From IMG/VR virus record IMGVR_UViG_3300032677_000006: a DNA stretch of 64,000 nucleotides. One strand, 5' to 3'. The position numbers and the translations under genes were made by a program. The notes under the pieces are model-generated. The model saw only the letters and a program-made list of their open reading frames with translations. It was not told the DNA's origin and made no database searches. This DNA comes from a virus. Positions 1-64,000 of this stretch are shown in pieces. Position 1 is the stretch's first letter. Every line of letters begins with the position of its first letter.

Positions 1-79
1 TAAGCATTCCGACCAGGTACGGCTGTAGATCGCCGAGCATTCGACTTTTTCCGCCAGGGTACCGTAATAGGCATTTCAT
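1..79 (-). CDS. dam: DNA adenine methyltransferase (Dam/D12 family), N-terminal fragment running off the window
   Basis: Manual translation MKCLLRYPGGKSRMLGDLQPYL; LRYPGGKS is the typical D12-class MTase N-terminal motif; GTTCT motif 11 nt upstream. Confidence 0.8.
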   Translation of the reverse strand, partial: MKCLLRYPGGKSRMLGDLQPYLVGML

Positions 80-174
80 GTCGCCAGTATAGAACACACA
101 CAGACGAGCCGTGGCCAGCTGAAAAATGACTAAACGTCAGCATTGTTCCACGTGGAACACGTAATAAGTTTATC

Positions 175-396
175 TTAGTAGTCTAACAGTTTGTCTACAA
201 TGTCGCTGGCGCTCTCCGCCTGGTGGCGCAGCTTGCCACCCCGCAGCTTAAACCCGGATTTGTTGACCCACTTCCCCACGGTGCCGGGAGCCACCTTGGC
301 GGACTTGGCGATCTGCGCGTTCGACTGGCCGCCCTGGCGGCAGCGGATGGCGGCAGCTTTTGAGCAGATGTCTCGAAAATTGAGTTTATGTCCCAC
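175..396 (-). CDS. small helix-turn-helix DNA-binding protein
   Basis: SNAQIAKSAKVAPGTVGKWV fits an HTH pattern. Confidence 0.6.
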   Translation of the reverse strand: MGHKLNFRDICSKAAAIRCRQGGQSNAQIAKSAKVAPGTVGKWVNKSGFKLRGGKLRHQAESASDIVDKLLDY

Positions 397-439
397 GGTA
401 TAGTTACACCACCAGCCTCTGACAACGAAAAGTTTAAGG

Positions 440-483
440 CTGGCGGCGGGCTACCCTTCCTCCTACAAGTAGCCCGCTGCCAG
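440..483 (-). terminator. GC-rich hairpin, probable terminator
   Basis: CTGGCAGCGGGCTAC / GTAGCCCGCCGCCAG inverted repeat just after the 489 stop, followed by CCTTAAACTTTT. Confidence 0.5.
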
Positions 484-488
484 ATTGC

Positions 489-842
489 TTAGGACGCAGG
501 AGCCACGGGCGCGACCGTCGAGATGGCTTGCGCCTGGGTCACCAGCGCCGCACTGTGCGCTTTCAGGGTAGTCAGCGCGGCCTGGTCGGCGGCGCTCAGG
601 GTCCCGGGTGAGTTGTTGAAGGCGGTAATTTCAGCATCCAAGGCTGAAATGCCCGTGACCACGGCAGCCAGCGCCGTTTGAATTCCCGTCAGGTCGGCAT
701 CTTCGGTGGCCGCCCAGTCTGTGATTGCACTCATTATTAGTTCTTTCGTTCTTTGCAGGTCCTGTACGGTTGCAGGCGTTCCGATGGACTTGCGGAAATC
801 GGAAATCTGCTTTGACAGCACGTCAAATTGTTGATCGTTCAT
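489..842 (-). CDS. hypothetical Ala-rich coiled-coil protein
   Basis: ORF co-oriented with head genes; helical composition. Confidence 0.6.
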   Translation of the reverse strand: MNDQQFDVLSKQISDFRKSIGTPATVQDLQRTKELIMSAITDWAATEDADLTGIQTALAAVVTGISALDAEITAFNNSPGTLSAADQAALTTLKAHSAALVTQAQAISTVAPVAPAS

Positions 843-993
843 AAATTAAAAGGAGTTGGGCGGTGTCGCTACAATGCGCACCAGGTCGAAAACAAAAGAC
901 AGAATTCACGAACCTGACCCTAGCCTGTTTTTAGCTAAGTGCCTATCAGGTGTTTACCTACCGGCAGAAACTGAGAAGTGGACCGATTTGTGC

Positions 994-1623
994 TCAGTCA
1001 AGCTGGACCTGGCGCTCCTGGGCCAGCCTGACCTGGTCGGCGGCGAAAGCGTCCTTCAGCCCCTGGTCCGCCTGGGCCATCATGGCGATGACGCCCAACA
1101 CGTTCCTGTAGACGTACTGCGCGGGCTTGCCACCGTCGTCTTCCGCTTCCAGCGGAATGTAGACAGGATTGGCCGTGCCGCTCAGTGTGGACGCGTCCAC
1201 CATCAGCACGTACTTGCCGCCGCCCAGGGCCTCCTTGAGCGTGGTGACCTGGGCCGTGACCCCAAACATCTCGTGGCCGGTGATGTCCTTGCCCAGGGAC
1301 TTTTTCTTGGCGTGCGGGTCGTAGCCTTCGTAGGAGGTGACGTAAGCGATGTTTGACGGCTGACGCAGGGAGACGTTGACGGAGAAATCTCCCTTCAGCC
1401 AGCCGAAGTGCGTGGTCGAGGCCCCGATGACGCTCTCAAAGCCCTGCTCCTTCATGAACTGGTTCACGGCCATCAGGCCGATGCGCCAGGCGGCGTGCCG
1501 CTGGCCCAGGGAAAGCTTCTTGGGCGGCCCTGGCTTGACGACGGAGGTTTCGCCGGTCGGGCTGACGGCGAACACCCGTTCGATCTTGGCTGGCAGCAAA
1601 TTGCTCACAGCCTGGAAGAACAA
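994..1623 (-). CDS. hypothetical protein
   Basis: 209-aa ORF, GC3-biased codons; start uncertain. Confidence 0.6.
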   Translation of the reverse strand: MFFQAVSNLLPAKIERVFAVSPTGETSVVKPGPPKKLSLGQRHAAWRIGLMAVNQFMKEQGFESVIGASTTHFGWLKGDFSVNVSLRQPSNIAYVTSYEGYDPHAKKKSLGKDITGHEMFGVTAQVTTLKEALGGGKYVLMVDASTLSGTANPVYIPLEAEDDGGKPAQYVYRNVLGVIAMMAQADQGLKDAFAADQVRLAQERQVQLD

Positions 1624-1624
1624 A

Positions 1625-2404
1625 TTACGCGCGCCGAGAAGCCCACCAGAGCTTGACGGCGGCGCTGCGGGCGGCGCGGTGCTCGGGCGTCTGCGGGCGG
1701 CCTAGTTTTACGGCTGACTGCTTTCGCCGTGTGGCGGCTGAGACCTTGTGACCGATCTGGCTAGTGCCGTCACGCTTGGGCATGTGGGCGCTGGCCTCCT
1801 CGAACCAACCCTCCCGCTTGGCAACACGGTAAGACCCCTGAGAGCCGTCGATCCAGGCTTGTCTGGTAGTGAACTTCCGAGCTTCTGCCACGATCAGCTC
1901 TTTGGTCCACTTGCGACCACGCACAGTGCCAACAGAGCCTCCGCTATTCCGATTCAACATGGTCCAGCCTTCGTTCTTGTACTGCGCGATGGCCAGCTTC
2001 TCCGCCTCCGGAGCTTGCTCCCGGGTCAAGCTCGTGGCCAGAACCTTGCGCGTGTAGGTGCCACAGACATCAGCGTGCTCCGCTACCGGGCCACTGACCT
2101 TGTGCGCGTACTGCCTGGCTCGTGGCAAGAAAGTCAACCCGACGTACGCGTGCTTGTCGGCAAATTCGTACACGTAGATTTCGTAGTCAGCCGCGAACGG
2201 GCTGGCCATAGGCGTCATGTGGGCGCAACACCGGTCAAGCAGGCCCCTTGAACTAGCCGCCTGGTAGTGGTTGTTGGCGTAGCGCTTCCAGTGCGAACGA
2301 TGCGGATACTGCGCAGCAGATGCCATCAGCTCTTCGTCTGTGTACTTCCAACGTACTTTGTACGCATGCTTTGGATTATTCTTAGATGTGTAGCTCATGT
2401 ACAT
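1625..2404 (-). CDS. free-standing GIY-YIG (Seg-like) homing endonuclease with NUMOD3-like tail
   Basis: YEIYVYEF...AYVGLT...R...AEK...MLN core; duplicated K(Y/W)TxE...AHM helical repeat; GHKVSAATRRKQS. Confidence 0.8.
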   Translation of the reverse strand: MYMSYTSKNNPKHAYKVRWKYTDEELMASAAQYPHRSHWKRYANNHYQAASSRGLLDRCCAHMTPMASPFAADYEIYVYEFADKHAYVGLTFLPRARQYAHKVSGPVAEHADVCGTYTRKVLATSLTREQAPEAEKLAIAQYKNEGWTMLNRNSGGSVGTVRGRKWTKELIVAEARKFTTRQAWIDGSQGSYRVAKREGWFEEASAHMPKRDGTSQIGHKVSAATRRKQSAVKLGRPQTPEHRAARSAAVKLWWASRRA

Positions 2405-2438
2405 ACACTAATGTATCATGCAGTCAAACGCAACAAAT

Positions 2439-2465
2439 AAAAAACCCACGGTTTCCCGTGGGTTT
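2439..2465 (-). terminator. intrinsic terminator after major capsid gene
   Basis: AAACCCACGG-TTTC-CCGTGGGTTT hairpin with a T-run on the minus strand. Confidence 0.85.
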
Positions 2466-2487
2466 GTGAAGACTTAAGCGGCTAGGC

Positions 2488-3957
2488 TTAACCGATAGTC
2501 TGGCCAAAAGCGCTTGGACTATTCTGCACGAGGCCGCGTGCAAACATCTTCGAGTTGATCATTTTGCGCGCGAAGCTCGTGGCAAAACCCCGTTGATGGA
2601 TGAAGTCAGGCAGCACCACGTCAGGGGTGGTGTACAGCTTCTGGTACTCGGCCAACACGTAGCCGGTCGTGAGGAACTGATCGCCCTTGTGGCCGACCAG
2701 GAACTCGTTCACCGGATAGTGGGGATCGGCGAACACTTTCTTGTTGCCGATGTCGCCCAGGTACGTGATGCCCTGCATCTGGACCCGGTTGTTCTTCGGC
2801 ACGAACTGCGGCAGCGTGGCCACCACGGTAGCGGCTTGGAGGCCCAAGAGCATCCAGTTACCGGCGACCATGTTCGTGGAACCGAAGATGAAGTTCGAGG
2901 CAGTCTCGAACGCGTCGATGATGGAGAACTTGTGCGTCTGGTAATTGACGTTCGCCGGAGCGATAGCGTCCCAGACCACGAACCCGGCATCCGCCTTGGC
3001 CCGCAAGTCAAAGATGACCTGGCGGTGCTTCTGGTATTGCAGGGCGTTGGTCAACGCGTTGAGCAGGACGCTCTCCGCCTTGATGTTGTACATGGCCTGG
3101 AGGTTCTGGTCGGCTTCCTCGGACCAGAGCGTCTTCAGCTTCATCACCTTGGCGGTGACGGGGGTGCTGGAGAGCTTCATCTCGTAGTCCTGGATCGCCA
3201 GGTTGCCTTCCGAGTTGAACGCGTAGCTCACAGTGTAGCTGGCAGCCGTTTCCGCGCTGACGGTGATCGTACCCGCGCCGGAACCTTGATAGGTCACCAC
3301 GCCGATATACGCGCCCGTGGCCACGTTGACGATCTGGCCGTTGCCGTCGTCCGCGAACTGGGTGCCGTCACCGAAGGAACCGGAAATCGTCCCGGTGCGG
3401 ATCGGAGTCCATTCCAGCACGAACACGCCGGAACCATTCGTGGTGCCGGTTTCGTCCTGGACGACTTCATCAGCGTCATCGTCGCGGTCCACCGCGCCTT
3501 GCAGCGCGCGCCAGACGGGTGCGCCTGCCGGGGTGCGGCCTTTGCGCCGACCGGTGACGATGTCCATGTACACGATCTGGCTGACCGGGCCAGCCATGGG
3601 CTGGAGGGCCACCAGTTGATCAATCACGTCGTTTTCCGACATGTTGGCGATGATGGGGAAAATCCACTTGTCGAACGTCCCGAGGGAGGTCGTACGAGTG
3701 ACTTCGTCCAGACGGCCAAAACGGCTGCGGCAGTTTTCGAGCATGATCGCCGCCAGCGGTTTCTTGTGCTCCGGCATGTGGTCGACGAATTCCTTCCAGC
3801 CTTTGGCTTCCCAAAGACCTCGGGGATTTTTGTCGCGGCTGACCCCGACCGGCGTTTCCGCCAGGCGGTAGCCCCACTCAAGGACATCCATGAAGCGGGA
3901 AATGTGCCCGCCATCAGATGCCAATACCGGTCTTCCACTTTCAGTTAGAATAACCAT
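2488..3957 (-). CDS. gp23: major capsid protein, T4 gp23-like
   Basis: LVALQPMAGPVSQI, VTAKVMKLKTLWSEEADQNLQAMYNI, KVFADPHY, FLVGHKG, GYVLAEY match gp23-family blocks. Confidence 0.93.
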   Translation of the reverse strand: MVILTESGRPVLASDGGHISRFMDVLEWGYRLAETPVGVSRDKNPRGLWEAKGWKEFVDHMPEHKKPLAAIMLENCRSRFGRLDEVTRTTSLGTFDKWIFPIIANMSENDVIDQLVALQPMAGPVSQIVYMDIVTGRRKGRTPAGAPVWRALQGAVDRDDDADEVVQDETGTTNGSGVFVLEWTPIRTGTISGSFGDGTQFADDGNGQIVNVATGAYIGVVTYQGSGAGTITVSAETAASYTVSYAFNSEGNLAIQDYEMKLSSTPVTAKVMKLKTLWSEEADQNLQAMYNIKAESVLLNALTNALQYQKHRQVIFDLRAKADAGFVVWDAIAPANVNYQTHKFSIIDAFETASNFIFGSTNMVAGNWMLLGLQAATVVATLPQFVPKNNRVQMQGITYLGDIGNKKVFADPHYPVNEFLVGHKGDQFLTTGYVLAEYQKLYTTPDVVLPDFIHQRGFATSFARKMINSKMFARGLVQNSPSAFGQTIG

Positions 3958-3997
3958 AAGTATTTATTTCTTAGTTTGTTGTGTTGGTTGATGGCGT

Positions 3998-5674
3998 TTA
4001 CTTGACTGAACCGCTCAAGCGTTGCACCAGGCCGATGGACTCGCTCAGGTCGCGAATGTCGCGACTCTGGGTAAGCACACGGGCTTCGGTAATCGCCGGA
4101 GCAGCGGGCTTGGCGTCGTTGGACTCGGTTTTCACCTTGCCCGGTTCGGCGGCCACTTTCCCGGATTCAGGGCTGCCAGCGCCCTTCACCTTTTCGTCCT
4201 TGATGCCTTCTTTGGACGGCACTTCGCCCTCTTTGGGCTGTTTCAGCGCGTCAGCTTCTTGGACCGAATCTTTCTTGGGGCCTTCCAGTTTTTCCCGGAT
4301 GACCGCGATGTGACGGAGACGAGTGGCCTCTTTGAGCGCCTTCTGGATTTCCGGCGTCTGCGCCTTGTCCTTGAATTCCAGGACGATCACCCGGCGACCG
4401 AGTTCCGTGACGTCTTCGTGATAGCGCTGGGCCATCAGGTCCAGGGCCTCGCAGGAGGTGTCGAAGTCGTGCTCCAGCGCCAGGAACTTGGCCTTGCGGC
4501 TTTCCGCCAGGCGTTGCCAGCCCTGACCGCGCCGGGTCAATTCTTCGACCATCTTCTGGCCGCTGCGCTTGCCTTTGATGGCTTCGCCCAGCTTTTTCTT
4601 GTACGTGACCGCCGTTTGAGCGGTGGCGTTGATGACGCGCATCAGCTTGCCGTTCTGTTCGGTCAGGCGTTTGGCCTCCTTGATGGGAAGGCGGGCCGAT
4701 TGGGTCCAGGTCTCGGACAGACTGTCGAGTTCCTTGTGCAGCTTCTGGGCTTCCCAGGAGCGTTTCGGATCGGCAGCAGCCCATTCGCAGACCTGCTGGT
4801 GCAAGTCCTCGATTTGGCCCATGGACTCGGCGAATCTGCTCAGCTTGGTGGGTTCCAAACCTCGGAGCGCGGTCACCCGCGTCTTGATTTCGTTGATTTC
4901 CATATTTTTTGTGGTGTGTTTGTTGCTGGCTGTTGCAGGGCTACTGCTTGAACCAGATGAAGGCGACGATTCCTTCAAATTTTTGGCAGTCTCGGCTTCG
5001 AGGACTGGGGCCGTTTTGGCCGGTTGGAGAGATTCTGCGGTGGGGTTGGGGGAAACAGGGGCGGCGAACTGCGGGGTCGAGGTGCTGAGGGCGGGGCGCT
5101 GCGGGGTCAGTTCGGCGGATTCAAAACTCGGCTTGATGACCACGTCCCAGCTTTCACACACGTAGTCCTCCTCCACGTTGTCCACGCCGTCCGCTCCGCG
5201 CTTCAGGGAGCCGTAGCCTCGGCTGGACACCAGTGGATTGTAGCCGCCTTCAATCAATCCCATCAGCTTGCCGGACTCAGGTATGAGCGTGGGATTATAC
5301 AGCGCAATCTCGCCCATGACCTCGTGAATGACTTTCCCGTCCGCGTCCTTGGACTCCACCATCTGCGCGCTGACCACCTGGTGGGAAATCGGGGATTGCA
5401 GCGTCACCAGGCCGTCCTTGGGATGTTCCAGCAGGCCGAAGGCGGCGTTGCGCTTGATGGCTTCCTGGAGCGGCGATCCGGGCGTGAGATTCTTTTCCCA
5501 GACGCGCTTGCTGTAGCGCCGGTTGTTGCCGTTGACGCAGTCACAGACGCTGAAGCGACCCGGTATGCGAGCAACACTTCCGCCGTTGGGACGGCTCTCG
5601 ATAACGGGAGGTTTGGACCGGTCTACGATGAACGTATAGGCTCCGGCAATGCCTTCGGCTAAGTATTGTCTCAT
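3998..5674 (-). CDS. prohead protease (gp21-like) fused to coiled-coil scaffold/core domain
   Basis: NGNNRRY, GLLEHP, SSRGYGS, WDVVIKPS protease motifs; long charged coiled-coil C-terminus; lies directly upstream of the capsid gene. Confidence 0.88.
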   Translation of the reverse strand: MRQYLAEGIAGAYTFIVDRSKPPVIESRPNGGSVARIPGRFSVCDCVNGNNRRYSKRVWEKNLTPGSPLQEAIKRNAAFGLLEHPKDGLVTLQSPISHQVVSAQMVESKDADGKVIHEVMGEIALYNPTLIPESGKLMGLIEGGYNPLVSSRGYGSLKRGADGVDNVEEDYVCESWDVVIKPSFESAELTPQRPALSTSTPQFAAPVSPNPTAESLQPAKTAPVLEAETAKNLKESSPSSGSSSSPATASNKHTTKNMEINEIKTRVTALRGLEPTKLSRFAESMGQIEDLHQQVCEWAAADPKRSWEAQKLHKELDSLSETWTQSARLPIKEAKRLTEQNGKLMRVINATAQTAVTYKKKLGEAIKGKRSGQKMVEELTRRGQGWQRLAESRKAKFLALEHDFDTSCEALDLMAQRYHEDVTELGRRVIVLEFKDKAQTPEIQKALKEATRLRHIAVIREKLEGPKKDSVQEADALKQPKEGEVPSKEGIKDEKVKGAGSPESGKVAAEPGKVKTESNDAKPAAPAITEARVLTQSRDIRDLSESIGLVQRLSGSVK

Positions 5675-5778
5675 GTATGCGGCGGACGCGCTGATTAAAG
5701 GGTCCGCCTATAACCACGAGGAACCGCCGCCGAAAGTAAACGAAACGCGAAAACGCCGCTAAGACGATTGAAACTACA

Positions 5779-6048
5779 TCAAATGTTGGGAGAATAAGGC
5801 AGCACCGGCGCTTTGGGCAGTCGCGGCCTCTCAATTAGCACCTCTGCCTTCAGAAAATTCCAGGCCATGGTCAAGGCTTCCTCGATGGCGTCCATGTTCG
5901 CGCCGCGCTGCTTGAACCACTCACGAACCTCCTCAATTTCAAGCTCTTCGCTGAAACCGTCCACCGGAGTGGTCAGCGTGCAAAAGGTGCTGAACATCTC
6001 CCGGGTGATGATCACGTGCAGGGGTTCAGGGGAGGGTGGAATCTGCAT
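5779..6048 (-). CDS. hypothetical protein
   Basis: ORF in a tightly packed operon. Confidence 0.6.
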   Translation of the reverse strand: MQIPPSPEPLHVIITREMFSTFCTLTTPVDGFSEELEIEEVREWFKQRGANMDAIEEALTMAWNFLKAEVLIERPRLPKAPVLPYSPNI

Positions 6049-6766
6049 ATTTTACCAGGTAGGCGGACAGGTCTTGGAAGGCTAAGTTGAACGATTCACG
6101 ACTGTCAACCAGCTCAAGCTGATCTGGTTGCATGAACTCGTATACAATAGCGAGCGCAATTTCATCCGCCCAGTCGCAAAAATTATCCCGATTTATGCCC
6201 GGCAGGCACTCCTTGTAGCGCTCCAGAGCCGCCTCTTTCATCCGGTCCAAAGTAGACGGCAATTCGTCAATGTACCGCTGCGGGTCTACGTTTTCAGCGG
6301 ACTCGCCCATGGGCCGGATGTTCCTGGCGTCGCCGATGGTGAAGTAGTCGGCCACACCCTCTGATTCGTCGAACGGCGGAAATGGATCGCTCACGTGTAC
6401 GCGGGGCAGGTAGCGCCGCAGCAGCCGGTGATAAAAGCTCAGCTTGTCCTGGTTGTAGCTGCCGACCAGGAGAGTGCCGTACTTGGAAATCCAGCTGCGC
6501 ACCAGGTCCAGAAACTCGTGCCGGTGGCCCAACGCGTGATGTCCGCCCACCTGGCGCTTCTGCTGGCTGTCCGGGTCGAACGACAGGCCGCGCCGGTTGA
6601 GCGAAATTTCGTTGAACTTGACCTCCTCGCCCTTGATGTGCTTTTTGCCCTGCCAGAGCTTCATGTTGTAGTCCCCGACGTCGGCGGCGGCCACCAGGGT
6701 GTAGCCCTCGGGCGTCCACTCGCCGTCGGTTTCCAACAGGCTGAAGGCTAACTGGGCGGCGTTCAT
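6026..6766 (-). CDS. hypothetical protein with LLE N-terminal motif (putative head-internal protein)
   Basis: Begins MNAAQLAFSLLE; ATGA overlap with upstream gene. Confidence 0.65.
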   Translation of the reverse strand: MNAAQLAFSLLETDGEWTPEGYTLVAAADVGDYNMKLWQGKKHIKGEEVKFNEISLNRRGLSFDPDSQQKRQVGGHHALGHRHEFLDLVRSWISKYGTLLVGSYNQDKLSFYHRLLRRYLPRVHVSDPFPPFDESEGVADYFTIGDARNIRPMGESAENVDPQRYIDELPSTLDRMKEAALERYKECLPGINRDNFCDWADEIALAIVYEFMQPDQLELVDSRESFNLAFQDLSAYLVKYADSTLP

Positions 6767-7059
6767 CCTTTGCCGAAAATGTCGTGCCAGGGGTGGTTCG
6801 GGTCCCGGGCCGCCTGCCGGAACTTTTCGTGCGCGGCCCGGATGGTCTTGGGCGGCCAGATGATCGGGCCTTTGCAGTCGGAATGGTACGCCTGATCCAT
6901 GCTCTCGCCCTGGAAAAAGACGTGCTTCTCGTGAATTTCCTGCTGGCAGTGCGGACAGACGTGATACGTCTCTGCGCGCGTGGCCTCAATTACTTCCAGG
7001 GACTGGGTCGGCTGGCTTTGCTGGCTCTCCCCCAGGACTCTTCGTAGCGTTGTGTTCAT
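6763..7059 (-). CDS. small Zn-binding protein with VLGE N-terminal motif
   Basis: MNTTLRRVLGE; CPHC...HSDC. Confidence 0.6.
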   Translation of the reverse strand: MNTTLRRVLGESQQSQPTQSLEVIEATRAETYHVCPHCQQEIHEKHVFFQGESMDQAYHSDCKGPIIWPPKTIRAAHEKFRQAARDPNHPWHDIFGKG

Positions 7060-7468
7060 GCAGTGCCTTGGTTATGGCGTCTTTGTAGATACCGAAGCAC
7101 AGCCCGCTGTAAAATCGGCCTGGCGTCGCGAGCTTCATCTTGCCCTGCTCATTCAGGAGCACGAATTCGACGGCCTGGGCTTCGCTGAAATGGTTCAGGT
7201 AGCACTTGTTGGCCGGGCTGCTGGGCAGGTGCTGGCCCGCCACCGGCTCCAGGTAGATTTTGTAATTCTTGTCGGTCGGCACCACCGTCGCACCGTTTTT
7301 GATGGCCTCCAGGGCGATGGATGGCTTCATGCCGCCGCAGTGGGAGCAGGTGTTGTCGTCACGCCAGTGCGGCTGGCTGTGGGAGTGGTAAACCAAAGGA
7401 CTGGCCGCGATCTCAGCTTCGGTCATCACCGAGCACCGGCCCCAGAACGTGTCGGCGTCCTGGCTCAC
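6986..7468 (-). CDS. hypothetical protein
   Basis: 160-aa ORF with CSHCGG; ATGA coupling at 7465-7468. Confidence 0.6.
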   Translation of the reverse strand: MSQDADTFWGRCSVMTEAEIAASPLVYHSHSQPHWRDDNTCSHCGGMKPSIALEAIKNGATVVPTDKNYKIYLEPVAGQHLPSSPANKCYLNHFSEAQAVEFVLLNEQGKMKLATPGRFYSGLCFGIYKDAITKALHEHNATKSPGGEPAKPADPVPGSN

Positions 7469-8070
7469 ATGAACCTCCGCAGGGCCTCGTAGGCGTTGGT
7501 GGGATTAAAATTGCTGGTCGGCTCCGGCATCGTGCCGCCGTCCTTGGCCGATAGCAACGCCATGGCGGCGTGGCCCTGCGCCTGGGGCGCGTCTTCAGTC
7601 AAGACCGTCATATTCTGCACCATGGCCTCAGCCTCCTCGGTGGACACGGCTCCGGCGGCGGCCATCTCCTGGCCGTTGCGCGCAGGCGCTCCAGTGCGCC
7701 GGTGGCCCAAAAGCACATCCATGGCGCGCATGGCTGGATCGCTCTGGCCCATGCCGTTCTGGGGCAGCTCCGGGGCGTTCTCCAGGTCAGCCACGGTAAA
7801 CTTCTGCGGGCTGCCGCTGCCTGGCACTTTGGAGGGGTCGATGGGCTGCTGTGAGTCGGGCGTGCAGTCCGGGGCGGTCAGCGCCGAGTACGGCGTCAGG
7901 TACTTCTCCTTTTCGCCGGTCGGCTTGCTGGGTTCCTGGACCACCCGGGTCAGCGGAGCCAGCGGTTTGCCTACCACTTCCTGGGTCATGTCGTGCTCTT
8001 CGGCGTCGTCAGGAATTACCCCTTTGGTGCCGCGCTCTTCGCCAAGCACACGTTTCAACATTGGATTCAT
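7465..8070 (-). CDS. hypothetical Pro/Ala-rich protein with VLGE N-terminal motif
   Basis: Start re-assigned to MNPMLKRVLGEE, which overlaps the upstream stop. Confidence 0.65.
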   Translation of the reverse strand: MNPMLKRVLGEERGTKGVIPDDAEEHDMTQEVVGKPLAPLTRVVQEPSKPTGEKEKYLTPYSALTAPDCTPDSQQPIDPSKVPGSGSPQKFTVADLENAPELPQNGMGQSDPAMRAMDVLLGHRRTGAPARNGQEMAAAGAVSTEEAEAMVQNMTVLTEDAPQAQGHAAMALLSAKDGGTMPEPTSNFNPTNAYEALRRFM

Positions 8071-8282
8071 ACGCGTAATTTTGACATTTCCCGGTCGTAG
8101 GAGGCCGCCGTGGCCGGATCGTGCATCCGGATCAGTTCGCTGGCCAGGGCGATGATCTGGTCGCGGTCGCCGCGCTTGGCGGCGGCCACAATGGCGTTGG
8201 CCAGCTCCACCTCCCGGCGCTCTTCCGGGCTGCCGGAGGTTTCGCTGTCTTCGCCCAGTACCTGTGCAATCAGTGCATTCAC
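8067..8282 (-). CDS. hypothetical protein with VLGE N-terminal motif
   Basis: MNALIAQVLGED; ATGA coupling. Confidence 0.65.
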   Translation of the reverse strand: MNALIAQVLGEDSETSGSPEERREVELANAIVAAAKRGDRDQIIALASELIRMHDPATAASYDREMSKLRV

Positions 8283-8716
8283 GAAACCGGCTCCATTGTG
8301 CCTTTGTCACGGTTGGCGACCACCCGCTGCAAAATCTGGGAATAATCGGACGACGGCTCCGGCACGGGAATGTTCTCCGAATCCGCCAGCTCGTCCAGCA
8401 GCTGGCCAAGCTCGCGCCCTGCGCCCTGGCCGATCACAAAGCACAGGTTGACAAAATCAACGTAGCTGGCGGGTGTAAACATCAGCTGGGTGGCCACGTC
8501 CATCTTCTGGCCGGATTGCCACATGCGGGCCAGCTCCTGAACCGGCACGGTGCTGGATTGAGCTGGCGGCGCATCCATCTCGGTTGGCTCCGGATCAATC
8601 TGGGCTGGCTCCGGACCTGCTTGCGCCTGGCTCTGAGCCGCGTCGTCTACCTCGGGCGGCGCGATTTCATCGTCCGACTCGCCCAGCAGGCGGCGCAAAA
8701 ATGGGTTGTAGCTCAT
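8279..8716 (-). CDS. acidic hypothetical protein with LLGE N-terminal motif
   Basis: MSYNPFLRRLLGES; GTAGTTA motif upstream. Confidence 0.65.
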   Translation of the reverse strand: MSYNPFLRRLLGESDDEIAPPEVDDAAQSQAQAGPEPAQIDPEPTEMDAPPAQSSTVPVQELARMWQSGQKMDVATQLMFTPASYVDFVNLCFVIGQGAGRELGQLLDELADSENIPVPEPSSDYSQILQRVVANRDKGTMEPVS

Positions 8717-8727
8717 ACCTGGGCTAA

Positions 8728-9657
8728 CTACACCAGGTCAGTGAGAATCCGATAACCGACCTGCTCAAGTTGACGGGTGGAGCTGCCTGCGTTCATGTAG
8801 CCGCCCGACCACGGGGGATAGATCAGCTTGAACGGACGGTAGTAGTGACGGTAGCTATACTCACGCGTGGCCCGGTTCATGGCCTGGGAGGCAACCAGGT
8901 CGGCCTGCTTGCGCGGAACCCCGGCAAAGCTGGTGGGGACATCCTGGTGCTGGAGCAGACCATGTTCGATGTCCAGGCAGTTCATGTCCTGCTTTTCCAT
9001 CTGGATGAAACCAGCCAGGCGCGCCCGGATGTTGAAGTCGCAGTGCTCCTCGCCGAATTTCCCAAACTCAGTGTCGAAGTAACCGATCTTTTCAATCACC
9101 GCCCGGGTCATGGACATCATGATTCCGGTCATGCGCGGCAGCATCTTGACCTTGTACCCGCGCCAGGGGTACGTGACCCACTTGTAGCTCTCCGGGTTGC
9201 CGGAGATGGCCGGGCTGGCCTTGTCGAAGTCGCAGAAACAGAACAGGCCCACGCCCAGGTCATCGTGCGCCTGGGCGTACGCGCGGACGAAATCACCGGT
9301 GACCAGCAGGTCGTCGTTACACAGGCACAGGTGGTCGCAGCCCGAGTCCATGAACATTTTGATCAGCCGGTTGCTGTTGCCTGCCACCCCCAGGTTGCGT
9401 TCGCCCAGGAGCACCCGGGCGTTGGGATAGACCGCCGCCGGGTCGCCGCTGTCTACGTATTCCGTGGCCATGAGATCGCGCCGGTAGGCGTACTCTGTCG
9501 TGCGGCCCGCTTTCAGGAAGCTCGACGTGCTGTCCCGCTGGCCGCAGTCTTCAGCGATGGCGCACTGGTACTGGGAGCAGTGCTCTTCAATTCCGGCCAT
9601 CATGGCCTGGAGCGCCGCCAGCCGCCGGAAGGTGAGGATGCCGATGAAAGATTTCAT
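8728..9657 (-). CDS. glycosyltransferase, GT-A fold (GT2-like)
   Basis: IGILTFRR, NLGVAGNSN, LCNDD, IGYFDTEFGKFGEEHCDF. Confidence 0.85.
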   Translation of the reverse strand: MKSFIGILTFRRLAALQAMMAGIEEHCSQYQCAIAEDCGQRDSTSSFLKAGRTTEYAYRRDLMATEYVDSGDPAAVYPNARVLLGERNLGVAGNSNRLIKMFMDSGCDHLCLCNDDLLVTGDFVRAYAQAHDDLGVGLFCFCDFDKASPAISGNPESYKWVTYPWRGYKVKMLPRMTGIMMSMTRAVIEKIGYFDTEFGKFGEEHCDFNIRARLAGFIQMEKQDMNCLDIEHGLLQHQDVPTSFAGVPRKQADLVASQAMNRATREYSYRHYYRPFKLIYPPWSGGYMNAGSSTRQLEQVGYRILTDLV

Positions 9658-9890
9658 GATTCAGATTCCGTGAGCACGCCGATGACTTTTGGCTCGCCGA
9701 CGATTTTAGCGGCGGCAGCGTTGGCCCGGAACAGGCACGTCAGCGTTTCCACCGCCTCTTTGGCCGCCTGGTCGTACAGCTGGCCGATCAGGCAGTCGTG
9801 GCCCCAGGGCGACGTGGCTTTGATCTCCACGGTCAGCTGGATGCGGGCGGTGGCTTTGACCCGGGGCCGGGGCATGACTTTGGTTTCCAT
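9654..9890 (-). CDS. hypothetical protein
   Basis: ORF coupled to the downstream gene. Confidence 0.6.
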   Translation of the reverse strand: METKVMPRPRVKATARIQLTVEIKATSPWGHDCLIGQLYDQAAKEAVETLTCLFRANAAAAKIVGEPKVIGVLTESES

Positions 9891-9895
9891 ACGCT

Positions 9896-10183
9896 TCAGT
9901 TGTTAAGCCGGGAGGTCAGCACCTTGCCCATGCGAAAGCGGACCGCCTGGCGGGCCGGGATGTGGTATTGGGCGGCGTGTGGGCGCTTGGGGTTGCGGCC
10001 CACCTTGGGCTTGCGGGTGACCACCTCCAGCACGCCGAAGTTGCGGAACTCCACCCGGCGGCCCTTGCCCAGCGCCTCGGTGACGCAGTCCAGGATGGTG
10101 TCTACAATTCCCAGGGCGCGGGAGACCGGCAGGTCCAGGCGCTTGTTCAAGTCTACGGCCAGCTGGTTGCGGTTGTAATTCAC
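9896..10183 (-). CDS. HU/IHF-family DNA-binding protein
   Basis: GRRVEFRNFGVLEVVTRKPKVGRNP...IPARQAVRFRMGK; GTG start overlaps upstream stop. Confidence 0.92.
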   Translation of the reverse strand: MNYNRNQLAVDLNKRLDLPVSRALGIVDTILDCVTEALGKGRRVEFRNFGVLEVVTRKPKVGRNPKRPHAAQYHIPARQAVRFRMGKVLTSRLNN

Positions 10184-10506
10184 TTGTTCCGGCCCTCCCA
10201 GTAGCCCACCACGATGCGCGCGGCGGACTCTGGCATCAGATTGACGTCCGCGCCCAGGTCCAGCACGAACACGAGCACCCGGTAGCACAGCACCACGATC
10301 CACAGCTGGGTCACCACCACGTTCACGATGGCAAAGGCGATCAGCTCGTTGGCCGTCGGCGCGCCGAACAGCTTCCAGAAGCCCAGCGTCATCCAGCTGA
10401 ACAGAATGAGGGCGGCCATGGTGAAGTCCAAGGGCGCAAACAGACCCAGCTTGCGCTGGGCCTCGAAGCGCGACATCGGCTTTTCGGGAGCGGGAATGGC
10501 AGGCAT
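10180..10506 (-). CDS. two-TM membrane protein
   Basis: Two hydrophobic segments. Confidence 0.6.
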   Translation of the reverse strand: MPAIPAPEKPMSRFEAQRKLGLFAPLDFTMAALILFSWMTLGFWKLFGAPTANELIAFAIVNVVVTQLWIVVLCYRVLVFVLDLGADVNLMPESAARIVVGYWEGRNK

Positions 10507-10507
10507 G

Positions 10508-12025
10508 TTAGCTGAGCGCCTCTTTGGCGTGTTGTTCGATCAGGGCGAAGATTTCCGCGAGCGAGGCGCAATCCCGGGGCTGCCACGCCTTCTGCTTGCT
10601 GACCAGCCGGGTCTTGAGCTTGTCGCTGGGCGCGCTGAACCGCAGGCGCATGGGGCTGGTGTTGTCTACCGTGAACAGGACCCGGTGCCGGTTGTTGGAC
10701 GAGTCCTCGCCGTAGTAGACAATGGTTTCGTCTTCCACACGGCGGGAAAAGCTGTCATCCAGGTAGGCGATGATTTCCTGCTCGTCGCTGCTGGAAACCC
10801 GGAACTCCTTGTCCGCCGGGTGCGGCAGGCAGGCCGGGATGCGCTCCTGGTTGCGGCCCAGCAGGCGCGGGCTGATGGCCATAGTGGTCAGGCCCAGGTT
10901 GGCCGCTTCGATCCGGCAGCTGTCCCGCATGTCGCACATGTTGCATTTGCGGCAGTTGCGGGAGTACAGGATGCCGTAGCAGGACATGATGTTGCCGATC
11001 ATCCGGGGCGGCTTGGCCCCGATCTCGATCAGCATCTCCTCCACCTCGGGCTTGCCCTTGACCTTCTCGTCAAATTGATTGCGCGCCGCCATCGTAAACA
11101 ATCGCCGGACCACCATGTCGTCGTGCAGATTGGCGGGAATCTGGATGCCAAACAGCTGGCTCAAGGTGGCGATCAGGACGTTCCGGCGGCTTTGTTCATC
11201 TAGTTGTTCGTTGCTCATGTTGCGGTAGGCGGTGATTTTCTGCCTGACTGTTAGAACGTATTTGGCGAAGTCCTTGACATCCATGCCCAACCCCTCGGCC
11301 AGATGCTCGTTCTTGAGCTTGATGTTGAAGCCCTGGTCCTCCCGTTTACGCCAGGCGTCCAGCTGGGCCAGGCAGCAGGCTTTGGCGTTGGGCCGGTGGA
11401 GCTGCCGGAACACCAGGATTTCCGTCTCCGTCAACAGCGACTCATACTCCGCCTCGACCTCGCGGGCTTCCTGCTGGTCATGGTCGCTGCCGTTGGCCAC
11501 CTGGACGTTCAGCTCCGGATCGTCCAGGCTCAGCTCGACGTTTTTGTGGTAAGCGGGGGCCTCCTCTTCATGCTCGTTGTCGTCGTCTACACTCAAGGGC
11601 TTAGCCCCTGGTGCCGGGGCGAAACGCTGGTCCCGGGGCGGCGGCTTCTGGCCGGTGCGCTTTTCCGTGAACCGGTACTTCTGTAGACGGCTGCGGGCCA
11701 TGTTGCTCACGCAGGCCGTGAAGAAGCGGAAGAAGTCGTAGCGGCTGACCTGGCGGTCCAGCTCGCCCTTGCTGATCAGCTCCGCGAGCTTCAACCGGCC
11801 CTCGCCGATCAATTCGTCGTAGTGCATGAACGGGGTGGTCACATCCCGGTACTGCCAGGCCACGGAGGCGATCACGCGCTCCAGGTCTTCCATCATCTCT
11901 TCCAAGATGGGTGGTCGCAGCTTGGGGTCGGCCCAGAGCGGGCCGCGACAGACGTGGTGCCGGGTCAGTTTTACCTGCCAGCAATCACTGTCCGGAATCT
12001 TCGTCGAAAACGCCATATTCGCCAT
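10508..12025 (-). CDS. sigma70-family-like factor with C-terminal Cys-rich extension
   Basis: Region-2-like DELIGEGRLKLAE...FFRFFTACVSNMARSRLQK; region-4-like LLTETEILVFRQL...EHLAEGLGMDVKDF; CYG-x9-CxxC-x5-C. Confidence 0.6.
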   Translation of the reverse strand: MANMAFSTKIPDSDCWQVKLTRHHVCRGPLWADPKLRPPILEEMMEDLERVIASVAWQYRDVTTPFMHYDELIGEGRLKLAELISKGELDRQVSRYDFFRFFTACVSNMARSRLQKYRFTEKRTGQKPPPRDQRFAPAPGAKPLSVDDDNEHEEEAPAYHKNVELSLDDPELNVQVANGSDHDQQEAREVEAEYESLLTETEILVFRQLHRPNAKACCLAQLDAWRKREDQGFNIKLKNEHLAEGLGMDVKDFAKYVLTVRQKITAYRNMSNEQLDEQSRRNVLIATLSQLFGIQIPANLHDDMVVRRLFTMAARNQFDEKVKGKPEVEEMLIEIGAKPPRMIGNIMSCYGILYSRNCRKCNMCDMRDSCRIEAANLGLTTMAISPRLLGRNQERIPACLPHPADKEFRVSSSDEQEIIAYLDDSFSRRVEDETIVYYGEDSSNNRHRVLFTVDNTSPMRLRFSAPSDKLKTRLVSKQKAWQPRDCASLAEIFALIEQHAKEALS

Positions 12026-12989
12026 AACGTCGGGGGTCTCTTATTTCTAACATTTCGTTGAATATCTGTTCGGCGGCGCGCTGGGTCCGTTTATATTTGC
12101 GCGCCACCTCCACGACGGCATCGGGGTCCTGATCGCTGCGCTCGATGTCGCGGGCTATTTTTTGTTTCTCAACCAGCAGGGCCACGGCCTGCAAGGTTGG
12201 AAATTTGATCCGGTGGCCGCCAAAAATGGCCAGCACTTCCTTGCCCTTTTCGATGCCGATGATGTTGAACAGGTCGGGAAGAAAGGTGAAGCTCTCCGCC
12301 GCCATCAGCAGCTCGTACTCCGTGTACGGAATATAGGCTTTGTCGTAAAACGCCGTGCGCAAGGCCACCGTACACCACTCGTACAGGTACTTGCTGAATT
12401 CCAGGCTGAGACAGTAGGCGTAAGCCGCCGAGCGCACCACCGCCTGGCGGTCGTGCTCGTCCTCGACGATGCACTCCAGGGAGAAGCGCAGCGCGCCGAT
12501 GATCTGCGGGTCGGACCAGCGACAGATGATGTCGGTGATCCGCTTGCGCACTTCCAGGGACAGGTCGTGCTTGTTGACTTCGTGGTCTTCGACGCCGTAA
12601 AACTTCTCCAGGTGCTCGCTGGTGACATGATAGCGCTTGCGGTACTGGTTGACCTTGACCAGCTCGGATTTGAACGCGTTCTTGGCGCACTTGCTGAACC
12701 AGGAGAAAAGCTTGCCTTTCTTGGGCTGCCATTTGGCCAGCCACTTGATCACCTTCTCCTGGGCCGCGCTGACCAGGATCGGGAGGTCCACCGTGTAGTG
12801 GAAGTCTTCAAATTGGGCCAGGCGTTGAAACATGGCCGTGGAACCGATGACGATCTCTTCCAGGACGAGCATGGCCTCTTTGTGACGGCCCGTGGCATTC
12901 AACTGCTTCCACTGGACCGCCAAAGGCGTTAATTTGCTCGCCGGAAAGATGTGCTCGCCGTCGACGGGATTGGATGCTTTCTTAGCCAC
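11985..12989 (-). CDS. gp55-like sigma region-2 protein fused to Mor-like HTH
   Basis: KWQPKKGKLFSWFSKCAKNAFKSELVK resembles late-sigma region 2; IGIEKGKEVLAIFGGHRIKFP...VVEVARKYKRTQRAAEQI resembles the Mor family. Confidence 0.6.
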   Translation of the reverse strand: MAKKASNPVDGEHIFPASKLTPLAVQWKQLNATGRHKEAMLVLEEIVIGSTAMFQRLAQFEDFHYTVDLPILVSAAQEKVIKWLAKWQPKKGKLFSWFSKCAKNAFKSELVKVNQYRKRYHVTSEHLEKFYGVEDHEVNKHDLSLEVRKRITDIICRWSDPQIIGALRFSLECIVEDEHDRQAVVRSAAYAYCLSLEFSKYLYEWCTVALRTAFYDKAYIPYTEYELLMAAESFTFLPDLFNIIGIEKGKEVLAIFGGHRIKFPTLQAVALLVEKQKIARDIERSDQDPDAVVEVARKYKRTQRAAEQIFNEMLEIRDPRRYGEYGVFDEDSGQ

Positions 12990-13806
12990 CGGAAGGTAGG
13001 GTAACGAGGACGTAAACTTTGTCGATCAAGGTGGCAAATTCGTCGTTTAGATCGGCGGCCACTTTGTCCCCGCGCCGGACGTACGGTTCCATCAAGAGCA
13101 TGATGGCGTGCAGATTGTTGATGATGGTCAGCCCGGGAATGTAAGGTATCTTGTCCCGGATGTAGGTGATTTCGTCAGTGCTGGGCTTGGTGCCTGACTT
13201 GATGGGCTTGGACAGCGCCGTCTTGGGCGCAGGTTTGGCCTCCACGTCCGTGTCCTCGCTTTCGCGGACTACGGCGGCTGCCGCCGGTGCGGGCTTAGCC
13301 GGGACCGGTTTAGCCGGGGCGGGCTTGGCTGGAGCCGGTTCCGCCGGGCGGTTGAGCGGCTTGAGTTCGGGTTTGACCTCCGCCTTGACGACCGGCTTGG
13401 GTTCAACTTTGGCGGCGGGCTTGGGTTCAGAAGGTTCTACTTTTGGGCGAGGGCTGACGGGTTTTTCCGGCGGCTTGGGTTTGGCGGGCGCTGTTTTCTT
13501 GGGTTCAGCGCTGCGCACGGGAACTGGCTTTTGCATCAGTTCCCTGACGACCGGCAGCGGCGTATCCAGTATCAACACACTGGTGGCGCTGCCAATGATT
13601 TGCTGCTTGGTCAGCTTGGGCACGTCTTTGCCGGAGCGATAGATCGCCCGGGTGAGGTCACAAACCGTTTTGGAGTAGTCGGTGCCGTTCGGGCTGCCGT
13701 CTTGCACGGTTTCGGTTTCTTTGCACAAGCTTGTGCTCAGTTGGGGTTCTTCCCGTAGTACGTCGTTTACCCGACGGTACCATCCCGCAGTCAGATCAGT
13801 GGGCAT
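12982..13806 (-). CDS. hypothetical protein with Pro/Lys/Ala-rich linker
   Basis: Start at MPTDLTAG; low-complexity centre. Confidence 0.65.
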   Translation of the reverse strand: MPTDLTAGWYRRVNDVLREEPQLSTSLCKETETVQDGSPNGTDYSKTVCDLTRAIYRSGKDVPKLTKQQIIGSATSVLILDTPLPVVRELMQKPVPVRSAEPKKTAPAKPKPPEKPVSPRPKVEPSEPKPAAKVEPKPVVKAEVKPELKPLNRPAEPAPAKPAPAKPVPAKPAPAAAAVVRESEDTDVEAKPAPKTALSKPIKSGTKPSTDEITYIRDKIPYIPGLTIINNLHAIMLLMEPYVRRGDKVAADLNDEFATLIDKVYVLVTLPSGG

Positions 13807-13960
13807 AATGTTAAGGCTTAAAAGCGAACGGCAACGTAGCAAAGAAATGACAGGTTGCCGTTCCAGGTACAGTGTTTATTAACTGGTCTTAGGTATACAG
13901 CTTAGGATCAGAGGTTTCAACAAAAATCGTACAAAAGTACTCAAAAATTTTTATCGAGCC

Positions 13961-14665
13961 TCAATCCGCCTCTTCCTGCCCCACGGCAGGCCGCCGACGG
14001 CGGTTGGTGCGGGTGGGCAGCGTCTCTTTTTCCGGCGCGGCTTCCTCGGCGGCTTCCGCCGCTTCGCCCGCTTCCGCCGCCGCGACTTCGGCTTCCGCCG
14101 TTTCGCTTGTCTCCGCCGCCGGTTCTTCGGTCGGCTTTTTGACCTTACCGGCCAGGTGGTTGTACGCCTCCGGGTCGTCGTTCTCGCTCGTGCCGTAGGG
14201 CATCAAGCGCTGCCGCAGCGCGTCTTTCATCTGCACTAGAGCTGGATTCCAGGCCCCATAACATTGGGCCGTGGCGATGTCGGTCTGAATGGCGTGCGGC
14301 AGCGTCCGCAGCTTGAGCGCGCCCGCCTGGTTGCGCTCCACGCTGATGCGCCGCAGCGTTTCATGGATCATGGGTTCCCGTTTTTCAGGCGACACGTGCT
14401 TCCAGGCGTGATAATCGAAAATCAGGATGAAGTCCGGCTTGTCCTTCATGAACAGCTTGAACTCGGGACTGATTTTGCGCAGCTTGACCGGCGCGCCCGC
14501 GCTGGGCTTGGTCTCGCCCTCTTCGTCGGTCTTGATGTAAAAGACCGCCTTGATCTCCACTTCCTCGTTGGTAAGGCTGCTCAGTAGCAGCTCTTGTTTT
14601 GCCAAAACGGACTCTAAAAGGTCCGTCAATTCCTTCTCCGTTGAGTACTCAGTAGTTGTTGCCAT
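13961..14665 (-). CDS. phage metallopeptidase-like protein (degenerate HExxH), acidic tail
   Basis: PDFILIFDYHAWKHVSPEKREPMIHETLRRI; start at MATTTEYS. Confidence 0.5.
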   Translation of the reverse strand: MATTTEYSTEKELTDLLESVLAKQELLLSSLTNEEVEIKAVFYIKTDEEGETKPSAGAPVKLRKISPEFKLFMKDKPDFILIFDYHAWKHVSPEKREPMIHETLRRISVERNQAGALKLRTLPHAIQTDIATAQCYGAWNPALVQMKDALRQRLMPYGTSENDDPEAYNHLAGKVKKPTEEPAAETSETAEAEVAAAEAGEAAEAAEEAAPEKETLPTRTNRRRRPAVGQEEAD

Positions 14666-14672
14666 AGTAATT

Positions 14673-15998
14673 TTAAGTGTTAAGTTCCTCTTCTTCCTCT
14701 TCCAAACAGATGCTGCCGTCCAGGCCCGGCGTGTTGTCGCAGAAGGCAATCGCTGCCTTCCACAATAAGTCTACGTCAGCCTGGTGCTCCGCCATGAACT
14801 GCGGCCACTCGCTCCGGTACTTGAATTCCGGGTCCTTGCGGCTGCCGCCCCGGCGGGGTGTCGGCAGGTCATCATCTTCGTCCAGGGTGGTGGTTGTGGC
14901 CGCCGCTCCGAACGTCGTCGGCGTGATGCCGTTTTTGTTGAATTTCAGCACGAAGCCGACGCCTTTTTCCTTGGCCCGGCACTCGATGAAGCCCAGGAAC
15001 AGCATCGTCTCCAGGCGACTCCAGGCGTCGTTAAGGCCGCCCTGCTTGGGGTCGGTCAGCAGCACCATGCGGCCCTCGCGCAGCGGTGGCTTGATCCGGT
15101 TTTTGGACGTGTGGAAGCCCAGCTGAAAACCGGCGGAGAACTTGGCCGTCGGCAGCAGCTTGTACTTGGCGTCCATGGCCCAGAAGAACACCCGGTGGCT
15201 GGCGTAGAACCGCAGCGCGAAGCCGCCGCTCGATTTGTAGTCCTTGGGGTCAATCGCGAACGTGGGGCGCTTGGACGGACCCTGCTTGAACGTGGAACGC
15301 ACCTGGTTGGTGCAGATCAAGCATGCGTTGAGCGTGTTGATCCGGCGGACCAACCTGGCCAGGCCGCGACTGATCTGCTGCGGGGCGCGCGGAAAGTCCT
15401 GGGCGTCCCAGTCCGCGTTCAGCTCCTTGTTGGTGACCGTGCTGGCAATCGTATCCACGATCATCAGCGTGAACAGGGTGCGCTTGGGGTATTTGGCTTT
15501 CCACTTCTCGGCGCTGTCCAGGCACTTGTCGAGGGACTTGAACATGTTCTCCGTGGTGTCGCACCGAAAGTTCACGAACTTGATGGCCTCACCCTCAAAG
15601 GTGACCTTGCCGTCCATGTCCAGGGAACCTTCATTGTCGATGTAGAAAACCATCGTATCCACGGTGGCCGGGTCAACCTCCTCGAAGCCAACCAGCTTGT
15701 TGTCGTCGTCCCGGATCAGCCTGCGAATGTGCTTCTGCCGGGCGCGGGCGGCGCACCGGATCGACATGGCTGTCTTACCGGAGCTTTCCAGGCCGTAGAT
15801 TTCCACGATGCGGCCAAACGGCATGCCGCCGACAATTTCGTCGAACGCGTCGATGCCGGTGGACAATGAGTAATCAACCTGGGACAGCGTTTCCTCGTCG
15901 GTATAACACACGTCCCACATTTGATCCCCGTGGCTCGTGCTGGACAACGAGTTGAACAGCTCGTCCTGGGGATCAAGACTGGGTGCTTTCTTACTCAT
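14673..15998 (-). CDS. uvsX: RecA/UvsX recombinase
   Basis: STGIDAFD..GGMPFGRIVEIYGLESSGKT, YIDNE, IVDTIA, ICTNQVR, GGFALRFYAS. Confidence 0.95.
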   Translation of the reverse strand: MSKKAPSLDPQDELFNSLSSTSHGDQMWDVCYTDEETLSQVDYSLSTGIDAFDEIVGGMPFGRIVEIYGLESSGKTAMSIRCAARARQKHIRRLIRDDDNKLVGFEEVDPATVDTMVFYIDNEGSLDMDGKVTFEGEAIKFVNFRCDTTENMFKSLDKCLDSAEKWKAKYPKRTLFTLMIVDTIASTVTNKELNADWDAQDFPRAPQQISRGLARLVRRINTLNACLICTNQVRSTFKQGPSKRPTFAIDPKDYKSSGGFALRFYASHRVFFWAMDAKYKLLPTAKFSAGFQLGFHTSKNRIKPPLREGRMVLLTDPKQGGLNDAWSRLETMLFLGFIECRAKEKGVGFVLKFNKNGITPTTFGAAATTTTLDEDDDLPTPRRGGSRKDPEFKYRSEWPQFMAEHQADVDLLWKAAIAFCDNTPGLDGSICLEEEEEELNT

Positions 15999-17461
15999 TT
16001 ATTTTTGCCCAGGTTGGTGAGGCGGCTGCGGAGCGCTTCAGCGTTTTTACCGGTACGGCTCACCGGCGGCGGCGGTTCACCGCCCTCGCTCTTGCCGCCG
16101 ACCGGCTCCTTGGCTGGCGGAGCTGAATCCCGTTCCTCCTCGGGCAGGTTTTCATCTTCATCCTCAACTGACTGGGATTTGCCGCCCTCGGCGCGTGCCC
16201 GGTTGGCTGGAGACGTCAATTTGCGCCCAGCGGGACGCGGATCGTCCTCTGGGTCTTTTTCCGGTTTGCCCTCGTCAGCCCCTTCCGGGTCAGCGTCCCG
16301 GCCAGCATCCGGTTCCGGGTCCGGGTCTTCAGCTTCCGGCGGCGGATTCTTAGGCTTGCGCTGCGGGCCTAGATCACCGTCATCGTCATCGTCATCCTGG
16401 CGGGTCTTGGCGCTGCGCGTGGACGTCTCTGTGGCAGCTGACCGGCGGCGAGGAGCTTCCTCGTCATCGTCCTCGCGACGGCGGCGCGGGGCTTCCTCCT
16501 CGGCGTCGGCCCGGCGGCCACGGGGAGCATCGTCATCGTCATCCCGGCGACGACGAGGAGCCTCACTTTCCGGATCACCTTCCGGGTCGGGGGCGCGGCG
16601 ACCCCGGGGAGCTTCCTCTTCCGGATCAGCAGCCCGGCGGCCACGGGGAGCATCGTCATCGTCATCAGCGGCCCGGCGGCCACGGGGAGCTTCGTCTTCA
16701 TCAGCCGCCCGGCGGCGCGGACGCACCGCGTCGGAGTCGCCCTGGCCGATCTTGCGGCTGGCGGCTTCGGCCTTGAGCAGAAACGCTTCCATCTCCTGGT
16801 CCGTGGGCAGCTTGATACGCGGCTCCTTGAGCAACGCTTCCAGTTTTTTGATGTGGGAGTCGAAGCTGGCGTCCTCGTCAAAAATAGGCAGGCTGTCCAG
16901 CTTGTCCAGCCGGGTGCGGGTCTGCGTGCGCATGACGCTGAAGTCATTGCCTTTGTGGTAGTCAAGCACACTGTCCTTCGACTTGCGGCCACCGGCCACG
17001 TAAAAGGCGTGCAGCTCCTCAAACACCGACTTGTTCAGGTTGAACACGTACGGGATCATGATCTCGTCCATGCTCATTTGCCTGCCGTTCTTTTCCAGCA
17101 GCACGCAATAGGTCATGTACTGCGGATTGGCCTTGAGGTTCCAGCCCCACTTGCTGACCACTTCGTCATGGTCGTCGTTAAGCTGGTCCGCCAGGGTGCA
17201 GATCGGACACTCGGTGTCCTGGTTGCCGCCCCAGTCTTCATCCGTCAGGCGGGGGCAGGTGAGGGGACGGCGATCCAGCCAGTGATTGGCCACGCGGGCG
17301 TACCACACGCCGGAGGGTCCCATGCGGGCGGGCAGGAAGCGCACCACGATAGTTTGGCCTTTCTCGATCTTGATCTGGCGCGCACCGCGCTGCTGGCTCT
17401 GGATGAACGCTGATTCTTTGTTCAGCTTGGCCAGGATTTTGGGGTCTAGGTTGTTGCTCAT
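15995..17461 (-). CDS. single-stranded DNA-binding protein (gp32-like) with long repetitive charged tail
   Basis: IVVRFLP, NHW..TCP..CPIC, LDYHKGNDF; located between uvsX and uvsY-like genes. Confidence 0.8.
   Translation of the reverse strand: MSNNLDPKILAKLNKESAFIQSQQRGARQIKIEKGQTIVVRFLPARMGPSGVWYARVANHWLDRRPLTCPRLTDEDWGGNQDTECPICTLADQLNDDHDEVVSKWGWNLKANPQYMTYCVLLEKNGRQMSMDEIMIPYVFNLNKSVFEELHAFYVAGGRKSKDSVLDYHKGNDFSVMRTQTRTRLDKLDSLPIFDEDASFDSHIKKLEALLKEPRIKLPTDQEMEAFLLKAEAASRKIGQGDSDAVRPRRRAADEDEAPRGRRAADDDDDAPRGRRAADPEEEAPRGRRAPDPEGDPESEAPRRRRDDDDDAPRGRRADAEEEAPRRRREDDDEEAPRRRSAATETSTRSAKTRQDDDDDDGDLGPQRKPKNPPPEAEDPDPEPDAGRDADPEGADEGKPEKDPEDDPRPAGRKLTSPANRARAEGGKSQSVEDEDENLPEEERDSAPPAKEPVGGKSEGGEPPPPVSRTGKNAEALRSRLTNLGKNK
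16440..16725 (-). repeat. imperfect coding tandem repeat, APR(G/R)RR(A)-acidic units
   Basis: About 8 units such as APRGRRAADDDDD and APRRRREDDDEE. Confidence 0.85.
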
Positions 17462-17498
17462 TGTGTTTGTGTCTGTATGTTTCAGTTGTACGACGGCC

Positions 17499-17951
17499 TC
17501 AGAGGTCCTCTTCTGCGGCCTTGCGTCGTGTTGTTTCGCTAGAACGGATTAAATCAATTTTGAGTTTGAGGGCCGCGATGGTTTCCGTAAACGAGTCCAG
17601 GCGGCGCTTGCGGTCGACGTAGACCTCGAAGGCTTTGTCTACATCTGGCTCCAGCTCCACCGCGCGCTTGATCGCCTCTTCGGTGAACTTTTCGCCGTAG
17701 CCCTTGGCCACAAACTGGCCGCCCTTGAGATCGAAGTAGGCGCGCGCCTTGGCCCGGTCCAGGTCACGCTCGGCCCGCCAGCAGCGCTCCACGGCCCAGG
17801 CCCGCTGAATGCCCAGAAAAGCCAGGACCACCGGCAGCTTCAGGCTGGCCTCGGTGACATCCTCGTAGGGCGCGGTCAGCAGGTCCGTGATGGGTATGAC
17901 CCGTCCCGCCAGGTGGAGGTGGTCAATGAGCGGCTCGGGGGCTTTAGGCAT
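17499..17951 (-). CDS. UvsY-like recombination mediator
   Basis: 150-aa all-helical protein, TEEAIKRAVELEPDV; synteny with SSB and UvsX. Confidence 0.55.
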   Translation of the reverse strand: MPKAPEPLIDHLHLAGRVIPITDLLTAPYEDVTEASLKLPVVLAFLGIQRAWAVERCWRAERDLDRAKARAYFDLKGGQFVAKGYGEKFTEEAIKRAVELEPDVDKAFEVYVDRKRRLDSFTETIAALKLKIDLIRSSETTRRKAAEEDL

Positions 17952-19182
17952 GGTGGGGCACCGTCAGGCTGGTTAAGCTCGTCGGCGTGGCTAGGATTTC
18001 GTCTACTTTGTTCAGAACCTCCTGGGCGTCGATGTCCAGCATGACTTCGCACACCTGCTGCTGACGGCCTTTCGGGCACTTGTCGTACGGAAAATAGCTG
18101 TAGGCGAAGCAGGGCGCGCAGCGGCAGGCGTCGCCGTGCCAGATGGCCCACTCCATGTACCGCTGGTCGTAACCGATCCGCGCTGCGGGATGGTGGGTGC
18201 CCCACAGGGAGACCGCCGGGGTGTTCAGCGCCTGGGCGATGTACAGCGGCGCGGAATCCAGGCAGACCACGGCGGACGCCCGGGAAATCAGCGCCATCAG
18301 GGCGCGGGTGTTGGTGCTGTCCACGGCGTTGACCACGGCCTGGCCGAACTGGCCCAGGCGCTGGATAAATTCCCCGGCGCTGATGTCCGTGTCCGGCAGG
18401 CGCATGGTGGCGGTGCCGACCACCACCACCGGGCGGCGCGTGGCCAGCAGGCTGATGACGTTCAGCCACTGGGTGTAGCTCAAGCAGCGCAGATTGGAAT
18501 TGGAAAACGGCGCGACCACGATGTAGCCGATGTGGCGCAGGTCCACTTTCACCCCGTCCATCACCCGGCGGAAAAACGCGTCCAGGCTCAGGTAGTCCTC
18601 TTGTTTCAACACAGCGGTGGGACGCTTCCAGCGCGGCTCGATCTGGGTGTAGTCGAAGCCCAGCTGCTGGTACAGGGCGTCGTAGACATTCAGCTGATCC
18701 TGCTCCGTGTCCTGCTCGGTCACGGAATTGACAAACCAGTGGTAATTGTAGTGGCGCAGGGCGTCGTACTCCACCGGCCCGCACTTGACGCAGCCGTTGC
18801 TGATCAGCGGGCTGTGCGTCAGCACGACGCCACGGTCGGCGAAGCCCATCAGGTCAATCTGCACGTTGTTGCTGGAGATGTGCTGGAGGTAGCCCAGGAC
18901 GCCGGTCAGAAAGAGCAGGTCGCCCAGGCCGCGCTCCCGGCAGCGCTCCACCAGCAGCTTGCCGCCGCAGAGATCGGCTTTGCCGTGCAGCCGGTGGTAC
19001 AAGGACGAACACTCAAACTCAGACACGGTGTCCAGGAACGGCTCGATGGTTTCCAGCCGGTTGGCGTTCAGGATGTAGCGCCGGTTGGGATTCAGCAGCC
19101 ACGCTTCGTCGAGCGTTTGCTGGAAAATGACCGGTTCTTTGACGGTGGCGATGACCCACTGGGTGTTGATCGGTAGCTTCAT
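17944..19182 (-). CDS. glycosyltransferase family 9 (heptosyltransferase-like)
   Basis: RGLGDLL; LDSAPLYIAQALNTPAVSLWG; CRCAPC. Confidence 0.88.
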   Translation of the reverse strand: MKLPINTQWVIATVKEPVIFQQTLDEAWLLNPNRRYILNANRLETIEPFLDTVSEFECSSLYHRLHGKADLCGGKLLVERCRERGLGDLLFLTGVLGYLQHISSNNVQIDLMGFADRGVVLTHSPLISNGCVKCGPVEYDALRHYNYHWFVNSVTEQDTEQDQLNVYDALYQQLGFDYTQIEPRWKRPTAVLKQEDYLSLDAFFRRVMDGVKVDLRHIGYIVVAPFSNSNLRCLSYTQWLNVISLLATRRPVVVVGTATMRLPDTDISAGEFIQRLGQFGQAVVNAVDSTNTRALMALISRASAVVCLDSAPLYIAQALNTPAVSLWGTHHPAARIGYDQRYMEWAIWHGDACRCAPCFAYSYFPYDKCPKGRQQQVCEVMLDIDAQEVLNKVDEILATPTSLTSLTVPHHA

Positions 19183-19200
19183 TCCAGAAAGAGAACAGGG

Positions 19201-20727
19201 TTAAACGGCGATTGTTCCGAGAAAAGCGCGGACGGCTTCGGGCATCTGCTCCAGCTCCTGCTTTTTCCAGGCCCGCACGGTGGGCCAGATTTGTTTGGGC
19301 TTGAACATGTGGGCGTTTTTCAGCCCGGGGGCGATGTTGGGCAGCACGTCCTTGATCCAACCCTCGAAATCGTAGTCCGGGTCGTCGTAATGGCCGCCCC
19401 GGCGATGCTTGGCGATGGTTTCCTCCATCGTCCGGCGAGTGCCGGTGAAGTGGTAGATCAGCGACCGGGGAATGCGGCTCAGCGGGATGTAGGGGCTGCG
19501 GCAGGACGAAAAGGTGACCGTCTCTCCGATGTAGACAACCGCCAGGTCCGTGGCGAAGTCCACCGGGTAGCCGGGGAAGCCGATGACCGGAATCATCTGA
19601 CAGGCAATGGCTTTGTGCCCCTGCTCCACGTATTTCTGGATCAGGCCCAGCGTGCCCGGAATCCACAGCTCGTCACCGTCTACAACCAGGATGTGCTGGT
19701 AGCCCAGGCTGCGTATCCAGCGCAGGCTCTCGTTGCGCACGCGCGTCTCCACCTGGATGCGGGTATCGAGGGCGACCTGAAACTGTTCCACATGGAACTT
19801 GCGGTGATGCACCGTCGCGCCGTCGGCTTTCACCGTCTCGATGACCTTGGCCAGCGCCTCGGTGTCTGCCGGTTCAATCGCCTCGCCGGACCAGTAGCGG
19901 TCCGGCTCGCAGAAGCAGAAGTCTTGCACGCCCTCGGTCATCAGGCGTCGGCAGACGTCCAGCAGGCAGAGATCGTCCTTGGTCACCTGCATGTAGGCGA
20001 CATACGTGGTCTTGGCGTTCACCGGCTCCGGCGCGGCCTGCTGCGCCTTGGGGCCGTCGTCCAGCGGAAAGTTGCGCGCCTTCCGGAAATTGTAGAGCAT
20101 CTGGGACGCGTTCCAACGCTCCTTGGACGCGTGTAACCGGTCGTGGTCGTCGCGGTTGCGCTTGCCGCAATCCGGATGTAAATGCTCAAACAGCAAATGG
20201 TCGGCGTTAATAACCACACCGTCACGCCGGGCGACGTCGCCAAATTCTGTGTCGTTGAACATGGACCGGTATTTTGGGTAAAACACGTAGCCGAACCGCT
20301 CGTAGCGCTTGCGCGTCAGGATGGACAATACGAAGATGTCATGCACGTAGCCGTCCTCGACCTTGACCACGTACTCGCCGTCCTCCCAGCCTTTCGGCTC
20401 CAGGCTCAACAGCAGTTCGTCCCAGTTGCGGGGCGGCACGAAATCGTCGGCCACGCAGATGATCACTTTGCCGGTCGTGGAGGCGCAGGCGACATTCCAG
20501 CCCGCGTTGCAGTCGGGACTGCCGGTGTTTACGACCACCAGACTGCGGTCATGCGATTCCAGCGCGGCCAGGGCTGCCTTGAATGAAGCGTCGTCATCCT
20601 GATCCACAGAAATGACCCATTCGTGGTTCTTGCTGACTGAGCGTTCGTTCCACAGCTTAACCACTTCCGGTATGGTGGCGGGGCGCACGCTAGTGTAGGC
20701 GAGAGAAAATACAGGTGTGTCAGTCAT
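19201..20727 (-). CDS. two-domain GT-A (GT2-like) glycosyltransferase
   Basis: ICVADDFVP, FNDTEF, FEHLHP; second domain LVVDGDELW. Confidence 0.85.
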   Translation of the reverse strand: MTDTPVFSLAYTSVRPATIPEVVKLWNERSVSKNHEWVISVDQDDDASFKAALAALESHDRSLVVVNTGSPDCNAGWNVACASTTGKVIICVADDFVPPRNWDELLLSLEPKGWEDGEYVVKVEDGYVHDIFVLSILTRKRYERFGYVFYPKYRSMFNDTEFGDVARRDGVVINADHLLFEHLHPDCGKRNRDDHDRLHASKERWNASQMLYNFRKARNFPLDDGPKAQQAAPEPVNAKTTYVAYMQVTKDDLCLLDVCRRLMTEGVQDFCFCEPDRYWSGEAIEPADTEALAKVIETVKADGATVHHRKFHVEQFQVALDTRIQVETRVRNESLRWIRSLGYQHILVVDGDELWIPGTLGLIQKYVEQGHKAIACQMIPVIGFPGYPVDFATDLAVVYIGETVTFSSCRSPYIPLSRIPRSLIYHFTGTRRTMEETIAKHRRGGHYDDPDYDFEGWIKDVLPNIAPGLKNAHMFKPKQIWPTVRAWKKQELEQMPEAVRAFLGTIAV

Positions 20728-20733
20728 AATTCT

Positions 20734-20746
20734 GTTCTCAAAGAAC
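20734..20746. promoter_or_regulatory. palindromic pair of GTTCT motifs serving divergent genes
   Basis: GTTCT-CAA-AGAAC in the 19-nt gap between ATG 20727(-) and ATG 20747(+). Confidence 0.6.
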
Positions 20747-21064
20747 ATGAATCAAGTACTGCTGCGCGACGCCGCCGCCCTGAAAATGCGCTGCGTGGCC
20801 CTTTCCGCCAAAGCGGACCCGCTGATCGCGGCGGCGGGCTTGCTGAACGAAACTTTGGCGCTTAACCGCGCCCTGCTGGAATTGGTCCAGCGCGCTTTAA
20901 CCGAAGATGAAACCGCCAAAAATACTCAGCCAGCTGGTGGACCAGTACCAGCAGAAACACAATCGCCCGCCGGAACGGATAGTCGTCCACCCGGCGGCAG
21001 CGGTCATCCTGGCCCACCGGCGGTCCCTGGGGCCGGTCTGGAACGGGCTGCCCGTGGTGTGTGA
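20747..21064 (+). CDS. hypothetical protein
   Basis: ATG 8 nt after GTTCT; helical N-terminus; 3' end overlaps the next ORF. Confidence 0.45.
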   Translation: MNQVLLRDAAALKMRCVALSAKADPLIAAAGLLNETLALNRALLELVQRALTEDETAKNTQPAGGPVPAETQSPAGTDSRPPGGSGHPGPPAVPGAGLERAARGV

Positions 21065-21155
21065 AGAGGTCAAGCCGGTAGAGCTGGGTCACCGGCAGGC
21101 GACCGCGCTGGGCGTTACTGTATACAAAAACGCCCTGATTGGGTTTGACCTGTGA
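20907..21155 (+). CDS. hypothetical protein
   Basis: GTGA coupling to the FkbM gene. Confidence 0.55.
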   Translation: MKPPKILSQLVDQYQQKHNRPPERIVVHPAAAVILAHRRSLGPVWNGLPVVCEEVKPVELGHRQATALGVTVYKNALIGFDL

Positions 21156-21769
21156 CCAGCTTCAGCCAATACAACGAGGACAGCCTTGTCGCCGACTTCT
21201 TTGGCAGCCACGTCGGAACTTTTCTGGACCTCGGCGCGGCCAATGGCATAAGCGGCAGCAACACGCGCCGCCTGGCGCTCAATGGCTGGAGCGGCTGGAT
21301 GGTGGAACCGCTCCACTGCCAGTTCAGCGAACTCCTGGAGAACTACCGGGAACTGCCGAGCGTAAACCTGCTCAACTGCGCCATCAGCTCCGACGCCCGG
21401 ATTTTGAAGTTCACCACCGACGGGCACCTAAGCACCGGGGCCTGCTGGCAGGTCGAGCGGCGCAAGACCGAGACTCCCGGTCTCTCCTGCCATTACCTGG
21501 CGTCGATCACGCCCGCATCCCTGTGGCAGCTGACCGGCCAGCGGCCTTTCGACTTCGTCAGCATCGACTGCGAGGGCCTGGACCAGGAGATCATCCTGGC
21601 GTCGCACCAGCTGCTCAAGGACACGCGTCTACTTTGCTACGAGATGGGCAGGCCCAACGGCCCCTACGACCCCGCCTACGAAGCCAGCATGCACCACGCC
21701 GTCAGCCTGCTCGGTTTCACCCGCATCATCGGCACAACCACCGGCAACACCCTGGCAGCCCGACCATGA
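21152..21769 (+). CDS. FkbM-family methyltransferase
   Basis: FSQYNED, FLDLGAANGISGSNT, VEP, FVSIDCEG. Confidence 0.9.
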   Translation: MTSFSQYNEDSLVADFFGSHVGTFLDLGAANGISGSNTRRLALNGWSGWMVEPLHCQFSELLENYRELPSVNLLNCAISSDARILKFTTDGHLSTGACWQVERRKTETPGLSCHYLASITPASLWQLTGQRPFDFVSIDCEGLDQEIILASHQLLKDTRLLCYEMGRPNGPYDPAYEASMHHAVSLLGFTRIIGTTTGNTLAARP

Positions 21770-22410
21770 AACCCCTCAGCGAAATTTTCGACGTCCACTA
21801 CACGGAACGAGCCTGGGACTCCACCTCCGGCTCCGGCCCCGGGTCCGACCCGGCGCACTGCCGCCCGTACATTGAATTCGTGCAGATGCTGTTGCACGCC
21901 AACCAGAACTACCCGCACTTTCGCGTCATCGACTGGGGCTGCGGCGATGGCCGCGTGGCCGAGGCCATCCTCAGCGGCGTGCCGCGCAGCTACTACCAGC
22001 CCTACGACGTGTCGCCGGTAGCCCTGGAAAAGGCCAAAGCGCGCCTGCTGCCGCTCCTGCAACGGCATTACATCCAGACTTTTCCTCAGCTAGGCGAGCC
22101 TGGCGTTCCGCCGCCGGTGGACGAAGCGGTGGTCCTGGTCAAAGACGTCATCTGCCATTTAAGCCGGGCAGTCATCAACGAGCTTGTGCCTGTGCTCCGC
22201 AAGGCGAAAATGGTGGTCTTCTGCCACGACGACCCGATCATCTGGCCGGGCTGCCCGGCAGACATCAAGACCGGCGACTATCGACCTATCACCTTTACGT
22301 CGGAAGGCTGCCTGCCGGACTTCAGCTTTCCCTTCCCCAGCTTTTGGACGCTCAAGCTGGTGGAGGTTTTCTTTCACCCGGAGCGGTTGCAACTCGTTCA
22401 CTGTATTTAA
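21766..22410 (+). CDS. class I SAM-dependent methyltransferase
   Basis: SGPGS, VIDWGCGDG, KDVICHL; start MKPLSEIF overlaps upstream stop. Confidence 0.85.
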   Translation: MKPLSEIFDVHYTERAWDSTSGSGPGSDPAHCRPYIEFVQMLLHANQNYPHFRVIDWGCGDGRVAEAILSGVPRSYYQPYDVSPVALEKAKARLLPLLQRHYIQTFPQLGEPGVPPPVDEAVVLVKDVICHLSRAVINELVPVLRKAKMVVFCHDDPIIWPGCPADIKTGDYRPITFTSEGCLPDFSFPFPSFWTLKLVEVFFHPERLQLVHCI

Positions 22411-22413
22411 GCC

Positions 22414-22779
22414 ATGGCTGGCTGGCACGGAGTAGACTTGGACGGCACCCTGGCCCATGACACTGGTTTCCACGGCCCCGAGCACATCGGGCCGCCGGTA
22501 CCGGCGATGATGGCCCGGGTCAAGGCGTGGCTGCGCAACGGCGAAGAAGTGAAGATCATGACCGCCAGGGCGGCCAATCCAGGGGACCTGGCTTTCGTCC
22601 GGCAGTGGCTGACCGACAACGGGCTGCCCGCGCTGGAGATCACCAACCAGAAGGATTACCGCATGATAGATTTATGGGATGACAGGGCCGTTGAAGTGAT
22701 TCCGAACACAGGCCGCCCGGCCAATCCATTGCGCCGCCTGGCGCTGGACCCGCGCGACGTCGACGAGTCGCTGCCGTAA
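22414..22779 (+). CDS. minimal HAD-superfamily phosphatase
   Basis: GVDLDGTLA, IMTAR, K, WDDRAV. Confidence 0.85.
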   Translation: MAGWHGVDLDGTLAHDTGFHGPEHIGPPVPAMMARVKAWLRNGEEVKIMTARAANPGDLAFVRQWLTDNGLPALEITNQKDYRMIDLWDDRAVEVIPNTGRPANPLRRLALDPRDVDESLP

Positions 22780-22786
22780 TTAAGGC

Positions 22787-22993
22787 ATGACGAACAACTC
22801 TGTAAGCGGCATGGGAGCCGCCGGTGCTCCACGCTACGCCATTCCCGACTGGCTCAATCACACGGTCAACGCCAAAGACAACGACAAGGTCGTCGGCGCA
22901 CCTGATCAAAATCCAGGCCCCAACGCCAAGGGAGTGGTGAAAAACAACACCACTATCACAGGGCCGAACCAGTCCCTGGTCAATTTCGCCTAG
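22787..22993 (+). CDS. hypothetical protein
   Basis: GTAATTA motif 4 nt upstream. Confidence 0.55.
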   Translation: MTNNSVSGMGAAGAPRYAIPDWLNHTVNAKDNDKVVGAPDQNPGPNAKGVVKNNTTITGPNQSLVNFA

Positions 22994-23172
22994 CCGACCA
23001 CCGCGTCAAGCGCCGTCTTGGCCACAATCATCCAGGCGTCGCTCTGCTTGCGCTTGGTCGGATCGGCCCGGAACGTGCTCCAGGCGGGAAGCGGGTCGCC
23101 GTTGAAAGCTTTGCCGCCAACGGCGGCACAGTAGACGGTGTACAGCTTGTCTGCCAGTTCTTCGATGTCCAT
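22990..23172 (-). CDS. hypothetical protein
   Basis: GTTCT motif 7 nt upstream. Confidence 0.6.
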   Translation of the reverse strand: MDIEELADKLYTVYCAAVGGKAFNGDPLPAWSTFRADPTKRKQSDAWMIVAKTALDAVVG

Positions 23173-23199
23173 GCCTTGTAGAACTGATTCACGACACGC

Positions 23200-23928
23200 T
23201 TAGTTCTCGACCCTGCTGTTATTCCAGTCTGCGAAGGCTTTGTTCCAGAACGTAATCCAAAAATTCCACGTTTTTTCTTTGTTTTCGCGACTAAGCTCAT
23301 GATAGGCAGCCGCCATAAGACCGGCGTCAGCCTCAGTCAAAAAAGCCCTATAGCGCGCCTTGCATAATACGTATACAAAGTACAATGTTGCCGTGTAGCT
23401 TACTTTCTTGTATTTGATTTCAGCTTTAAGCCGGTTAACCAGTCTTGTGGTGAGGATGGTCAATTCAGACCAGGTTTCATGATCTTCTAGCGCGTTAGCC
23501 TCCGTATACACTCCTCTGTAATAGTGCGCTTTGGCCGGAGCGATAAGGTTGAAATTGGTCATTTGCCTATCGACCATAAATTTACTGTACTGCTTAGTAA
23601 TTTTGTAGTAGTGCTCCATTTCATACTCCGGCATGGGCAAGTTAAACCGGTTAACAAAAGTACGAGTCGGTAAACTTGAACCAGCTTTCGGAGGTTCAGC
23701 TTTCGGAGGTTCAGCTTTCGGAGGTTCAGCTTTCGGAGGTTCAGCTTTCGGAGGTTCAGCTTTCGGAGGTTCAGCTTTCGGAGGTTCAGCTTTCGGAGGT
23801 TCAGCTTTCGGAGGCTGAGCACCTGAAGCTACCAGGCTCTCTGTATACAGAGTAAGCAGGATTGTTTTGTGCTGCGGATCAGTGGTTGCGGCTATTGCCG
23901 CCAGATAGGAGTCTTGTAGTATTGGCAT
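23200..23928 (-). CDS. low-GC hypothetical protein with (PPKAE)n linker
   Basis: Open frame; GTTCT 7 nt upstream; visibly AT-richer than its flanks. Confidence 0.65.
   Translation of the reverse strand: MPILQDSYLAAIAATTDPQHKTILLTLYTESLVASGAQPPKAEPPKAEPPKAEPPKAEPPKAEPPKAEPPKAEPPKAEPPKAGSSLPTRTFVNRFNLPMPEYEMEHYYKITKQYSKFMVDRQMTNFNLIAPAKAHYYRGVYTEANALEDHETWSELTILTTRLVNRLKAEIKYKKVSYTATLYFVYVLCKARYRAFLTEADAGLMAAAYHELSRENKEKTWNFWITFWNKAFADWNNSRVEN
23682..23816. repeat. 15-bp tandem repeat, 9 copies
   Basis: CAGCTTTCGGAGGTT x8 perfect plus 1 variant; encodes PPKAE. Confidence 0.97.
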
Positions 23929-23963
23929 CCCCGCTAGAACCGAATTGCATCCGGTGGCTAAAC

Positions 23964-24074
23964 TTAAATGCCGCGCTCGCCTTCAACCCGGTGGGCCAGC
24001 CACTCGTCGTACCCGAGCCGCGTGTCGCCGTTGGCTACCTCGTATTCCCAGTCCTCGCGCGGAAACATGTCCAT
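23964..24074 (-). CDS. 36-aa micro-ORF, or frameshifted tail of the upstream gene
   Basis: Manual translation MDMFPREDWEYEVANGDTRLGYDEWLAHRVEGERGI. Confidence 0.5.
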   Translation of the reverse strand: MDMFPREDWEYEVANGDTRLGYDEWLAHRVEGERGI

Positions 24075-24244
24075 GTGCGCCTGACGCGCTCCACCAGGGC
24101 GTCGCGGAGCGCCCGCGTCAGCCGCTCCGGATCGGTGTCCGTGTTGGGCTGCGGATTCACGGTGGCGTCGGCGTACGCCAGCGGATCGAGGTCGTCCGGG
24201 TCCGCCACTTCCAGGAGGGTGGCCACTATGGCTTCAGCTTTCAT
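24035..24244 (-). CDS. LLE-motif protein, possibly frameshifted
   Basis: MKAEAIVATLLEVADPDDLDP. Confidence 0.55.
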   Translation of the reverse strand: MKAEAIVATLLEVADPDDLDPLAYADATVNPQPNTDTDPERLTRALRDALVERVRRTWTCFRARTGNTR

Positions 24245-25076
24245 AGCGCAAGCGCTGGTAGCCTTTTTCCTTGCCTGGCGACCACTCGTCGCCGATCACA
24301 ACCTCCTCCACACCCGGCAGCTTCAGCATCTTTTTAATCTCGTCCAAGTCAGTAAAGTCCGGAGAACCATCAGAGTCGGCGGCAGTCCAGTGGACCGTCT
24401 TCAGTCCCGGGTGGTAAAACAGGCAGCCGTAGTCGCCGCAGTGCTTGATCTTCCGGGCCACGGCCATCAGCCGGTCCTCCAGGTTGCTCTCCAGGAGAGC
24501 GTCTACAATGGACTCCGCCGTGCGCGCCTGCGGATGCCGAAGCTGGTGAGGCACGCGGCGCACAATGTCAGTGCCGTTCGGCGAAACTTCGGCTATTTGA
24601 TAGCCGCGCGGGTCGTCCCAGGCCAAGAAAATGTCCATGTAGCGCTGACCTTTGATGATTTCCATTATGGCAGCTTCAGCTGCCTTAACCGTTAGAAAAC
24701 GCTTAGCCCACGGCTCGTGAATTGTCCAGTGTCCCTCGTGCCCTTCACCGTACGAGCACACCCTGTCGGTGTAGTAATACTTCAGCATGTACGACTGGAA
24801 GCGGTGGTTGCGCTTCTGCACTTCAGTGAAAACGACAAAGTTGGTAAAACGCGTCAGCAGCTGATCCGGATCGTCAAAGTTTACGGCCTCAACGGTCGAC
24901 TTGAGCTTGGCCGCCGCATGCAGCGGGTTGACTACCTGCGGGTATTTCAGCGGCTTGCCGGGTGTCCGGCGGCGCTTCTCGAATTCGTCCCAGTCCACTT
25001 CCATTGTGCGGCCCCATTTGTCCAGGAGGCGGCCCCGGTGGTCGCGGCGCAGACCTTTTGGATTGTACTTGTTCAC
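24234..25076 (-). CDS. hypothetical protein with internal LLE motif
   Basis: 280-aa ORF; KLKSTVE-AVNFDDPDQ and AESIVDALLES. Confidence 0.6.
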   Translation of the reverse strand: MNKYNPKGLRRDHRGRLLDKWGRTMEVDWDEFEKRRRTPGKPLKYPQVVNPLHAAAKLKSTVEAVNFDDPDQLLTRFTNFVVFTEVQKRNHRFQSYMLKYYYTDRVCSYGEGHEGHWTIHEPWAKRFLTVKAAEAAIMEIIKGQRYMDIFLAWDDPRGYQIAEVSPNGTDIVRRVPHQLRHPQARTAESIVDALLESNLEDRLMAVARKIKHCGDYGCLFYHPGLKTVHWTAADSDGSPDFTDLDEIKKMLKLPGVEEVVIGDEWSPGKEKGYQRLRYES

Positions 25077-25077
25077 G

Positions 25078-25839
25078 TCAGTCGATCATGGCTGGTGTAG
25101 ACAGCTGCATGCCTTTGAGCTGCTCCATCAGCCGGTCCACTTCTTCCTGGGCCTTCTCCCGCTTCGTCTGGTCCAGCTGGATGTTCTGCATCGGCCCCGG
25201 AATTGCGCCAGAAAATTTCATCCACACTTCGCCCAGCAGCAAACGGGACTTGGCCAGTGACATGCGCTTGACCCAGTCTGCCGCCGTCAGGTTCAGCTTG
25301 GTGGTGTCCGTCTGCGGGAAGTAGCAGATCACGCCCGCCTGATAGCGCTCAATCGGATTGTGGATGTACAGGGCCTCTTCGACTTCGTCGTAAAACCAGT
25401 CGGGCCTGATGGACGTGACCCGCTGCCAGGTTTTGCGCCAGCGCAGAAAGGTGTCGTACTCGTCCAACCCGGTCCGAAACAGCGGCGCGGGGTTGATCAG
25501 GTTGCCATAAAAAATCTCAGTGGGGACTGGGTTGGGTTCGACAAAGTCGATACGAGCTACGCCAAGGCCGACGTCCACTCCTTGTAGATATTTGAATTGG
25601 CCCCGTACGAGCGGGAGGGTGCCAACTTTCGTCAAAGGGACCCACTGAGAAATCAAACCCAAGGAGTCCTGGATGCAGTCGTAAATTTGCTGGTTGGTCA
25701 GCTCGACGTTCCAGGTCGGCGCGCCAAGCTGACGCATGATGTAGTTGGCCAGCTGCTCCACGGCGTAGCCGCGCAGAGGCAGCGTGTCGGGGCTTTGAGC
25801 CGCTGTCACTCGCGGCTCGCTAGCGTTGCTGGTTGCCAT
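25078..25839 (-). CDS. neck/head completion protein, T4 gp13-like
   Basis: YIMRQLGAPTWNVELTNQQIYDCI; WVKRMSLAKSRLLLGEVWMKF..IPGP. Confidence 0.82.
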   Translation of the reverse strand: MATSNASEPRVTAAQSPDTLPLRGYAVEQLANYIMRQLGAPTWNVELTNQQIYDCIQDSLGLISQWVPLTKVGTLPLVRGQFKYLQGVDVGLGVARIDFVEPNPVPTEIFYGNLINPAPLFRTGLDEYDTFLRWRKTWQRVTSIRPDWFYDEVEEALYIHNPIERYQAGVICYFPQTDTTKLNLTAADWVKRMSLAKSRLLLGEVWMKFSGAIPGPMQNIQLDQTKREKAQEEVDRLMEQLKGMQLSTPAMID

Positions 25840-25859
25840 AGTGGCCTAACTACGATTTG

Positions 25860-25901
25860 AAAAAACAAAAGTGCGGTCGCAGCGAATAACGACCGCACTT
25901 T
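25860..25901 (-). terminator. intrinsic terminator
   Basis: AAAGTGCGGTCG / CGACCGCACTTT stem followed by TGTTTTTT on the minus strand. Confidence 0.8.
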
Positions 25902-25924
25902 CCCGGACCCCAAAGTCACCAAGA

Positions 25925-27139
25925 TCAAACCGCCTGCGGGTCCTCCGGATAGGCCGCCAGCACCTCGTGCATGTTGTCCGGATGCTTGGCCCGCGCGTGC
26001 TTGGTCAACTGTGAGCGAAACTTGAACTGCGCGCCGCACAGGGCGCAGACAAACTGATCCGCAGGCGTGAGCGGCTTAAGCGGCGGTGGCGCAGGCTCCT
26101 CCCCGGCGGTGACCGGGGTGACGTCGTCGTTCAACTCCGTCAACTCCGGCTCTGGCAGCGCCATGCCTTCGTTGAGCTGCTTTTCATCCGCCAAGGTAAT
26201 CACCGGCTCCGCCTCCTGGGTTTCCGGTTCCAGTTCCGGCTCAATTTCCTGGTTCAACCCGGGTGACACCGTATTCCGGATCACCGACTGCGGTACGGCT
26301 GTGGCCGGGATAACAGGCTGGCTCGCAGGCGTAGCTTTTAAGCGCCGGGGCTTTGGCTGCCCGGCGCGCAGCGGTGAATCCGCCGGTGCGTGCATGGTGG
26401 CCTGGTTGCCGAAAGGTGTGGGCGGTGGCGCGACCGGTGCCGCCTGCGTCGGATTGGCCTGGGCTTCGCGGAGCAGCGCCGTGGCGGACTCCGGGGCGGC
26501 GGCTGACGACGAGCTTTTGGCCATCTGCTGGATCAGCATGTTGCGGGTCGGCACGTTGGATGCGCCGCTTTCCACCTGCGTCAGATGGCTGGGCAGCGGG
26601 GCCGGTTTCTTGAGCATGCTGGGATCAATCGCGTACTTGATCGACGGCGGATTATTGTTGGGGCGGCCCGAGGTGTCCGTGTCCCCGTAATCCTCTGGCA
26701 CTTCGCGCACCCGGCGCACCAGGCCCTGCCTGCGCGCCTCGTCCATGGACATGGCCTTGATCGGATTGGCGTCGGCGGCCACCGGCGGCCTGAATACGGC
26801 TTTGGGCATGACCGGCGCGCGCTGGCCCTTGGAATTCAGCTCGAACTTGGACGTGGCCTGAACCGGGTTGGCGGAAACCTGCGGCTGCTGGTTGGCCACT
26901 ACCGGGATGCCGTTGATCGGCACCGGCGTCTCCGACAGCTCGCGGCTCAGCTGCTTGGCGTCCGCATAAATTTCCAGGTACGGGTCGTTAATCTTCTGAT
27001 CCGCGCGATCCAGAACGTACTCGCCTGGCTTCAAATACAAAGTGATGTTTAGTCGGGAAATGACCAGGTGGATCGGCCACTTGGCACCGTTGAAGTAGCC
27101 TGAAACGTGCGTCATTCCCGCCGGTAGATTTTCGCTCAT
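25925..27139 (-). CDS. protein with C-terminal classical C2H2 zinc finger
   Basis: FVCALCGAQFKFRSQLTKHARAKH; start MSENLP 8 nt after GTTCT. Confidence 0.75.
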   Translation of the reverse strand: MSENLPAGMTHVSGYFNGAKWPIHLVISRLNITLYLKPGEYVLDRADQKINDPYLEIYADAKQLSRELSETPVPINGIPVVANQQPQVSANPVQATSKFELNSKGQRAPVMPKAVFRPPVAADANPIKAMSMDEARRQGLVRRVREVPEDYGDTDTSGRPNNNPPSIKYAIDPSMLKKPAPLPSHLTQVESGASNVPTRNMLIQQMAKSSSSAAAPESATALLREAQANPTQAAPVAPPPTPFGNQATMHAPADSPLRAGQPKPRRLKATPASQPVIPATAVPQSVIRNTVSPGLNQEIEPELEPETQEAEPVITLADEKQLNEGMALPEPELTELNDDVTPVTAGEEPAPPPLKPLTPADQFVCALCGAQFKFRSQLTKHARAKHPDNMHEVLAAYPEDPQAV

Positions 27140-27164
27140 ACAGTCAAAGAACAGAAAACCAGGT

Positions 27165-27518
27165 TTACATCGGGTCGGTGCAAATAAAAATCGGAGTGTG
27201 ATCACCCAGGAAGGAACCGATGATGTTGAACTCGTACCACTCCCGGGCACTTTCAAAATCCATGCCGTTGCGAATCAACACCTCGATCACCTTGTCCGTG
27301 TCGTACGCTATCGCCCGCGTGCCGCCGAAGCGTTCCGCCAGGCCGATAATGGCGCAGTCGAACTCGTAATTGCCGGGATCGCCCAGAAAGAGCAGGTCCT
27401 CCTCGCAGTCGTATTCGCGCCAGGGACTGGGCTTGGCCTTTGGCGCTTTGGCTTTGCTGGCTGGTATTGGAGGAGACTTGGCGGCTGGCTTCGACGCGGG
27501 CTTGGCTTTATTTTTCAT
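27165..27518 (-). CDS. hypothetical phage protein
   Basis: DCAIIG...AYDTDKVIEVL...AREWYEFNIIGS; GTTCT upstream. Confidence 0.7.
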   Translation of the reverse strand: MKNKAKPASKPAAKSPPIPASKAKAPKAKPSPWREYDCEEDLLFLGDPGNYEFDCAIIGLAERFGGTRAIAYDTDKVIEVLIRNGMDFESAREWYEFNIIGSFLGDHTPIFICTDPM

Positions 27519-27536
27519 CCCGCCAAGAACTGGCTT

Positions 27537-27875
27537 TTATGGCGCGTCGAAATCCAGGGTGGCGCGCCTGATCTCCAGCTGCTCGTATGGCGCGACACAG
27601 AGATAGTGGGCGCTGACCGGATCAATGTAGACGTATACATCAGGCACCGGCTCGCTGAGATGCAGTTCCCGCAGCCTGCGGGTGATGGCGGTGCCGTGGC
27701 CCGGATGACGCAGTTCCAGGTAGTCGCCGACATTGACGTGGAGCATGGACCGCACCACCGGGGTCAGGTAAACCCCGGCTTCGCACGTGTCCAGCAGGCC
27801 CGTCTGGATCAGTACGGTATGCGGTAAAAGCTGTGGTCGTGGATCACCACCACCGGCTTGTGGTTTATCGCCCAT
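27537..27875 (-). CDS. hypothetical protein, possible double-psi beta-barrel; start uncertain
   Basis: Two pseudo-repeats: VYLTP...LHVNVGDYLEL and VYIDP...LCVAPYEQLEI. Confidence 0.4.
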   Translation of the reverse strand: MGDKPQAGGGDPRPQLLPHTVLIQTGLLDTCEAGVYLTPVVRSMLHVNVGDYLELRHPGHGTAITRRLRELHLSEPVPDVYVYIDPVSAHYLCVAPYEQLEIRRATLDFDAP

Positions 27876-28276
27876 GTTGGCTTTTCGTCGCTTCGCGTGA
27901 AATGCGTGGCCCCGTGAGTTAGGTTGCCCAGGCGTTCCGGGTGGTTGACCACCACGTCCGCCAGCTCCAGGGCCAGCGGCCACGCCGGGCTGGCCCAGTT
28001 GCGCTCCACCAGGTGCTCGACCGAGGTCCGGTTCAGGCAGGAAAAGGCGTGAACGGAGCCGACTTGGCGGGTTACCGTGAAAAGCGGGGTGCGTCCTTTG
28101 TCTACGCAGCGCCGGTGGATAACTTCGCCGACGGCCTCCATGCCGTCACGGCCCTGGCTACCGGCTTCGGCCACCAGGACTGCGGCGATGACTTTCACCT
28201 GCCAGGTTTGGGACCGGCAGATCGGTGCGGCCAGGAGTATAATTCCAGCCGCTAGGGCGTATTTGAGCGTAGACAT
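27809..28276 (-). CDS. SleB/Hydrolase_2-family cell wall hydrolase with signal peptide
   Basis: VLVAEAGSQGRDGMEAVGEVIHRR, AFSCLN, GATHF, HSFY. Confidence 0.88.
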   Translation of the reverse strand: MSTLKYALAAGIILLAAPICRSQTWQVKVIAAVLVAEAGSQGRDGMEAVGEVIHRRCVDKGRTPLFTVTRQVGSVHAFSCLNRTSVEHLVERNWASPAWPLALELADVVVNHPERLGNLTHGATHFTRSDEKPTWAINHKPVVVIHDHSFYRIPY

Positions 28277-28490
28277 TGGTAGGGTCTTTTGTGTTAGCTC
28301 CTTCATCCTGAAGGAATTCGTTGAAAATGGCAACAACATTGTCGCCCTTTTTAACGGTGATGCCTCCCGTCCGCCGCTCCAGCTGGCAGCCTGTCCGCCG
28401 GGCGATGTGCAGCAGGTCTTTTTCACTGTACACCTTGCCCCGACGCCAGGTCCGGGAAAAGTGTCGGCCCGCTAAACGGTAACGAAACAT
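28158..28490 (-). CDS. hypothetical protein
   Basis: GTTCT upstream; overlaps the hydrolase 5' end. Confidence 0.4.
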   Translation of the reverse strand: MFRYRLAGRHFSRTWRRGKVYSEKDLLHIARRTGCQLERRTGGITVKKGDNVVAIFNEFLQDEGANTKDPTNVYAQIRPSGWNYTPGRTDLPVPNLAGESHRRSPGGRSR

Positions 28491-28495
28491 GCGCC

Positions 28496-28969
28496 TCAGT
28501 AGAACTCGATTTCAATAATCTGTCTGCGTAGGTCAATCTCCGCAAACGACGGCTTGACCGTCAGGCTCATGGTTTTACCGTCAACATCGTTGTCCCGCCG
28601 GAAGGTGGTCTTGATCTTCCAGTTCGGCTCGGCCATGTAGGCCGCCAGTTCCTCCGTGGGATCGTCCAGGGTGCCGGTTGGACGCGGCCTCTGCGGCCAG
28701 CTGATCGTCACCGCGCGCACCAGCGAACCGTCCTCGTCGTGGTTAATCGTGCCGTGGCCCTGGACTGAGCGAATGTCTACGTCCATGCTCTTTACGCCCC
28801 ATTCCCGCAAGTCCACCATCAGCGCCCAGCGAATCGTCAGGTTGAATTCCTCCGTCTCGTCGTGCGCCGTGCCGTATACAGTGATCGCCTTCGGCCCCAG
28901 CTGGGTAGTAAACTCCCAGTCCTCGGTTTCCAGCAGTCGGGCGGCGGTCGCTAGCGCGCGTTCATTCAT
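28496..28969 (-). CDS. LLE-motif hypothetical protein
   Basis: MNERALATAARLLET; GTAGTTA upstream. Confidence 0.65.
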   Translation of the reverse strand: MNERALATAARLLETEDWEFTTQLGPKAITVYGTAHDETEEFNLTIRWALMVDLREWGVKSMDVDIRSVQGHGTINHDEDGSLVRAVTISWPQRPRPTGTLDDPTEELAAYMAEPNWKIKTTFRRDNDVDGKTMSLTVKPSFAEIDLRRQIIEIEFY

Positions 28970-29100
28970 TCCCGGTAACTACGCGAGAAAAACAGTTCTG
29001 TAGGTATGTCAGCACCCAATGTGCTGCCTGCGGACGGTCGCCGTCGAACCGTCCACCAGGTTAACCTATCGACGAGAGTGAACGACTGAAAGATTGAAAT

Positions 29101-30045
29101 ATGAAAAATACTGCTGAATGGCAGGCCCGCGTAGACGCGGCCTGGAAACCCGTAGAAACCTACCTTGAGTCCACTGGAACTCCGAATGAAGTTTTCGCTG
29201 AACTGCGTGAAGATTTCAACGATAACCTCACCAAAAAACTGGGTTTAATTGAATCCATCATCGGTCTTGAAGGACTCAATGACGATGAAAAAGTCAAATT
29301 CGGAGACTACCGCGAGATAATGAAAGACGTCCCCATTGTCATCGTTCGGATGTCGTGGGCCGGTTTGCGCGGAGCCAAAAAAGACATCAGCGTCCACACC
29401 GGAAAAGGCACCGAGGAGGTGGACGACCGCACCGCCGCCCTGCGCGCCTTGGGCCTAAAGGTCCGGCTGGAGGACGCCGATCCGATGCAGCTGTTCAAGC
29501 TGTACCTGCCTGACAAGCCGTCTGACCCGGTCAGCACGGCCCTCAAGAAACGCTACCAGGACAAGCCGGTCGTGGCCTTCCGCGACGACGGCACCGTGGC
29601 GCTGACTGAAACCATCCAGTACCTCTCCGACTTGGAGCAGGGCTACCCCGCCAGCGAAAACGTCATGGTCGACGGCAAGCTGGCCAAGCTCTGGCCGGTC
29701 GGCGTAAGGCCCAGCACCATGGTGGAGGAAGACCCGCTCTTCCCTGGCCAGCCGCTGCGCAACAACTACAGCACCGTCAACCACCGCAACTGGGCCAAGG
29801 TCAGTCTGTGCGAGCGCCAGATGTGCCGGATCATCGTGGAACGCGGCGACATCGACCCGAACAACCAGGACGCCGTGCTGCGGCTGCTGGAACGGGCCGA
29901 AGCCAGTTCCCTCGACGTCGCTTACCCTGGAGCCGACCTGGAATTCCGGGAACGCGCCAAGAAAGACACGCTGCCCAAGCTCAAGGTTGAGCTGGGCGCA
30001 CTGACCAAGCCGCAGAACCCCTTCGGCGTCCGTCGTCAATACTAA
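29101..30045 (+). CDS. hypothetical protein
   Basis: 314-aa ORF. Confidence 0.7.
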   Translation: MKNTAEWQARVDAAWKPVETYLESTGTPNEVFAELREDFNDNLTKKLGLIESIIGLEGLNDDEKVKFGDYREIMKDVPIVIVRMSWAGLRGAKKDISVHTGKGTEEVDDRTAALRALGLKVRLEDADPMQLFKLYLPDKPSDPVSTALKKRYQDKPVVAFRDDGTVALTETIQYLSDLEQGYPASENVMVDGKLAKLWPVGVRPSTMVEEDPLFPGQPLRNNYSTVNHRNWAKVSLCERQMCRIIVERGDIDPNNQDAVLRLLERAEASSLDVAYPGADLEFRERAKKDTLPKLKVELGALTKPQNPFGVRRQY

Positions 30046-30089
30046 CCCCCATCCGTCGGCGGGGCGTTTGCTCCGCCGACACCCTCATT

Positions 30090-31286
30090 ATGTCCAAATT
30101 TAGCTTAGCCTCCCACCAGGAGTGCCTGATGACCGTCAACGGTTGCAGCGTCTCCTTCAACATGCCGCAGGCCCTCCATGACTCCACCCTCGTTCAGGGT
30201 CTGCCGCCATACCACCGCCGCCAGGCGTACCTAGTGGACGAATACCCGGCCTGCCCGACGGAGTGGCTCCGCAGCAGTGGCCGCATCAAGAGCTACTTCG
30301 TGCCCATCGTCGAAGGGCGCGGCATGTGGCTGGACTTCAACAGCTGCCTGCGCGGCGTGCCCCAGCATGTCGCCATCGTCGTGTCTGTCCAAGGCATCAA
30401 CGCCATCACCGGGCTGCCTTGCAAGGACGCCCAGCTGGAGCAGTACCGAGACCAGTGCCCCACCCACAAGAAAGACTTCGGGCCGGACCGGTTCTGCGCT
30501 GACTGCGGCCACAAGTGGCCCAAGCAGAACTACCTCGCCAGCACGTGCACGCCCCCGGGCGGCCTGTGGTTGGACGGCTTCCGGGCCGAGGACGGCACCG
30601 TCCGCCAGTACGTGCTGACCGAGCAGAAAACGCGCGGCGTGGCCAATGCCCTGATCGGCGGTGACCGCGTCCACGCCCTGGGCCTGTCCTTCTTCCTCTC
30701 CAAGGAAGTACGCCCACGGGCACCGGCAGTCCGCCGCACATTTGGCAGCACGAGCCACAGCCTGATGGACTGCACCCACGACAACGAATTGCACAGCTAC
30801 TGCGACGACTTCAGCAATAGCCCGCCCGGTGCAACGTACGGAAGCAGTGTTAATTTCATGTCGCTGACGTGCAGCAGCGCTGAACCAGCAGCGGACATGA
30901 CCATGAAGATGTCCAACCCGACGGCGACGAAAGGGTCCGTCAAGATGGGTAAGCCACTCGGCAAGATCATGGCCCGCCACCTCTGCGCCCCCAGCGACGA
31001 TGACGACGGCAGCCTCAACTGGATGGCCGCCGACCGTGACCGCTCACCCACGCCCGAACCCGTGGTCACCAAAAAGCTGGAGATCGCCGCCGGGGCGCGC
31101 CTCGACCAGCGCGTCTACGACGACCCGCACGGGTTGGACTACTGGCAGAGCGAGCCGGAAGGTTTGATCGTGATCAACTACTGCCAGGAAGCCGAGGCCG
31201 AGCGCATTCTGGCAGCGGGGAAAGTGGACCTCTCAGGCAGCCGCGAAGGCTTCCTTAAAAACGTGCCGGTAGGCAACCCGGTCTAG
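30090..31286 (+). CDS. hypothetical protein with Zn-ribbon insert
   Basis: 398 aa; GMWLDF, INAITG, CPTH..CADC, QNYL, WLDG, VRQYV, AAGARLDQ. Confidence 0.7.
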   Translation: MSKFSLASHQECLMTVNGCSVSFNMPQALHDSTLVQGLPPYHRRQAYLVDEYPACPTEWLRSSGRIKSYFVPIVEGRGMWLDFNSCLRGVPQHVAIVVSVQGINAITGLPCKDAQLEQYRDQCPTHKKDFGPDRFCADCGHKWPKQNYLASTCTPPGGLWLDGFRAEDGTVRQYVLTEQKTRGVANALIGGDRVHALGLSFFLSKEVRPRAPAVRRTFGSTSHSLMDCTHDNELHSYCDDFSNSPPGATYGSSVNFMSLTCSSAEPAADMTMKMSNPTATKGSVKMGKPLGKIMARHLCAPSDDDDGSLNWMAADRDRSPTPEPVVTKKLEIAAGARLDQRVYDDPHGLDYWQSEPEGLIVINYCQEAEAERILAAGKVDLSGSREGFLKNVPVGNPV

Positions 31287-31474
31287 TTCTGCGCACACAA
31301 AACCAGGTCGTCCTGCGCCTCCAACTGCTGGCGCAGGCGACTGGCCTCGATCTTGCGCTGATGGGCGGCCTCCAGCGTGGCGTCCTCCGTCCGCTCAAAA
31401 TCACGCAGGACCAAACCCTGCGTCAGATCGGGCTGACAGATTTCACACGTACAGATGGTAATAATGTCTACCAT
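31283..31474 (-). CDS. hypothetical protein (leaderless, sigma70 promoter)
   Basis: ATG 6 nt after the -10 box. Confidence 0.5.
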   Translation of the reverse strand: MVDIITICTCEICQPDLTQGLVLRDFERTEDATLEAAHQRKIEASRLRQQLEAQDDLVLCAQN

Positions 31475-31480
31475 GGCAAC

Positions 31481-31509
31481 AGGTTACCACCGGCGTAGAC
31501 ATCCGTCAA
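31481..31509 (-). promoter_or_regulatory. sigma70-type promoter
   Basis: TTGACG-N17-TAACCT. Confidence 0.65.
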
Positions 31510-31571
31510 TGTAAACTTTTGTCAGCACCGGGCCACGTCCGTGTAAACGCTACTGATGGGTTCTTACCCGC

Positions 31572-32090
31572 ATGAACTGGAGCGGCTACCGCCGCAAAAA
31601 GAAAACACGGGTTGCGCCCAAAGCGCGCACCAAAGCGGAGAAGTGCAAAAGCAAGTGGTGCAAGAACCGGCGGGCCACCAAGCGCTCCCGCTACCGCACG
31701 GCATCGGGCAAGGTAGGCGTCTACGAATGCACGCTGCCGTACTGCTGGAAGTGCAAGGCGCGCCACCTGGCGGAGCGGCATCCCCACACCTACGTCCTGA
31801 ACATGCTGCGGCACAGCGCGCGCAAGCGCAACCTGCCCTTCACCCTGACCCTGGACCAGTTCAAGGCGTTCTGCGCCAAAACCAACTACCTGGAACTCCG
31901 GGGCAAGAATCCGAGCAGCCTGACGGTCGACCGAATTGACCGTACCGACGGCTACCACCACTGGAACATCCAGATCATGACCCACGCGGATAACAGCGCC
32001 CAGGGCAGCGATAACACGCCACGAGAGGAAGCGCAGGAGCGCTGGGAAACTTCGTCGGAGCCGAGTGACACTGGAAACAACCCTTTTTGA
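31572..32090 (+). CDS. HNH-like (His-Me finger) endonuclease
   Basis: SARKRNLPFTLT; LTVDRIDRTDGYHHWNIQIMTHADN. Confidence 0.7.
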   Translation: MNWSGYRRKKKTRVAPKARTKAEKCKSKWCKNRRATKRSRYRTASGKVGVYECTLPYCWKCKARHLAERHPHTYVLNMLRHSARKRNLPFTLTLDQFKAFCAKTNYLELRGKNPSSLTVDRIDRTDGYHHWNIQIMTHADNSAQGSDNTPREEAQERWETSSEPSDTGNNPF

Positions 32091-32542
32091 CTGGCCGAGT
32101 ATCTATAGGTGTGAGCTTCGCAACCCAACTAGCTGAACATTTTGTAGCCCGCCAGAGCATTCTGGAGCGCTACATCGACGTTTGTCCGATCCCGTGCTTT
32201 ATCGTGAACAAGGAGGGCGAAACCATCTTCATCAACGAAGCCTACCAGCAGGCGTTTGACGCCCGTCTGGATCAAGTAAACGAAGGCCAGTGGGAAAGGC
32301 TGGTGCATCCCGAAGATTTGGAAACCTACAAAGCCCTGTGGGTCAACCTGCTGCGCCGCGACCGTACCGCCGCGACCATCACCATCCGGACCATCGTCGG
32401 AAACGAACCAATAACCAGCGTGTTCCGCATCACCCACGTCCCCGGCAACGGTTTCATCGGCTACATTCTTTTCCAGTGCTCCTCCAGCGACAACTGCCCG
32501 GTGCGGCACGTGATCGAAAACTACCTCAGCAAGCTGCCCTAG
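32087..32542 (+). CDS. stand-alone PAS domain protein
   Basis: PIPCFIVNKEGETIFINEAY...WERLVHPEDL. Confidence 0.85.
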   Translation: MTGRVSIGVSFATQLAEHFVARQSILERYIDVCPIPCFIVNKEGETIFINEAYQQAFDARLDQVNEGQWERLVHPEDLETYKALWVNLLRRDRTAATITIRTIVGNEPITSVFRITHVPGNGFIGYILFQCSSSDNCPVRHVIENYLSKLP

Positions 32543-32804
32543 CCTCCAGTTGGTCCAAAGTGGCGGCGCACTCCGCCGCCTTGGCGACCAATCCGGTGGA
32601 AAACCAACGCTGTTGAAACTTACCACCCCGAGCTGAAAGCGCCACGTAGCTGTCGTCCGGCGCGTAGTTCATGTACGCCGTGCGCCAGTTGACGATCCGC
32701 ACCAGCTCGCCGGTTTTCAAATTAAAAACACACCAGACACGATGGGTGCCTGGTGTGCTTGACCACCTCCGTTGCGCGTTCAGAATGTCAGCCCGGACGC
32801 TCAT
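32526..32804 (-). CDS. hypothetical protein coupled to Ro60 gene
   Basis: ATG overlaps the Ro60 stop (TAATG); MSVRADIL. Confidence 0.55.
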   Translation of the reverse strand: MSVRADILNAQRRWSSTPGTHRVWCVFNLKTGELVRIVNWRTAYMNYAPDDSYVALSARGGKFQQRWFSTGLVAKAAECAATLDQLEARAAC

Positions 32805-34501
32805 TAGTCCTGGCTGTATACTTCCGCGTCTCCTACCACCGAGGCGGCTTCGCCCCGGATGAAGTCCGCCACGACCGACGGGACCGACGAGTCGAAACCC
32901 ACCACGTCCAAGCCGTACGCGTCCTCCGGATCGTTGCACGTAAACGGCGTCGACGTCGTCGCCAGCATGACGCTGCGGGCATCCGGCACGAAGTTCGCCC
33001 GATAGTCGCGCAGCGCCAGCGCCGGGTGACGGCCACAGTTGACTTCGTTATCCGTCATGCAGATAAAGCCGCCCACCTTGAGCTTGGCCTTCCGCGCGTA
33101 CTCGAAGCACAGGCTGATGTCCGTGGAACCGAAGTTCATGTCGGCGGCCTGCCGCATGGCCGTCTCCAAGGTCATGCCCTTGCGAATGCCCAGCTCCCGG
33201 AACGTGTCCGCGAAGCCGAAGATGTGACACTCCGGCTCGACGCTGGCGTGAACCAGGGCCAGGGCCGCCGTGGCCTCGCAGGCGCGCAGCGCCGTGGCAC
33301 CGGCCATGGAGCTGTTCATGGAGCCAGAAACGTCCAGGCCAATCAGCAGCGGCTTGCCGCAGGGATGGACGTTCGGGAACGTCGCGTAAAACGCTTCGTC
33401 CAGCGCCGACAGGATCGACGGCACCGCCGTCCAGGCCAGCTTGCCGCGCAGTCCGGCGTTGCCGCCGTAGACGCGGGAGGCCACCAGGACCTGCATCGGG
33501 TGAATCCGCGACTTGCGCAAGTAGCCCGCGTTGGTGAGCCGCTCGGTCACCAGCTTGGCCGCCTGGCTCAGCGGGCGCACCAGGCCCACCGCCGTCATCT
33601 TGCCCAGGTTCCGAATCATGGCCGTCAGCGGCATGTTCTGGAGCAGGACCTCCCATACGGCCACCGAATTAAGCTTGTCCGTCGGCACGGCCTCGCGGGG
33701 CAGCTTGTGCGCCGCGATCAGCTTGACCAGCTCGGCTTCGTCCGCGAACTTAGCCTGCTCGAACGCCTCGATGAACACCGGCAGGTGTTGCCGCACGTCC
33801 GGGTAGGTCTTAACGCCTGCCAGCTTGCGCTGTACGGACCGGGGGCCGGTGGCCGCCAGGCCGCCGATCACCCAGCGGAAGACCGCCTCCTGGGCATCAT
33901 TATACGCCTTGGGGTGGGCCAGCCGCAGCATGTCGCGAGCAGACCAGCCGTCGCGCTGCTGGTACTTGACCACCTGGTGGGCCAGCTCTTCCGGAGCCTT
34001 GGACGTAAACCACCGGCCAATCGCGTTGCGCACGCCACGGCCCGTGCCGCGAAAGGCGGTCACGTACGCCATGAAGTGGTACAGGTGCGTGCCGATACGC
34101 GCCACCTGCGGCAGCGCCTCCAGCGCCAGGGCGCGCGTCTCCGGGCAGTCCGAGGCCGCCGCCAGGGCGAGCACAAACAGCGCGGGTTCGTTGCGGTAGG
34201 CCCGGCCCTGGACGCTGATGTCTACCACCGTCTGGATCGTCCGGCGGGCATCCGCCTTCAGACAGGCCAGCACGCCGTCGTGGTTCTGCTTGGTCAGGTC
34301 CGGCTCGTCTACGTAATAGGTGCCGCCCTCCGAACCCAGGACCAGGAAGCGCTCCAGGCGCTTCCAGTCGTCTACCGCCCAGGTGTAGCCGCCGGTGCTG
34401 TTGAGCACCTGGCCACGGTCGGGGAGGGGTTCAGTGACCGGCAGCTTGAGCGAGCGCTTGGCCGACCGCGTATCGAACTGGGAAACATTGATCTTCGCCA
34501 T
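32804..34501 (-). CDS. rsr: Ro60/TROVE domain RNA-binding protein with vWA domain
   Basis: NSTGGY, RLERFLVLGSEGGTYY, KYQQRDGWSARDMLRLAHP, MPLTAMIRNLGKMT, RIHP, MIDAS DVSGSM, TDNE. Confidence 0.97.
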   Translation of the reverse strand: MAKINVSQFDTRSAKRSLKLPVTEPLPDRGQVLNSTGGYTWAVDDWKRLERFLVLGSEGGTYYVDEPDLTKQNHDGVLACLKADARRTIQTVVDISVQGRAYRNEPALFVLALAAASDCPETRALALEALPQVARIGTHLYHFMAYVTAFRGTGRGVRNAIGRWFTSKAPEELAHQVVKYQQRDGWSARDMLRLAHPKAYNDAQEAVFRWVIGGLAATGPRSVQRKLAGVKTYPDVRQHLPVFIEAFEQAKFADEAELVKLIAAHKLPREAVPTDKLNSVAVWEVLLQNMPLTAMIRNLGKMTAVGLVRPLSQAAKLVTERLTNAGYLRKSRIHPMQVLVASRVYGGNAGLRGKLAWTAVPSILSALDEAFYATFPNVHPCGKPLLIGLDVSGSMNSSMAGATALRACEATAALALVHASVEPECHIFGFADTFRELGIRKGMTLETAMRQAADMNFGSTDISLCFEYARKAKLKVGGFICMTDNEVNCGRHPALALRDYRANFVPDARSVMLATTSTPFTCNDPEDAYGLDVVGFDSSVPSVVADFIRGEAASVVGDAEVYSQD

Positions 34502-34574
34502 ACTGGTTAAAGGGCAATCGCACGCAACTACCGTACGTCTCAGCCGATGCCCGGGCTGTTGTTACTGATTCCAA

Positions 34575-34597
34575 TCCGGGCAAGTTGTCGGCCCAGA
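34575..34597 (-). promoter_or_regulatory. minimal Ro60-binding-like hairpin in the rsr leader
   Basis: UCUGGGC-C-GA-CAAC-UU-GCCCGGA reproduces the bulged-C stem of the adjacent Y RNAs. Confidence 0.55.
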
Positions 34598-34604
34598 AAA
34601 GAGA

Positions 34605-34671
34605 TTCTACCGCAGTTCACACGATGTCCTGGTGGCCACCAGGCGCAGGGCGCTGCCGACCGTCGGTAGAA
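34605..34671 (-). ncRNA. small structured RNA of unknown class
   Basis: Terminal stem UUCUACCG/CGGUAGAA; inner hairpins GCAG/CUGC and CCUGGU/ACCAGG; U-rich flanks. Confidence 0.45.
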
Positions 34672-34676
34672 ATTAA

Positions 34677-34814
34677 AGCGGGCAAGGGTCGCGTTCGGAG
34701 ACCGGCTTACGCCGAGAGCGCTGTGCTACCGTTACACCACCGAGGCGTAAAGCCTCGGCGAGGATTTGAACCTCGACAGGCGCTAGGGTGATAACCAAAC
34801 AGCTTCGGCCCGCT
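34677..34814 (-). ncRNA. yrlA: Y RNA, YrlA type, with circularly permuted tRNA-like domain (138 nt)
   Basis: AGCGGGCCGAAG...CUUGCCCGCU Ro stem; T arm CGAGG-UUCAAAU-CCUCG; closed acceptor CCGAGGC-UUUAC-GCCUCGG; D arm GUGU-AACGGUA-GCAC; AGCGC/GCGCU stem. Confidence 0.92.
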
Positions 34815-34824
34815 AAAATTAAAA

Positions 34825-34885
34825 ATCGGACAAGTGTTTGACTCAGGGTGATTTTGGAAAGATAACCCTGGGTCTTCGGCCCGAT
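34825..34885 (-). ncRNA. minimal Y RNA (61 nt)
   Basis: AUCGGGCCGAAGACCCAGGGUUAUC...ACCCUGAGUCAAACACUUGUCCGAU. Confidence 0.85.
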
Positions 34886-34903
34886 AAAATGTCAAAATTA
34901 AAA

Positions 34904-34964
34904 GTCGGACAAGTAATTGCCGAGGGGTGTTCATTCAAAGATAACCCTCGACGTTCGGCCCGAC
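34904..34964 (-). ncRNA. minimal Y RNA (61 nt)
   Basis: GUCGGGCCGAACGUCGAGGGUUAUC...CCCUCGGCAAUUACUUGUCCGAC. Confidence 0.85.
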
Positions 34965-34969
34965 AAAAT

Positions 34970-35043
34970 TGGTTGCGGGTGGAGGAGTTGAACCTACCAT
35001 CCTACTGGTTATGAGCCAGTCGTGCTCTGTACACCAACCCGCG
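34970..35043 (-). tRNA. tRNA-Met(CAT), initiator-like, atypical D loop
   Basis: CGCGGGU/ACCCGCA acceptor with C1:A72 mismatch; ACUGG-CUCAUAA-CCAGU anticodon arm; UUCAACU T loop; encoded CCA. Confidence 0.85.
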
Positions 35044-35047
35044 CTCA

Positions 35048-35121
35048 TGGTGGGCTGGGCAGCCTTGCGACTGCGAAGGTTGGCGACGCTGGCTTTCGGC
35101 CATCACGTCAACCACCAGCCC
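35048..35121 (-). ncRNA. CCA-ended tRNA-like RNA without cloverleaf
   Basis: GGGCUGG/CCAGCCC-A-CCA acceptor stem enclosing two non-canonical hairpins. Confidence 0.6.
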
Positions 35122-35138
35122 ATTAAAAATCCCCTGAG

Positions 35139-35385
35139 ACCGGACAAAAATTGCAAATCGGAGGTTCGGGTCTTTACCCTCTCAAAACTTCTCACGAAGC
35201 TCTGATAGCTTAGCCCAGCCCATTTCCGCCTGCAATTACCGTCGCTTCGGCGGTTGGCTGACTGGGCATTACCTACCAGGTTGCCCTGGACGAGCGCTGC
35301 GACAAATTAACGGGTTATGCCGGTTGTCGCACCCAGCGATTTGCTGGTTGTTCGTTTCATGGTAACCGATTCACTGCGGCCCGGT
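35139..35385 (-). ncRNA. long Y RNA (~247 nt) with multi-hairpin module
   Basis: ACCGGGCCGCA-GUGAAUCGG-UUACC ... CCGAUUUGC-AAUU-UUUGUCCGGU; at least 6 internal helices. Confidence 0.75.
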
Positions 35386-35389
35386 TCAA

Positions 35390-35430
35390 AGAACTGAAGA
35401 AAGCGTAGACGAAGTTTGAATTCCAGTCAA
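35390..35430 (-). promoter_or_regulatory. promoters of the Y RNA-rsr operon (sigma70 plus GTTCT)
   Basis: TTGACT-N17-TACGCT with AT-rich UP tract; GTTCT 4 nt before the first Y RNA. Confidence 0.7.
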
Positions 35431-35456
35431 CATTTTATTTTAAGAATTTTTCCGGC

Positions 35457-35963
35457 TCACGCCAGCGGGTAAATCAACGAGTATTCGCCCAGCGCCTGCT
35501 GGAGGGCGTCGCGTTCGTCGTACGTGCTGCTAAAGCCAATGTACACCTCCGCTTTCTGCGCCCGGTCGATGATCGTGCGCGTCGCCTGCGGCAGCTCGGC
35601 AAGCGTCAGCGGTCGGCTGGTCCAGACTCCCAGCGGTGTTCTGCCGTTGTGCTGCTGGTGGTAAATCGTCAGGCCGACATTGCCGTCCTTGTACGCCGAG
35701 GCCACCAGGCTCAGGTCCTGGCCGCTGACCATTTTTAATTCTTTCGCCGCCGCCCAGTAGCGAATGATCTGGCCGTGGTCTTTGTATTTTCCCTGGTAGG
35801 CTTGAAAGCCTAGCGGCTTCAGTGCTTCGATCCACAGGTGCTTTTCCGGATTTGGCGCTTCCCAGCTCTGCCGGTTGAGCGCGCCTGCGGCGTACTGGTC
35901 CAGGTCAAAATCGTCCGCCCCCGGCGCTTCCAGCAGGGCGTTCACAAGTCCGTGTGCGTTCAC
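35457..35963 (-). CDS. LLE-motif hypothetical protein
   Basis: MNAHGLVNALLEAPGADDFDLDQY. Confidence 0.65.
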   Translation of the reverse strand: MNAHGLVNALLEAPGADDFDLDQYAAGALNRQSWEAPNPEKHLWIEALKPLGFQAYQGKYKDHGQIIRYWAAAKELKMVSGQDLSLVASAYKDGNVGLTIYHQQHNGRTPLGVWTSRPLTLAELPQATRTIIDRAQKAEVYIGFSSTYDERDALQQALGEYSLIYPLA

Positions 35964-35968
35964 GCCGT

Positions 35969-35982
35969 TAACTACGTATTTA
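35969..35982. promoter_or_regulatory. back-to-back GTANTTA putative late promoters
   Basis: TAACTAC-GTATTTA fills most of the 23-nt gap between divergent starts. Confidence 0.65.
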
Positions 35983-35986
35983 AGAC

Positions 35987-36772
35987 ATGATTACGAACAA
36001 ATGGTACGGCTGGCGGCCCGATCTACCGGATTTCCGCGACTTCAAGTTCACGCGCGGCGTGGCGCTTAAAGACGCCATTCCCAACCCCATCCTGGACAAC
36101 GTGGACCTGCGCACCACCGGCTTCCTGCCGCCGGTGTTCGACCAGGGCGACCTTGGTTCCTGCACGGCGAACTCGCTGTCCGAGCTGTTTTACTTCGTCG
36201 ACAAAAAGCAGACCGGCATCTCGTTCCTGCCCTCGCGCCTGTTCATCTACTTCAACGAGCGCAAGGTGGAGGGAACCGTTGGCGAGGACGCGGGCGCGTC
36301 TCTGCGCACCGGCATCAAGACCATCGTCAATCAGGGTGTGTGCCTGGAGAACCTGTGGCCGTACCATCCGGAACTGTTCAGCGTGACGCCGCCGCAGATT
36401 TGCTATACCGACGCCCAGCGCCACGAGGCCAAGGTCTACCGCAGCGTGAACCAGACGGCGGACGCCATCAAAGGCTGCCTGTCCGACGGTTTCCCGGTCA
36501 CGGTCGGGCTGACGCTGTACGACTCCTTCGAGTCCGACGCGGTGGCCGCCAGCGGCATCGTGGCCATGCCTGGGCCGGACGAGCAGGCGGTGGGCGGCCA
36601 CGCGGTGCTCATTGTCGGCTACGATCCCGTCAATGTGCTGATCATGAACAGCTGGGGCGCGGATTGGGGCCAGAACGGCTTCTTTCAGATTCCCTGGGAG
36701 TACGTGCTAAACCCGGACCTAGCCAGCGACTTCTGGATGGTCCACGCGATCACGCCGTCCGCCGTTCCGTGA
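35987..36772 (+). CDS. papain-like C1A cysteine peptidase
   Basis: DQGDLGSCTANS, GGHAVLIVGY, NSWGADWGQNGFF. Confidence 0.95.
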   Translation: MITNKWYGWRPDLPDFRDFKFTRGVALKDAIPNPILDNVDLRTTGFLPPVFDQGDLGSCTANSLSELFYFVDKKQTGISFLPSRLFIYFNERKVEGTVGEDAGASLRTGIKTIVNQGVCLENLWPYHPELFSVTPPQICYTDAQRHEAKVYRSVNQTADAIKGCLSDGFPVTVGLTLYDSFESDAVAASGIVAMPGPDEQAVGGHAVLIVGYDPVNVLIMNSWGADWGQNGFFQIPWEYVLNPDLASDFWMVHAITPSAVP

Positions 36773-37221
36773 ACGCCGCCGTCCTTGTCCGTCGATTACT
36801 GGAAGATGGCTCGGAAAACCGCTTAGACGATCCCGAGCAGTTTCTACGGCGCATGCCGTCGCCCAAGCAGCAGGCCACCGAGCTGCTGCGAAAGGCGGGT
36901 TTTCAGTACGACTCCACGTTCATGGCGGACGAGGACATCCCCTACAACCCGGACCTGGCCGATCCCAGCGACGGAGCCTGGTACCGGTACGTGGACACGC
37001 CCAACTTCGGGCTGGTCTTGGTCAACATCGAGACCGGCAGCGCCAGCGAGTACGCCCGCAGGCATTCCGTAAACGTCTACGACCAGAACCGCCGCGCGCT
37101 GTTCACCTACGCCCAGCATTTGAACTTCATGCAGGCGGCCAAGGCCGCCGTGGAGATCGCACGGGCGAACTTCAACGACCTGGAGATTAACGGGAACCGG
37201 CTGGAACGCAGGCTGGAGTAG
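36769..37221 (+). CDS. LLE-motif hypothetical protein
   Basis: GTG start overlaps the peptidase stop; MNAAVLVRRLLEDGSENRLDDPEQF. Confidence 0.65.
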   Translation: MNAAVLVRRLLEDGSENRLDDPEQFLRRMPSPKQQATELLRKAGFQYDSTFMADEDIPYNPDLADPSDGAWYRYVDTPNFGLVLVNIETGSASEYARRHSVNVYDQNRRALFTYAQHLNFMQAAKAAVEIARANFNDLEINGNRLERRLE

Positions 37222-37331
37222 CCTGCGGGCCGGGTAGAACGCGCAAGGAAGGAGAATTCACGATTTGCCTTCATCCCCAGGCGTGACCACTTAGGGGAAG
37301 TTTACTTGCGCGCTCTACCCAGCCAGCAGGC
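37221..37331 (-). ncRNA. orphan structured RNA (~111 nt): long stem plus three-way junction
   Basis: GCCUGCUGGCUGGGUAGAGCGCGCAAG pairs with CUUGCGCGUUCUACCCGGCCCGCAGGC; GTTCT 4 nt upstream. Confidence 0.6.
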
Positions 37332-37341
37332 ACGAAGAACG

Positions 37342-37662
37342 CTAAGACTGACGCGCCGGTACGTCCAGGGTGTCGCCACAACCTGAGCATTTGTCGCTGT
37401 TGTCTTGGCAGTACCGACCCGGCACAGGCAGCTCGACTTCCTGGTCCGGCACGAACTGACCTGTAAAAAAGTCGTAGTGACCGCCCACAGTCTTAGGGCT
37501 GCTTTTCCAGGCCCAGCGATAGGTGCGGTTAACCGCTCCCGGCTGGCGCAAGTCGCTATTGCAACTGTAGCAGTACAGCAGACGCGCGGAGTATGCCCGG
37601 TTAAGGTACTGCGACGGATCGTCTACGTCCATCTCCTGGATCAGCTGCCTGGCTCGGCTCAT
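37342..37662 (-). CDS. Zn-ribbon protein with LIQE N-terminal motif
   Basis: MSRARQLIQEMDVDDPSQY; CYSC...CSGC. Confidence 0.6.
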   Translation of the reverse strand: MSRARQLIQEMDVDDPSQYLNRAYSARLLYCYSCNSDLRQPGAVNRTYRWAWKSSPKTVGGHYDFFTGQFVPDQEVELPVPGRYCQDNSDKCSGCGDTLDVPARQS

Positions 37663-37913
37663 TTGGTGTAGGTCTTTAGCGCCGTCAAAAGCTGTGGAAA
37701 GTCACCTGAAAAACCCCTGGGCACGTAAACAGTTTCCTGGGGCACGCCCAAAGCGTCCAGCACGTGGTTGAGGTCGCTGCGCGGATTCGTCGCCACCAGC
37801 TTGCCGTCCACGTAGACCGCGTAAAACGGGTCGTGCGTACCGTCCTCAAAAACCCAGGTCAAGCGCGGAGCGCCGCCATTGACCACCTGCTGAACTGGCT
37901 TGCTGGCGGCCAT
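37659..37913 (-). CDS. hypothetical protein
   Basis: Coupled ORF. Confidence 0.55.
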   Translation of the reverse strand: MAASKPVQQVVNGGAPRLTWVFEDGTHDPFYAVYVDGKLVATNPRSDLNHVLDALGVPQETVYVPRGFSGDFPQLLTALKTYTK

Positions 37914-37914
37914 A

Positions 37915-38418
37915 TCAGTACTGGTGCTTCGGCAGGATCATCTCCTTGAAGAAAACCTTACGCCCGTCCTTCAGCTCGACGCCAACAAGGTGGCGGGCGT
38001 ATGTCTTGCGCAAGTCGCTACCCACCACCGGCACTTCGCCGTCGACGATTGGATTCTGACATTCAGGGCAGGTGTCGCCCCAGTCCGCTGGCACAATCCG
38101 CCGAGCGGATAACCGGCACCAGCCCTCGTGGTTGCAAATCCGCGCGGCAACTTTCATCCGGTAGTTGTCCGTCGATCCGACCGCCTCACCCGGGATATAC
38201 CGGGCCACGTCCGACCGTTCCAGTCCGTGGTAGGCCAGCATGCGCTCCAGGTCGATGCACTGGCCCAGCTGCTGGTCGATCTCCAGGGCCTTGCGGCGCA
38301 GGTTCCGCAGATCGGTAAACGACTTGCGCGCCCGGTCTAACTTGTGGTAGCGATCCGGGTTTAGCGGCTCGTTCTCCAGCATCTTCGTGACGACCTGCTC
38401 GGCCTTTGAATTGTCCAT
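37915..38418 (-). CDS. MLE-motif hypothetical protein
   Basis: MDNSKAEQVVTKMLEN; GTAATTA 5 nt upstream; CPEC. Confidence 0.6.
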   Translation of the reverse strand: MDNSKAEQVVTKMLENEPLNPDRYHKLDRARKSFTDLRNLRRKALEIDQQLGQCIDLERMLAYHGLERSDVARYIPGEAVGSTDNYRMKVAARICNHEGWCRLSARRIVPADWGDTCPECQNPIVDGEVPVVGSDLRKTYARHLVGVELKDGRKVFFKEMILPKHQY

Positions 38419-38426
38419 GCTCATAA

Positions 38427-38621
38427 TTACGCCTTCAGCTCCAGGCAAAAATGGTAGTCGACCACCTCGCCCAGGCGCACGGTGGCCTCCACCTCGCCCT
38501 CCGTCTCCGGTTTGTTCTGCAACCCCGGCACCAGTGGAAAGGTACCGTAGCCGCTGCGCACCACCCAGCGCCCCGCTTGGCGCTCCAGGTTGCCGTTGAT
38601 CCGCTCGTTCTTGTTTTTCAT
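38427..38621 (-). CDS. hypothetical protein (leaderless, sigma70 promoter)
   Basis: TTGACG-N18-TACATT then ATG (MKNKNE). Confidence 0.55.
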   Translation of the reverse strand: MKNKNERINGNLERQAGRWVVRSGYGTFPLVPGLQNKPETEGEVEATVRLGEVVDYHFCLELKA

Positions 38622-38707
38622 GGCCCTAATGTATACAATGACCGGTACCGCCGTCAACATTAAAATACAAACAATGTTGCGTCCCTGATCCTGTTCTATC
38701 CATAAAT

Positions 38708-39802
38708 ATGTCATACGTCGACACTACCAAGAAGTACGATAACCGGCTCGAAGCGGTCATTGTTTGCGCCAACTATGGCGATTTCCTCCAGGAAACGCTG
38801 CCCTACAACCTGGCCCACCTGGACCGGGTGGTCGTGGTCACGCCCCACGCCGACGAGCACACACGAAGCGTCTGCGCCAAGTGGTCGGTCGAGTGCGTGG
38901 TCTCCGATGCTTTCACCGAAAAAGGCGACACCCTAAACAAGGGAGCCGCCATCAACGTCGGCATCGCCCGGCTGCGCCAGCGCGGCTGGATCATCCAGAT
39001 GGACGCCGACATCGTGCTGCCGGTTACGTTCCGGAACATGATCGACAAATCGGGGTTGCAACCGGACTGCATCTACGGCTGCGAGCGCGCCAACGTGAGA
39101 GGCTGGGCCACCTGGCAGAGACTGCGCAAGGACCTGCATGAGACGCCCCAGTTCGGCTACAATTATCTGATCACCAGCCCGGACCACCTGCCCATCGGGG
39201 CCAACGTCGTCCACAAGCAGTTCGGGTATACGCCCATCGGCTTTTTCCAGCTGTGGAATTCCAGCTACATGCACCAGTACAACCTGCGGTATCCGGACAC
39301 AGAGGGCAGCGCGGAGAACATGGACGTGCAGTTCGCGCTCCACTGGCCGCGCCACAAGCGCATCCTGCTGCCGACGGTTCGCGCCTTCCACCTGGAGAGC
39401 GCGGACGCCAGCATGGGCATCAACTGGAACGGTCGGAAGAGCGCCCCGTTCCAGCCTGGCACCGTCGCTGAAAGCGCGGCCCTCCCGCCTGGCGTCGAGC
39501 CGGAAAGCACGCCGCTGCCGATGGGCTACGGCTACTGCGGCAAAACCTATGCCGCCTACAGCGATACCGGAATGAGCATCCAGTACGCCATGGGAATCAT
39601 TGGTTTTGCGATGACACCGCCGGTGGGATCAAAGCTGTCCGCCTACGTGGTTGGCGACAAGCTTAAGATCACTTCGCTGGACAACCAGCATGCCTGGATG
39701 GAGGGAATCATCATTTCTTACGCCTGCGGCAACACCTACATTAACCTTACGCGCCTAAGCGGCCACGGCTGGTACAGCAGCTGGGTTATCAACCGCGTCT
39801 AG
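38708..39802 (+). CDS. GT-A (GT2-like) glycosyltransferase with C-terminal extension
   Basis: VIVCANYGDFL, LNKGAAIN, QMDADI, IGFFQLW. Confidence 0.85.
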   Translation: MSYVDTTKKYDNRLEAVIVCANYGDFLQETLPYNLAHLDRVVVVTPHADEHTRSVCAKWSVECVVSDAFTEKGDTLNKGAAINVGIARLRQRGWIIQMDADIVLPVTFRNMIDKSGLQPDCIYGCERANVRGWATWQRLRKDLHETPQFGYNYLITSPDHLPIGANVVHKQFGYTPIGFFQLWNSSYMHQYNLRYPDTEGSAENMDVQFALHWPRHKRILLPTVRAFHLESADASMGINWNGRKSAPFQPGTVAESAALPPGVEPESTPLPMGYGYCGKTYAAYSDTGMSIQYAMGIIGFAMTPPVGSKLSAYVVGDKLKITSLDNQHAWMEGIIISYACGNTYINLTRLSGHGWYSSWVINRV

Positions 39803-40221
39803 CTCAACGGTTCCACGGTAAACTTTCCGGTCAGTGTAAATCTCGGCAGGCGCTTCAAGCCGCCCCGGGCCAGCAGCTCGTTGCTGTACACCGGCAGCAC
39901 CCCGTCCGCCACGGAAATAGTGATGTGCGGGTGCGGGTTCTCACTGTATGCGTCCACCGCCACCGCCTGCGCCTGGCTGTCCAGGGCATAGCCGGTGACC
40001 GTCAGCGCCACCGGCTGGCCGTGCCGGGGCAGGTATTCCCGCTCGAACACGTCCGCGTCCGGCTTGAACGCGACCGTCATGTGGTGGACGTATACATTTT
40101 CGTGGCGCGCCGGGACCCGGCGGAGCAGCTCGCGCTGGCTGCGGTCGTCCAGCACCACGCTGACCAGGGTGTTGGTCCGCTCCTCCAGCAGCCAGCTGAC
40201 GATGTCGGCGCTCGTCTTCAC
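39799..40221 (-). CDS. 2H phosphoesterase (cyclic phosphodiesterase-like) with LLE motif
   Basis: Two HxT motifs, HHMTVAF and HPHITIS; GTG start MKTSADIVSWLLEE. Confidence 0.85.
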   Translation of the reverse strand: MKTSADIVSWLLEERTNTLVSVVLDDRSQRELLRRVPARHENVYVHHMTVAFKPDADVFEREYLPRHGQPVALTVTGYALDSQAQAVAVDAYSENPHPHITISVADGVLPVYSNELLARGGLKRLPRFTLTGKFTVEPLS

Positions 40222-40243
40222 GGGCAGTGTTCCACGCGGAACA

Positions 40244-40651
40244 TCACGGCAGCATCGGTGGCTTCCAGCTGGCCACCTGGTTGAGCACCTTGTTGTATTC
40301 CTCGTGGGTGCCGATCCAGCACCAAATCCACATGGTGTCGGCATTATAGCAGATCGCGCGGTAGGCTCGCCCGATCCGAATGGACCAGAAGGCGTCGTTG
40401 CGCTGTAGCTTTTTGAACTCCAGCTCCGGGGCGAAAGGAGTCGTGCGCCACGCGTTGTAGACTTCTCGCGCCAGGTTCTGAATTTCACCCGGCAGCGCGC
40501 AGCACAGCTTGTCGAACTTGTGGTTGCGCTTGGCGTGCTTGTTGGCCACCACGCTGCTCCGGGGCGCAGGCTGGGGCGCAGGCTGGGGCGCAGATCGCTT
40601 GCCCTTCCAGTTGTCTTCCAGCAGGCAGGTGACGATTTTATCGGCAGTCAT
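40244..40651 (-). CDS. RelE/ParE-like toxin with LLE motif
   Basis: LPGEIQNLARE..PELEFKKL..FWSIRIGRAYRAI..WCWIGTHEEYNK; start MTADKIVTCLLED. Confidence 0.85.
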   Translation of the reverse strand: MTADKIVTCLLEDNWKGKRSAPQPAPQPAPRSSVVANKHAKRNHKFDKLCCALPGEIQNLAREVYNAWRTTPFAPELEFKKLQRNDAFWSIRIGRAYRAICYNADTMWIWCWIGTHEEYNKVLNQVASWKPPMLP

Positions 40652-40655
40652 TGAC

Positions 40656-40844
40656 TTAATTACCGGCAAACAGCGGCGAGTCAAACAGGTCGCCCGCCAC
40701 GCCCTCTTCCGGGTGCGCCGGGTCAATTTCAGTGAGCTGTTCCAAGGCGGATTTGGGCGTCGCCTCGATGGCCTCGTCCAGGGTGCGCGCCTGCTTGGCC
40801 TGGGCGAGCTGGCGCTGCTCGGCGAGTGTAAGCTGCTTTTTCAT
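40656..40844 (-). CDS. small acidic-tailed protein (sigma70 promoter)
   Basis: TTGACG-N17-TACGGT at 40853-40881. Confidence 0.55.
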   Translation of the reverse strand: MKKQLTLAEQRQLAQAKQARTLDEAIEATPKSALEQLTEIDPAHPEEGVAGDLFDSPLFAGN

Positions 40845-40917
40845 ATAGTTAAACCGTAAACCGACTTAAAACGTCCGTCAACCTTAAAATTTACTCTGAA
40901 ATTGAGTTCTAGCCCGC

Positions 40918-41559
40918 ATGAGCGTAGACAACCTCAGAAAAATAGCCGCCCTCGCCCCGGAGCCTTTGATCCAGGAGGCGGCGGGTGCCTACCCTAAATA
41001 CCAGCGGCTGACGGCGCAGATTGCCCGCAAGCACGGCTTCAGCCCCCGCACCGGCGCGGCGGTTTTCGCCGCGCTTTCGCCCAACAACAACTACCACGGC
41101 AACCTGCGGGACACGGACACCCTGCTGCGAAGCGTGGCCGCCGGGCTGACGGCGGAACAGTTTACCGTGCATACGTATGGCAACAACAACAAGCGCAAAG
41201 CCTGGACCATCGCCCAGGGAGCCGAGCCGCTCGACCTGATCGTCGCCAAAAAGACCCGTAATTTCTTTCTGAATGTCAACGACCCGACCGATCCGTTGCC
41301 CGTCACCATCGACGGCCACATGGTCAACTGCTGGCGCGGCACGCGGGCCAACCTGGTGGGCCTGCGCGGCGTGACCCGGGACTACGACCGGGTGGCCGAA
41401 GGGGTGCGCCAGGTGGCCGCCGAGCGAAAGTTGCTGCCCTGCCAGATGCAGGCGGTCTTGTGGATAACCTGGAAAAAACTGCACTGGATCAGGTCCAGCC
41501 CGCAGCAGGAATTCTGGGACCCGGACTACCTGGCGGCCCAGCTGGGTTTTCAGTTCTAA
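40918..41559 (+). CDS. helical DNA glycosylase-like (HhH-type) phage protein
   Basis: FAALSP, KTRNF, VTIDGH, QMQAVLWI. Confidence 0.55.
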   Translation: MSVDNLRKIAALAPEPLIQEAAGAYPKYQRLTAQIARKHGFSPRTGAAVFAALSPNNNYHGNLRDTDTLLRSVAAGLTAEQFTVHTYGNNNKRKAWTIAQGAEPLDLIVAKKTRNFFLNVNDPTDPLPVTIDGHMVNCWRGTRANLVGLRGVTRDYDRVAEGVRQVAAERKLLPCQMQAVLWITWKKLHWIRSSPQQEFWDPDYLAAQLGFQF

Positions 41560-41564
41560 CGGGC

Positions 41565-42155
41565 ATGTTAAACGCCGCCGAAGTCTACACCGAGTTTTTC
41601 AAGACCTTTCGCGAGGTCTCCGGACCCAACGAGCAGTTTGAGGTCACAGGCAGGCCCAACGGATTTGCCGCCAGCCTGGAGGCGCTCCTGGGCTTCAAAG
41701 CCGCCGTCCTGGCCCGGCCAAGCGGACGCATCCTGGACGCTGGCTCGGGCGTTTCCTCGGCCCTGCTGCGCCTGTGGTTTCCGCCCCACGTCACCACCTG
41801 CGACTCCGATCCAGCCTACATGGCGCTGGTCAAGGAGACTTGCGCCCGGCTGGCCGACAAGTTCCAGGCTCCCGAGCTGGCCCTGGATTCCTACGTTACG
41901 GGCTATTTTGACCAGCCGGTGGACGCCACCTTTTACGATTACGGCAACTTTGACCAGCGCATCGAGTTCCTGCCCCAGGTGCTGGAGCACACCCGCCACC
42001 TGATCTACCTGGACGACGTGGACCACCGAGAGCGCGGCGCACAGGTGCGCGGAGCCGTTTACTGGCACGCGCGGACGAAAGGCTGGAGTTTGACCGACCG
42101 CCCTGACCTGGTCGACGAATACGGGCGCTGGGGGGTCATGGCTACGCGTATTTAG
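41565..42155 (+). CDS. class I SAM-dependent methyltransferase
   Basis: ILDAGSGVSS; IYLDDVDH; ATG 7 nt after GTTCT. Confidence 0.75.
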   Translation: MLNAAEVYTEFFKTFREVSGPNEQFEVTGRPNGFAASLEALLGFKAAVLARPSGRILDAGSGVSSALLRLWFPPHVTTCDSDPAYMALVKETCARLADKFQAPELALDSYVTGYFDQPVDATFYDYGNFDQRIEFLPQVLEHTRHLIYLDDVDHRERGAQVRGAVYWHARTKGWSLTDRPDLVDEYGRWGVMATRI

Positions 42156-42158
42156 GGC

Positions 42159-42635
42159 ATGGCAGCACCCGCATCGAGCCAGGTAGGAATGAACGTCACC
42201 GCGATCACAGACCTTTGTCTGACCGTGGAGGCGACTGACATCACCAGCTCCAGGGCGGACCAGCCTGTAACGTACATTCCGGACAAGACCAAAGCCGACT
42301 ACAGCAACACCCCGACGTTTGTAGACACTCCGCCCACCTCGACCCAGGTGCGCATGCCGGTGTTTATCATCCCGGCCAGCTCCGGCAGCCCGGTGCCCGT
42401 CACCACCTCCGCCAAGGCGGACCAGCCGGTCACTGTGATTCCCGTCGAAACCGTCACCACCGGCAGCGCCGTGACCAGCGATAAAATCGGGCAGCCGGTG
42501 CATTACGTGGTAAAGGCAACCGACGGCAGCAGTGGCGGCGGCGGTGGCAGTGGCGGCAGCGGCACGCTCATGGGCGTGGGCGGCGACGCCATCTCCGGCG
42601 TTGGGGGTGACCCTGTCTCCGGCGTGGGCGGCTAA
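42159..42635 (+). CDS. probable virion protein with internal (AD/IG)QPV repeats
   Basis: Thr/Val/Pro-rich, Gly linker; GTATTTA upstream. Confidence 0.55.
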   Translation: MAAPASSQVGMNVTAITDLCLTVEATDITSSRADQPVTYIPDKTKADYSNTPTFVDTPPTSTQVRMPVFIIPASSGSPVPVTTSAKADQPVTVIPVETVTTGSAVTSDKIGQPVHYVVKATDGSSGGGGGSGGSGTLMGVGGDAISGVGGDPVSGVGG

Positions 42636-42645
42636 ACAATTTACC

Positions 42646-43446
42646 ATGAAAATGAAAATGAAAAATACGGCATATCTTGTAGGCACCGGTCGGCTGTTGG
42701 CGCTGTTGGCGCTGCTCCCCGCCGCGCCCGTCTCCGCGATCAACTGGACGAACTATCCGGTGGGCGTCCCGGCCAACTCGGACACGTTTTTGTTCGGCAC
42801 CAGCACCACGAACAAGCAAATTTCGGCAGCCAGTCTGGCGGCGTGGACCTGGACCTACAACCTGCCGAGCCTGGTGGGCATGTCCGGGCTTAACAACACC
42901 ACCCAGACCAACGGCACGTACGTCAACGGCTACTTCCAGGGCAACGGTGCGGGTCTGACAAACGTACCGGCGTCCTCGCTGACGGGAACCTCGAACAACA
43001 TGGCGCTGGCGACCAACACCCCTGCCGCCGGTTACGTCCTGTCGGCGACCGACACCACCGGCCTCGACCGCGCATGGGTACCGCAGACAAGCGGCGGGAC
43101 AGTCACCAACACAACCCAGAGCGCATTTTATAGCCCATACCAAGTCAGCCCAAACACCAATATGATAATTGATCCGGCGAATGGAAATTATCAGGCAGTC
43201 ATTTTGACCAACAACACCACGCTCACCTGGACTAACGTCGGTGGGGCGGGGTGGAACGGCAATGGCGCTTTTGTGCGGCTTGAAATTTGGCCCGGCAGCT
43301 ATACGTTGACGTGGAACACGGCGAACCTCAACACCAATCTTTTTTCCGTAGCTGCCTTCTCGTATACCAGCACGAACTGGAGTGTGTTCGTGTTTGACAA
43401 GGTTGCCTACCTGACAACCGCCGCCAAGGTTTACCAACTGCAATGA
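42646..43446 (+). CDS. Thr/Asn-rich fibre-like protein with signal-peptide-like N-terminus
   Basis: RLLALLALLPAAPVSA; FQGNGAGLTNVPASSLTG fibre-type motif. Confidence 0.6.
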   Translation: MKMKMKNTAYLVGTGRLLALLALLPAAPVSAINWTNYPVGVPANSDTFLFGTSTTNKQISAASLAAWTWTYNLPSLVGMSGLNNTTQTNGTYVNGYFQGNGAGLTNVPASSLTGTSNNMALATNTPAAGYVLSATDTTGLDRAWVPQTSGGTVTNTTQSAFYSPYQVSPNTNMIIDPANGNYQAVILTNNTTLTWTNVGGAGWNGNGAFVRLEIWPGSYTLTWNTANLNTNLFSVAAFSYTSTNWSVFVFDKVAYLTTAAKVYQLQ

Positions 43447-44657
43447 GAAAGCTATCCCTACTTCTAAGTCTGATTTGCGTGTGGGCTGGCATAGCTTACG
43501 GGCAGTACGCGAGTTGGTACTACACCATAACCAATCCGTACCCTTTCGGCATCGAGATAACTTATCGCTATACGTTTAATTCAGATAACATTGGTTATAC
43601 TTGGTACGAGCTTGAAATTCCTCAATCCAGTTCCACCTACTACGATTCAGGGTGGACCGCAATGGATATGTACGGACATGCCAGCACGCAGTTGTGGACC
43701 GGATTTGCGCAGCAGTACATGTGGTTCAACTACAACTATAGCTACTACATTTCAAAGACCAACTGGGGCACTCTCAGCGTCTCAAACGTCCCACCTCCGT
43801 ACGTTACCAACGCTATTTATGGCAGCATGATAGTGCAACAGCCGCAGTGGTCAAATGCCGTTCCCACGCCGGTTCTCCTTATTCGGGACTATCCGACAAA
43901 TGTAGCGTCCAGCGCCACCCAGCTGCCTTCAATGATTGAACGAGACCTGCTAGCGACACAAAAAAGAGTTCGCTACTACTCTCCCAACGATGGAATTTAT
44001 CCGACTAACGGATTGGTAAGCTACTATCAGTTGAACACCAACGTATACGACCTGGTGGGCACCAACCAGACAACGGCTACGAACGCTATCACCTTCACCA
44101 ACGGCCTGTTCAACGGCGCAGTTACGTACAGCGTGGCCTCTACCGGATTTATTTTCCTCACCAACTCTGCAAGCCTGGACACCACAAACTTCACTTGGAT
44201 GGCGTGGTGCTATCCCGTGGGACCTCCCCCGCAAAATGACGGTGGCGGCATGGTTCTTTTTGGCCATCTTTACGACGAGGGCGGCAGCCATAGCTACGGC
44301 GTGAGCTGGAAACAAAGCCCGGACAACCGGTTTATCGCCAACACCGGGACCGGGGCGGGCATTACCTCTTCTAACTTGTTTCCACCTGGAGCTGCCTACA
44401 ACGTGGCGTACACCTACGACGGAACTGCGTTCAGGCTATACGTTAACGGGTCACTTCAGGGGATTGTGACCAACGCGGCTTCAATGGTTTATGACGCAGG
44501 CACTCCTTGGTACGTGGGGTCTGACCCGCAAATCTTTATCAATGTCAGCTACCCTCGGACCTGGGTCGGCACAATGGAGGAGTTGCGGTTCTACAACCGG
44601 GCGTTGGCGGCCAGTGAGATTACGAATTGTGCGGGATACGGCGGAGGGTTCAAGTGA
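43443..44657 (+). CDS. LamG/concanavalin A-like lectin domain protein with signal peptide
   Basis: GLVSYYQLN, FTWMAWCYP, NVAYTYDG..RLYVNG, GTMEELRFYNRALAASEI. Confidence 0.85.
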   Translation: MRKLSLLLSLICVWAGIAYGQYASWYYTITNPYPFGIEITYRYTFNSDNIGYTWYELEIPQSSSTYYDSGWTAMDMYGHASTQLWTGFAQQYMWFNYNYSYYISKTNWGTLSVSNVPPPYVTNAIYGSMIVQQPQWSNAVPTPVLLIRDYPTNVASSATQLPSMIERDLLATQKRVRYYSPNDGIYPTNGLVSYYQLNTNVYDLVGTNQTTATNAITFTNGLFNGAVTYSVASTGFIFLTNSASLDTTNFTWMAWCYPVGPPPQNDGGGMVLFGHLYDEGGSHSYGVSWKQSPDNRFIANTGTGAGITSSNLFPPGAAYNVAYTYDGTAFRLYVNGSLQGIVTNAASMVYDAGTPWYVGSDPQIFINVSYPRTWVGTMEELRFYNRALAASEITNCAGYGGGFK

Positions 44658-44766
44658 TTTTACGGCTATGCGCTTAAGAACCTCAACCTTGACCGTCCCT
44701 GGCCCCGCTCACCCGGCTGACCGGCACGGTCCACGCCGCGTTGGCGCTATCCCTTAGCCAAAACCA

Positions 44767-45228
44767 ATGCCTGTGCTGCGTGATCCCACAACCCTGGCCG
44801 AGCGTATCGCTACGAAGCTGGAGACGTATCGGCAGCGGCTCAACGACATGGAGGACGCCCTGCAAGCCTGCCCGGTCCCGGTAGTCATCCGGGACGCCGA
44901 CGCCGAAGTCATCATTTTCGTCAACCGGGCGTATACGCACTGGCACGGCTTGACTATGGAGCAGATCAAAGCGGGCAAGTGGTCCGACATCTGGCTGCCG
45001 GAAGACCTCGCGCATGTCACCGCCTTTTGGAACAAAATCAAGGAAACGAAGGACAGCGGCTTAAACGTGCGCAGCCGCCAGGTGCGCTGGATGTGCCAGC
45101 CTTCCGGCGAGGTCAAGACCAGCCGGGCGCTGGGCCGGGCGCTGAGCAGCGGGGCGCTGGTGGCGTTCATTTACCCGGAAGGTTGCCTGGACACGGTGGT
45201 TACCGGCGAGGTCGTCATGGACGCGTAA
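44767..45228 (+). CDS. stand-alone PAS domain protein
   Basis: CPVPVVIRDADAEVIIFVNRAY...WSDIWLPEDL. Confidence 0.8.
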   Translation: MPVLRDPTTLAERIATKLETYRQRLNDMEDALQACPVPVVIRDADAEVIIFVNRAYTHWHGLTMEQIKAGKWSDIWLPEDLAHVTAFWNKIKETKDSGLNVRSRQVRWMCQPSGEVKTSRALGRALSSGALVAFIYPEGCLDTVVTGEVVMDA

Positions 45229-45243
45229 GCAGTTCTATACCGC

Positions 45244-45480
45244 ATGGACATCCTTAAACTGCCAAAAGAGCAACAAGCCAAGTGGCTGCAACAGCGCGGC
45301 TGGGAACCCCACCCTGACCGGCCCAATGTTTTCTTTGAGCCGAGCACGCGCGCCACGTACTACCTGACGGTCGCGCTGACCCGGGCTTTGGACGAGTGCC
45401 ACATGGACTCCGACCGTGAACTCAAACCCGAAGCCCCGACGCGCAAGGACGACGCGCCCTTCCCCAAACCACGTCAGTGA
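45244..45480 (+). CDS. hypothetical protein
   Basis: GTTCT 7 nt upstream. Confidence 0.6.
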   Translation: MDILKLPKEQQAKWLQQRGWEPHPDRPNVFFEPSTRATYYLTVALTRALDECHMDSDRELKPEAPTRKDDAPFPKPRQ

Positions 45481-45519
45481 TAGAAGCCTTCGTTGTAGAA
45501 GACGTCCTGGTTGTCGTCG

Positions 45520-46404
45520 TCAATCACGGTAGTTGATGAACGCCTTCAGGGTTTCCTGAGAATCCAGCTGACACCGGGTGGCCGCCGTGTACAGTCGCCG
45601 CAGGTCCTCAGCGGCCACGCCATCCAGCGCAATGTCCGTCGTGTCCGTCGGCGCTACCCGAAAGTAGCCTCCCGGCAGCACCTGGCGCAGAATGTAGTCC
45701 GGCAGCTCGTCATTGGCGGCGAACGTGAGGTTGAAGGTCTCCACGGCCACCTTGAAAATGTTGGCGCTCACCAGGCGCTTGGCCGCGTAGCAACTGCTGC
45801 TCTCGCCGCAGGACAGGGATAAAATGCGCAGCGGCTCGCCAGGCCACAGCCTGACCGCTTCCGCCACGGCGCACAGCGTCGGATTATTGGCGACATTGCC
45901 GCCGTCCCAGAACACCCGGTTGCCGATTTCGTAGGCCGGGAAGTACGACTGGGCGGCGCTACTGGCCCGGCTCACCTGCCAGAGCTTGTAGTCTTCGTGC
46001 TGATTGGCGGGCGACTTAAAAAAATACGGCGCATACGCGTTCATGTCGAAGGCAGGCACCAGCAGGCTTTTCTTACACTGGGACAGGGTTACCTCGCCCA
46101 GACGGGCGCGCAGCTGCCGTTCAATGACGGCTCCGGAATAGCGCGGGCGCAAGATTCCCCTCCAGCCCAAAAACTGCCGACGCCCAAAAATGATCGGGCC
46201 GTCGTACGTGAAAAATCCCATCGCGGTGTGCGCCGTTTTACCGCTGGCCAGCAGGCAGGCCAGGATGCCGCCGATGGACGTGCCTGCGAACATGTCGAAG
46301 ATTTCGGTGCAGGCTTTGCCGGTTTGCAATTCCAGGTCGGCCAGTACCGAGCACGGCACGTAGCCCCGCATGCCGCCGCCGTCGATGGAACAGATGGTTT
46401 TCAT
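45520..46404 (-). CDS. patatin-like phospholipase
   Basis: SIDGGGMRG, GTSIG, ASSAA, DGGNVANNP. Confidence 0.95.
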   Translation of the reverse strand: MKTICSIDGGGMRGYVPCSVLADLELQTGKACTEIFDMFAGTSIGGILACLLASGKTAHTAMGFFTYDGPIIFGRRQFLGWRGILRPRYSGAVIERQLRARLGEVTLSQCKKSLLVPAFDMNAYAPYFFKSPANQHEDYKLWQVSRASSAAQSYFPAYEIGNRVFWDGGNVANNPTLCAVAEAVRLWPGEPLRILSLSCGESSSCYAAKRLVSANIFKVAVETFNLTFAANDELPDYILRQVLPGGYFRVAPTDTTDIALDGVAAEDLRRLYTAATRCQLDSQETLKAFINYRD

Positions 46405-46679
46405 TCTTGAAACCAGCTTAGCTCGCCGGTGTAGGGATTCAACAGTCCGGTGGCCTCGTGCGGCATCGAAGTAAGTTCGTTGGGCAAAAACCGGTCAGCT
46501 GACTCCAGGTTGTCCACCCAGCCGTACTCGTTGGACCAGTACAGTCGTTCTGAATGGCTCGCCCAGGGATGGCGCTCGCTGACGATCACCAGGCGGGCCA
46601 AGTCCTTGAGCTGGCTTTGCGCCAGCTCAAGGTCAATGTCATCGGAATCTTGGATTAGCCGCTTAGCCCTGCTCGTCAC
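46401..46679 (-). CDS. hypothetical protein with LIQD N-terminal motif
   Basis: MTSRAKRLIQDSDDIDL; YWSNEYGW; GTACTTA upstream. Confidence 0.6.
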   Translation of the reverse strand: MTSRAKRLIQDSDDIDLELAQSQLKDLARLVIVSERHPWASHSERLYWSNEYGWVDNLESADRFLPNELTSMPHEATGLLNPYTGELSWFQE

Positions 46680-47011
46680 TTCTTAAGTACGCCCTCGGCG
46701 GCCAGCGGCATGAACTTAGGTGCCACCGTGTCCATGATCACCTTCCGCAGACGCGGGGCCAGGAAATCGGCAGCCGCGTAGGCTAGCTCTGAGCCGTTGC
46801 GGTAGTCCGCCCGGAACTTCGCGCCCACGGCCCGCTGCGCCTTGGAGATGCGGTACTGCGCCTGGGCCACCGTGATGTTGGCCTTGCTGGCAATCGCGCG
46901 CGTGGACAGGCCGCACTGCGCCCAGACGGCCACCTGCGTTTCCTGACTGTCCGCCGAAAAGACCAGCCAGTGCCGGTGCGTCTTGACGCCGTTTTTGCTA
47001 CTCCTTGACAT
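46676..47011 (-). CDS. HTH DNA-binding protein
   Basis: GLSTRAIASKANITVAQAQYRI. Confidence 0.6.
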   Translation of the reverse strand: MSRSSKNGVKTHRHWLVFSADSQETQVAVWAQCGLSTRAIASKANITVAQAQYRISKAQRAVGAKFRADYRNGSELAYAAADFLAPRLRKVIMDTVAPKFMPLAAEGVLKK

Positions 47012-47546
47012 AGGTCACCTTTCTTCCGTCTACACGGACATCATGGCCTTGCAGGATCAAGGTGCCAATTTCGCGCCCGAACATCGCGGCGCGCAAGTCA
47101 CAGCCGCAGTCCGGACAGAAAGCCATTTTCAGGGTGATGGGTGCGGGCGCTTCGGGCTTGGCCGGTTTTTCCGGCTTGGAGTCCAGGGCTTTGGCCTCAT
47201 TGTAAAACTTGCTGGACGTGCTGTTGGAAGCCAGCGCCTCGATGCCGGTGGCGTCGAACGCGGCCTCCACGCAGGCAGCCTGGGTCGGATACTCCTCGTG
47301 GTGCTTGACGATAAACGCCAGGGCCGCCTGGCGCTGTTCCGGGGTAATGCGCACGCGCTTGCGCTTGCGCCGTCCCAGCAGCACTGCCGGGTCGTAGCCC
47401 GTGCCGTAGCCGTTGCGTGTTTTCGTGAGCGCTGGATGCGCCCGCAGGGTGTGCATCCGGAGCGCCTGCTCGGCGCTCAGCTCAGTTTCCTTGGTGAATG
47501 TTTTGTCGCACTGGCGACATTTTGAGGTACGTAATGATGTCTTCAT
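46998..47546 (-). CDS. protein with C2H2-like zinc finger and Zn knuckle
   Basis: CRQC...LRMHTLRAH; FCPDCG. Confidence 0.6.
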   Translation of the reverse strand: MKTSLRTSKCRQCDKTFTKETELSAEQALRMHTLRAHPALTKTRNGYGTGYDPAVLLGRRKRKRVRITPEQRQAALAFIVKHHEEYPTQAACVEAAFDATGIEALASNSTSSKFYNEAKALDSKPEKPAKPEAPAPITLKMAFCPDCGCDLRAAMFGREIGTLILQGHDVRVDGRKVTYVKE

Positions 47547-47548
47547 GT

Positions 47549-49567
47549 CTATTCTGTGGTTGCGGCCACCCGCGCTTCACCCATCATCTCGTAGAGCTGA
47601 TCTTCGTCGATGACGTTGACGCCGCGTTTACGGGCAGCCTCGGTTTTAGTTGCTCCTGCGTCTGACCCGGCCACTAGGTAGGTCACGGCCTTGGTCACGC
47701 TTCCCTTTACTGTGCCACCGGCAGCGACAATCAGGTCCTGGAGTTTTTCCCGAGGAACCGAGTGTGCGCCGGTGATACAGAAAACTTTGCCTGACAGCAC
47801 CCCGGCACTCCCGCCGACGCGCCGCATTTCAAATCCAATGGCGGAGAGCTGCTCCACTTCAGCGAAATGCTGCTCCAGCCAGTTAACCAGCTCGCGGGTA
47901 CAAGACTCCCCGATCAAGGCTTGCAGGGTAGTCGTGTCTGCACCTTCCGCGTTGCGCATCGCCAAGTCGTCCGGAGTCCAGTACGCGGTCTCCACGGCCT
48001 CGCCCAGGCACGACCAGCGGGCCGCAATGTCCTGGCAGTAATTGACGCCCAGGCCATCCACGCCCAGGGCGTGTAGCTTGCGCCAGTACGGAGCCTGCTT
48101 GGCCTTCTCCCGGCCTGTAATCAACTTCTGGCGGGCCGCTGGCTTGAGGTAGTCCAGGTGCTCCACTGTCAGCAGATCGTACAGGCTGCGCACACCATGG
48201 CGCATCAGCTCCATGATCAAAGCCTCGCCGCAGCCGTCGATGTCCAGGGCGGACTTGCCGCACGCGTGCTTCAGCCTGGCCAGCACCTGGTCAGCGCAGT
48301 CCTGGTTGGGGCAGTACCAGTCAACGTAGTCTTTAGGCCGATACAGTTTGGCCTTGCAGCACGGGCAGGACATGGGCAGGTGATAGACGCCCGGCACTTT
48401 CTTTTTGGCCACGCCCATCACCTTGGGAATGATCTCCGCTGACTTTTCCACCAGCACGTCGTCGCCAATGCCAAGGCCCAGACGCGCGATCTCGTCGGCG
48501 TTGCACAAGGAAGCCCGGCGCACGATGGTGCCGCTCAAGTACACCGGCTTGAGTTCCGCCACCGGCGTGATCTTGCCGCTGCGGCCCACCTGTAGCGTGA
48601 TCTCCAGCAGCTCGGTGGCTTTACGCTCCGGCGGGAACTTGAAACAGCAGGCGTACTTGGGGTACTTCGTGCCCTCGCCCAGTTCACGCTGCTTGACCAG
48701 GCTGTCCACCTTGAACACCAGGCCGTCGGTAGGCAGGTCCAGGAATTTGCGGGCGTCATCTGCCGCCGCGATTTGTCTCTCCAGGGCCTCCACCGTGGTG
48801 AACGTAAGGCGACTCGACACGCACAGGTCGGTGCCGGTCTTGGGCAGCCACCGCACGTTCTGGAAACCTAGCAGCGCCAGTTTGTCGGTGACCAGCGTCT
48901 GGCTGGTCACGCCGGTCAATTCGGTGATCAGCCCGTAGGCCACGAAGCTTAGTTTACGCGCGGCCACCTCCTTGGGTTGCTTCAACTTGAGCGAGCCGGT
49001 GGCGGCGTTACGGGGGTTGGCGAACAGCGGCTCGCCCTGGGCTTCCAGCTGGGCATTCAACTCGTTGAACACCGTGTAGCGCATGTAGACTTCTCCGACC
49101 ACCGTCAGGTCCAACGGCTCCGTCAACCGCAGCGGTATCGTCTTGATGGTCTTGGCTGCCGTGGTAACGTCCTCGCCCTCGTTGCCGTCGCCCCGGGTGA
49201 TCGCCTGGACGAACCGGCCCTTGCGGTAAAACAGCTTCAACGAACAACCATCAATCTTTGGTTCCAAGCAGACGGTGGTGCCGGTGCCGAGGTACGCCAG
49301 CAGCTCGGCGGCAGTGAACGTGTTCTCCAGGGAGAGCATGCGCACGGAATGCCGGACCGGGGCCGCGTCCGTCACCGGCGCGCCGATCCGCTGGGTCGGG
49401 GAATCTGGGTCGATCAATTCCGGGTAACGTGTTTCGAGGGCGACCAGCTCCTGATACAGGCGGTCGTAGTCGGCATCCGTGAAGGCGGAATCGGCCCGAA
49501 CATAGTAGGCGTAACTGGCTGAGTGCAATAGTTCGCGCAGCTGGCGCACGCGTAGATTAGCATCCAT
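47549..49567 (-). CDS. ligA: NAD+-dependent DNA ligase
   Basis: MLSLEN, EPKIDG, TRGDG, FANPRN, DGLVFK, Zn finger, C-terminal BRCT. Confidence 0.97.
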   Translation of the reverse strand: MDANLRVRQLRELLHSASYAYYVRADSAFTDADYDRLYQELVALETRYPELIDPDSPTQRIGAPVTDAAPVRHSVRMLSLENTFTAAELLAYLGTGTTVCLEPKIDGCSLKLFYRKGRFVQAITRGDGNEGEDVTTAAKTIKTIPLRLTEPLDLTVVGEVYMRYTVFNELNAQLEAQGEPLFANPRNAATGSLKLKQPKEVAARKLSFVAYGLITELTGVTSQTLVTDKLALLGFQNVRWLPKTGTDLCVSSRLTFTTVEALERQIAAADDARKFLDLPTDGLVFKVDSLVKQRELGEGTKYPKYACCFKFPPERKATELLEITLQVGRSGKITPVAELKPVYLSGTIVRRASLCNADEIARLGLGIGDDVLVEKSAEIIPKVMGVAKKKVPGVYHLPMSCPCCKAKLYRPKDYVDWYCPNQDCADQVLARLKHACGKSALDIDGCGEALIMELMRHGVRSLYDLLTVEHLDYLKPAARQKLITGREKAKQAPYWRKLHALGVDGLGVNYCQDIAARWSCLGEAVETAYWTPDDLAMRNAEGADTTTLQALIGESCTRELVNWLEQHFAEVEQLSAIGFEMRRVGGSAGVLSGKVFCITGAHSVPREKLQDLIVAAGGTVKGSVTKAVTYLVAGSDAGATKTEAARKRGVNVIDEDQLYEMMGEARVAATTE

Positions 49568-49739
49568 AGGTTGTTGGCATCGGTACGGTTAAATGTATAC
49601 GTTTACAAAAACAAGGCAACACAATTTTCAATTAAAGCTTAAGAACTAAAGGACTTAATTGCAGCCATCATCACTTTTCAGTTCTCAATCTAGCGGCGCA
49701 GCATAGCGCAGCTCCGCCCCAAAGTAAACATTAAATTTT

Positions 49740-50012
49740 ATGCTCGAACAACAAATCGAACACTACGCGCTGCTGGCCGCGATCTGCCTGCTGATACCCA
49801 CGCTGCTGCTGGCCATGCTTGCACTGGTGGTGGTGATGCTGGGAAGAGGGTCGGTCAGCCGACCGGAAGTCGGCCCGTTTTGCGCCGGGTGCGCCCAGCC
49901 ACTGCGGGCTGATCCCGTCAGCGCCCTGGCCACGGACCAGGTTTCCCTGGTCGTCTACGAATGTCCGCGCTGCCGGACGAAGACGTACCTGCCTAACGGC
50001 GGGGCCGAATGA
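49740..50012 (+). CDS. membrane-anchored Zn-ribbon protein
   Basis: TM helix then CAGC...CPRC. Confidence 0.6.
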   Translation: MLEQQIEHYALLAAICLLIPTLLLAMLALVVVMLGRGSVSRPEVGPFCAGCAQPLRADPVSALATDQVSLVVYECPRCRTKTYLPNGGAE

Positions 50013-51318
50013 GCCGCCGCGCCAGGCTTTCCTGTTGCTGACCGGCTTGCTCGTCGCGCATGGCGCGCACCAGCTCCGCGATGTACTGACGACCCTCGGG
50101 GCTTTCGCTCAAAATTTCCTGCATGCGCTGGTTGAACTCGCCGGAGGGCAAGGTAACCAGGTGCCGGAAAATGCGCGTCATGAACTCGCTGCCGTCGGCC
50201 TGGTTGACGATGTGATTCAGGTGCCGCCAGACGCCGGGACCTTGCATGATGTCCCACTGCTCGTTGCCCAAGGTGTCAGATTTGTTGTAGGCGTACTCCC
50301 GGGTTTCGTTCGGGTCGTCCTCGTTGTGGGCCAGAAACTCGTATAGGCCCTTCACGATCTCCTGGATCAGAATCGGGAAGCAGATGGCGTACGCCTTGAC
50401 CACCCAGGCTCCGTCGCCAGGGTCTTGCTCAATTTCCTCCATCCCGCCCGCGCCCTCGCCGGAACCCATCATCTGGTTCAAGGTCGGCTCCGGCATGGCC
50501 CAGTACATCAACTCGCCGATGGACACGGCCTTGCCGTAGGTGTTCAAAATCTGTGGATCAATGGCGCGCAGCTCGTCGGCAATCTCGTGGTACGCGTAGT
50601 TTTTATTGATCGCCGCGCCCTGGATCATCATGTTGATGAACTGGCGCTTGCCGGACTCCACGTCCAGCTCCTGGCGAATTTCCGGGACCTGCAAGCCCAT
50701 CTCCTGGGCCTTTTCCTCGTCCGGCTCCTGCGGGTCTACCTGCATTCGCCCCAGCGCTCCCTGGCCGCGCTCGTTCTCTTCCGGCTCTTCACCTTCCGGT
50801 TCATCCCGGCGGCCCACGTTGCGCATCTCAGGCGGATCAACCAGCCTGGCTTCAATGCGCAGCGCACCGCTTTCAAGGGCGGCGGCCACGTCCCGGAATT
50901 CGGGCAAGCCAAGCACCACACGAACGGCGGCCTGCTCCAGCTGTCGACGATGCGGCGCTTCGATACGCATGGCTTGCATAATGGCCTGCTGCATCTCACC
51001 CGCCAGCTGCATCGGGTGGGTGCGGCGGGGATCGCGACCGGTATACTGCTGCACTTTCTGCATGATGCCCGGGTACACGTGCGACGCCACCAGCTCTCCG
51101 TAATTCTGGGTGGGGTCGACGCGCTGGGCCGGTTCCTCGGGCCGGTAGGGCGCGCCGGGACGCCGGGCCGGTTTCTGCTGCGGCCACGCCGCGTTCTGGC
51201 TGTGCGGATCGGCGCGCCGTCCAATTTTCTGCTTCTTCGCCGGATCAATAAAGTCCGGCGCGTTGTTCAAATCCATCGCCATCTCGGTAAGAACGAGCTT
51301 GGCCAGCGACTTTTTCAT
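49993..51318 (-). CDS. helical protein with VLTE N-terminal motif (putative head-internal protein)
   Basis: MKKSLAKLVLTEM; coupled to upstream gene. Confidence 0.7.
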   Translation of the reverse strand: MKKSLAKLVLTEMAMDLNNAPDFIDPAKKQKIGRRADPHSQNAAWPQQKPARRPGAPYRPEEPAQRVDPTQNYGELVASHVYPGIMQKVQQYTGRDPRRTHPMQLAGEMQQAIMQAMRIEAPHRRQLEQAAVRVVLGLPEFRDVAAALESGALRIEARLVDPPEMRNVGRRDEPEGEEPEENERGQGALGRMQVDPQEPDEEKAQEMGLQVPEIRQELDVESGKRQFINMMIQGAAINKNYAYHEIADELRAIDPQILNTYGKAVSIGELMYWAMPEPTLNQMMGSGEGAGGMEEIEQDPGDGAWVVKAYAICFPILIQEIVKGLYEFLAHNEDDPNETREYAYNKSDTLGNEQWDIMQGPGVWRHLNHIVNQADGSEFMTRIFRHLVTLPSGEFNQRMQEILSESPEGRQYIAELVRAMRDEQAGQQQESLARRLIRPRR

Positions 51319-51575
51319 TGCCGTCCTTGAATCATTGCTTTGGCTCGCGACGCGCGGCATGGCGCGCACGGTTCACACGCTTTGGGGCGCGGCAACGGAC
51401 CCGGATGCACGCCCGGCTTGCCAGGGCGGATAAACGGGTTAGGGAAACGCTGGGGACGCCCAGGCGCGGTGCCGGGCGACGTGCCAGGTCCGGGAGCCGT
51501 TTTGGGCGGCGCTTTTACCGGCGCGGGCGGGGCTTCGGTTGGACCAAGGCGTTCAAATAGTTCACGTGCTCTCAT
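51315..51575 (-). CDS. Pro-rich small protein with LFE N-terminal motif
   Basis: MRARELFER; GTACTTA upstream. Confidence 0.6.
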   Translation of the reverse strand: MRARELFERLGPTEAPPAPVKAPPKTAPGPGTSPGTAPGRPQRFPNPFIRPGKPGVHPGPLPRPKACEPCAPCRASRAKAMIQGRQ

Positions 51576-51593
51576 GCTTCAATAAGTACAGCC

Positions 51594-54500
51594 TCAATGC
51601 GCCGCCGGAGACAGCAGCTTGTCCCAATCCGGATTATCGCCCTGGACCTTTTTCATCTTGAGGTAGTCGATGCCGATTTCCGCATCCCCGGTGAAGGGCA
51701 GGATCATCCACGACTGGTCGAACTCCGAGCCAAACAGCTGGTCGAAAACGGTCGGGAAGTTGTTCAGCACGTCCGTCACGATCTGGTAAACCTGGGGCAG
51801 CTCTGCCCGCACCGTGTCGATCAGTAGGGAGTCGTGGACCGTGGAAACCAGGAGCGACTCCAGCCCGGCGTCCCGCATCAGCTGCTCGATGCAGAACAAG
51901 GCGGTGAGCATCATGTCCGAGGCCGTAGACTGAATCAGGTGGTTGCATCCGGCGCGCAGGGCCTTGCTGCGGGCCTCGCGATCCTCGCCCCGAATCTCGT
52001 CGAACAGGCGCACCCGGCCAAACATAGAAACGGCCAGGGCTTCCTTCTCGATGAAGCTCTTGTAGTTGCTGAGCAGACGGCGCACCGACGGGTAGCTGTC
52101 GAAAAACAGTTCAATGATTTGCTCGCACTCTTCCAGCGGCTTGTCGATGTCTTTCATGGCCAGCACATTTTGCAGGCCGAACGCGCCGCCGCCGTAACCG
52201 GTGAGAAAGTTGCAGGTCTTGGCGATATTCCGCTTGGTGTCCAACTCCTTGGCGATGTCGTCCTTGCCCGAATCCTGGAGCTTTTTCATGTGCTCCTTGG
52301 AGAATTCGTCGTACTGCATTTCAAAAATGCGGCTGGCTGTCAGCGTGTGCAAATCGACGTTGTCGTGGTACGCCTTGACCATTGTCGGGTCGCCGGAGAT
52401 GGCGGCCAGCAGCCGCAGTTCGATCTGGGACAAGTCCGCGTTGAACACGCACCCGCGCGCGCCAAACCGGGAAGTGAACAGCGCCTTGACCACACCGTCC
52501 CGGGGCAGCTGTTGCAGGTTGGGGTCCTTGCACGACAGGCGGCCACCCCGCGTGCCGGTCATCAGGAAGCTGGCGTGAATGCAGCCGTCGAAACACAGGT
52601 GGGCGTCGGCCTTGCGCGCCTTCTTGTCCACCTCGGTCTTGATGTTTTGCAGCGGGCGGATGTAGGTGGAGTACAGCTTGAACAGCTTGCGGTAGTTGCG
52701 CAGGGGACGCAGGTGCTCAAACTGCACGGTCAGTTTGTTGAGCGTAAATTTGTCTACGGCGGCGTAGGGCACCAGCGCCTGGTTGACGTAGTGGTCCCGC
52801 TCGCTGGGCGACACCGTGGACAGCGCGTGCGAGTTGAACATGCGCTGCTTGATGGCGTCTACGTTGTCCGTGCCGTACGTCGTCGCGTAATAAAGGCGGC
52901 CCTGCTTGGTCAGGCGCAGCACCGGCAGGCGCAGGCGGTCGAACAGCAGCTCCTTGAGCTGGGTCTTGTTTTCCAGGTCCAGGTTCCAGCTGGGATCGTC
53001 GTTGCGCTTGTCCGAGCAGTAGGTGCGGATGGCCTCGCTGATCTTCGCCAGGTTTTCCCGCTCTTCGGCGATCTGCTTGGGCATGATGTTGCTGAACTCC
53101 GCCAGGGCCTCCTGGTCAATGTACAGCCCCCGGGCCATCATCTTCATCAGCACCCGGGCCGCCGGACTCATGATGTTTTCGTAGACCCAGTTGCGATCCT
53201 GCGGCTGGTAATAGCGGAAGCGGCCCAGCGCCTCGGGGTCCGCGATGGGAATCTCGTACCGCTGCGAAATCTCCAGCTTCTCTTTCAGCCGCTCGTACGC
53301 CCGGTAGGCCACTTCCACGTCACCCATTATGTAGGGCACCAGGTGGCTATCCGTCTTATCCTTCGGGCAGTTCAAGTAGTGGCCGCCTTGACCGTCAGCG
53401 GGATTCATGTCCTCGCCGTGCAGATCAATCATCAAGGTCATGTCCTCCTCGTAGCCCGCCAGGTCCGGCACCTCCTTGTAGGCCAGCACCTCCAGGCCCA
53501 GGCTGCCGCGCTCCTGCTTGTGGGCGAACGCCATGTGCCAGGTGTCGTAACGACAGGCGTCGGCCAGCGCCCGCATCACCCGGTCCCGCTCCATGTTGAT
53601 TTTTCGATTACCGTAGCCGCTCTTCGCGCCGGAAGTGTACTCAGGGTTCAGCGTGGCCCAGCTGAACAGCATGTCGAACGTGATGTTGTGGCCGATCAAC
53701 GTGGACTGGGTCAGCACCTTCCAGAGGGGCTTGCGCAGCCGGTCCATGTGCTTGTGCATTTCCCACCGGTCGGTGTCCCAGGGAAAGCCCAGGGAGCGCG
53801 GCTCGCTGGTCTCCGGGTCAAGCCAGCGGAACATCATGCTGACGATCCGGGCGTTGCCCCGCTCCAGCACCATCTTGCGACTTTCCGGGACCGCGCCCAG
53901 GGCGAAGTCAGGCACATTGATCTTGCGCCACACCGTCTCCCAGGGGCGCAACCCGGTGGTTTCCGTGTCGTAACAGACCAGCATCCCGGGGTGCTTCAGG
54001 ATTTCGTCCAGCCCGGCCTCCACCACCGCCGGATCGTCTGTGAACCGGTACCAGGGCCGCAGATAGTTCGGCTCCTCCACGCCCTCGCGGGCCATGGTCA
54101 GCGCCCGGATGATGCTGTTACGGTACTGCTTGTTCAGCAGCGGGTTCTGGTCTTTGTAGACAAGCTTCGGGTGCTGGATTGGCACCATGGGCACGCGCCA
54201 GTCGGGAATCTGGCCGAAAATGGGATGGCCAACCACGGTCTTAGCCGGGTCGCGCGGGTCCGGACGCGGCAGCGCGTAGCGCGGATCGGTCAGGAAATCG
54301 TCCGGCCAGCCCCGGTAGGTCAGCAGGCGACCGCTCCACTCCTGGGCGTTGGACTTGTGCGACATCAGCCCCAGGGTGTTGGAGCCGACCGGGATGATCA
54401 GCTGCGGGCGGTAACGGATCAAGTCGTCGATGACGTGGTAGCGGCACCATTGGCCGCGCGACTTCACATTGATCTTCTTGGACCCCCGGTTGGAGCAGCG

Positions 54501-55040
54501 GGTCATGGCCAGCCAGCGCACCTCCTCGGGGCGCACTCCGGTTTTGGCCACGTTGTCCTCGATAATCTCCTTCAGCCGCTTGGCCGCGCCGCTGGTGGCG
54601 ATCTCGCCCCGGTCGTCCTCACCAAAGCCGACGCCGTCCATGATCACAGTGACCAGGGGCTTGAAGGTGCCGGAGCTGGGCAGGAACGGGTGGCGGCAGC
54701 CCTGGCTGCACAGGTCGCAATGTATACAAATAGGCGACTGGGGGCCGGGGCGCAGCCGCAGCTGCGGCAGCGGCTGGTCCGGGTCAAACTGGGTGAGCAG
54801 CGCCTGGGTGCTCTTTTTCAAGCCGGGCAGCTCCACCCTTTTCTCGCCGTGCCAGTACACCAGCACGTCCAGGTCGAACTTGCTCAGCCCGTATTCCTTG
54901 GCGCTGGCGAAGCCCTTGTCATTGGCGTACAGCGGCTTGCCGTCCAGGTCGCGAAATATCCGCAGCTTGCGCGGCTTCGCGGGCTTGCGCTCCGGTTTGG
55001 TTTCGACGGCATCGGTCTGCTGTTCTATCTCGCGTGACAT
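51594..55040 (-). CDS. polA: family A DNA polymerase with N-terminal UDG-like domain and 3'-5' exonuclease
   Basis: YDTETTG, GHNITFD, TRGGRLSCKDPNLQQLP, DLSQIELR, RNIAKTCNF, NHLIQS, TVHDS; N-terminal CIHCDL...TRC...WC...IIPVG...QHP. Confidence 0.95.
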   Translation of the reverse strand: MSREIEQQTDAVETKPERKPAKPRKLRIFRDLDGKPLYANDKGFASAKEYGLSKFDLDVLVYWHGEKRVELPGLKKSTQALLTQFDPDQPLPQLRLRPGPQSPICIHCDLCSQGCRHPFLPSSGTFKPLVTVIMDGVGFGEDDRGEIATSGAAKRLKEIIEDNVAKTGVRPEEVRWLAMTRCSNRGSKKINVKSRGQWCRYHVIDDLIRYRPQLIIPVGSNTLGLMSHKSNAQEWSGRLLTYRGWPDDFLTDPRYALPRPDPRDPAKTVVGHPIFGQIPDWRVPMVPIQHPKLVYKDQNPLLNKQYRNSIIRALTMAREGVEEPNYLRPWYRFTDDPAVVEAGLDEILKHPGMLVCYDTETTGLRPWETVWRKINVPDFALGAVPESRKMVLERGNARIVSMMFRWLDPETSEPRSLGFPWDTDRWEMHKHMDRLRKPLWKVLTQSTLIGHNITFDMLFSWATLNPEYTSGAKSGYGNRKINMERDRVMRALADACRYDTWHMAFAHKQERGSLGLEVLAYKEVPDLAGYEEDMTLMIDLHGEDMNPADGQGGHYLNCPKDKTDSHLVPYIMGDVEVAYRAYERLKEKLEISQRYEIPIADPEALGRFRYYQPQDRNWVYENIMSPAARVLMKMMARGLYIDQEALAEFSNIMPKQIAEERENLAKISEAIRTYCSDKRNDDPSWNLDLENKTQLKELLFDRLRLPVLRLTKQGRLYYATTYGTDNVDAIKQRMFNSHALSTVSPSERDHYVNQALVPYAAVDKFTLNKLTVQFEHLRPLRNYRKLFKLYSTYIRPLQNIKTEVDKKARKADAHLCFDGCIHASFLMTGTRGGRLSCKDPNLQQLPRDGVVKALFTSRFGARGCVFNADLSQIELRLLAAISGDPTMVKAYHDNVDLHTLTASRIFEMQYDEFSKEHMKKLQDSGKDDIAKELDTKRNIAKTCNFLTGYGGGAFGLQNVLAMKDIDKPLEECEQIIELFFDSYPSVRRLLSNYKSFIEKEALAVSMFGRVRLFDEIRGEDREARSKALRAGCNHLIQSTASDMMLTALFCIEQLMRDAGLESLLVSTVHDSLLIDTVRAELPQVYQIVTDVLNNFPTVFDQLFGSEFDQSWMILPFTGDAEIGIDYLKMKKVQGDNPDWDKLLSPAAH

Positions 55041-55054
55041 CGCCACTAAAGAAC

Positions 55055-56167
55055 ATGACCGAGCTGGAGCGTACGCCGATCACTGCGCCGCTGCCCTGCT
55101 TTGGCCTGGAGCACGATCCGCTAGACCCGATCTGTCGCAACTGCACGCACGAGCCGGAATGTCTGAAATACATGGGCAGCCGGGCCAGCAAGCTGCCGCT
55201 GGACCGTATACGCTTCAACATCCTGCCCGAGGCCATGGCCAAGCGCGAAGCCGCGCGGGAGCTGACCGCCATCGACCCCGAGGCCCCCTACATGGAGCGG
55301 CTCTACGTGGACTGCTTCTTCAGCGTGTTCCTGCAAAAGCCCCAGGACAAGTCCGGCATCAGCCTGTACCGCAAGCAAATCCTGGCCAACGCGACCAAGT
55401 CCAACTGCTCGCTGCGCATGTTTTTCCTGGCCAACATGGTGGGCCACCAGGTGTCCGAGGAATCGGTGATCGACCACACCGACCGCGCCATCGCCCACAA
55501 GTTCAAGGTCAAGCACCTGACTTCCAAGCTGGCGGTCAGCCGCTGCGAAGCCTACGCCAAGCTCTGCCGCAAAAATTTCGGCACCTTCTCGTTGTCCTCT
55601 CTGTCTACATTGGCCGACACGGACTACGAGCGTTCCGAGGTGGAGAGTAACATGCTGACCAGCGAGGTGACGGCGGGCAGCTTCATCGTGGCCTACAAGA
55701 CCAGCCACGGCGGCCCGCCCTACGAGGCCCTGTACGCCCAGGAGGAGTTGCAGCTGGACCCCTACTGGCTGGCGCTCGAACCCACCTACCGCAGTTATCT
55801 CCTGCCTGACGGGGTCAAGCGCGAGGGCACCGAGGTTCAGCTACAGCACCGGTTCAGCGTCAACCAGGTACAGCGGCAGCTGGCGCGCAACCCGACCGAC
55901 TTTCGGCGGCTATGGGTGATGCGCCAGCGCATCATGCCCGAGGCGGTCAGCCGGGTGCTGGCCACCGCCCATTACCGGCCCGACGATTTTTTAATCGAGA
56001 ACCGGCCCGTCCTTAGCGCCCTGGAACTGTGGAACCAACTGGGCCGCGCCATCCAACATTACCAGTGCCACCAGTACCTGGAAGGTGAACCCAGCGTCTT
56101 CAGCCGCCCGGTAAGCCGCGCCGTAAACACCACGGCAAAACCTGACCTTTCGCAGTTTGACGTATAG
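55055..56167 (+). CDS. hypothetical protein with N-terminal Cys motif, upstream of helicase
   Basis: PCFGLEHDPLDPICRNCTHEPEC. Confidence 0.7.
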   Translation: MTELERTPITAPLPCFGLEHDPLDPICRNCTHEPECLKYMGSRASKLPLDRIRFNILPEAMAKREAARELTAIDPEAPYMERLYVDCFFSVFLQKPQDKSGISLYRKQILANATKSNCSLRMFFLANMVGHQVSEESVIDHTDRAIAHKFKVKHLTSKLAVSRCEAYAKLCRKNFGTFSLSSLSTLADTDYERSEVESNMLTSEVTAGSFIVAYKTSHGGPPYEALYAQEELQLDPYWLALEPTYRSYLLPDGVKREGTEVQLQHRFSVNQVQRQLARNPTDFRRLWVMRQRIMPEAVSRVLATAHYRPDDFLIENRPVLSALELWNQLGRAIQHYQCHQYLEGEPSVFSRPVSRAVNTTAKPDLSQFDV

Positions 56168-56200
56168 CGCGGGTGATGCTGTTCTAGCTAGCTCACGAAA

Positions 56201-57601
56201 ATGAACGTCGAAAGCTACAACTTCACGGACGATTTCCAGGACATGATCCTGGCCTGTCTAATCACGCATCCAGAGCAGTTTTTTGGCTTTGGCCAGGTGA
56301 TCCAGCCCGGTTTCTTCAACGGCCCGATTGCCGTGGAAGTGGTCCACCGGGTGGTGGAGTTTTACACCAAGTACGGCAAGTACCCGAACTTCTCCGTCCT
56401 GGGCAACCTCGCATTTCAGCACGCCGCCCGCCTGGACAAGTTGCACGCGGAGAGCGTGCTGAAATATGTCAACCAGCTCGCCAATGTAGACACGTCGGAC
56501 TGGAAGCCGGTCCTGGACCTGTGCATCGACTTCGCCAAGGAGCGCGCGGTCTTCGAGGGCCTGAAGGTGATCCACGAGCACCAGACCGCAGGCAAGATGG
56601 ACAAGATCAACGCCGTCGAGATGATGGAAAAGGCCCTGGCGTTGGGCACCAATTACAACGACATGGGCTGGTCGCTCTACCACGATTACGACAAGGCCAT
56701 CGACAAGGCGACCGAACGCAACTACGGCATCCACACCGGCTTCGCCCACCTGGACGCGATCTGGAAATTCGGCCTGGCCCCCGGCTGGCTGGTGGTGCCG
56801 CTGGCTCCGCCCAAGCGCTACAAATCGGCCTTTTGCATCAACCTGGCCATGAACATGTCCGGCCACGGCGGCGGCGACGTGCTCTACTACGCCTGCGAGA
56901 TCAGCCAGGAGCTGGCCATGATGCGCGCCATCTACAACATGAGCGGGTACACCCAGGAGCAAATCTGGGACGCGCCGGAAAAATACAAGCAGAAGGTGGC
57001 GGCGGCGCTGAAGATGAAAATGTTCAACAACGTCTGGTTCAAAGGGTTCGCCTCCAAGTCCGTCACCATTGGCGAGATCAAGAGCCACGCCAAGCAGGTC
57101 ATGTCCATCCACGGGCTGAAACCCAAAGCCATCATCGTGGACTACGCGGAAACCGTGAAGCCCATGGCGGTGCGCAAGGACACCCCGGACTGGCGGCAGC
57201 AGGCGGACATCTACGTTCAGGCGCGAGCCATGGCCTGCGAGCTGGAATGTTGCGTCATCATGCCCGACCGGTGCAACAAGGACACGGTGGACCAGAAAGT
57301 GCCGAGCATGAAGTCGTTCCAGGGATCGTTCGAGAAAGCCGGTGTCGTCGACATTGCCATCGGCCTGTGCTCCACGCCGGAGGAGCACTTGCACAACCGC
57401 ATCCGCTACTTCGTCTTTTTGAACCGGCACGGCCCCGACTCCCAGCACTTCGAGGGCAAGGTCGACCCCAAGCTGATGCGCATGACCATCGACAAAGTCA
57501 TCGAGTACAACCCGGAAGATTCCGAGAAGGAAAATCAAAAGTACCGGCGGAACATCAAGTCCCGCGCCTCCAAGGACTACGAGGCGGCGCAGGCTGACTG
57601 A
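56201..57601 (+). CDS. replicative helicase, DnaB/gp41-like
   Basis: IHTGFAHLD, LAPPKRYKS (variant Walker A), YYACEIS, IIVDYAE, GSFEKAGVVD, LNRHG. Confidence 0.85.
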   Translation: MNVESYNFTDDFQDMILACLITHPEQFFGFGQVIQPGFFNGPIAVEVVHRVVEFYTKYGKYPNFSVLGNLAFQHAARLDKLHAESVLKYVNQLANVDTSDWKPVLDLCIDFAKERAVFEGLKVIHEHQTAGKMDKINAVEMMEKALALGTNYNDMGWSLYHDYDKAIDKATERNYGIHTGFAHLDAIWKFGLAPGWLVVPLAPPKRYKSAFCINLAMNMSGHGGGDVLYYACEISQELAMMRAIYNMSGYTQEQIWDAPEKYKQKVAAALKMKMFNNVWFKGFASKSVTIGEIKSHAKQVMSIHGLKPKAIIVDYAETVKPMAVRKDTPDWRQQADIYVQARAMACELECCVIMPDRCNKDTVDQKVPSMKSFQGSFEKAGVVDIAIGLCSTPEEHLHNRIRYFVFLNRHGPDSQHFEGKVDPKLMRMTIDKVIEYNPEDSEKENQKYRRNIKSRASKDYEAAQAD

Positions 57602-58431
57602 ATGCGCACGTTGGCGCTGGGCACGTGCAACGGCCCGATCTCAAGGGCCGGTTTGCTTTCCAGCAGCGACCGCTGACACGGGTAGGCGTTGGTGCCTAGT
57701 TCGCGCACCAAGTCAGCGCCCAGTTCCACCGCCATTTCCACTTCGGAAATTTTGATGAACTCGTTGGGCATGTGCCAGTTGTAGTAACCGCTCGACAGGT
57801 TCAAACAGGAGATGGGAAAGCGCTGCCGCACCATCTTGACGTCCGTATACGGATGGTTCTGCCAGAGCACGGAACCGTGCTTTTGCAACACCGGTAGCGC
57901 CTGGCTGATAAAAGGTGCGTCATCCTCGAACAAGCGGGTGCCGCCGCAGCTATACGACACCATGTTGCGGCTGGGGCAGTCGAACTCGATCATGTACCCG
58001 ATCTTGCTGAAGAAATCCGCGTCCGCCTTTTGCGCGCCCTGCATGCCGACCTCTTCGCCGCTGAACAGGGCTAAGGCTATGTTGTCAAACCGGTCCAGCA
58101 GCTCCAGGCAGACCTGGATGCCCGTCTTGTCGTCCGCGCCCAGCCCGGCGGAGATGCCGTCGTAAATGCTGCCGTGAATCACGTTGCCGTTTTCAACGAC
58201 CTGAATCACACCTTCAGCCCAGATGGGTTGCACGGTGTCGATATGCGCCGCCACACAGGGTAATGGCTGGCAGGTCATGCCCTTGATGACCAGCACGTTG
58301 TTGTGCCGGTCCGCGACCGCATGCACGTTAGGCCGTGACTGGAAGTGGTTCAGCAGGTAGGCCACCATGGCTTCTTCCCGGCCCGAACAGGTGGGCACGG
58401 CCAGCAGTTTTTTGAATTTGTCTACGTTCAT
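57577..58431 (-). CDS. M20/M28-family Zn peptidase
   Basis: AHIDTV, GADDKTG, GEEVG, GYYNWH; promoter TTGACT-N17-TAAGGT at 58438-58466. Confidence 0.9.
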   Translation of the reverse strand: MNVDKFKKLLAVPTCSGREEAMVAYLLNHFQSRPNVHAVADRHNNVLVIKGMTCQPLPCVAAHIDTVQPIWAEGVIQVVENGNVIHGSIYDGISAGLGADDKTGIQVCLELLDRFDNIALALFSGEEVGMQGAQKADADFFSKIGYMIEFDCPSRNMVSYSCGGTRLFEDDAPFISQALPVLQKHGSVLWQNHPYTDVKMVRQRFPISCLNLSSGYYNWHMPNEFIKISEVEMAVELGADLVRELGTNAYPCQRSLLESKPALEIGPLHVPSANVRIQSACAAS

Positions 58432-58501
58432 GCCAGGACCTTAGTCCGGGACCGGCCCGTAGTCAACATAAAATTTTAATAAAGGTTCTGTTCTTCTCAC
58501 C

Positions 58502-59095
58502 ATGTATTCGCAAAACAACGAAGAGGCCGTCATCGGCAAGCATTTCAGCGGCTTCGTGGGCCGCTTCCTGGAGATCGGCGCGCATGACGGCAAAACCTTC
58601 AGCAACACGCTCCGCCTGGTGGAGCAGGGCTGGAGCGGCGTTTGCGTCGAGGCCAGCCCGGTGGTGTTTCCGAAGCTGCTGGAACTGCACCGGCACAACT
58701 CCAAGATCGCGCTGGTCAACGCACCCGTCAGCGCCGGTCCCAGCCAGCTGGTCACCTGGTACGACAGCAACGGCGACGGCGTGTCCTCCACCAGCCTGGA
58801 CCATGTAAAGCGCTGGGAGTCCGGCTCCGGCGTGCGCTTCACCCCGTTCAGTGTTTACACCATGCCGCTGCAAGCCCTGCTGGACGCCTACGGCTACGAC
58901 TTTAATTTTGTAAACATCGACGTGGAAAGCACCAACCTCGACCTCTTCAACGCCATGCCATGGCCCCTGTTGAAGCAGTTGAAGCTGGTCTGTGTCGAGC
59001 ACGACCGGAACGTCGAACACATGCTCAACGTGCTGAACCCTTATGACTTCCGCCTGGTCGACCTCAACGCGGAAAACCTGATCATGGCCCGTTGA
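58502..59095 (+). CDS. FkbM-family methyltransferase
   Basis: YSQNNEE, FLEIGAHDGKTFSNT, VNIDVES. Confidence 0.9.
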   Translation: MYSQNNEEAVIGKHFSGFVGRFLEIGAHDGKTFSNTLRLVEQGWSGVCVEASPVVFPKLLELHRHNSKIALVNAPVSAGPSQLVTWYDSNGDGVSSTSLDHVKRWESGSGVRFTPFSVYTMPLQALLDAYGYDFNFVNIDVESTNLDLFNAMPWPLLKQLKLVCVEHDRNVEHMLNVLNPYDFRLVDLNAENLIMAR

Positions 59096-59096
59096 T

Positions 59097-59792
59097 ATGG
59101 AAACCCCTGAAGCTTCCGCCAATGTTCCACATGGAACTGACGCGCCCGCGTACGACTCGCTGGAAAAAGCCTATCTGCTGATCCACGGGCACCTGAGCAA
59201 CATCCAAAATCCGGTCATCTTTGAGCTGGGCATGTGCGACGGTTACCACACCAAAATGCTGCTGTCCATGTGCCGCAGCCAGCCGCGCTACTTCGGGTTT
59301 GAGCCGGACCCGCGCAACCTGAACAAGATCACCGGCCAGCGGCTGGACCAGTACATCACATTTACCGCCGCTGCGGTCGGCAACGTCACCGGGACCGTTC
59401 CCTTTCACTTGTCTACGCCGGAACCGGGCGGAGCCACCGGCAGTTCTTCGCTCAGCGAGTTCACGCCGGTGCTGACGGAAAACTGGCCCTGGCTCAAGGA
59501 GCAGGCTCAAGTGCCGGTGGCTTGTTGGCGCATGGACGACTTCTGCGCGCTCCATCAGCTCGACCACATCGACTTCATCTGGATGGACGTCCAAGGGGCG
59601 GAACGCCTGGTCTTTGAGGGCGCGCAGAAAATGCTGCCCAAGACCAAGCTGCTATGGACGGAGTACGACAGCGGCACGTTTTACAAAGATTCCAGCGCCC
59701 TGGTTGACATCCTCAAAGCGCTGCCAGGCTGGAAGCTGCTGGCCAACTGCGGCGGTGACGCCCTCCTGGCCAACCACGATCAGAAGTTGTAG
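59097..59792 (+). CDS. FkbM-family methyltransferase
   Basis: IFELG, GFEPDP, IDFIWMDVQGAE. Confidence 0.9.
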   Translation: METPEASANVPHGTDAPAYDSLEKAYLLIHGHLSNIQNPVIFELGMCDGYHTKMLLSMCRSQPRYFGFEPDPRNLNKITGQRLDQYITFTAAAVGNVTGTVPFHLSTPEPGGATGSSSLSEFTPVLTENWPWLKEQAQVPVACWRMDDFCALHQLDHIDFIWMDVQGAERLVFEGAQKMLPKTKLLWTEYDSGTFYKDSSALVDILKALPGWKLLANCGGDALLANHDQKL

Positions 59793-60094
59793 GGACAAAG
59801 GCGCTTGAGTCGCTTAAGCGCCCGCGCCGCACCGGGAGCGCTGCGTCGTTCAATCGCCCGCCACATGATCGCCTGGGCGACTGAACTTTCGTCGTAGTCT
59901 CCCTCTTTCAACAGCGTGGCCAGCGTGCCGTCCTTTTCCAGCGAGAGATAAAGCTGCCGGGCGTCGCGCATTATGTCGGCAATGCCTTTGTCGAAGGCCA
60001 TTGTCTGCGTGTAGCGCGCCGCCTCCCGCGTCGGATCAATGTCATCCGGGTTGGCGGCTTCCAGCAGGGCGGCTACGGTTTGTTTGGCGTTCAT
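59780..60094 (-). CDS. LLE-motif hypothetical protein
   Basis: MNAKQTVAALLEAANPDDIDP. Confidence 0.65.
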   Translation of the reverse strand: MNAKQTVAALLEAANPDDIDPTREAARYTQTMAFDKGIADIMRDARQLYLSLEKDGTLATLLKEGDYDESSVAQAIMWRAIERRSAPGAARALKRLKRLCPYNF

Positions 60095-62472
60095 CAGTCA
60101 AGTTGATTGTTCAGCACCACAGTCCCGAGGCGCAGCAGTTCGTAGTCAGCCGCCGTGACCAGGTTGTCGGTATTGGCGGGCGTATCCAGCGCCACCCGGT
60201 TCACAGAAGTCACGCCGGGAATGCTGGCCACCATGTCGCTGACGCTGACCACCGAGGCTGAAATGCCCGTCGCGCGGGCCGCGTAGATGGAGCTGCCCAC
60301 ACCGAAACCCTGGCCCCAGGACAAGAGCGCTGACCGAATCTGGCGGCGAGCGGCCTGAGACAGATCGCCCTGGTAGCCGATGTACAGGTTGACCACCCGC
60401 TCCGCCGAATAGCCCACCGCCGTCACCAGCTCCATGGTCAGGTCGCCCGGCGCACCCAGCACGTAGAAAGTAGCCTGGCCGGTCAGTAGGTTGATCGTGG
60501 ACGGGTAGCTGTCGTCCGTGCTGATGTTGGCCCCCACCACCCGCGCCTGTTGCACCTGGACCCGCCCGCTGGAATCCTGCGACAGGAAGGGCAGCAGGGA
60601 CAGACTGTTCACGCCCAGCATGAGCGTCAGCGACCACGGCTGCAACGGATACATGGGTAGCTGTACACTGTACTGACTGGCTGCTCCGTCCGCCGCCGTC
60701 ACGGCTCCGGCACTGCTGGTGTCCAGCGTATACACGTACGTGTCGTCGGGCACCGTAAACAGCTCCGTGGCGTCTGCGGGGTACAGGTTATTGATCGGCG
60801 TGGCCATCACCAGGTTGTCCACCCCGGCAGTGTTAACCAGGGCGGAGACCAGGTCCGAATAAATCACAGGATCGCCCGGGCGCAACGCCGTGATCTGGCT
60901 GGCAATGGTCTGGACCACCAGGCTCTTGATGTCCGAAATGCTGAAGCCGGGCAGCACGGCGAACTGCAAGCTGATCGGCACGGGCCTGGAAGTCCCGTCC
61001 AGCATCTGCACGTAGTCCGTGCCCACGGCTTTGGTCTGCATGTAATCGCGCACCGCCCCTTTGAGCTGGCCGCCTAGCGGAATCAAGCCGCCGCCCGGGC
61101 CGGTGGTCCAGGCATAGATCGAAACGATGTTGCCCTCCAGGAGCGCGTTTTCCGTCCGCACAGTCGACCGCGCGTAGGCCACCGACCCGTACTGAGCGTT
61201 GCTGTACTGCTGTGCGATGGTCTGGTAGTCGTCCAGCGTCACGGCCCGGTCGTTGGTCCGGGTGTAGTAGGGGATGTTCACCCGAGCCTGGTTCAAAGTC
61301 TCAGCGTCCTGGCCGCCCTGGCCGACCGAGGTTGTGTTGGTCACTTGCACGGTGATCGGGCTGGAAATCGTTTCCACCAGCCCGGTGATTGTGGTGCTGA
61401 TAGTGTTCAAACCGATGTTTCCGGCGGAGCCGCCACCCACCCGGTACGTTACGCTGATGGCCGCCTCGGACGGCACCAACGCGCCGAAGATGCCGTCGCC
61501 AAATTGCACGGAAGTGTCGCCCGTGACATAGGTCTTGGCCTGGAACACGGTCGCCAGGTCGTTCAAAATTCCAATGGTGGGAGCCTGCGTCCACGGCTCG
61601 CCGTTAACCGTCACCTGGATGCTGCCGAAAATCACCGGCGTCTGGCTGAGCATGACCGAGTAGCCGGTTGTGTTGATCGGCGCGACAAACTGGTCCGTCA
61701 CGGTTTGTCCCTGAATCACTTGTATCCGACGTTCGTATACATTAACCTGGTAGCGCCCGGTGGTTCCAGCCCAGGGGGTGTTCAGGACAATTTGACTGTA
61801 CGCCGACACCGCCCCCGGGGCCGCGTTCAGGTTGGTGATATTGTAGTAGTTGCTCTCCACCGTGTCGTCGACCCCGATCTGGATCAGGTCCTGGCCGACG
61901 CTGAGGTACGCCGACAGGTCGATGGTGGAGTCCACCGGCGTCGCCAGGGACGACCCGTTGGTCAGCACCATGAAGGTGTTGATCACGTTGGTGCCGCTCA
62001 GGATCGGCGAAAACACCGCCACCAGGGTCCGGGGCGTGACGTAGCCGTGCATGATCGTGTAGTCTTGCACCACCTCGTAAGGCAGCGCGCTGGTGTCGGA
62101 GCTGCGGATCAAGGTGCCCTGGGCGATGACCACGTCAGGGCCGGTGCTGCGGTCGAACGCCGTGCTGATGGCGGCTTCGCAGGAGAGGGTGGCCGGAACC
62201 GGCCCGCGCAGCTCGTAGCCCGTCAGCGCGCCCACGCGAACGGCGGACTCCCGCAGCGTCATGGTCGGGATGAAATTTTCACCCGCCACCCGGTTGACGG
62301 TGAAAGCCAGCGTCGCCAGCGCCCAGGCGACAATGTCTACAAGAACAATGCCAAAACTATTGGCCAGGAAATCGTTCCAGCGCTGGGGCCAGCGGTCGCG
62401 AATGCGTTGTAGCATCGCGTCTTTCTGGCTCTGGTAGTCGAGTTTAAGATACTGGAGCGTTTGGCTCGCCAT
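60094..62472 (-). CDS. baseplate wedge protein (T4 gp6 / baseplate J-like)
   Basis: WNDFLANSFG, VQFGDGIFG, YRVGGGSAGN, GGQDAET, RAVTLDDY. Confidence 0.9.
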   Translation of the reverse strand: MASQTLQYLKLDYQSQKDAMLQRIRDRWPQRWNDFLANSFGIVLVDIVAWALATLAFTVNRVAGENFIPTMTLRESAVRVGALTGYELRGPVPATLSCEAAISTAFDRSTGPDVVIAQGTLIRSSDTSALPYEVVQDYTIMHGYVTPRTLVAVFSPILSGTNVINTFMVLTNGSSLATPVDSTIDLSAYLSVGQDLIQIGVDDTVESNYYNITNLNAAPGAVSAYSQIVLNTPWAGTTGRYQVNVYERRIQVIQGQTVTDQFVAPINTTGYSVMLSQTPVIFGSIQVTVNGEPWTQAPTIGILNDLATVFQAKTYVTGDTSVQFGDGIFGALVPSEAAISVTYRVGGGSAGNIGLNTISTTITGLVETISSPITVQVTNTTSVGQGGQDAETLNQARVNIPYYTRTNDRAVTLDDYQTIAQQYSNAQYGSVAYARSTVRTENALLEGNIVSIYAWTTGPGGGLIPLGGQLKGAVRDYMQTKAVGTDYVQMLDGTSRPVPISLQFAVLPGFSISDIKSLVVQTIASQITALRPGDPVIYSDLVSALVNTAGVDNLVMATPINNLYPADATELFTVPDDTYVYTLDTSSAGAVTAADGAASQYSVQLPMYPLQPWSLTLMLGVNSLSLLPFLSQDSSGRVQVQQARVVGANISTDDSYPSTINLLTGQATFYVLGAPGDLTMELVTAVGYSAERVVNLYIGYQGDLSQAARRQIRSALLSWGQGFGVGSSIYAARATGISASVVSVSDMVASIPGVTSVNRVALDTPANTDNLVTAADYELLRLGTVVLNNQLD

Positions 62473-62515
62473 AATGACCTAACTACGGACGGCGAATACC
62501 GTTCTAAATTCACGC

Positions 62516-64000
62516 ATGTCAGCCGCCACCTTTGCCAGCATGATCGACGCCTTCCCCATGGAGAATGCGCGTCCCACCCAGGTCTCGATCCTGAACGACG
62601 TCGAGCAGCACCTCTTTGACGGTTACAACGACATCATCCTGGCCGCGCCCACCGGTGTCGGCAAAACCGCCATCGGAGCCGCTTTCTGCTACTACATGCG
62701 CGGCGCGAGCAGCGAGTACATCGCCTCGGGCGGATACTATCTGGTCACCCAGAAACTGCTGCAAGATCAGCTAGACCGCGACTTTCCACGGTACCGGCCA
62801 GCCTTCCGCAACTCGGCCCAGAGTCTGAAGTCGGCCACGGAGTACACCTGCCACGCTTACGGCAACTGCTCGCTGGGTTCCAAGATCAAGTCCAAAGGAA
62901 TGTGCGAGCGCCGCAAAATTCACACCTGCCCCTATTTGGTCACGAAGTTCAAGTTCCAGAACGCCGACCTGGCCGTGACCAATTACCCGTACTTTTTCAC
63001 GGAAGCCACGTACGCCCAGAAGCTGCCCATGCGCCTGGGCCTGGTGTGCGACGAGTGCCACACCCTGGAGCGCCAGATCACCAGCTTCGTCGAGCTGTCC
63101 GTCACGGAACCCAGCATGCAGAAGTGGGCACCTCAGCTGGGCGAAATACCCGACCTGCCGGACGCCGGTCATTTTTGCGAGTGGCTGAGCAAGGACTACC
63201 TCGCCGCCCTGGAATCACGGATGGAGATGCTGATGCAGAAGCTGGAAACTTCCGACGACGCCCCGGACAGTCCTTCCCGGCGGGCGGACCAGGCGGAATT
63301 CAGCCAGCTGGACAACCATGTCAGCCGCGTGCGCGTGGTAACCCAATCCTTGCAGGAATACCCCGGCGACTGGGTCTACTGGCAAAACAACGACCGGGAA
63401 GGCAATCCGGAGAGCCATCGCGCTTGCACCGCCAAGCCCATCGACGCCAGCGCCTTCTTCCCGGAGCTGGTCCAAAACCGGGCCAAGGCGCGGCTGTACA
63501 TGAGCGCCTACCCCGGCTCCAAGAAGATTTTCTGCCGCAGCCTGGGCCTGGACCCGCGCACCGTGGCCTGGATGGATGTAGACAGCCCGTTTCCCGTGGA
63601 GAACCGCCCGGTCGAAGTCCGGCCTGTTGGCAGCATGAGCCGCAACAGCGTGGATCACTCCTTCCCGGGGTTCTGCCGCCTGACGGACATTCTCCTGGAA
63701 CTGCACGCCGCCGACAAAGGCATCATCCACTGCCACAGCTACCAGCTGGGCCAGAAGATTTACAAGTACCTGATGGGCACGCAGCACGCGTCCCGGGTGC
63801 TCTTCGCCACCACGGCGTCCCAGCGGCCCCAGATCATGCAGCGGCACGCGCGCGCCAAGGAGCCAACCGTGATCCTCAGCCCCAGCGTGACCGAGGGCTA
63901 CAGCTTTGACGACGACCTGGCCCGGTTCCAGATCATCTCCAAGATGCCGTTCCCCAACCTGGGCGACCGGCAGGTGGCGGCCCACCGCGACCGGGACCCG
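62516..64000 (+). CDS. DinG/Rad3-like SF2 helicase, runs off the window (absent from ORF track)
   Basis: Manual translation: RPTQ, AAPTGVGKT, LQDQL, CDECH, MSA, IIHCHSY, SPSVTEGYSFDDDLARFQIISKMPFP. Confidence 0.9.
   Translation, partial: MSAATFASMIDAFPMENARPTQVSILNDVEQHLFDGYNDIILAAPTGVGKTAIGAAFCYYMRGASSEYIASGGYYLVTQKLLQDQLDRDFPRYRPAFRNSAQSLKSATEYTCHAYGNCSLGSKIKSKGMCERRKIHTCPYLVTKFKFQNADLAVTNYPYFFTEATYAQKLPMRLGLVCDECHTLERQITSFVELSVTEPSMQKWAPQLGEIPDLPDAGHFCEWLSKDYLAALESRMEMLMQKLETSDDAPDSPSRRADQAEFSQLDNHVSRVRVVTQSLQEYPGDWVYWQNNDREGNPESHRACTAKPIDASAFFPELVQNRAKARLYMSAYPGSKKIFCRSLGLDPRTVAWMDVDSPFPVENRPVEVRPVGSMSRNSVDHSFPGFCRLTDILLELHAADKGIIHCHSYQLGQKIYKYLMGTQHASRVLFATTASQRPQIMQRHARAKEPTVILSPSVTEGYSFDDDLARFQIISKMPFPNLGDRQVAAHRDRDP

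Follow-up and report, generated by a model that had tools for sequence, protein, structure and literature searches.

Why do many otherwise unrelated proteins of one phage open with nearly the same short peptide? The question is raised by a 64,000-nt stretch of viral DNA (IMG/VR record IMGVR_UViG_3300032677_000006; hereafter the window). Its source is an uncultured T4-like giant phage, and the best cultured match to its capsid protein shows <30% identity. A preliminary description of the sequence had listed 17 starts followed by a short helix ending in L-L-E or the like, and had likened this helix to the capsid-targeting sequence (CTS) of T4. In T4, N-terminal propeptides of 10-19 residues send proteins into the core (PMC3012670, PMC9026906). 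The CTS occurs on the internal proteins IPI, IPII, IPIII and Alt, and the prohead protease gp21 takes it off (Mullaney and Black 1996, as cited in PMC10052503); this enzyme cuts after L/I-x-E (PMC9026906). We put the probability at roughly 70% that the shared peptide is an expanded, bipartite version of the T4 CTS in this lineage, by which proteins would be loaded into the capsid and trimmed there.

A shared peptide at the N-termini of unrelated proteins

All 17 listed starts are real ATG or GTG codons opening an ORF, 16 on the minus strand and that at 36769 alone on the plus strand. An amphipathic N-terminal peptide of 10-15 residues ending in hydrophobic-x-Glu (Asp once) is present on 16 of the 17 proteins, and the protein starting at 51575 carries a weak tag, with an L-F-E ending at residue 8. 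With 51575 counted in, 16/17 tags end in hydrophobic-x-E and 1/17 in D, and the claim that they obey the (L/I)-x-E rule of T4 gp21 holds. The commonest class reads hydrophobic-V/A-x-x-L/M-L-E (12-15 aa, n=9); a head-module class ends in V/L-L-G-E (n=4), two tags end in L-I-Q-E or L-I-Q-D, and that of the protein starting at 51318 ends in L-T-E. About half of the tagged proteins also have an acidic D/P/Y second motif, enriched relative to a background taken downstream of internal Glu residues (p 1e-3 to 2e-4).

Past residue 30, the tagged proteins have nothing significant in common in blastp comparisons (all E > 0.01). Two relatives, G001 and G002, each of ~200 kb (G001 is 93% complete), have roughly 20-30 tagged proteins apiece. 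Tags are retained in their orthologues at 30-60% identity and synonymous codons vary among the tags, which suggests selection acting on the peptide. Orthologues differ in having or lacking the tag, which points to gain and loss of a portable element, and its occurrence on unrelated proteins is borne out. The tagged genes outside the head module, with one internal candidate, are as follows.

24035-24244, minus: tagged protein, 69 aa; full two-part tag
24234-25076, minus: 280-aa protein; within it a tag-like helix whose L-L-E end falls at about residue 197, either a site inside the protein or a start inside the ORF
28496-28969, minus: tagged protein, 157 aa; 14-codon tag; GTAGTTA 6 nt upstream; tag kept in the G001 orthologue
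35457-35963, minus: tagged protein, 168 aa; two-part tag; GTAGTTA 5 nt upstream
36769-37221, plus: tagged protein, 150 aa; two-part tag; coupled to the papain-like peptidase gene 35987-36772
37342-37662, minus: tagged Cys-rich protein, 106 aa; 10-codon tag ending L-I-Q-E, then Met, then the second motif
37915-38418, minus: tagged protein, 167 aa; 15-codon tag ending M-L-E; GTAATTA upstream
39799-40221, minus: tagged protein, 140 aa; weak 2H phosphoesterase match (Pfam matches below cut-off)
40244-40651, minus: tagged ParE-like toxin-domain protein, 135 aa; Pfam PF24732, 1.9e-14; 12-codon tag, 44-aa linker, domain
46401-46679, minus: tagged protein, 92 aa; tag ending L-I-Q-D (Asp at P1); coupled to the patatin-like phospholipase gene 45520-46404
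49993-51318, minus: tagged conserved protein, 441 aa; 12-codon tag ending L-T-E, then Met
51315-51575, minus: weak candidate, basic Pro-rich protein, 86 aa; L-F-E at residues 6-8; GTACTTA upstream
59780-60094, minus: tagged protein, 104 aa; two-part tag; coupled to the baseplate wedge gene 60094-62472; G002 orthologue tagged

The 441-aa protein gives the clearest view of the tag end: among 66 homologues, P1 is Glu in 66/66 and P3 Leu in 64/66, and P2 is variable. Its AF2 model (pLDDT 90) matched no known fold. The G001 orthologue of the ParE-like protein is tagged, but the tag ends in Asp. The G001 orthologue of the weak 2H candidate is tagged as well, and G001 also has a tagged 2H enzyme with a score of 5e-12. 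Putative cargo in the relatives further includes a lysozyme-domain protein, this confirmed 2H phosphoesterase and a HAD-like protein, and six cargo proteins of the window have no homologue in G001.

The preliminary description had linked many of the tagged genes to GTANTTA; all 17 lie in GTANTTA-headed units, which also contain the baseplate wedge, an adaptor-like gene and head-core genes. GTANTTA may be a late signal. The tagged genes are dispersed among replication genes, and the mature tagged proteins are mostly acidic.

The pattern could be due to chance, or to picking starts that yield the motif. Five starts (8070, 38418, 40221, 40651 and 51318) are internal to longer ORFs, and plain L-x-E is common by chance within the first 15 residues. 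Nevertheless, these five starts are independently supported, because each overlaps or just passes an upstream stop or is preceded by a GTANTTA motif. The 20,373 coding residues contain 26 instances of L-L-E, V/L-L-G-E or L-I-Q-E/D, and 11-13 of these lie at residues 7-12 from a start, against ~0.3-0.6 expected. For a stricter 7-residue pattern, true N-terminal tags account for 9/17 six-frame matches in the window (binomial p 6e-4), 19/33 in G001 (p 1e-5) and 26/33 in G002 (p 2e-11). The claimed enrichment at N-termini is thus confirmed. Tags are also conserved in orthologues, and a profile search of 1.84 billion proteins finds the motif almost only at residue 1. Chance or artefact is refuted, and we give it practically no weight. 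One extra tag candidate, at 14665, was dropped, since it falls within a Pfam metallopeptidase domain and the relatives do not conserve it.

Prohead protease, capsid and head-core genes

The phage was expected to encode a gp21-type protease, and it does. Its gene, the capsid gene and the tagged genes of the head module are listed below.

2488-3957, minus: major capsid protein (gp23 type); Pfam PF07068, 3.7e-29; predicted propeptide end L-D-E85
3998-5674, minus: prohead protease (S77, gp21-type) with a scaffold-like C-terminal extension of ~350 aa; PF03420, 5.5e-13; PHROG 207, 2.1e-23; PDB 5JBL match
6026-6766, minus: tagged two-domain head-module protein, 246 aa; 12-codon tag ending L-L-E; second motif in an internal linker (family alignment)
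6763-7059, minus: tagged Cys-rich protein, 98 aa; 11-codon tag ending V-L-G-E
7465-8070, minus: tagged acidic core protein, 201 aa; 11-codon tag ending V-L-G-E
8067-8282, minus: tagged small protein, 71 aa; 11-codon tag ending V-L-G-E; start overlapping the preceding gene's stop
8279-8716, minus: tagged acidic head-core protein, 145 aa; 13-codon tag ending L-L-G-E; GTAGTTA 8 nt upstream

The His in L-E-H-P and the Ser in V-S-S-R-G of the protease align with T4 gp21, as does its N-terminal L-A-E7 with L-I-E9 of that enzyme, and its scaffold-like extension has many hydrophobic-x-E sites. In the capsid alignment, the known cut sites of T4 gp23 and gp24 fall beside R-L-D-E85, which is invariant across four relatives. 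The N-termini of the capsid protein and protease had been described as similar to the tags; L-x-E is indeed present at residues 4-7, but there is no other resemblance. A gp24-like vertex protein, which could have served as a positive control, was looked for and not found.

The five tagged genes occupy the position of T4 core genes 67 and 68, immediately upstream of the protease gene. The start at 7059 is less secure than the others, because its gene overlaps ORF 6986-7468 by 74 nt. The tag of 8279-8716 is kept in the G001 orthologue, and orthologues of the head-core proteins, including that of 7465-8070, have additional internal L/I-G-E sites. A single predicted cut rule fits the tags, the capsid propeptide boundary and the repeated sites of the head-core proteins. 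In the AF2 model of the 246-aa protein, the tag forms a detached helix (residues 3-11) and the internal site falls in a disordered linker (residues 148-169). Asp occupies P1 in 7/11 members of this family, which counts against the CTS reading: in T4, Asp there blocks cleavage. The N-terminal helix is still present in these members.

The second motif and the two-part module

The second motif reads P-D-x-V-D-P-x-x-Y and is placed after the Glu site, both at N-termini and in internal linkers; it is far more uniform in the relatives than in the window. It had been described as a companion of the N-terminal tag. It does accompany the tag, but it is tied to the Glu site and not to the N-terminus: it also follows internal hydrophobic-x-Glu sites of two-domain proteins and polyproteins. 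It can also open a protein without any helix before it: the G001 orthologue of the 36769-37221 protein begins right at the motif. The profile of the two-part tag, searched against the 1.84 billion proteins, matched 81. In 61 of them, which belong to 28 or more unrelated families, the tag is at residue 1; several of the 81 are polyproteins with one module per ~100 residues. Copies are found at C-termini, too, in the relatives; no carrier was found among cultured phages searched for the tag. Within the 61 N-terminally tagged proteins, the helix upstream of the predicted cut is conserved, hydrophobic at -5 and -6, and its length from Met to Glu is fixed at 12-13 residues in 58.

The module may be nothing but a processing site of the prohead protease (a linker or propeptide), proteins being brought into the head by the cargo, the second motif or other means. 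The module also forms one piece within proteins and along polyproteins, where an N-terminal address would be pointless; this fits the idea, and so does the helix-less G001 orthologue. Against it, the helix before the cut is itself conserved in sequence and length, and is kept in members with Asp at P1, which in T4 gives targeting without cleavage (PMC9026906). We regard a pure processing site as unlikely.

Alternatively, the peptide may dock, away from the capsid, to one partner that all tagged proteins share (for instance a chaperone, host factor or degradation adaptor) and stay uncut by the head protease. Tag cleavage is predicted from sequence, the acidic cargo is unlike T4 internal proteins, and the dispersal of tagged genes among replication genes also agrees with such docking. 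This leaves unexplained, however, the invariance of P1 Glu with a free P2, the same rule at the capsid propeptide boundary and core proteins, the repeated modules of polyproteins, and the GTANTTA-headed units common to tagged and structural genes. We judge it quite improbable.

A third alternative assigns tag removal to the papain-family cysteine peptidase encoded at 35987-36772 (Pfam PF00112, 1.7e-13), acting in the cytoplasm with the head protease uninvolved. Its gene adjoins the tagged gene starting at 35963 and is coupled to that starting at 36769, and papain-type enzymes prefer a hydrophobic P2, which L-L-E offers. On the other hand, strict P1 Glu is a hallmark of gp21-type rather than papain-type proteases, and a homologue is present in G002 but was not found in G001 (93% complete) despite 20-30 tagged proteins there. 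This explanation seems very improbable to us.

Returning to the CTS-like reading, a bolder extension is conceivable, albeit it may well be wrong. Hydrophobic-x-Glu plus P-D-x-V-D-P-x-x-Y would make up a cut-and-keep module that works at any position. It would bring dozens of families, along with polyproteins as long as ~2,400 residues, into the capsid, where the head protease would dice them into ~100-residue pieces. This would be a dsDNA phage with a polyprotein strategy, and the second motif, kept by mature fragments, would act as a novel signal for head retention or ejection.

Comparison with known head-loading systems

The likeness to T4 lies in the machinery. In both phages, a short N-terminal peptide with a hydrophobic-x-Glu end (10-15 aa here, 10-19 in T4) is common to unrelated proteins, a gp21/S77-type protease accompanies a gp23-type capsid, core genes lie just upstream of the protease gene, the protease has its own N-terminal L-x-E, and cargo varies between related phages. 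The (L/I)-x-Glu motif that ends the peptide recurs at the predicted maturation sites of capsid, scaffold extension and core proteins. In sequence, the tags themselves do not resemble the T4 CTS, which counts against the CTS reading. Because only the hydrophobic-x-Glu end and amphipathic character are common, the tag is an analogue within homologous machinery, not a homologous peptide. A further point against is that the mature proteins are mostly acidic, whereas T4 internal proteins are basic. The system here, known from sequence alone, also differs in (i) a set ~3x larger (16-17 in 64 kb; ~20-30 per 200-kb relative), (ii) a conserved second motif after the cut, (iii) modules placed internally, in polyproteins and, in relatives, at C-termini, and (iv) a protease fused to a scaffold-like domain.

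phiKZ, 201phi2-1 and SPN3US are likewise large phages with many internal head proteins and a diverged gp21-type protease that cuts after Glu in a short motif; their proteins have multi-site propeptides and are ejected into the host (PMC10052503, PMC5694885, PMC9026906). There, the motifs are small-x-Glu, the propeptides, most of them long (111-254 aa), are not common to several proteins, and SPN3US has 9 known protease substrates (PMC10052503, PMC5694885, PMC9026906). Here, in contrast, one short and uniform tag is portable and recurs across many families. The hyperplastic internal-protein loci of T-even phages encode diverse anti-restriction proteins with only the CTS in common (PMC3012670). 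Cargo likewise turns over between the relatives here while the tag remains, but instead of being gathered in one locus, the tagged genes lie at many places in the genome.

A proposed route into the head

The sequence shows the motifs, where they lie, that they are conserved and portable, and to which family the protease belongs. From this, we infer docking, cleavage, packaging and ejection of the tagged proteins as follows. Late GTANTTA-headed transcription units would yield structural proteins along with tagged ones. The amphipathic helix, usually 12-13 residues from Met to Glu, would dock each protein on the assembling scaffold core, presumably built of the protease-scaffold fusion and the acidic core proteins encoded just upstream. 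Once the shell is closed, the gp21-type serine protease would cut after Glu in hydrophobic-x-Glu at the capsid propeptide boundary, at many scaffold and core sites, at the end of each tag and in internal linkers of multi-domain cargo. The second motif, 2-4 residues past the cut, would form the new N-terminus; there it may help the protease to recognise its site from the primed side, or else cap the mature protein structurally. Released cargo, which in the window would include the ParE-like toxin domain and the candidate 2H phosphoesterase, would remain in the head and probably reach the host cytoplasm's side together with the DNA, by entering the cell.

Should the tag indeed mark capsid cargo, one could read from sequence which proteins an uncultured phage lineage packages and probably injects. 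This set would hold the ParE-like toxin domain, 2H phosphoesterases, the lysozyme-domain protein and many uncharacterised proteins. The 2H phosphoesterase family includes the anti-CBASS enzyme Acb1, and the tagged cargo would be candidates for effectors that strike first at host defences. The T4 model of head loading would be extended by a bipartite module that is also employed in polyproteins, and the tag, if it works as proposed, may offer a compact peptide for loading foreign proteins into capsids.

The phage and its relatives

The source of the window (G+C ~60%) is an uncultured large phage with a contractile tail, belonging to the wider T4 group. The capsid and protease genes are as follows:

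2488-3957, minus strand, gp23-type major capsid protein (Pfam PF07068, 3.7e-29)
3998-5674, minus strand, prohead protease of the gp21/S77 type, 558 aa (PF03420, 5.5e-13; PHROG 207)

Other genes encode a baseplate wedge protein, an adaptor-like protein, a family A DNA polymerase, a DnaB-like helicase, an NAD ligase, a RecA/UvsX-like protein, Ro60 and glycosyltransferases. A near-identity DNA search of the window against cultured phages gave no match, and no close cultured phage was found, the best match of the capsid protein there being below 30% identity. Relatives with protease identities of 54-66% were detected on viral contigs, and two were fetched whole, namely G001 (211 kb, 52% G+C) and G002 (199 kb, 53% G+C). 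The ORF at 23200-23928 in the window showed an unusually low third-position G+C (0.46) and carries a 15-bp tandem repeat, which gives a five-residue repeat if read on the opposite strand.

A shared N-terminal tag on unrelated proteins

The preliminary description had listed 17 starts at which unrelated proteins begin with a short amphipathic peptide ending in hydrophobic-x-Glu (the tag). All 17 are true start codons, 16 on the minus strand and one (36769) on the plus strand. Five of them lie inside longer ORFs and are independently backed by their position, as each one overlaps the stop codon of the upstream gene, comes shortly after it, or sits 4-8 nt past a GTANTTA motif. The tag itself was recognised at 16 of the 17 starts, the remaining one (51575) being weak, with L-F-E at residue 8. 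The endings fall into four classes: hydrophobic-V/A-x-x-L/M-L-E (nine tags of 12-15 residues, exactly 12 in six), V/L-L-G-E (four, in the head module), L-I-Q-E or L-I-Q-D (two) and L-T-E (one). Past residue 30, no significant similarity was found among the tagged proteins, which are unrelated as described.

The tag endings are concentrated near starts, well above expectation. In 20,373 coding residues we counted 26 instances of L-L-E, V/L-L-G-E and L-I-Q-E/D, of which 11-13 fall at residues 7-12 counted from a start, where fewer than one is expected. A stricter seven-residue pattern was N-terminal in 9 of 17 six-frame matches in the window (p 6e-4), 19 of 33 in G001 (p 1e-5) and 26 of 33 in G002 (2e-11); matches elsewhere were mostly in antisense frames or at conserved capsid and protease sites. 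The signal is understated in both a six-frame PSSM test and a loose start-anchored test, because shadow ORFs dilute them. Chance is excluded as the source of the pattern, and the shared tag is confirmed as an observation. Synonymous codon choices vary between tags, indicating selection on the peptide rather than a DNA cassette. A further candidate at 14665 was rejected, since it falls inside a Pfam domain and lacks conservation.

Expression context

GTANTTA is present in 15 copies in the window (5 expected), 13 of them situated 4-8 nt ahead of a start codon:

GTANTTA before starts (window positions): 8725, 25847, 28976, 35969, 35976, 38424, 40657, 46684, 51583, 62480, 22403, 22776, 42148

No Shine-Dalgarno sequence was visible at these starts. 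In G001, 57 of 75 copies are found 2-12 nt ahead of a start. The association of many tagged genes with this motif, noted in the preliminary description, extends to all 17, seven following it directly and ten being coupled downstream. The GTANTTA-headed units also contain the baseplate wedge gene, the adaptor-like gene and head-core genes, an arrangement that fits co-expression of the tagged genes with structural genes. The motif could be a late-promoter element with near-leaderless mRNAs, or a translation signal.

Conservation and portability of the tag

For eleven of the tagged window proteins a homologue was found in G001 (28-61% identity), and the tag is kept in ten, with the hydrophobic positions and acidic end retained and other residues altered. 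The exception is the homologue of the 36769 protein, which is devoid of the helix and begins, 4 nt after GTAGTTA, at the acidic second motif (P-D-x-V-D-P-x-x-Y) that otherwise follows the Glu site. In G002 a HAD-like protein bears the tag, which its counterparts in the window (22414) and G001 lack. For six window cargo proteins, no homologue was found in G001. Each relative carries roughly 20-30 tagged proteins, many of which are absent from the window. In the head module, two ORFs (6986-7468 and 6763-7059, minus strand) overlap by 74 nt in different frames, both with good coding signal; a homologue of either is absent from both G001 and G002.

The 441-aa protein (49993-51318, minus strand), for which fold searches matched no known fold, has 94 metagenomic homologues, and an N-terminal extension was found in 66 of the 78 examined. 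The last residue of the extension (P1) is Glu in all 66 and P3 is Leu in 64, while P2 is T, R, F, V, C, G or A; the residue after Glu is Met, from which five homologues had been called. Judging from these alignments, the pattern looks like a tag placed ahead of an older start codon. In a confident model (pLDDT 90), the residues following the predicted cut pack on the fold as an N-terminal arm.

Copies of the helix also occur at extreme C-termini in G001 (stretches L015-L026) and G002 (L028-L038), with none found in the window; these comprise L-L-E plus 1-5 residues before the stop, often with E-S in front. At ~192.7-196.1 kb of G002 (L038), about ten small Cys-rich paralogues have in common a different 17-residue N-terminus ending in V-L-E or V-L-D, which may be a second tag type or mark a mere paralogue family.

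Correspondence with the T4 protease, capsid and core

In T4, gp21 cleaves after (L/I)-x-Glu, and internal proteins bear 10-19-residue N-terminal propeptides that direct them to the scaffold core and then come off; Asp in the last position blocks cutting, not targeting, and gp21 itself has L-I-E at residue 9 (PMC9026906; PMC3012670). The window protease matches the T4 gp21 structure 5JBL, and alignment to T4 gp21 (NC_000866) showed that the His of L-N-H-P-P (L-E-H-P-K in the window) and the Ser of V-S-S-R-G are kept. Its L-A-E at residue 7 aligns with the N-terminal site of T4 gp21, and the relatives conserve L-(A/I/V)-E. When the capsid protein was aligned with T4 gp23 and gp24, the known T4 cut sites fell beside R-L-D-E85, which four relatives share without variation. 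A gp24-like vertex protein, sought as a positive control, was not found, the second capsid-like match in G001 being only a 133-aa fragment.

Immediately upstream of the protease gene, in the position that core genes 67 and 68 occupy in T4, are five tagged genes (8716 down to 6766). Several of their products are very acidic, and the orthologues contain additional internal V/L/I-G-E sites, as expected of core proteins cut into pieces. In the family of the 246-aa protein (6026-6766, minus strand), the helix is conserved, and 7 of the 11 members carry Asp at P1. The protease is much longer than T4 gp21 (558 versus 212 aa), with a C-terminal extension of ~350 aa made of charged helical sequence rich in hydrophobic-x-E sites. 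The extension looks like a fused scaffold, i.e., a gp21-gp22 (protease-scaffold) fusion, and is common to all relatives examined.

The second motif and multi-module proteins

The acidic motif had been described as the second part of an N-terminal tag. It is indeed enriched after the window tags (p 1e-3 to 2e-4), but it accompanies the Glu site rather than the N-terminus. The two-part tag is nearly uniform in G002, consisting of a helix ending in L-L-E, two residues and P-D-(E/D)-(V/I/L)-(D/N/R)-P-x-x-Y. In two multi-domain proteins of G002, the second motif also comes after several internal hydrophobic-x-E-(A/T)-L sites; in the 246-aa family it comes after an internal linker, and it is able to start a protein by itself. 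In the AF2 model computed for the 246-aa protein (pLDDT 67), the tag stands apart as a low-confidence helix (residues 3-11); after it come a first domain, a disordered linker (148-169) with the internal site, and a second domain, which is helical.

A tblastn search with the two-part tag against cultured phages gave chance matches only. From 15 two-part tags (alignment A3) we made a profile of 30 positions, and running it against 1.84 billion representative proteins yielded 81 matches at E <= 1e-3. In 61 of these, plus the window's own 60094 protein, the tag is at residue 1; it is 12 residues long in 38 and 13 in 20 of the 61, and P1 is Glu in 60. Once their first 34 residues were trimmed off, these proteins formed 28 blastp families (21 singletons). 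About eight matches were ankyrin-repeat false positives, in which only the helix part aligned. The remainder are real multi-module proteins of 200 to ~2,400 residues, carrying hydrophobic-x-E plus P-D-x-V-x-P up to seven times each, in several about every 100 residues. We regard the metagenomic ones as candidate capsid-cargo polyproteins:

Multi-module metagenomic proteins: P0106-P0112, P0115, P0119, P0123, P0140, P0163

Proposed cargo and neighbouring enzymes

Most cargo proteins belong to no known family. In the window, we found a ParE-like toxin domain (PF24732, 1.9e-14), for which a homologue search returned only the query itself, and a weak 2H phosphoesterase match. In G001, one cargo protein is clearly a 2H phosphoesterase and matches Acb1 faintly, another (450 aa) has a lysozyme domain at its C-terminus, and a PDZ-domain match fell slightly under the Pfam cut-off. 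Two enzymes are encoded beside tagged genes:

35987-36772, plus strand, papain-family cysteine peptidase (PF00112, 1.7e-13), between two tagged genes
45520-46404, minus strand, patatin-like phospholipase (PF01734, 1.4e-25)

The patatin-like gene lies downstream of the tagged 92-aa gene at 46679, to which it is translationally coupled. Given its location among tagged genes, the papain-like peptidase might be supposed to remove the tags. This is unlikely, as its homologue, present in G002, is absent from G001, which nevertheless has a full tag set.

Interpretation

The tag could instead dock the proteins to some partner outside the capsid, but such a role would not account for a Glu that never varies next to a P2 that does, for the agreement with capsid and core sites, or for the polyproteins. 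The main alternative is that the module serves solely as a processing site, with targeting supplied by something else. T4-like capsid loading, in which the tagged proteins would be packaged, cleaved and ejected, is the best available interpretation of the sequences, and it fits T4 biology in every testable respect. What is particular to this genome is the bipartite, position-independent nature of the module and its use in polyproteins.
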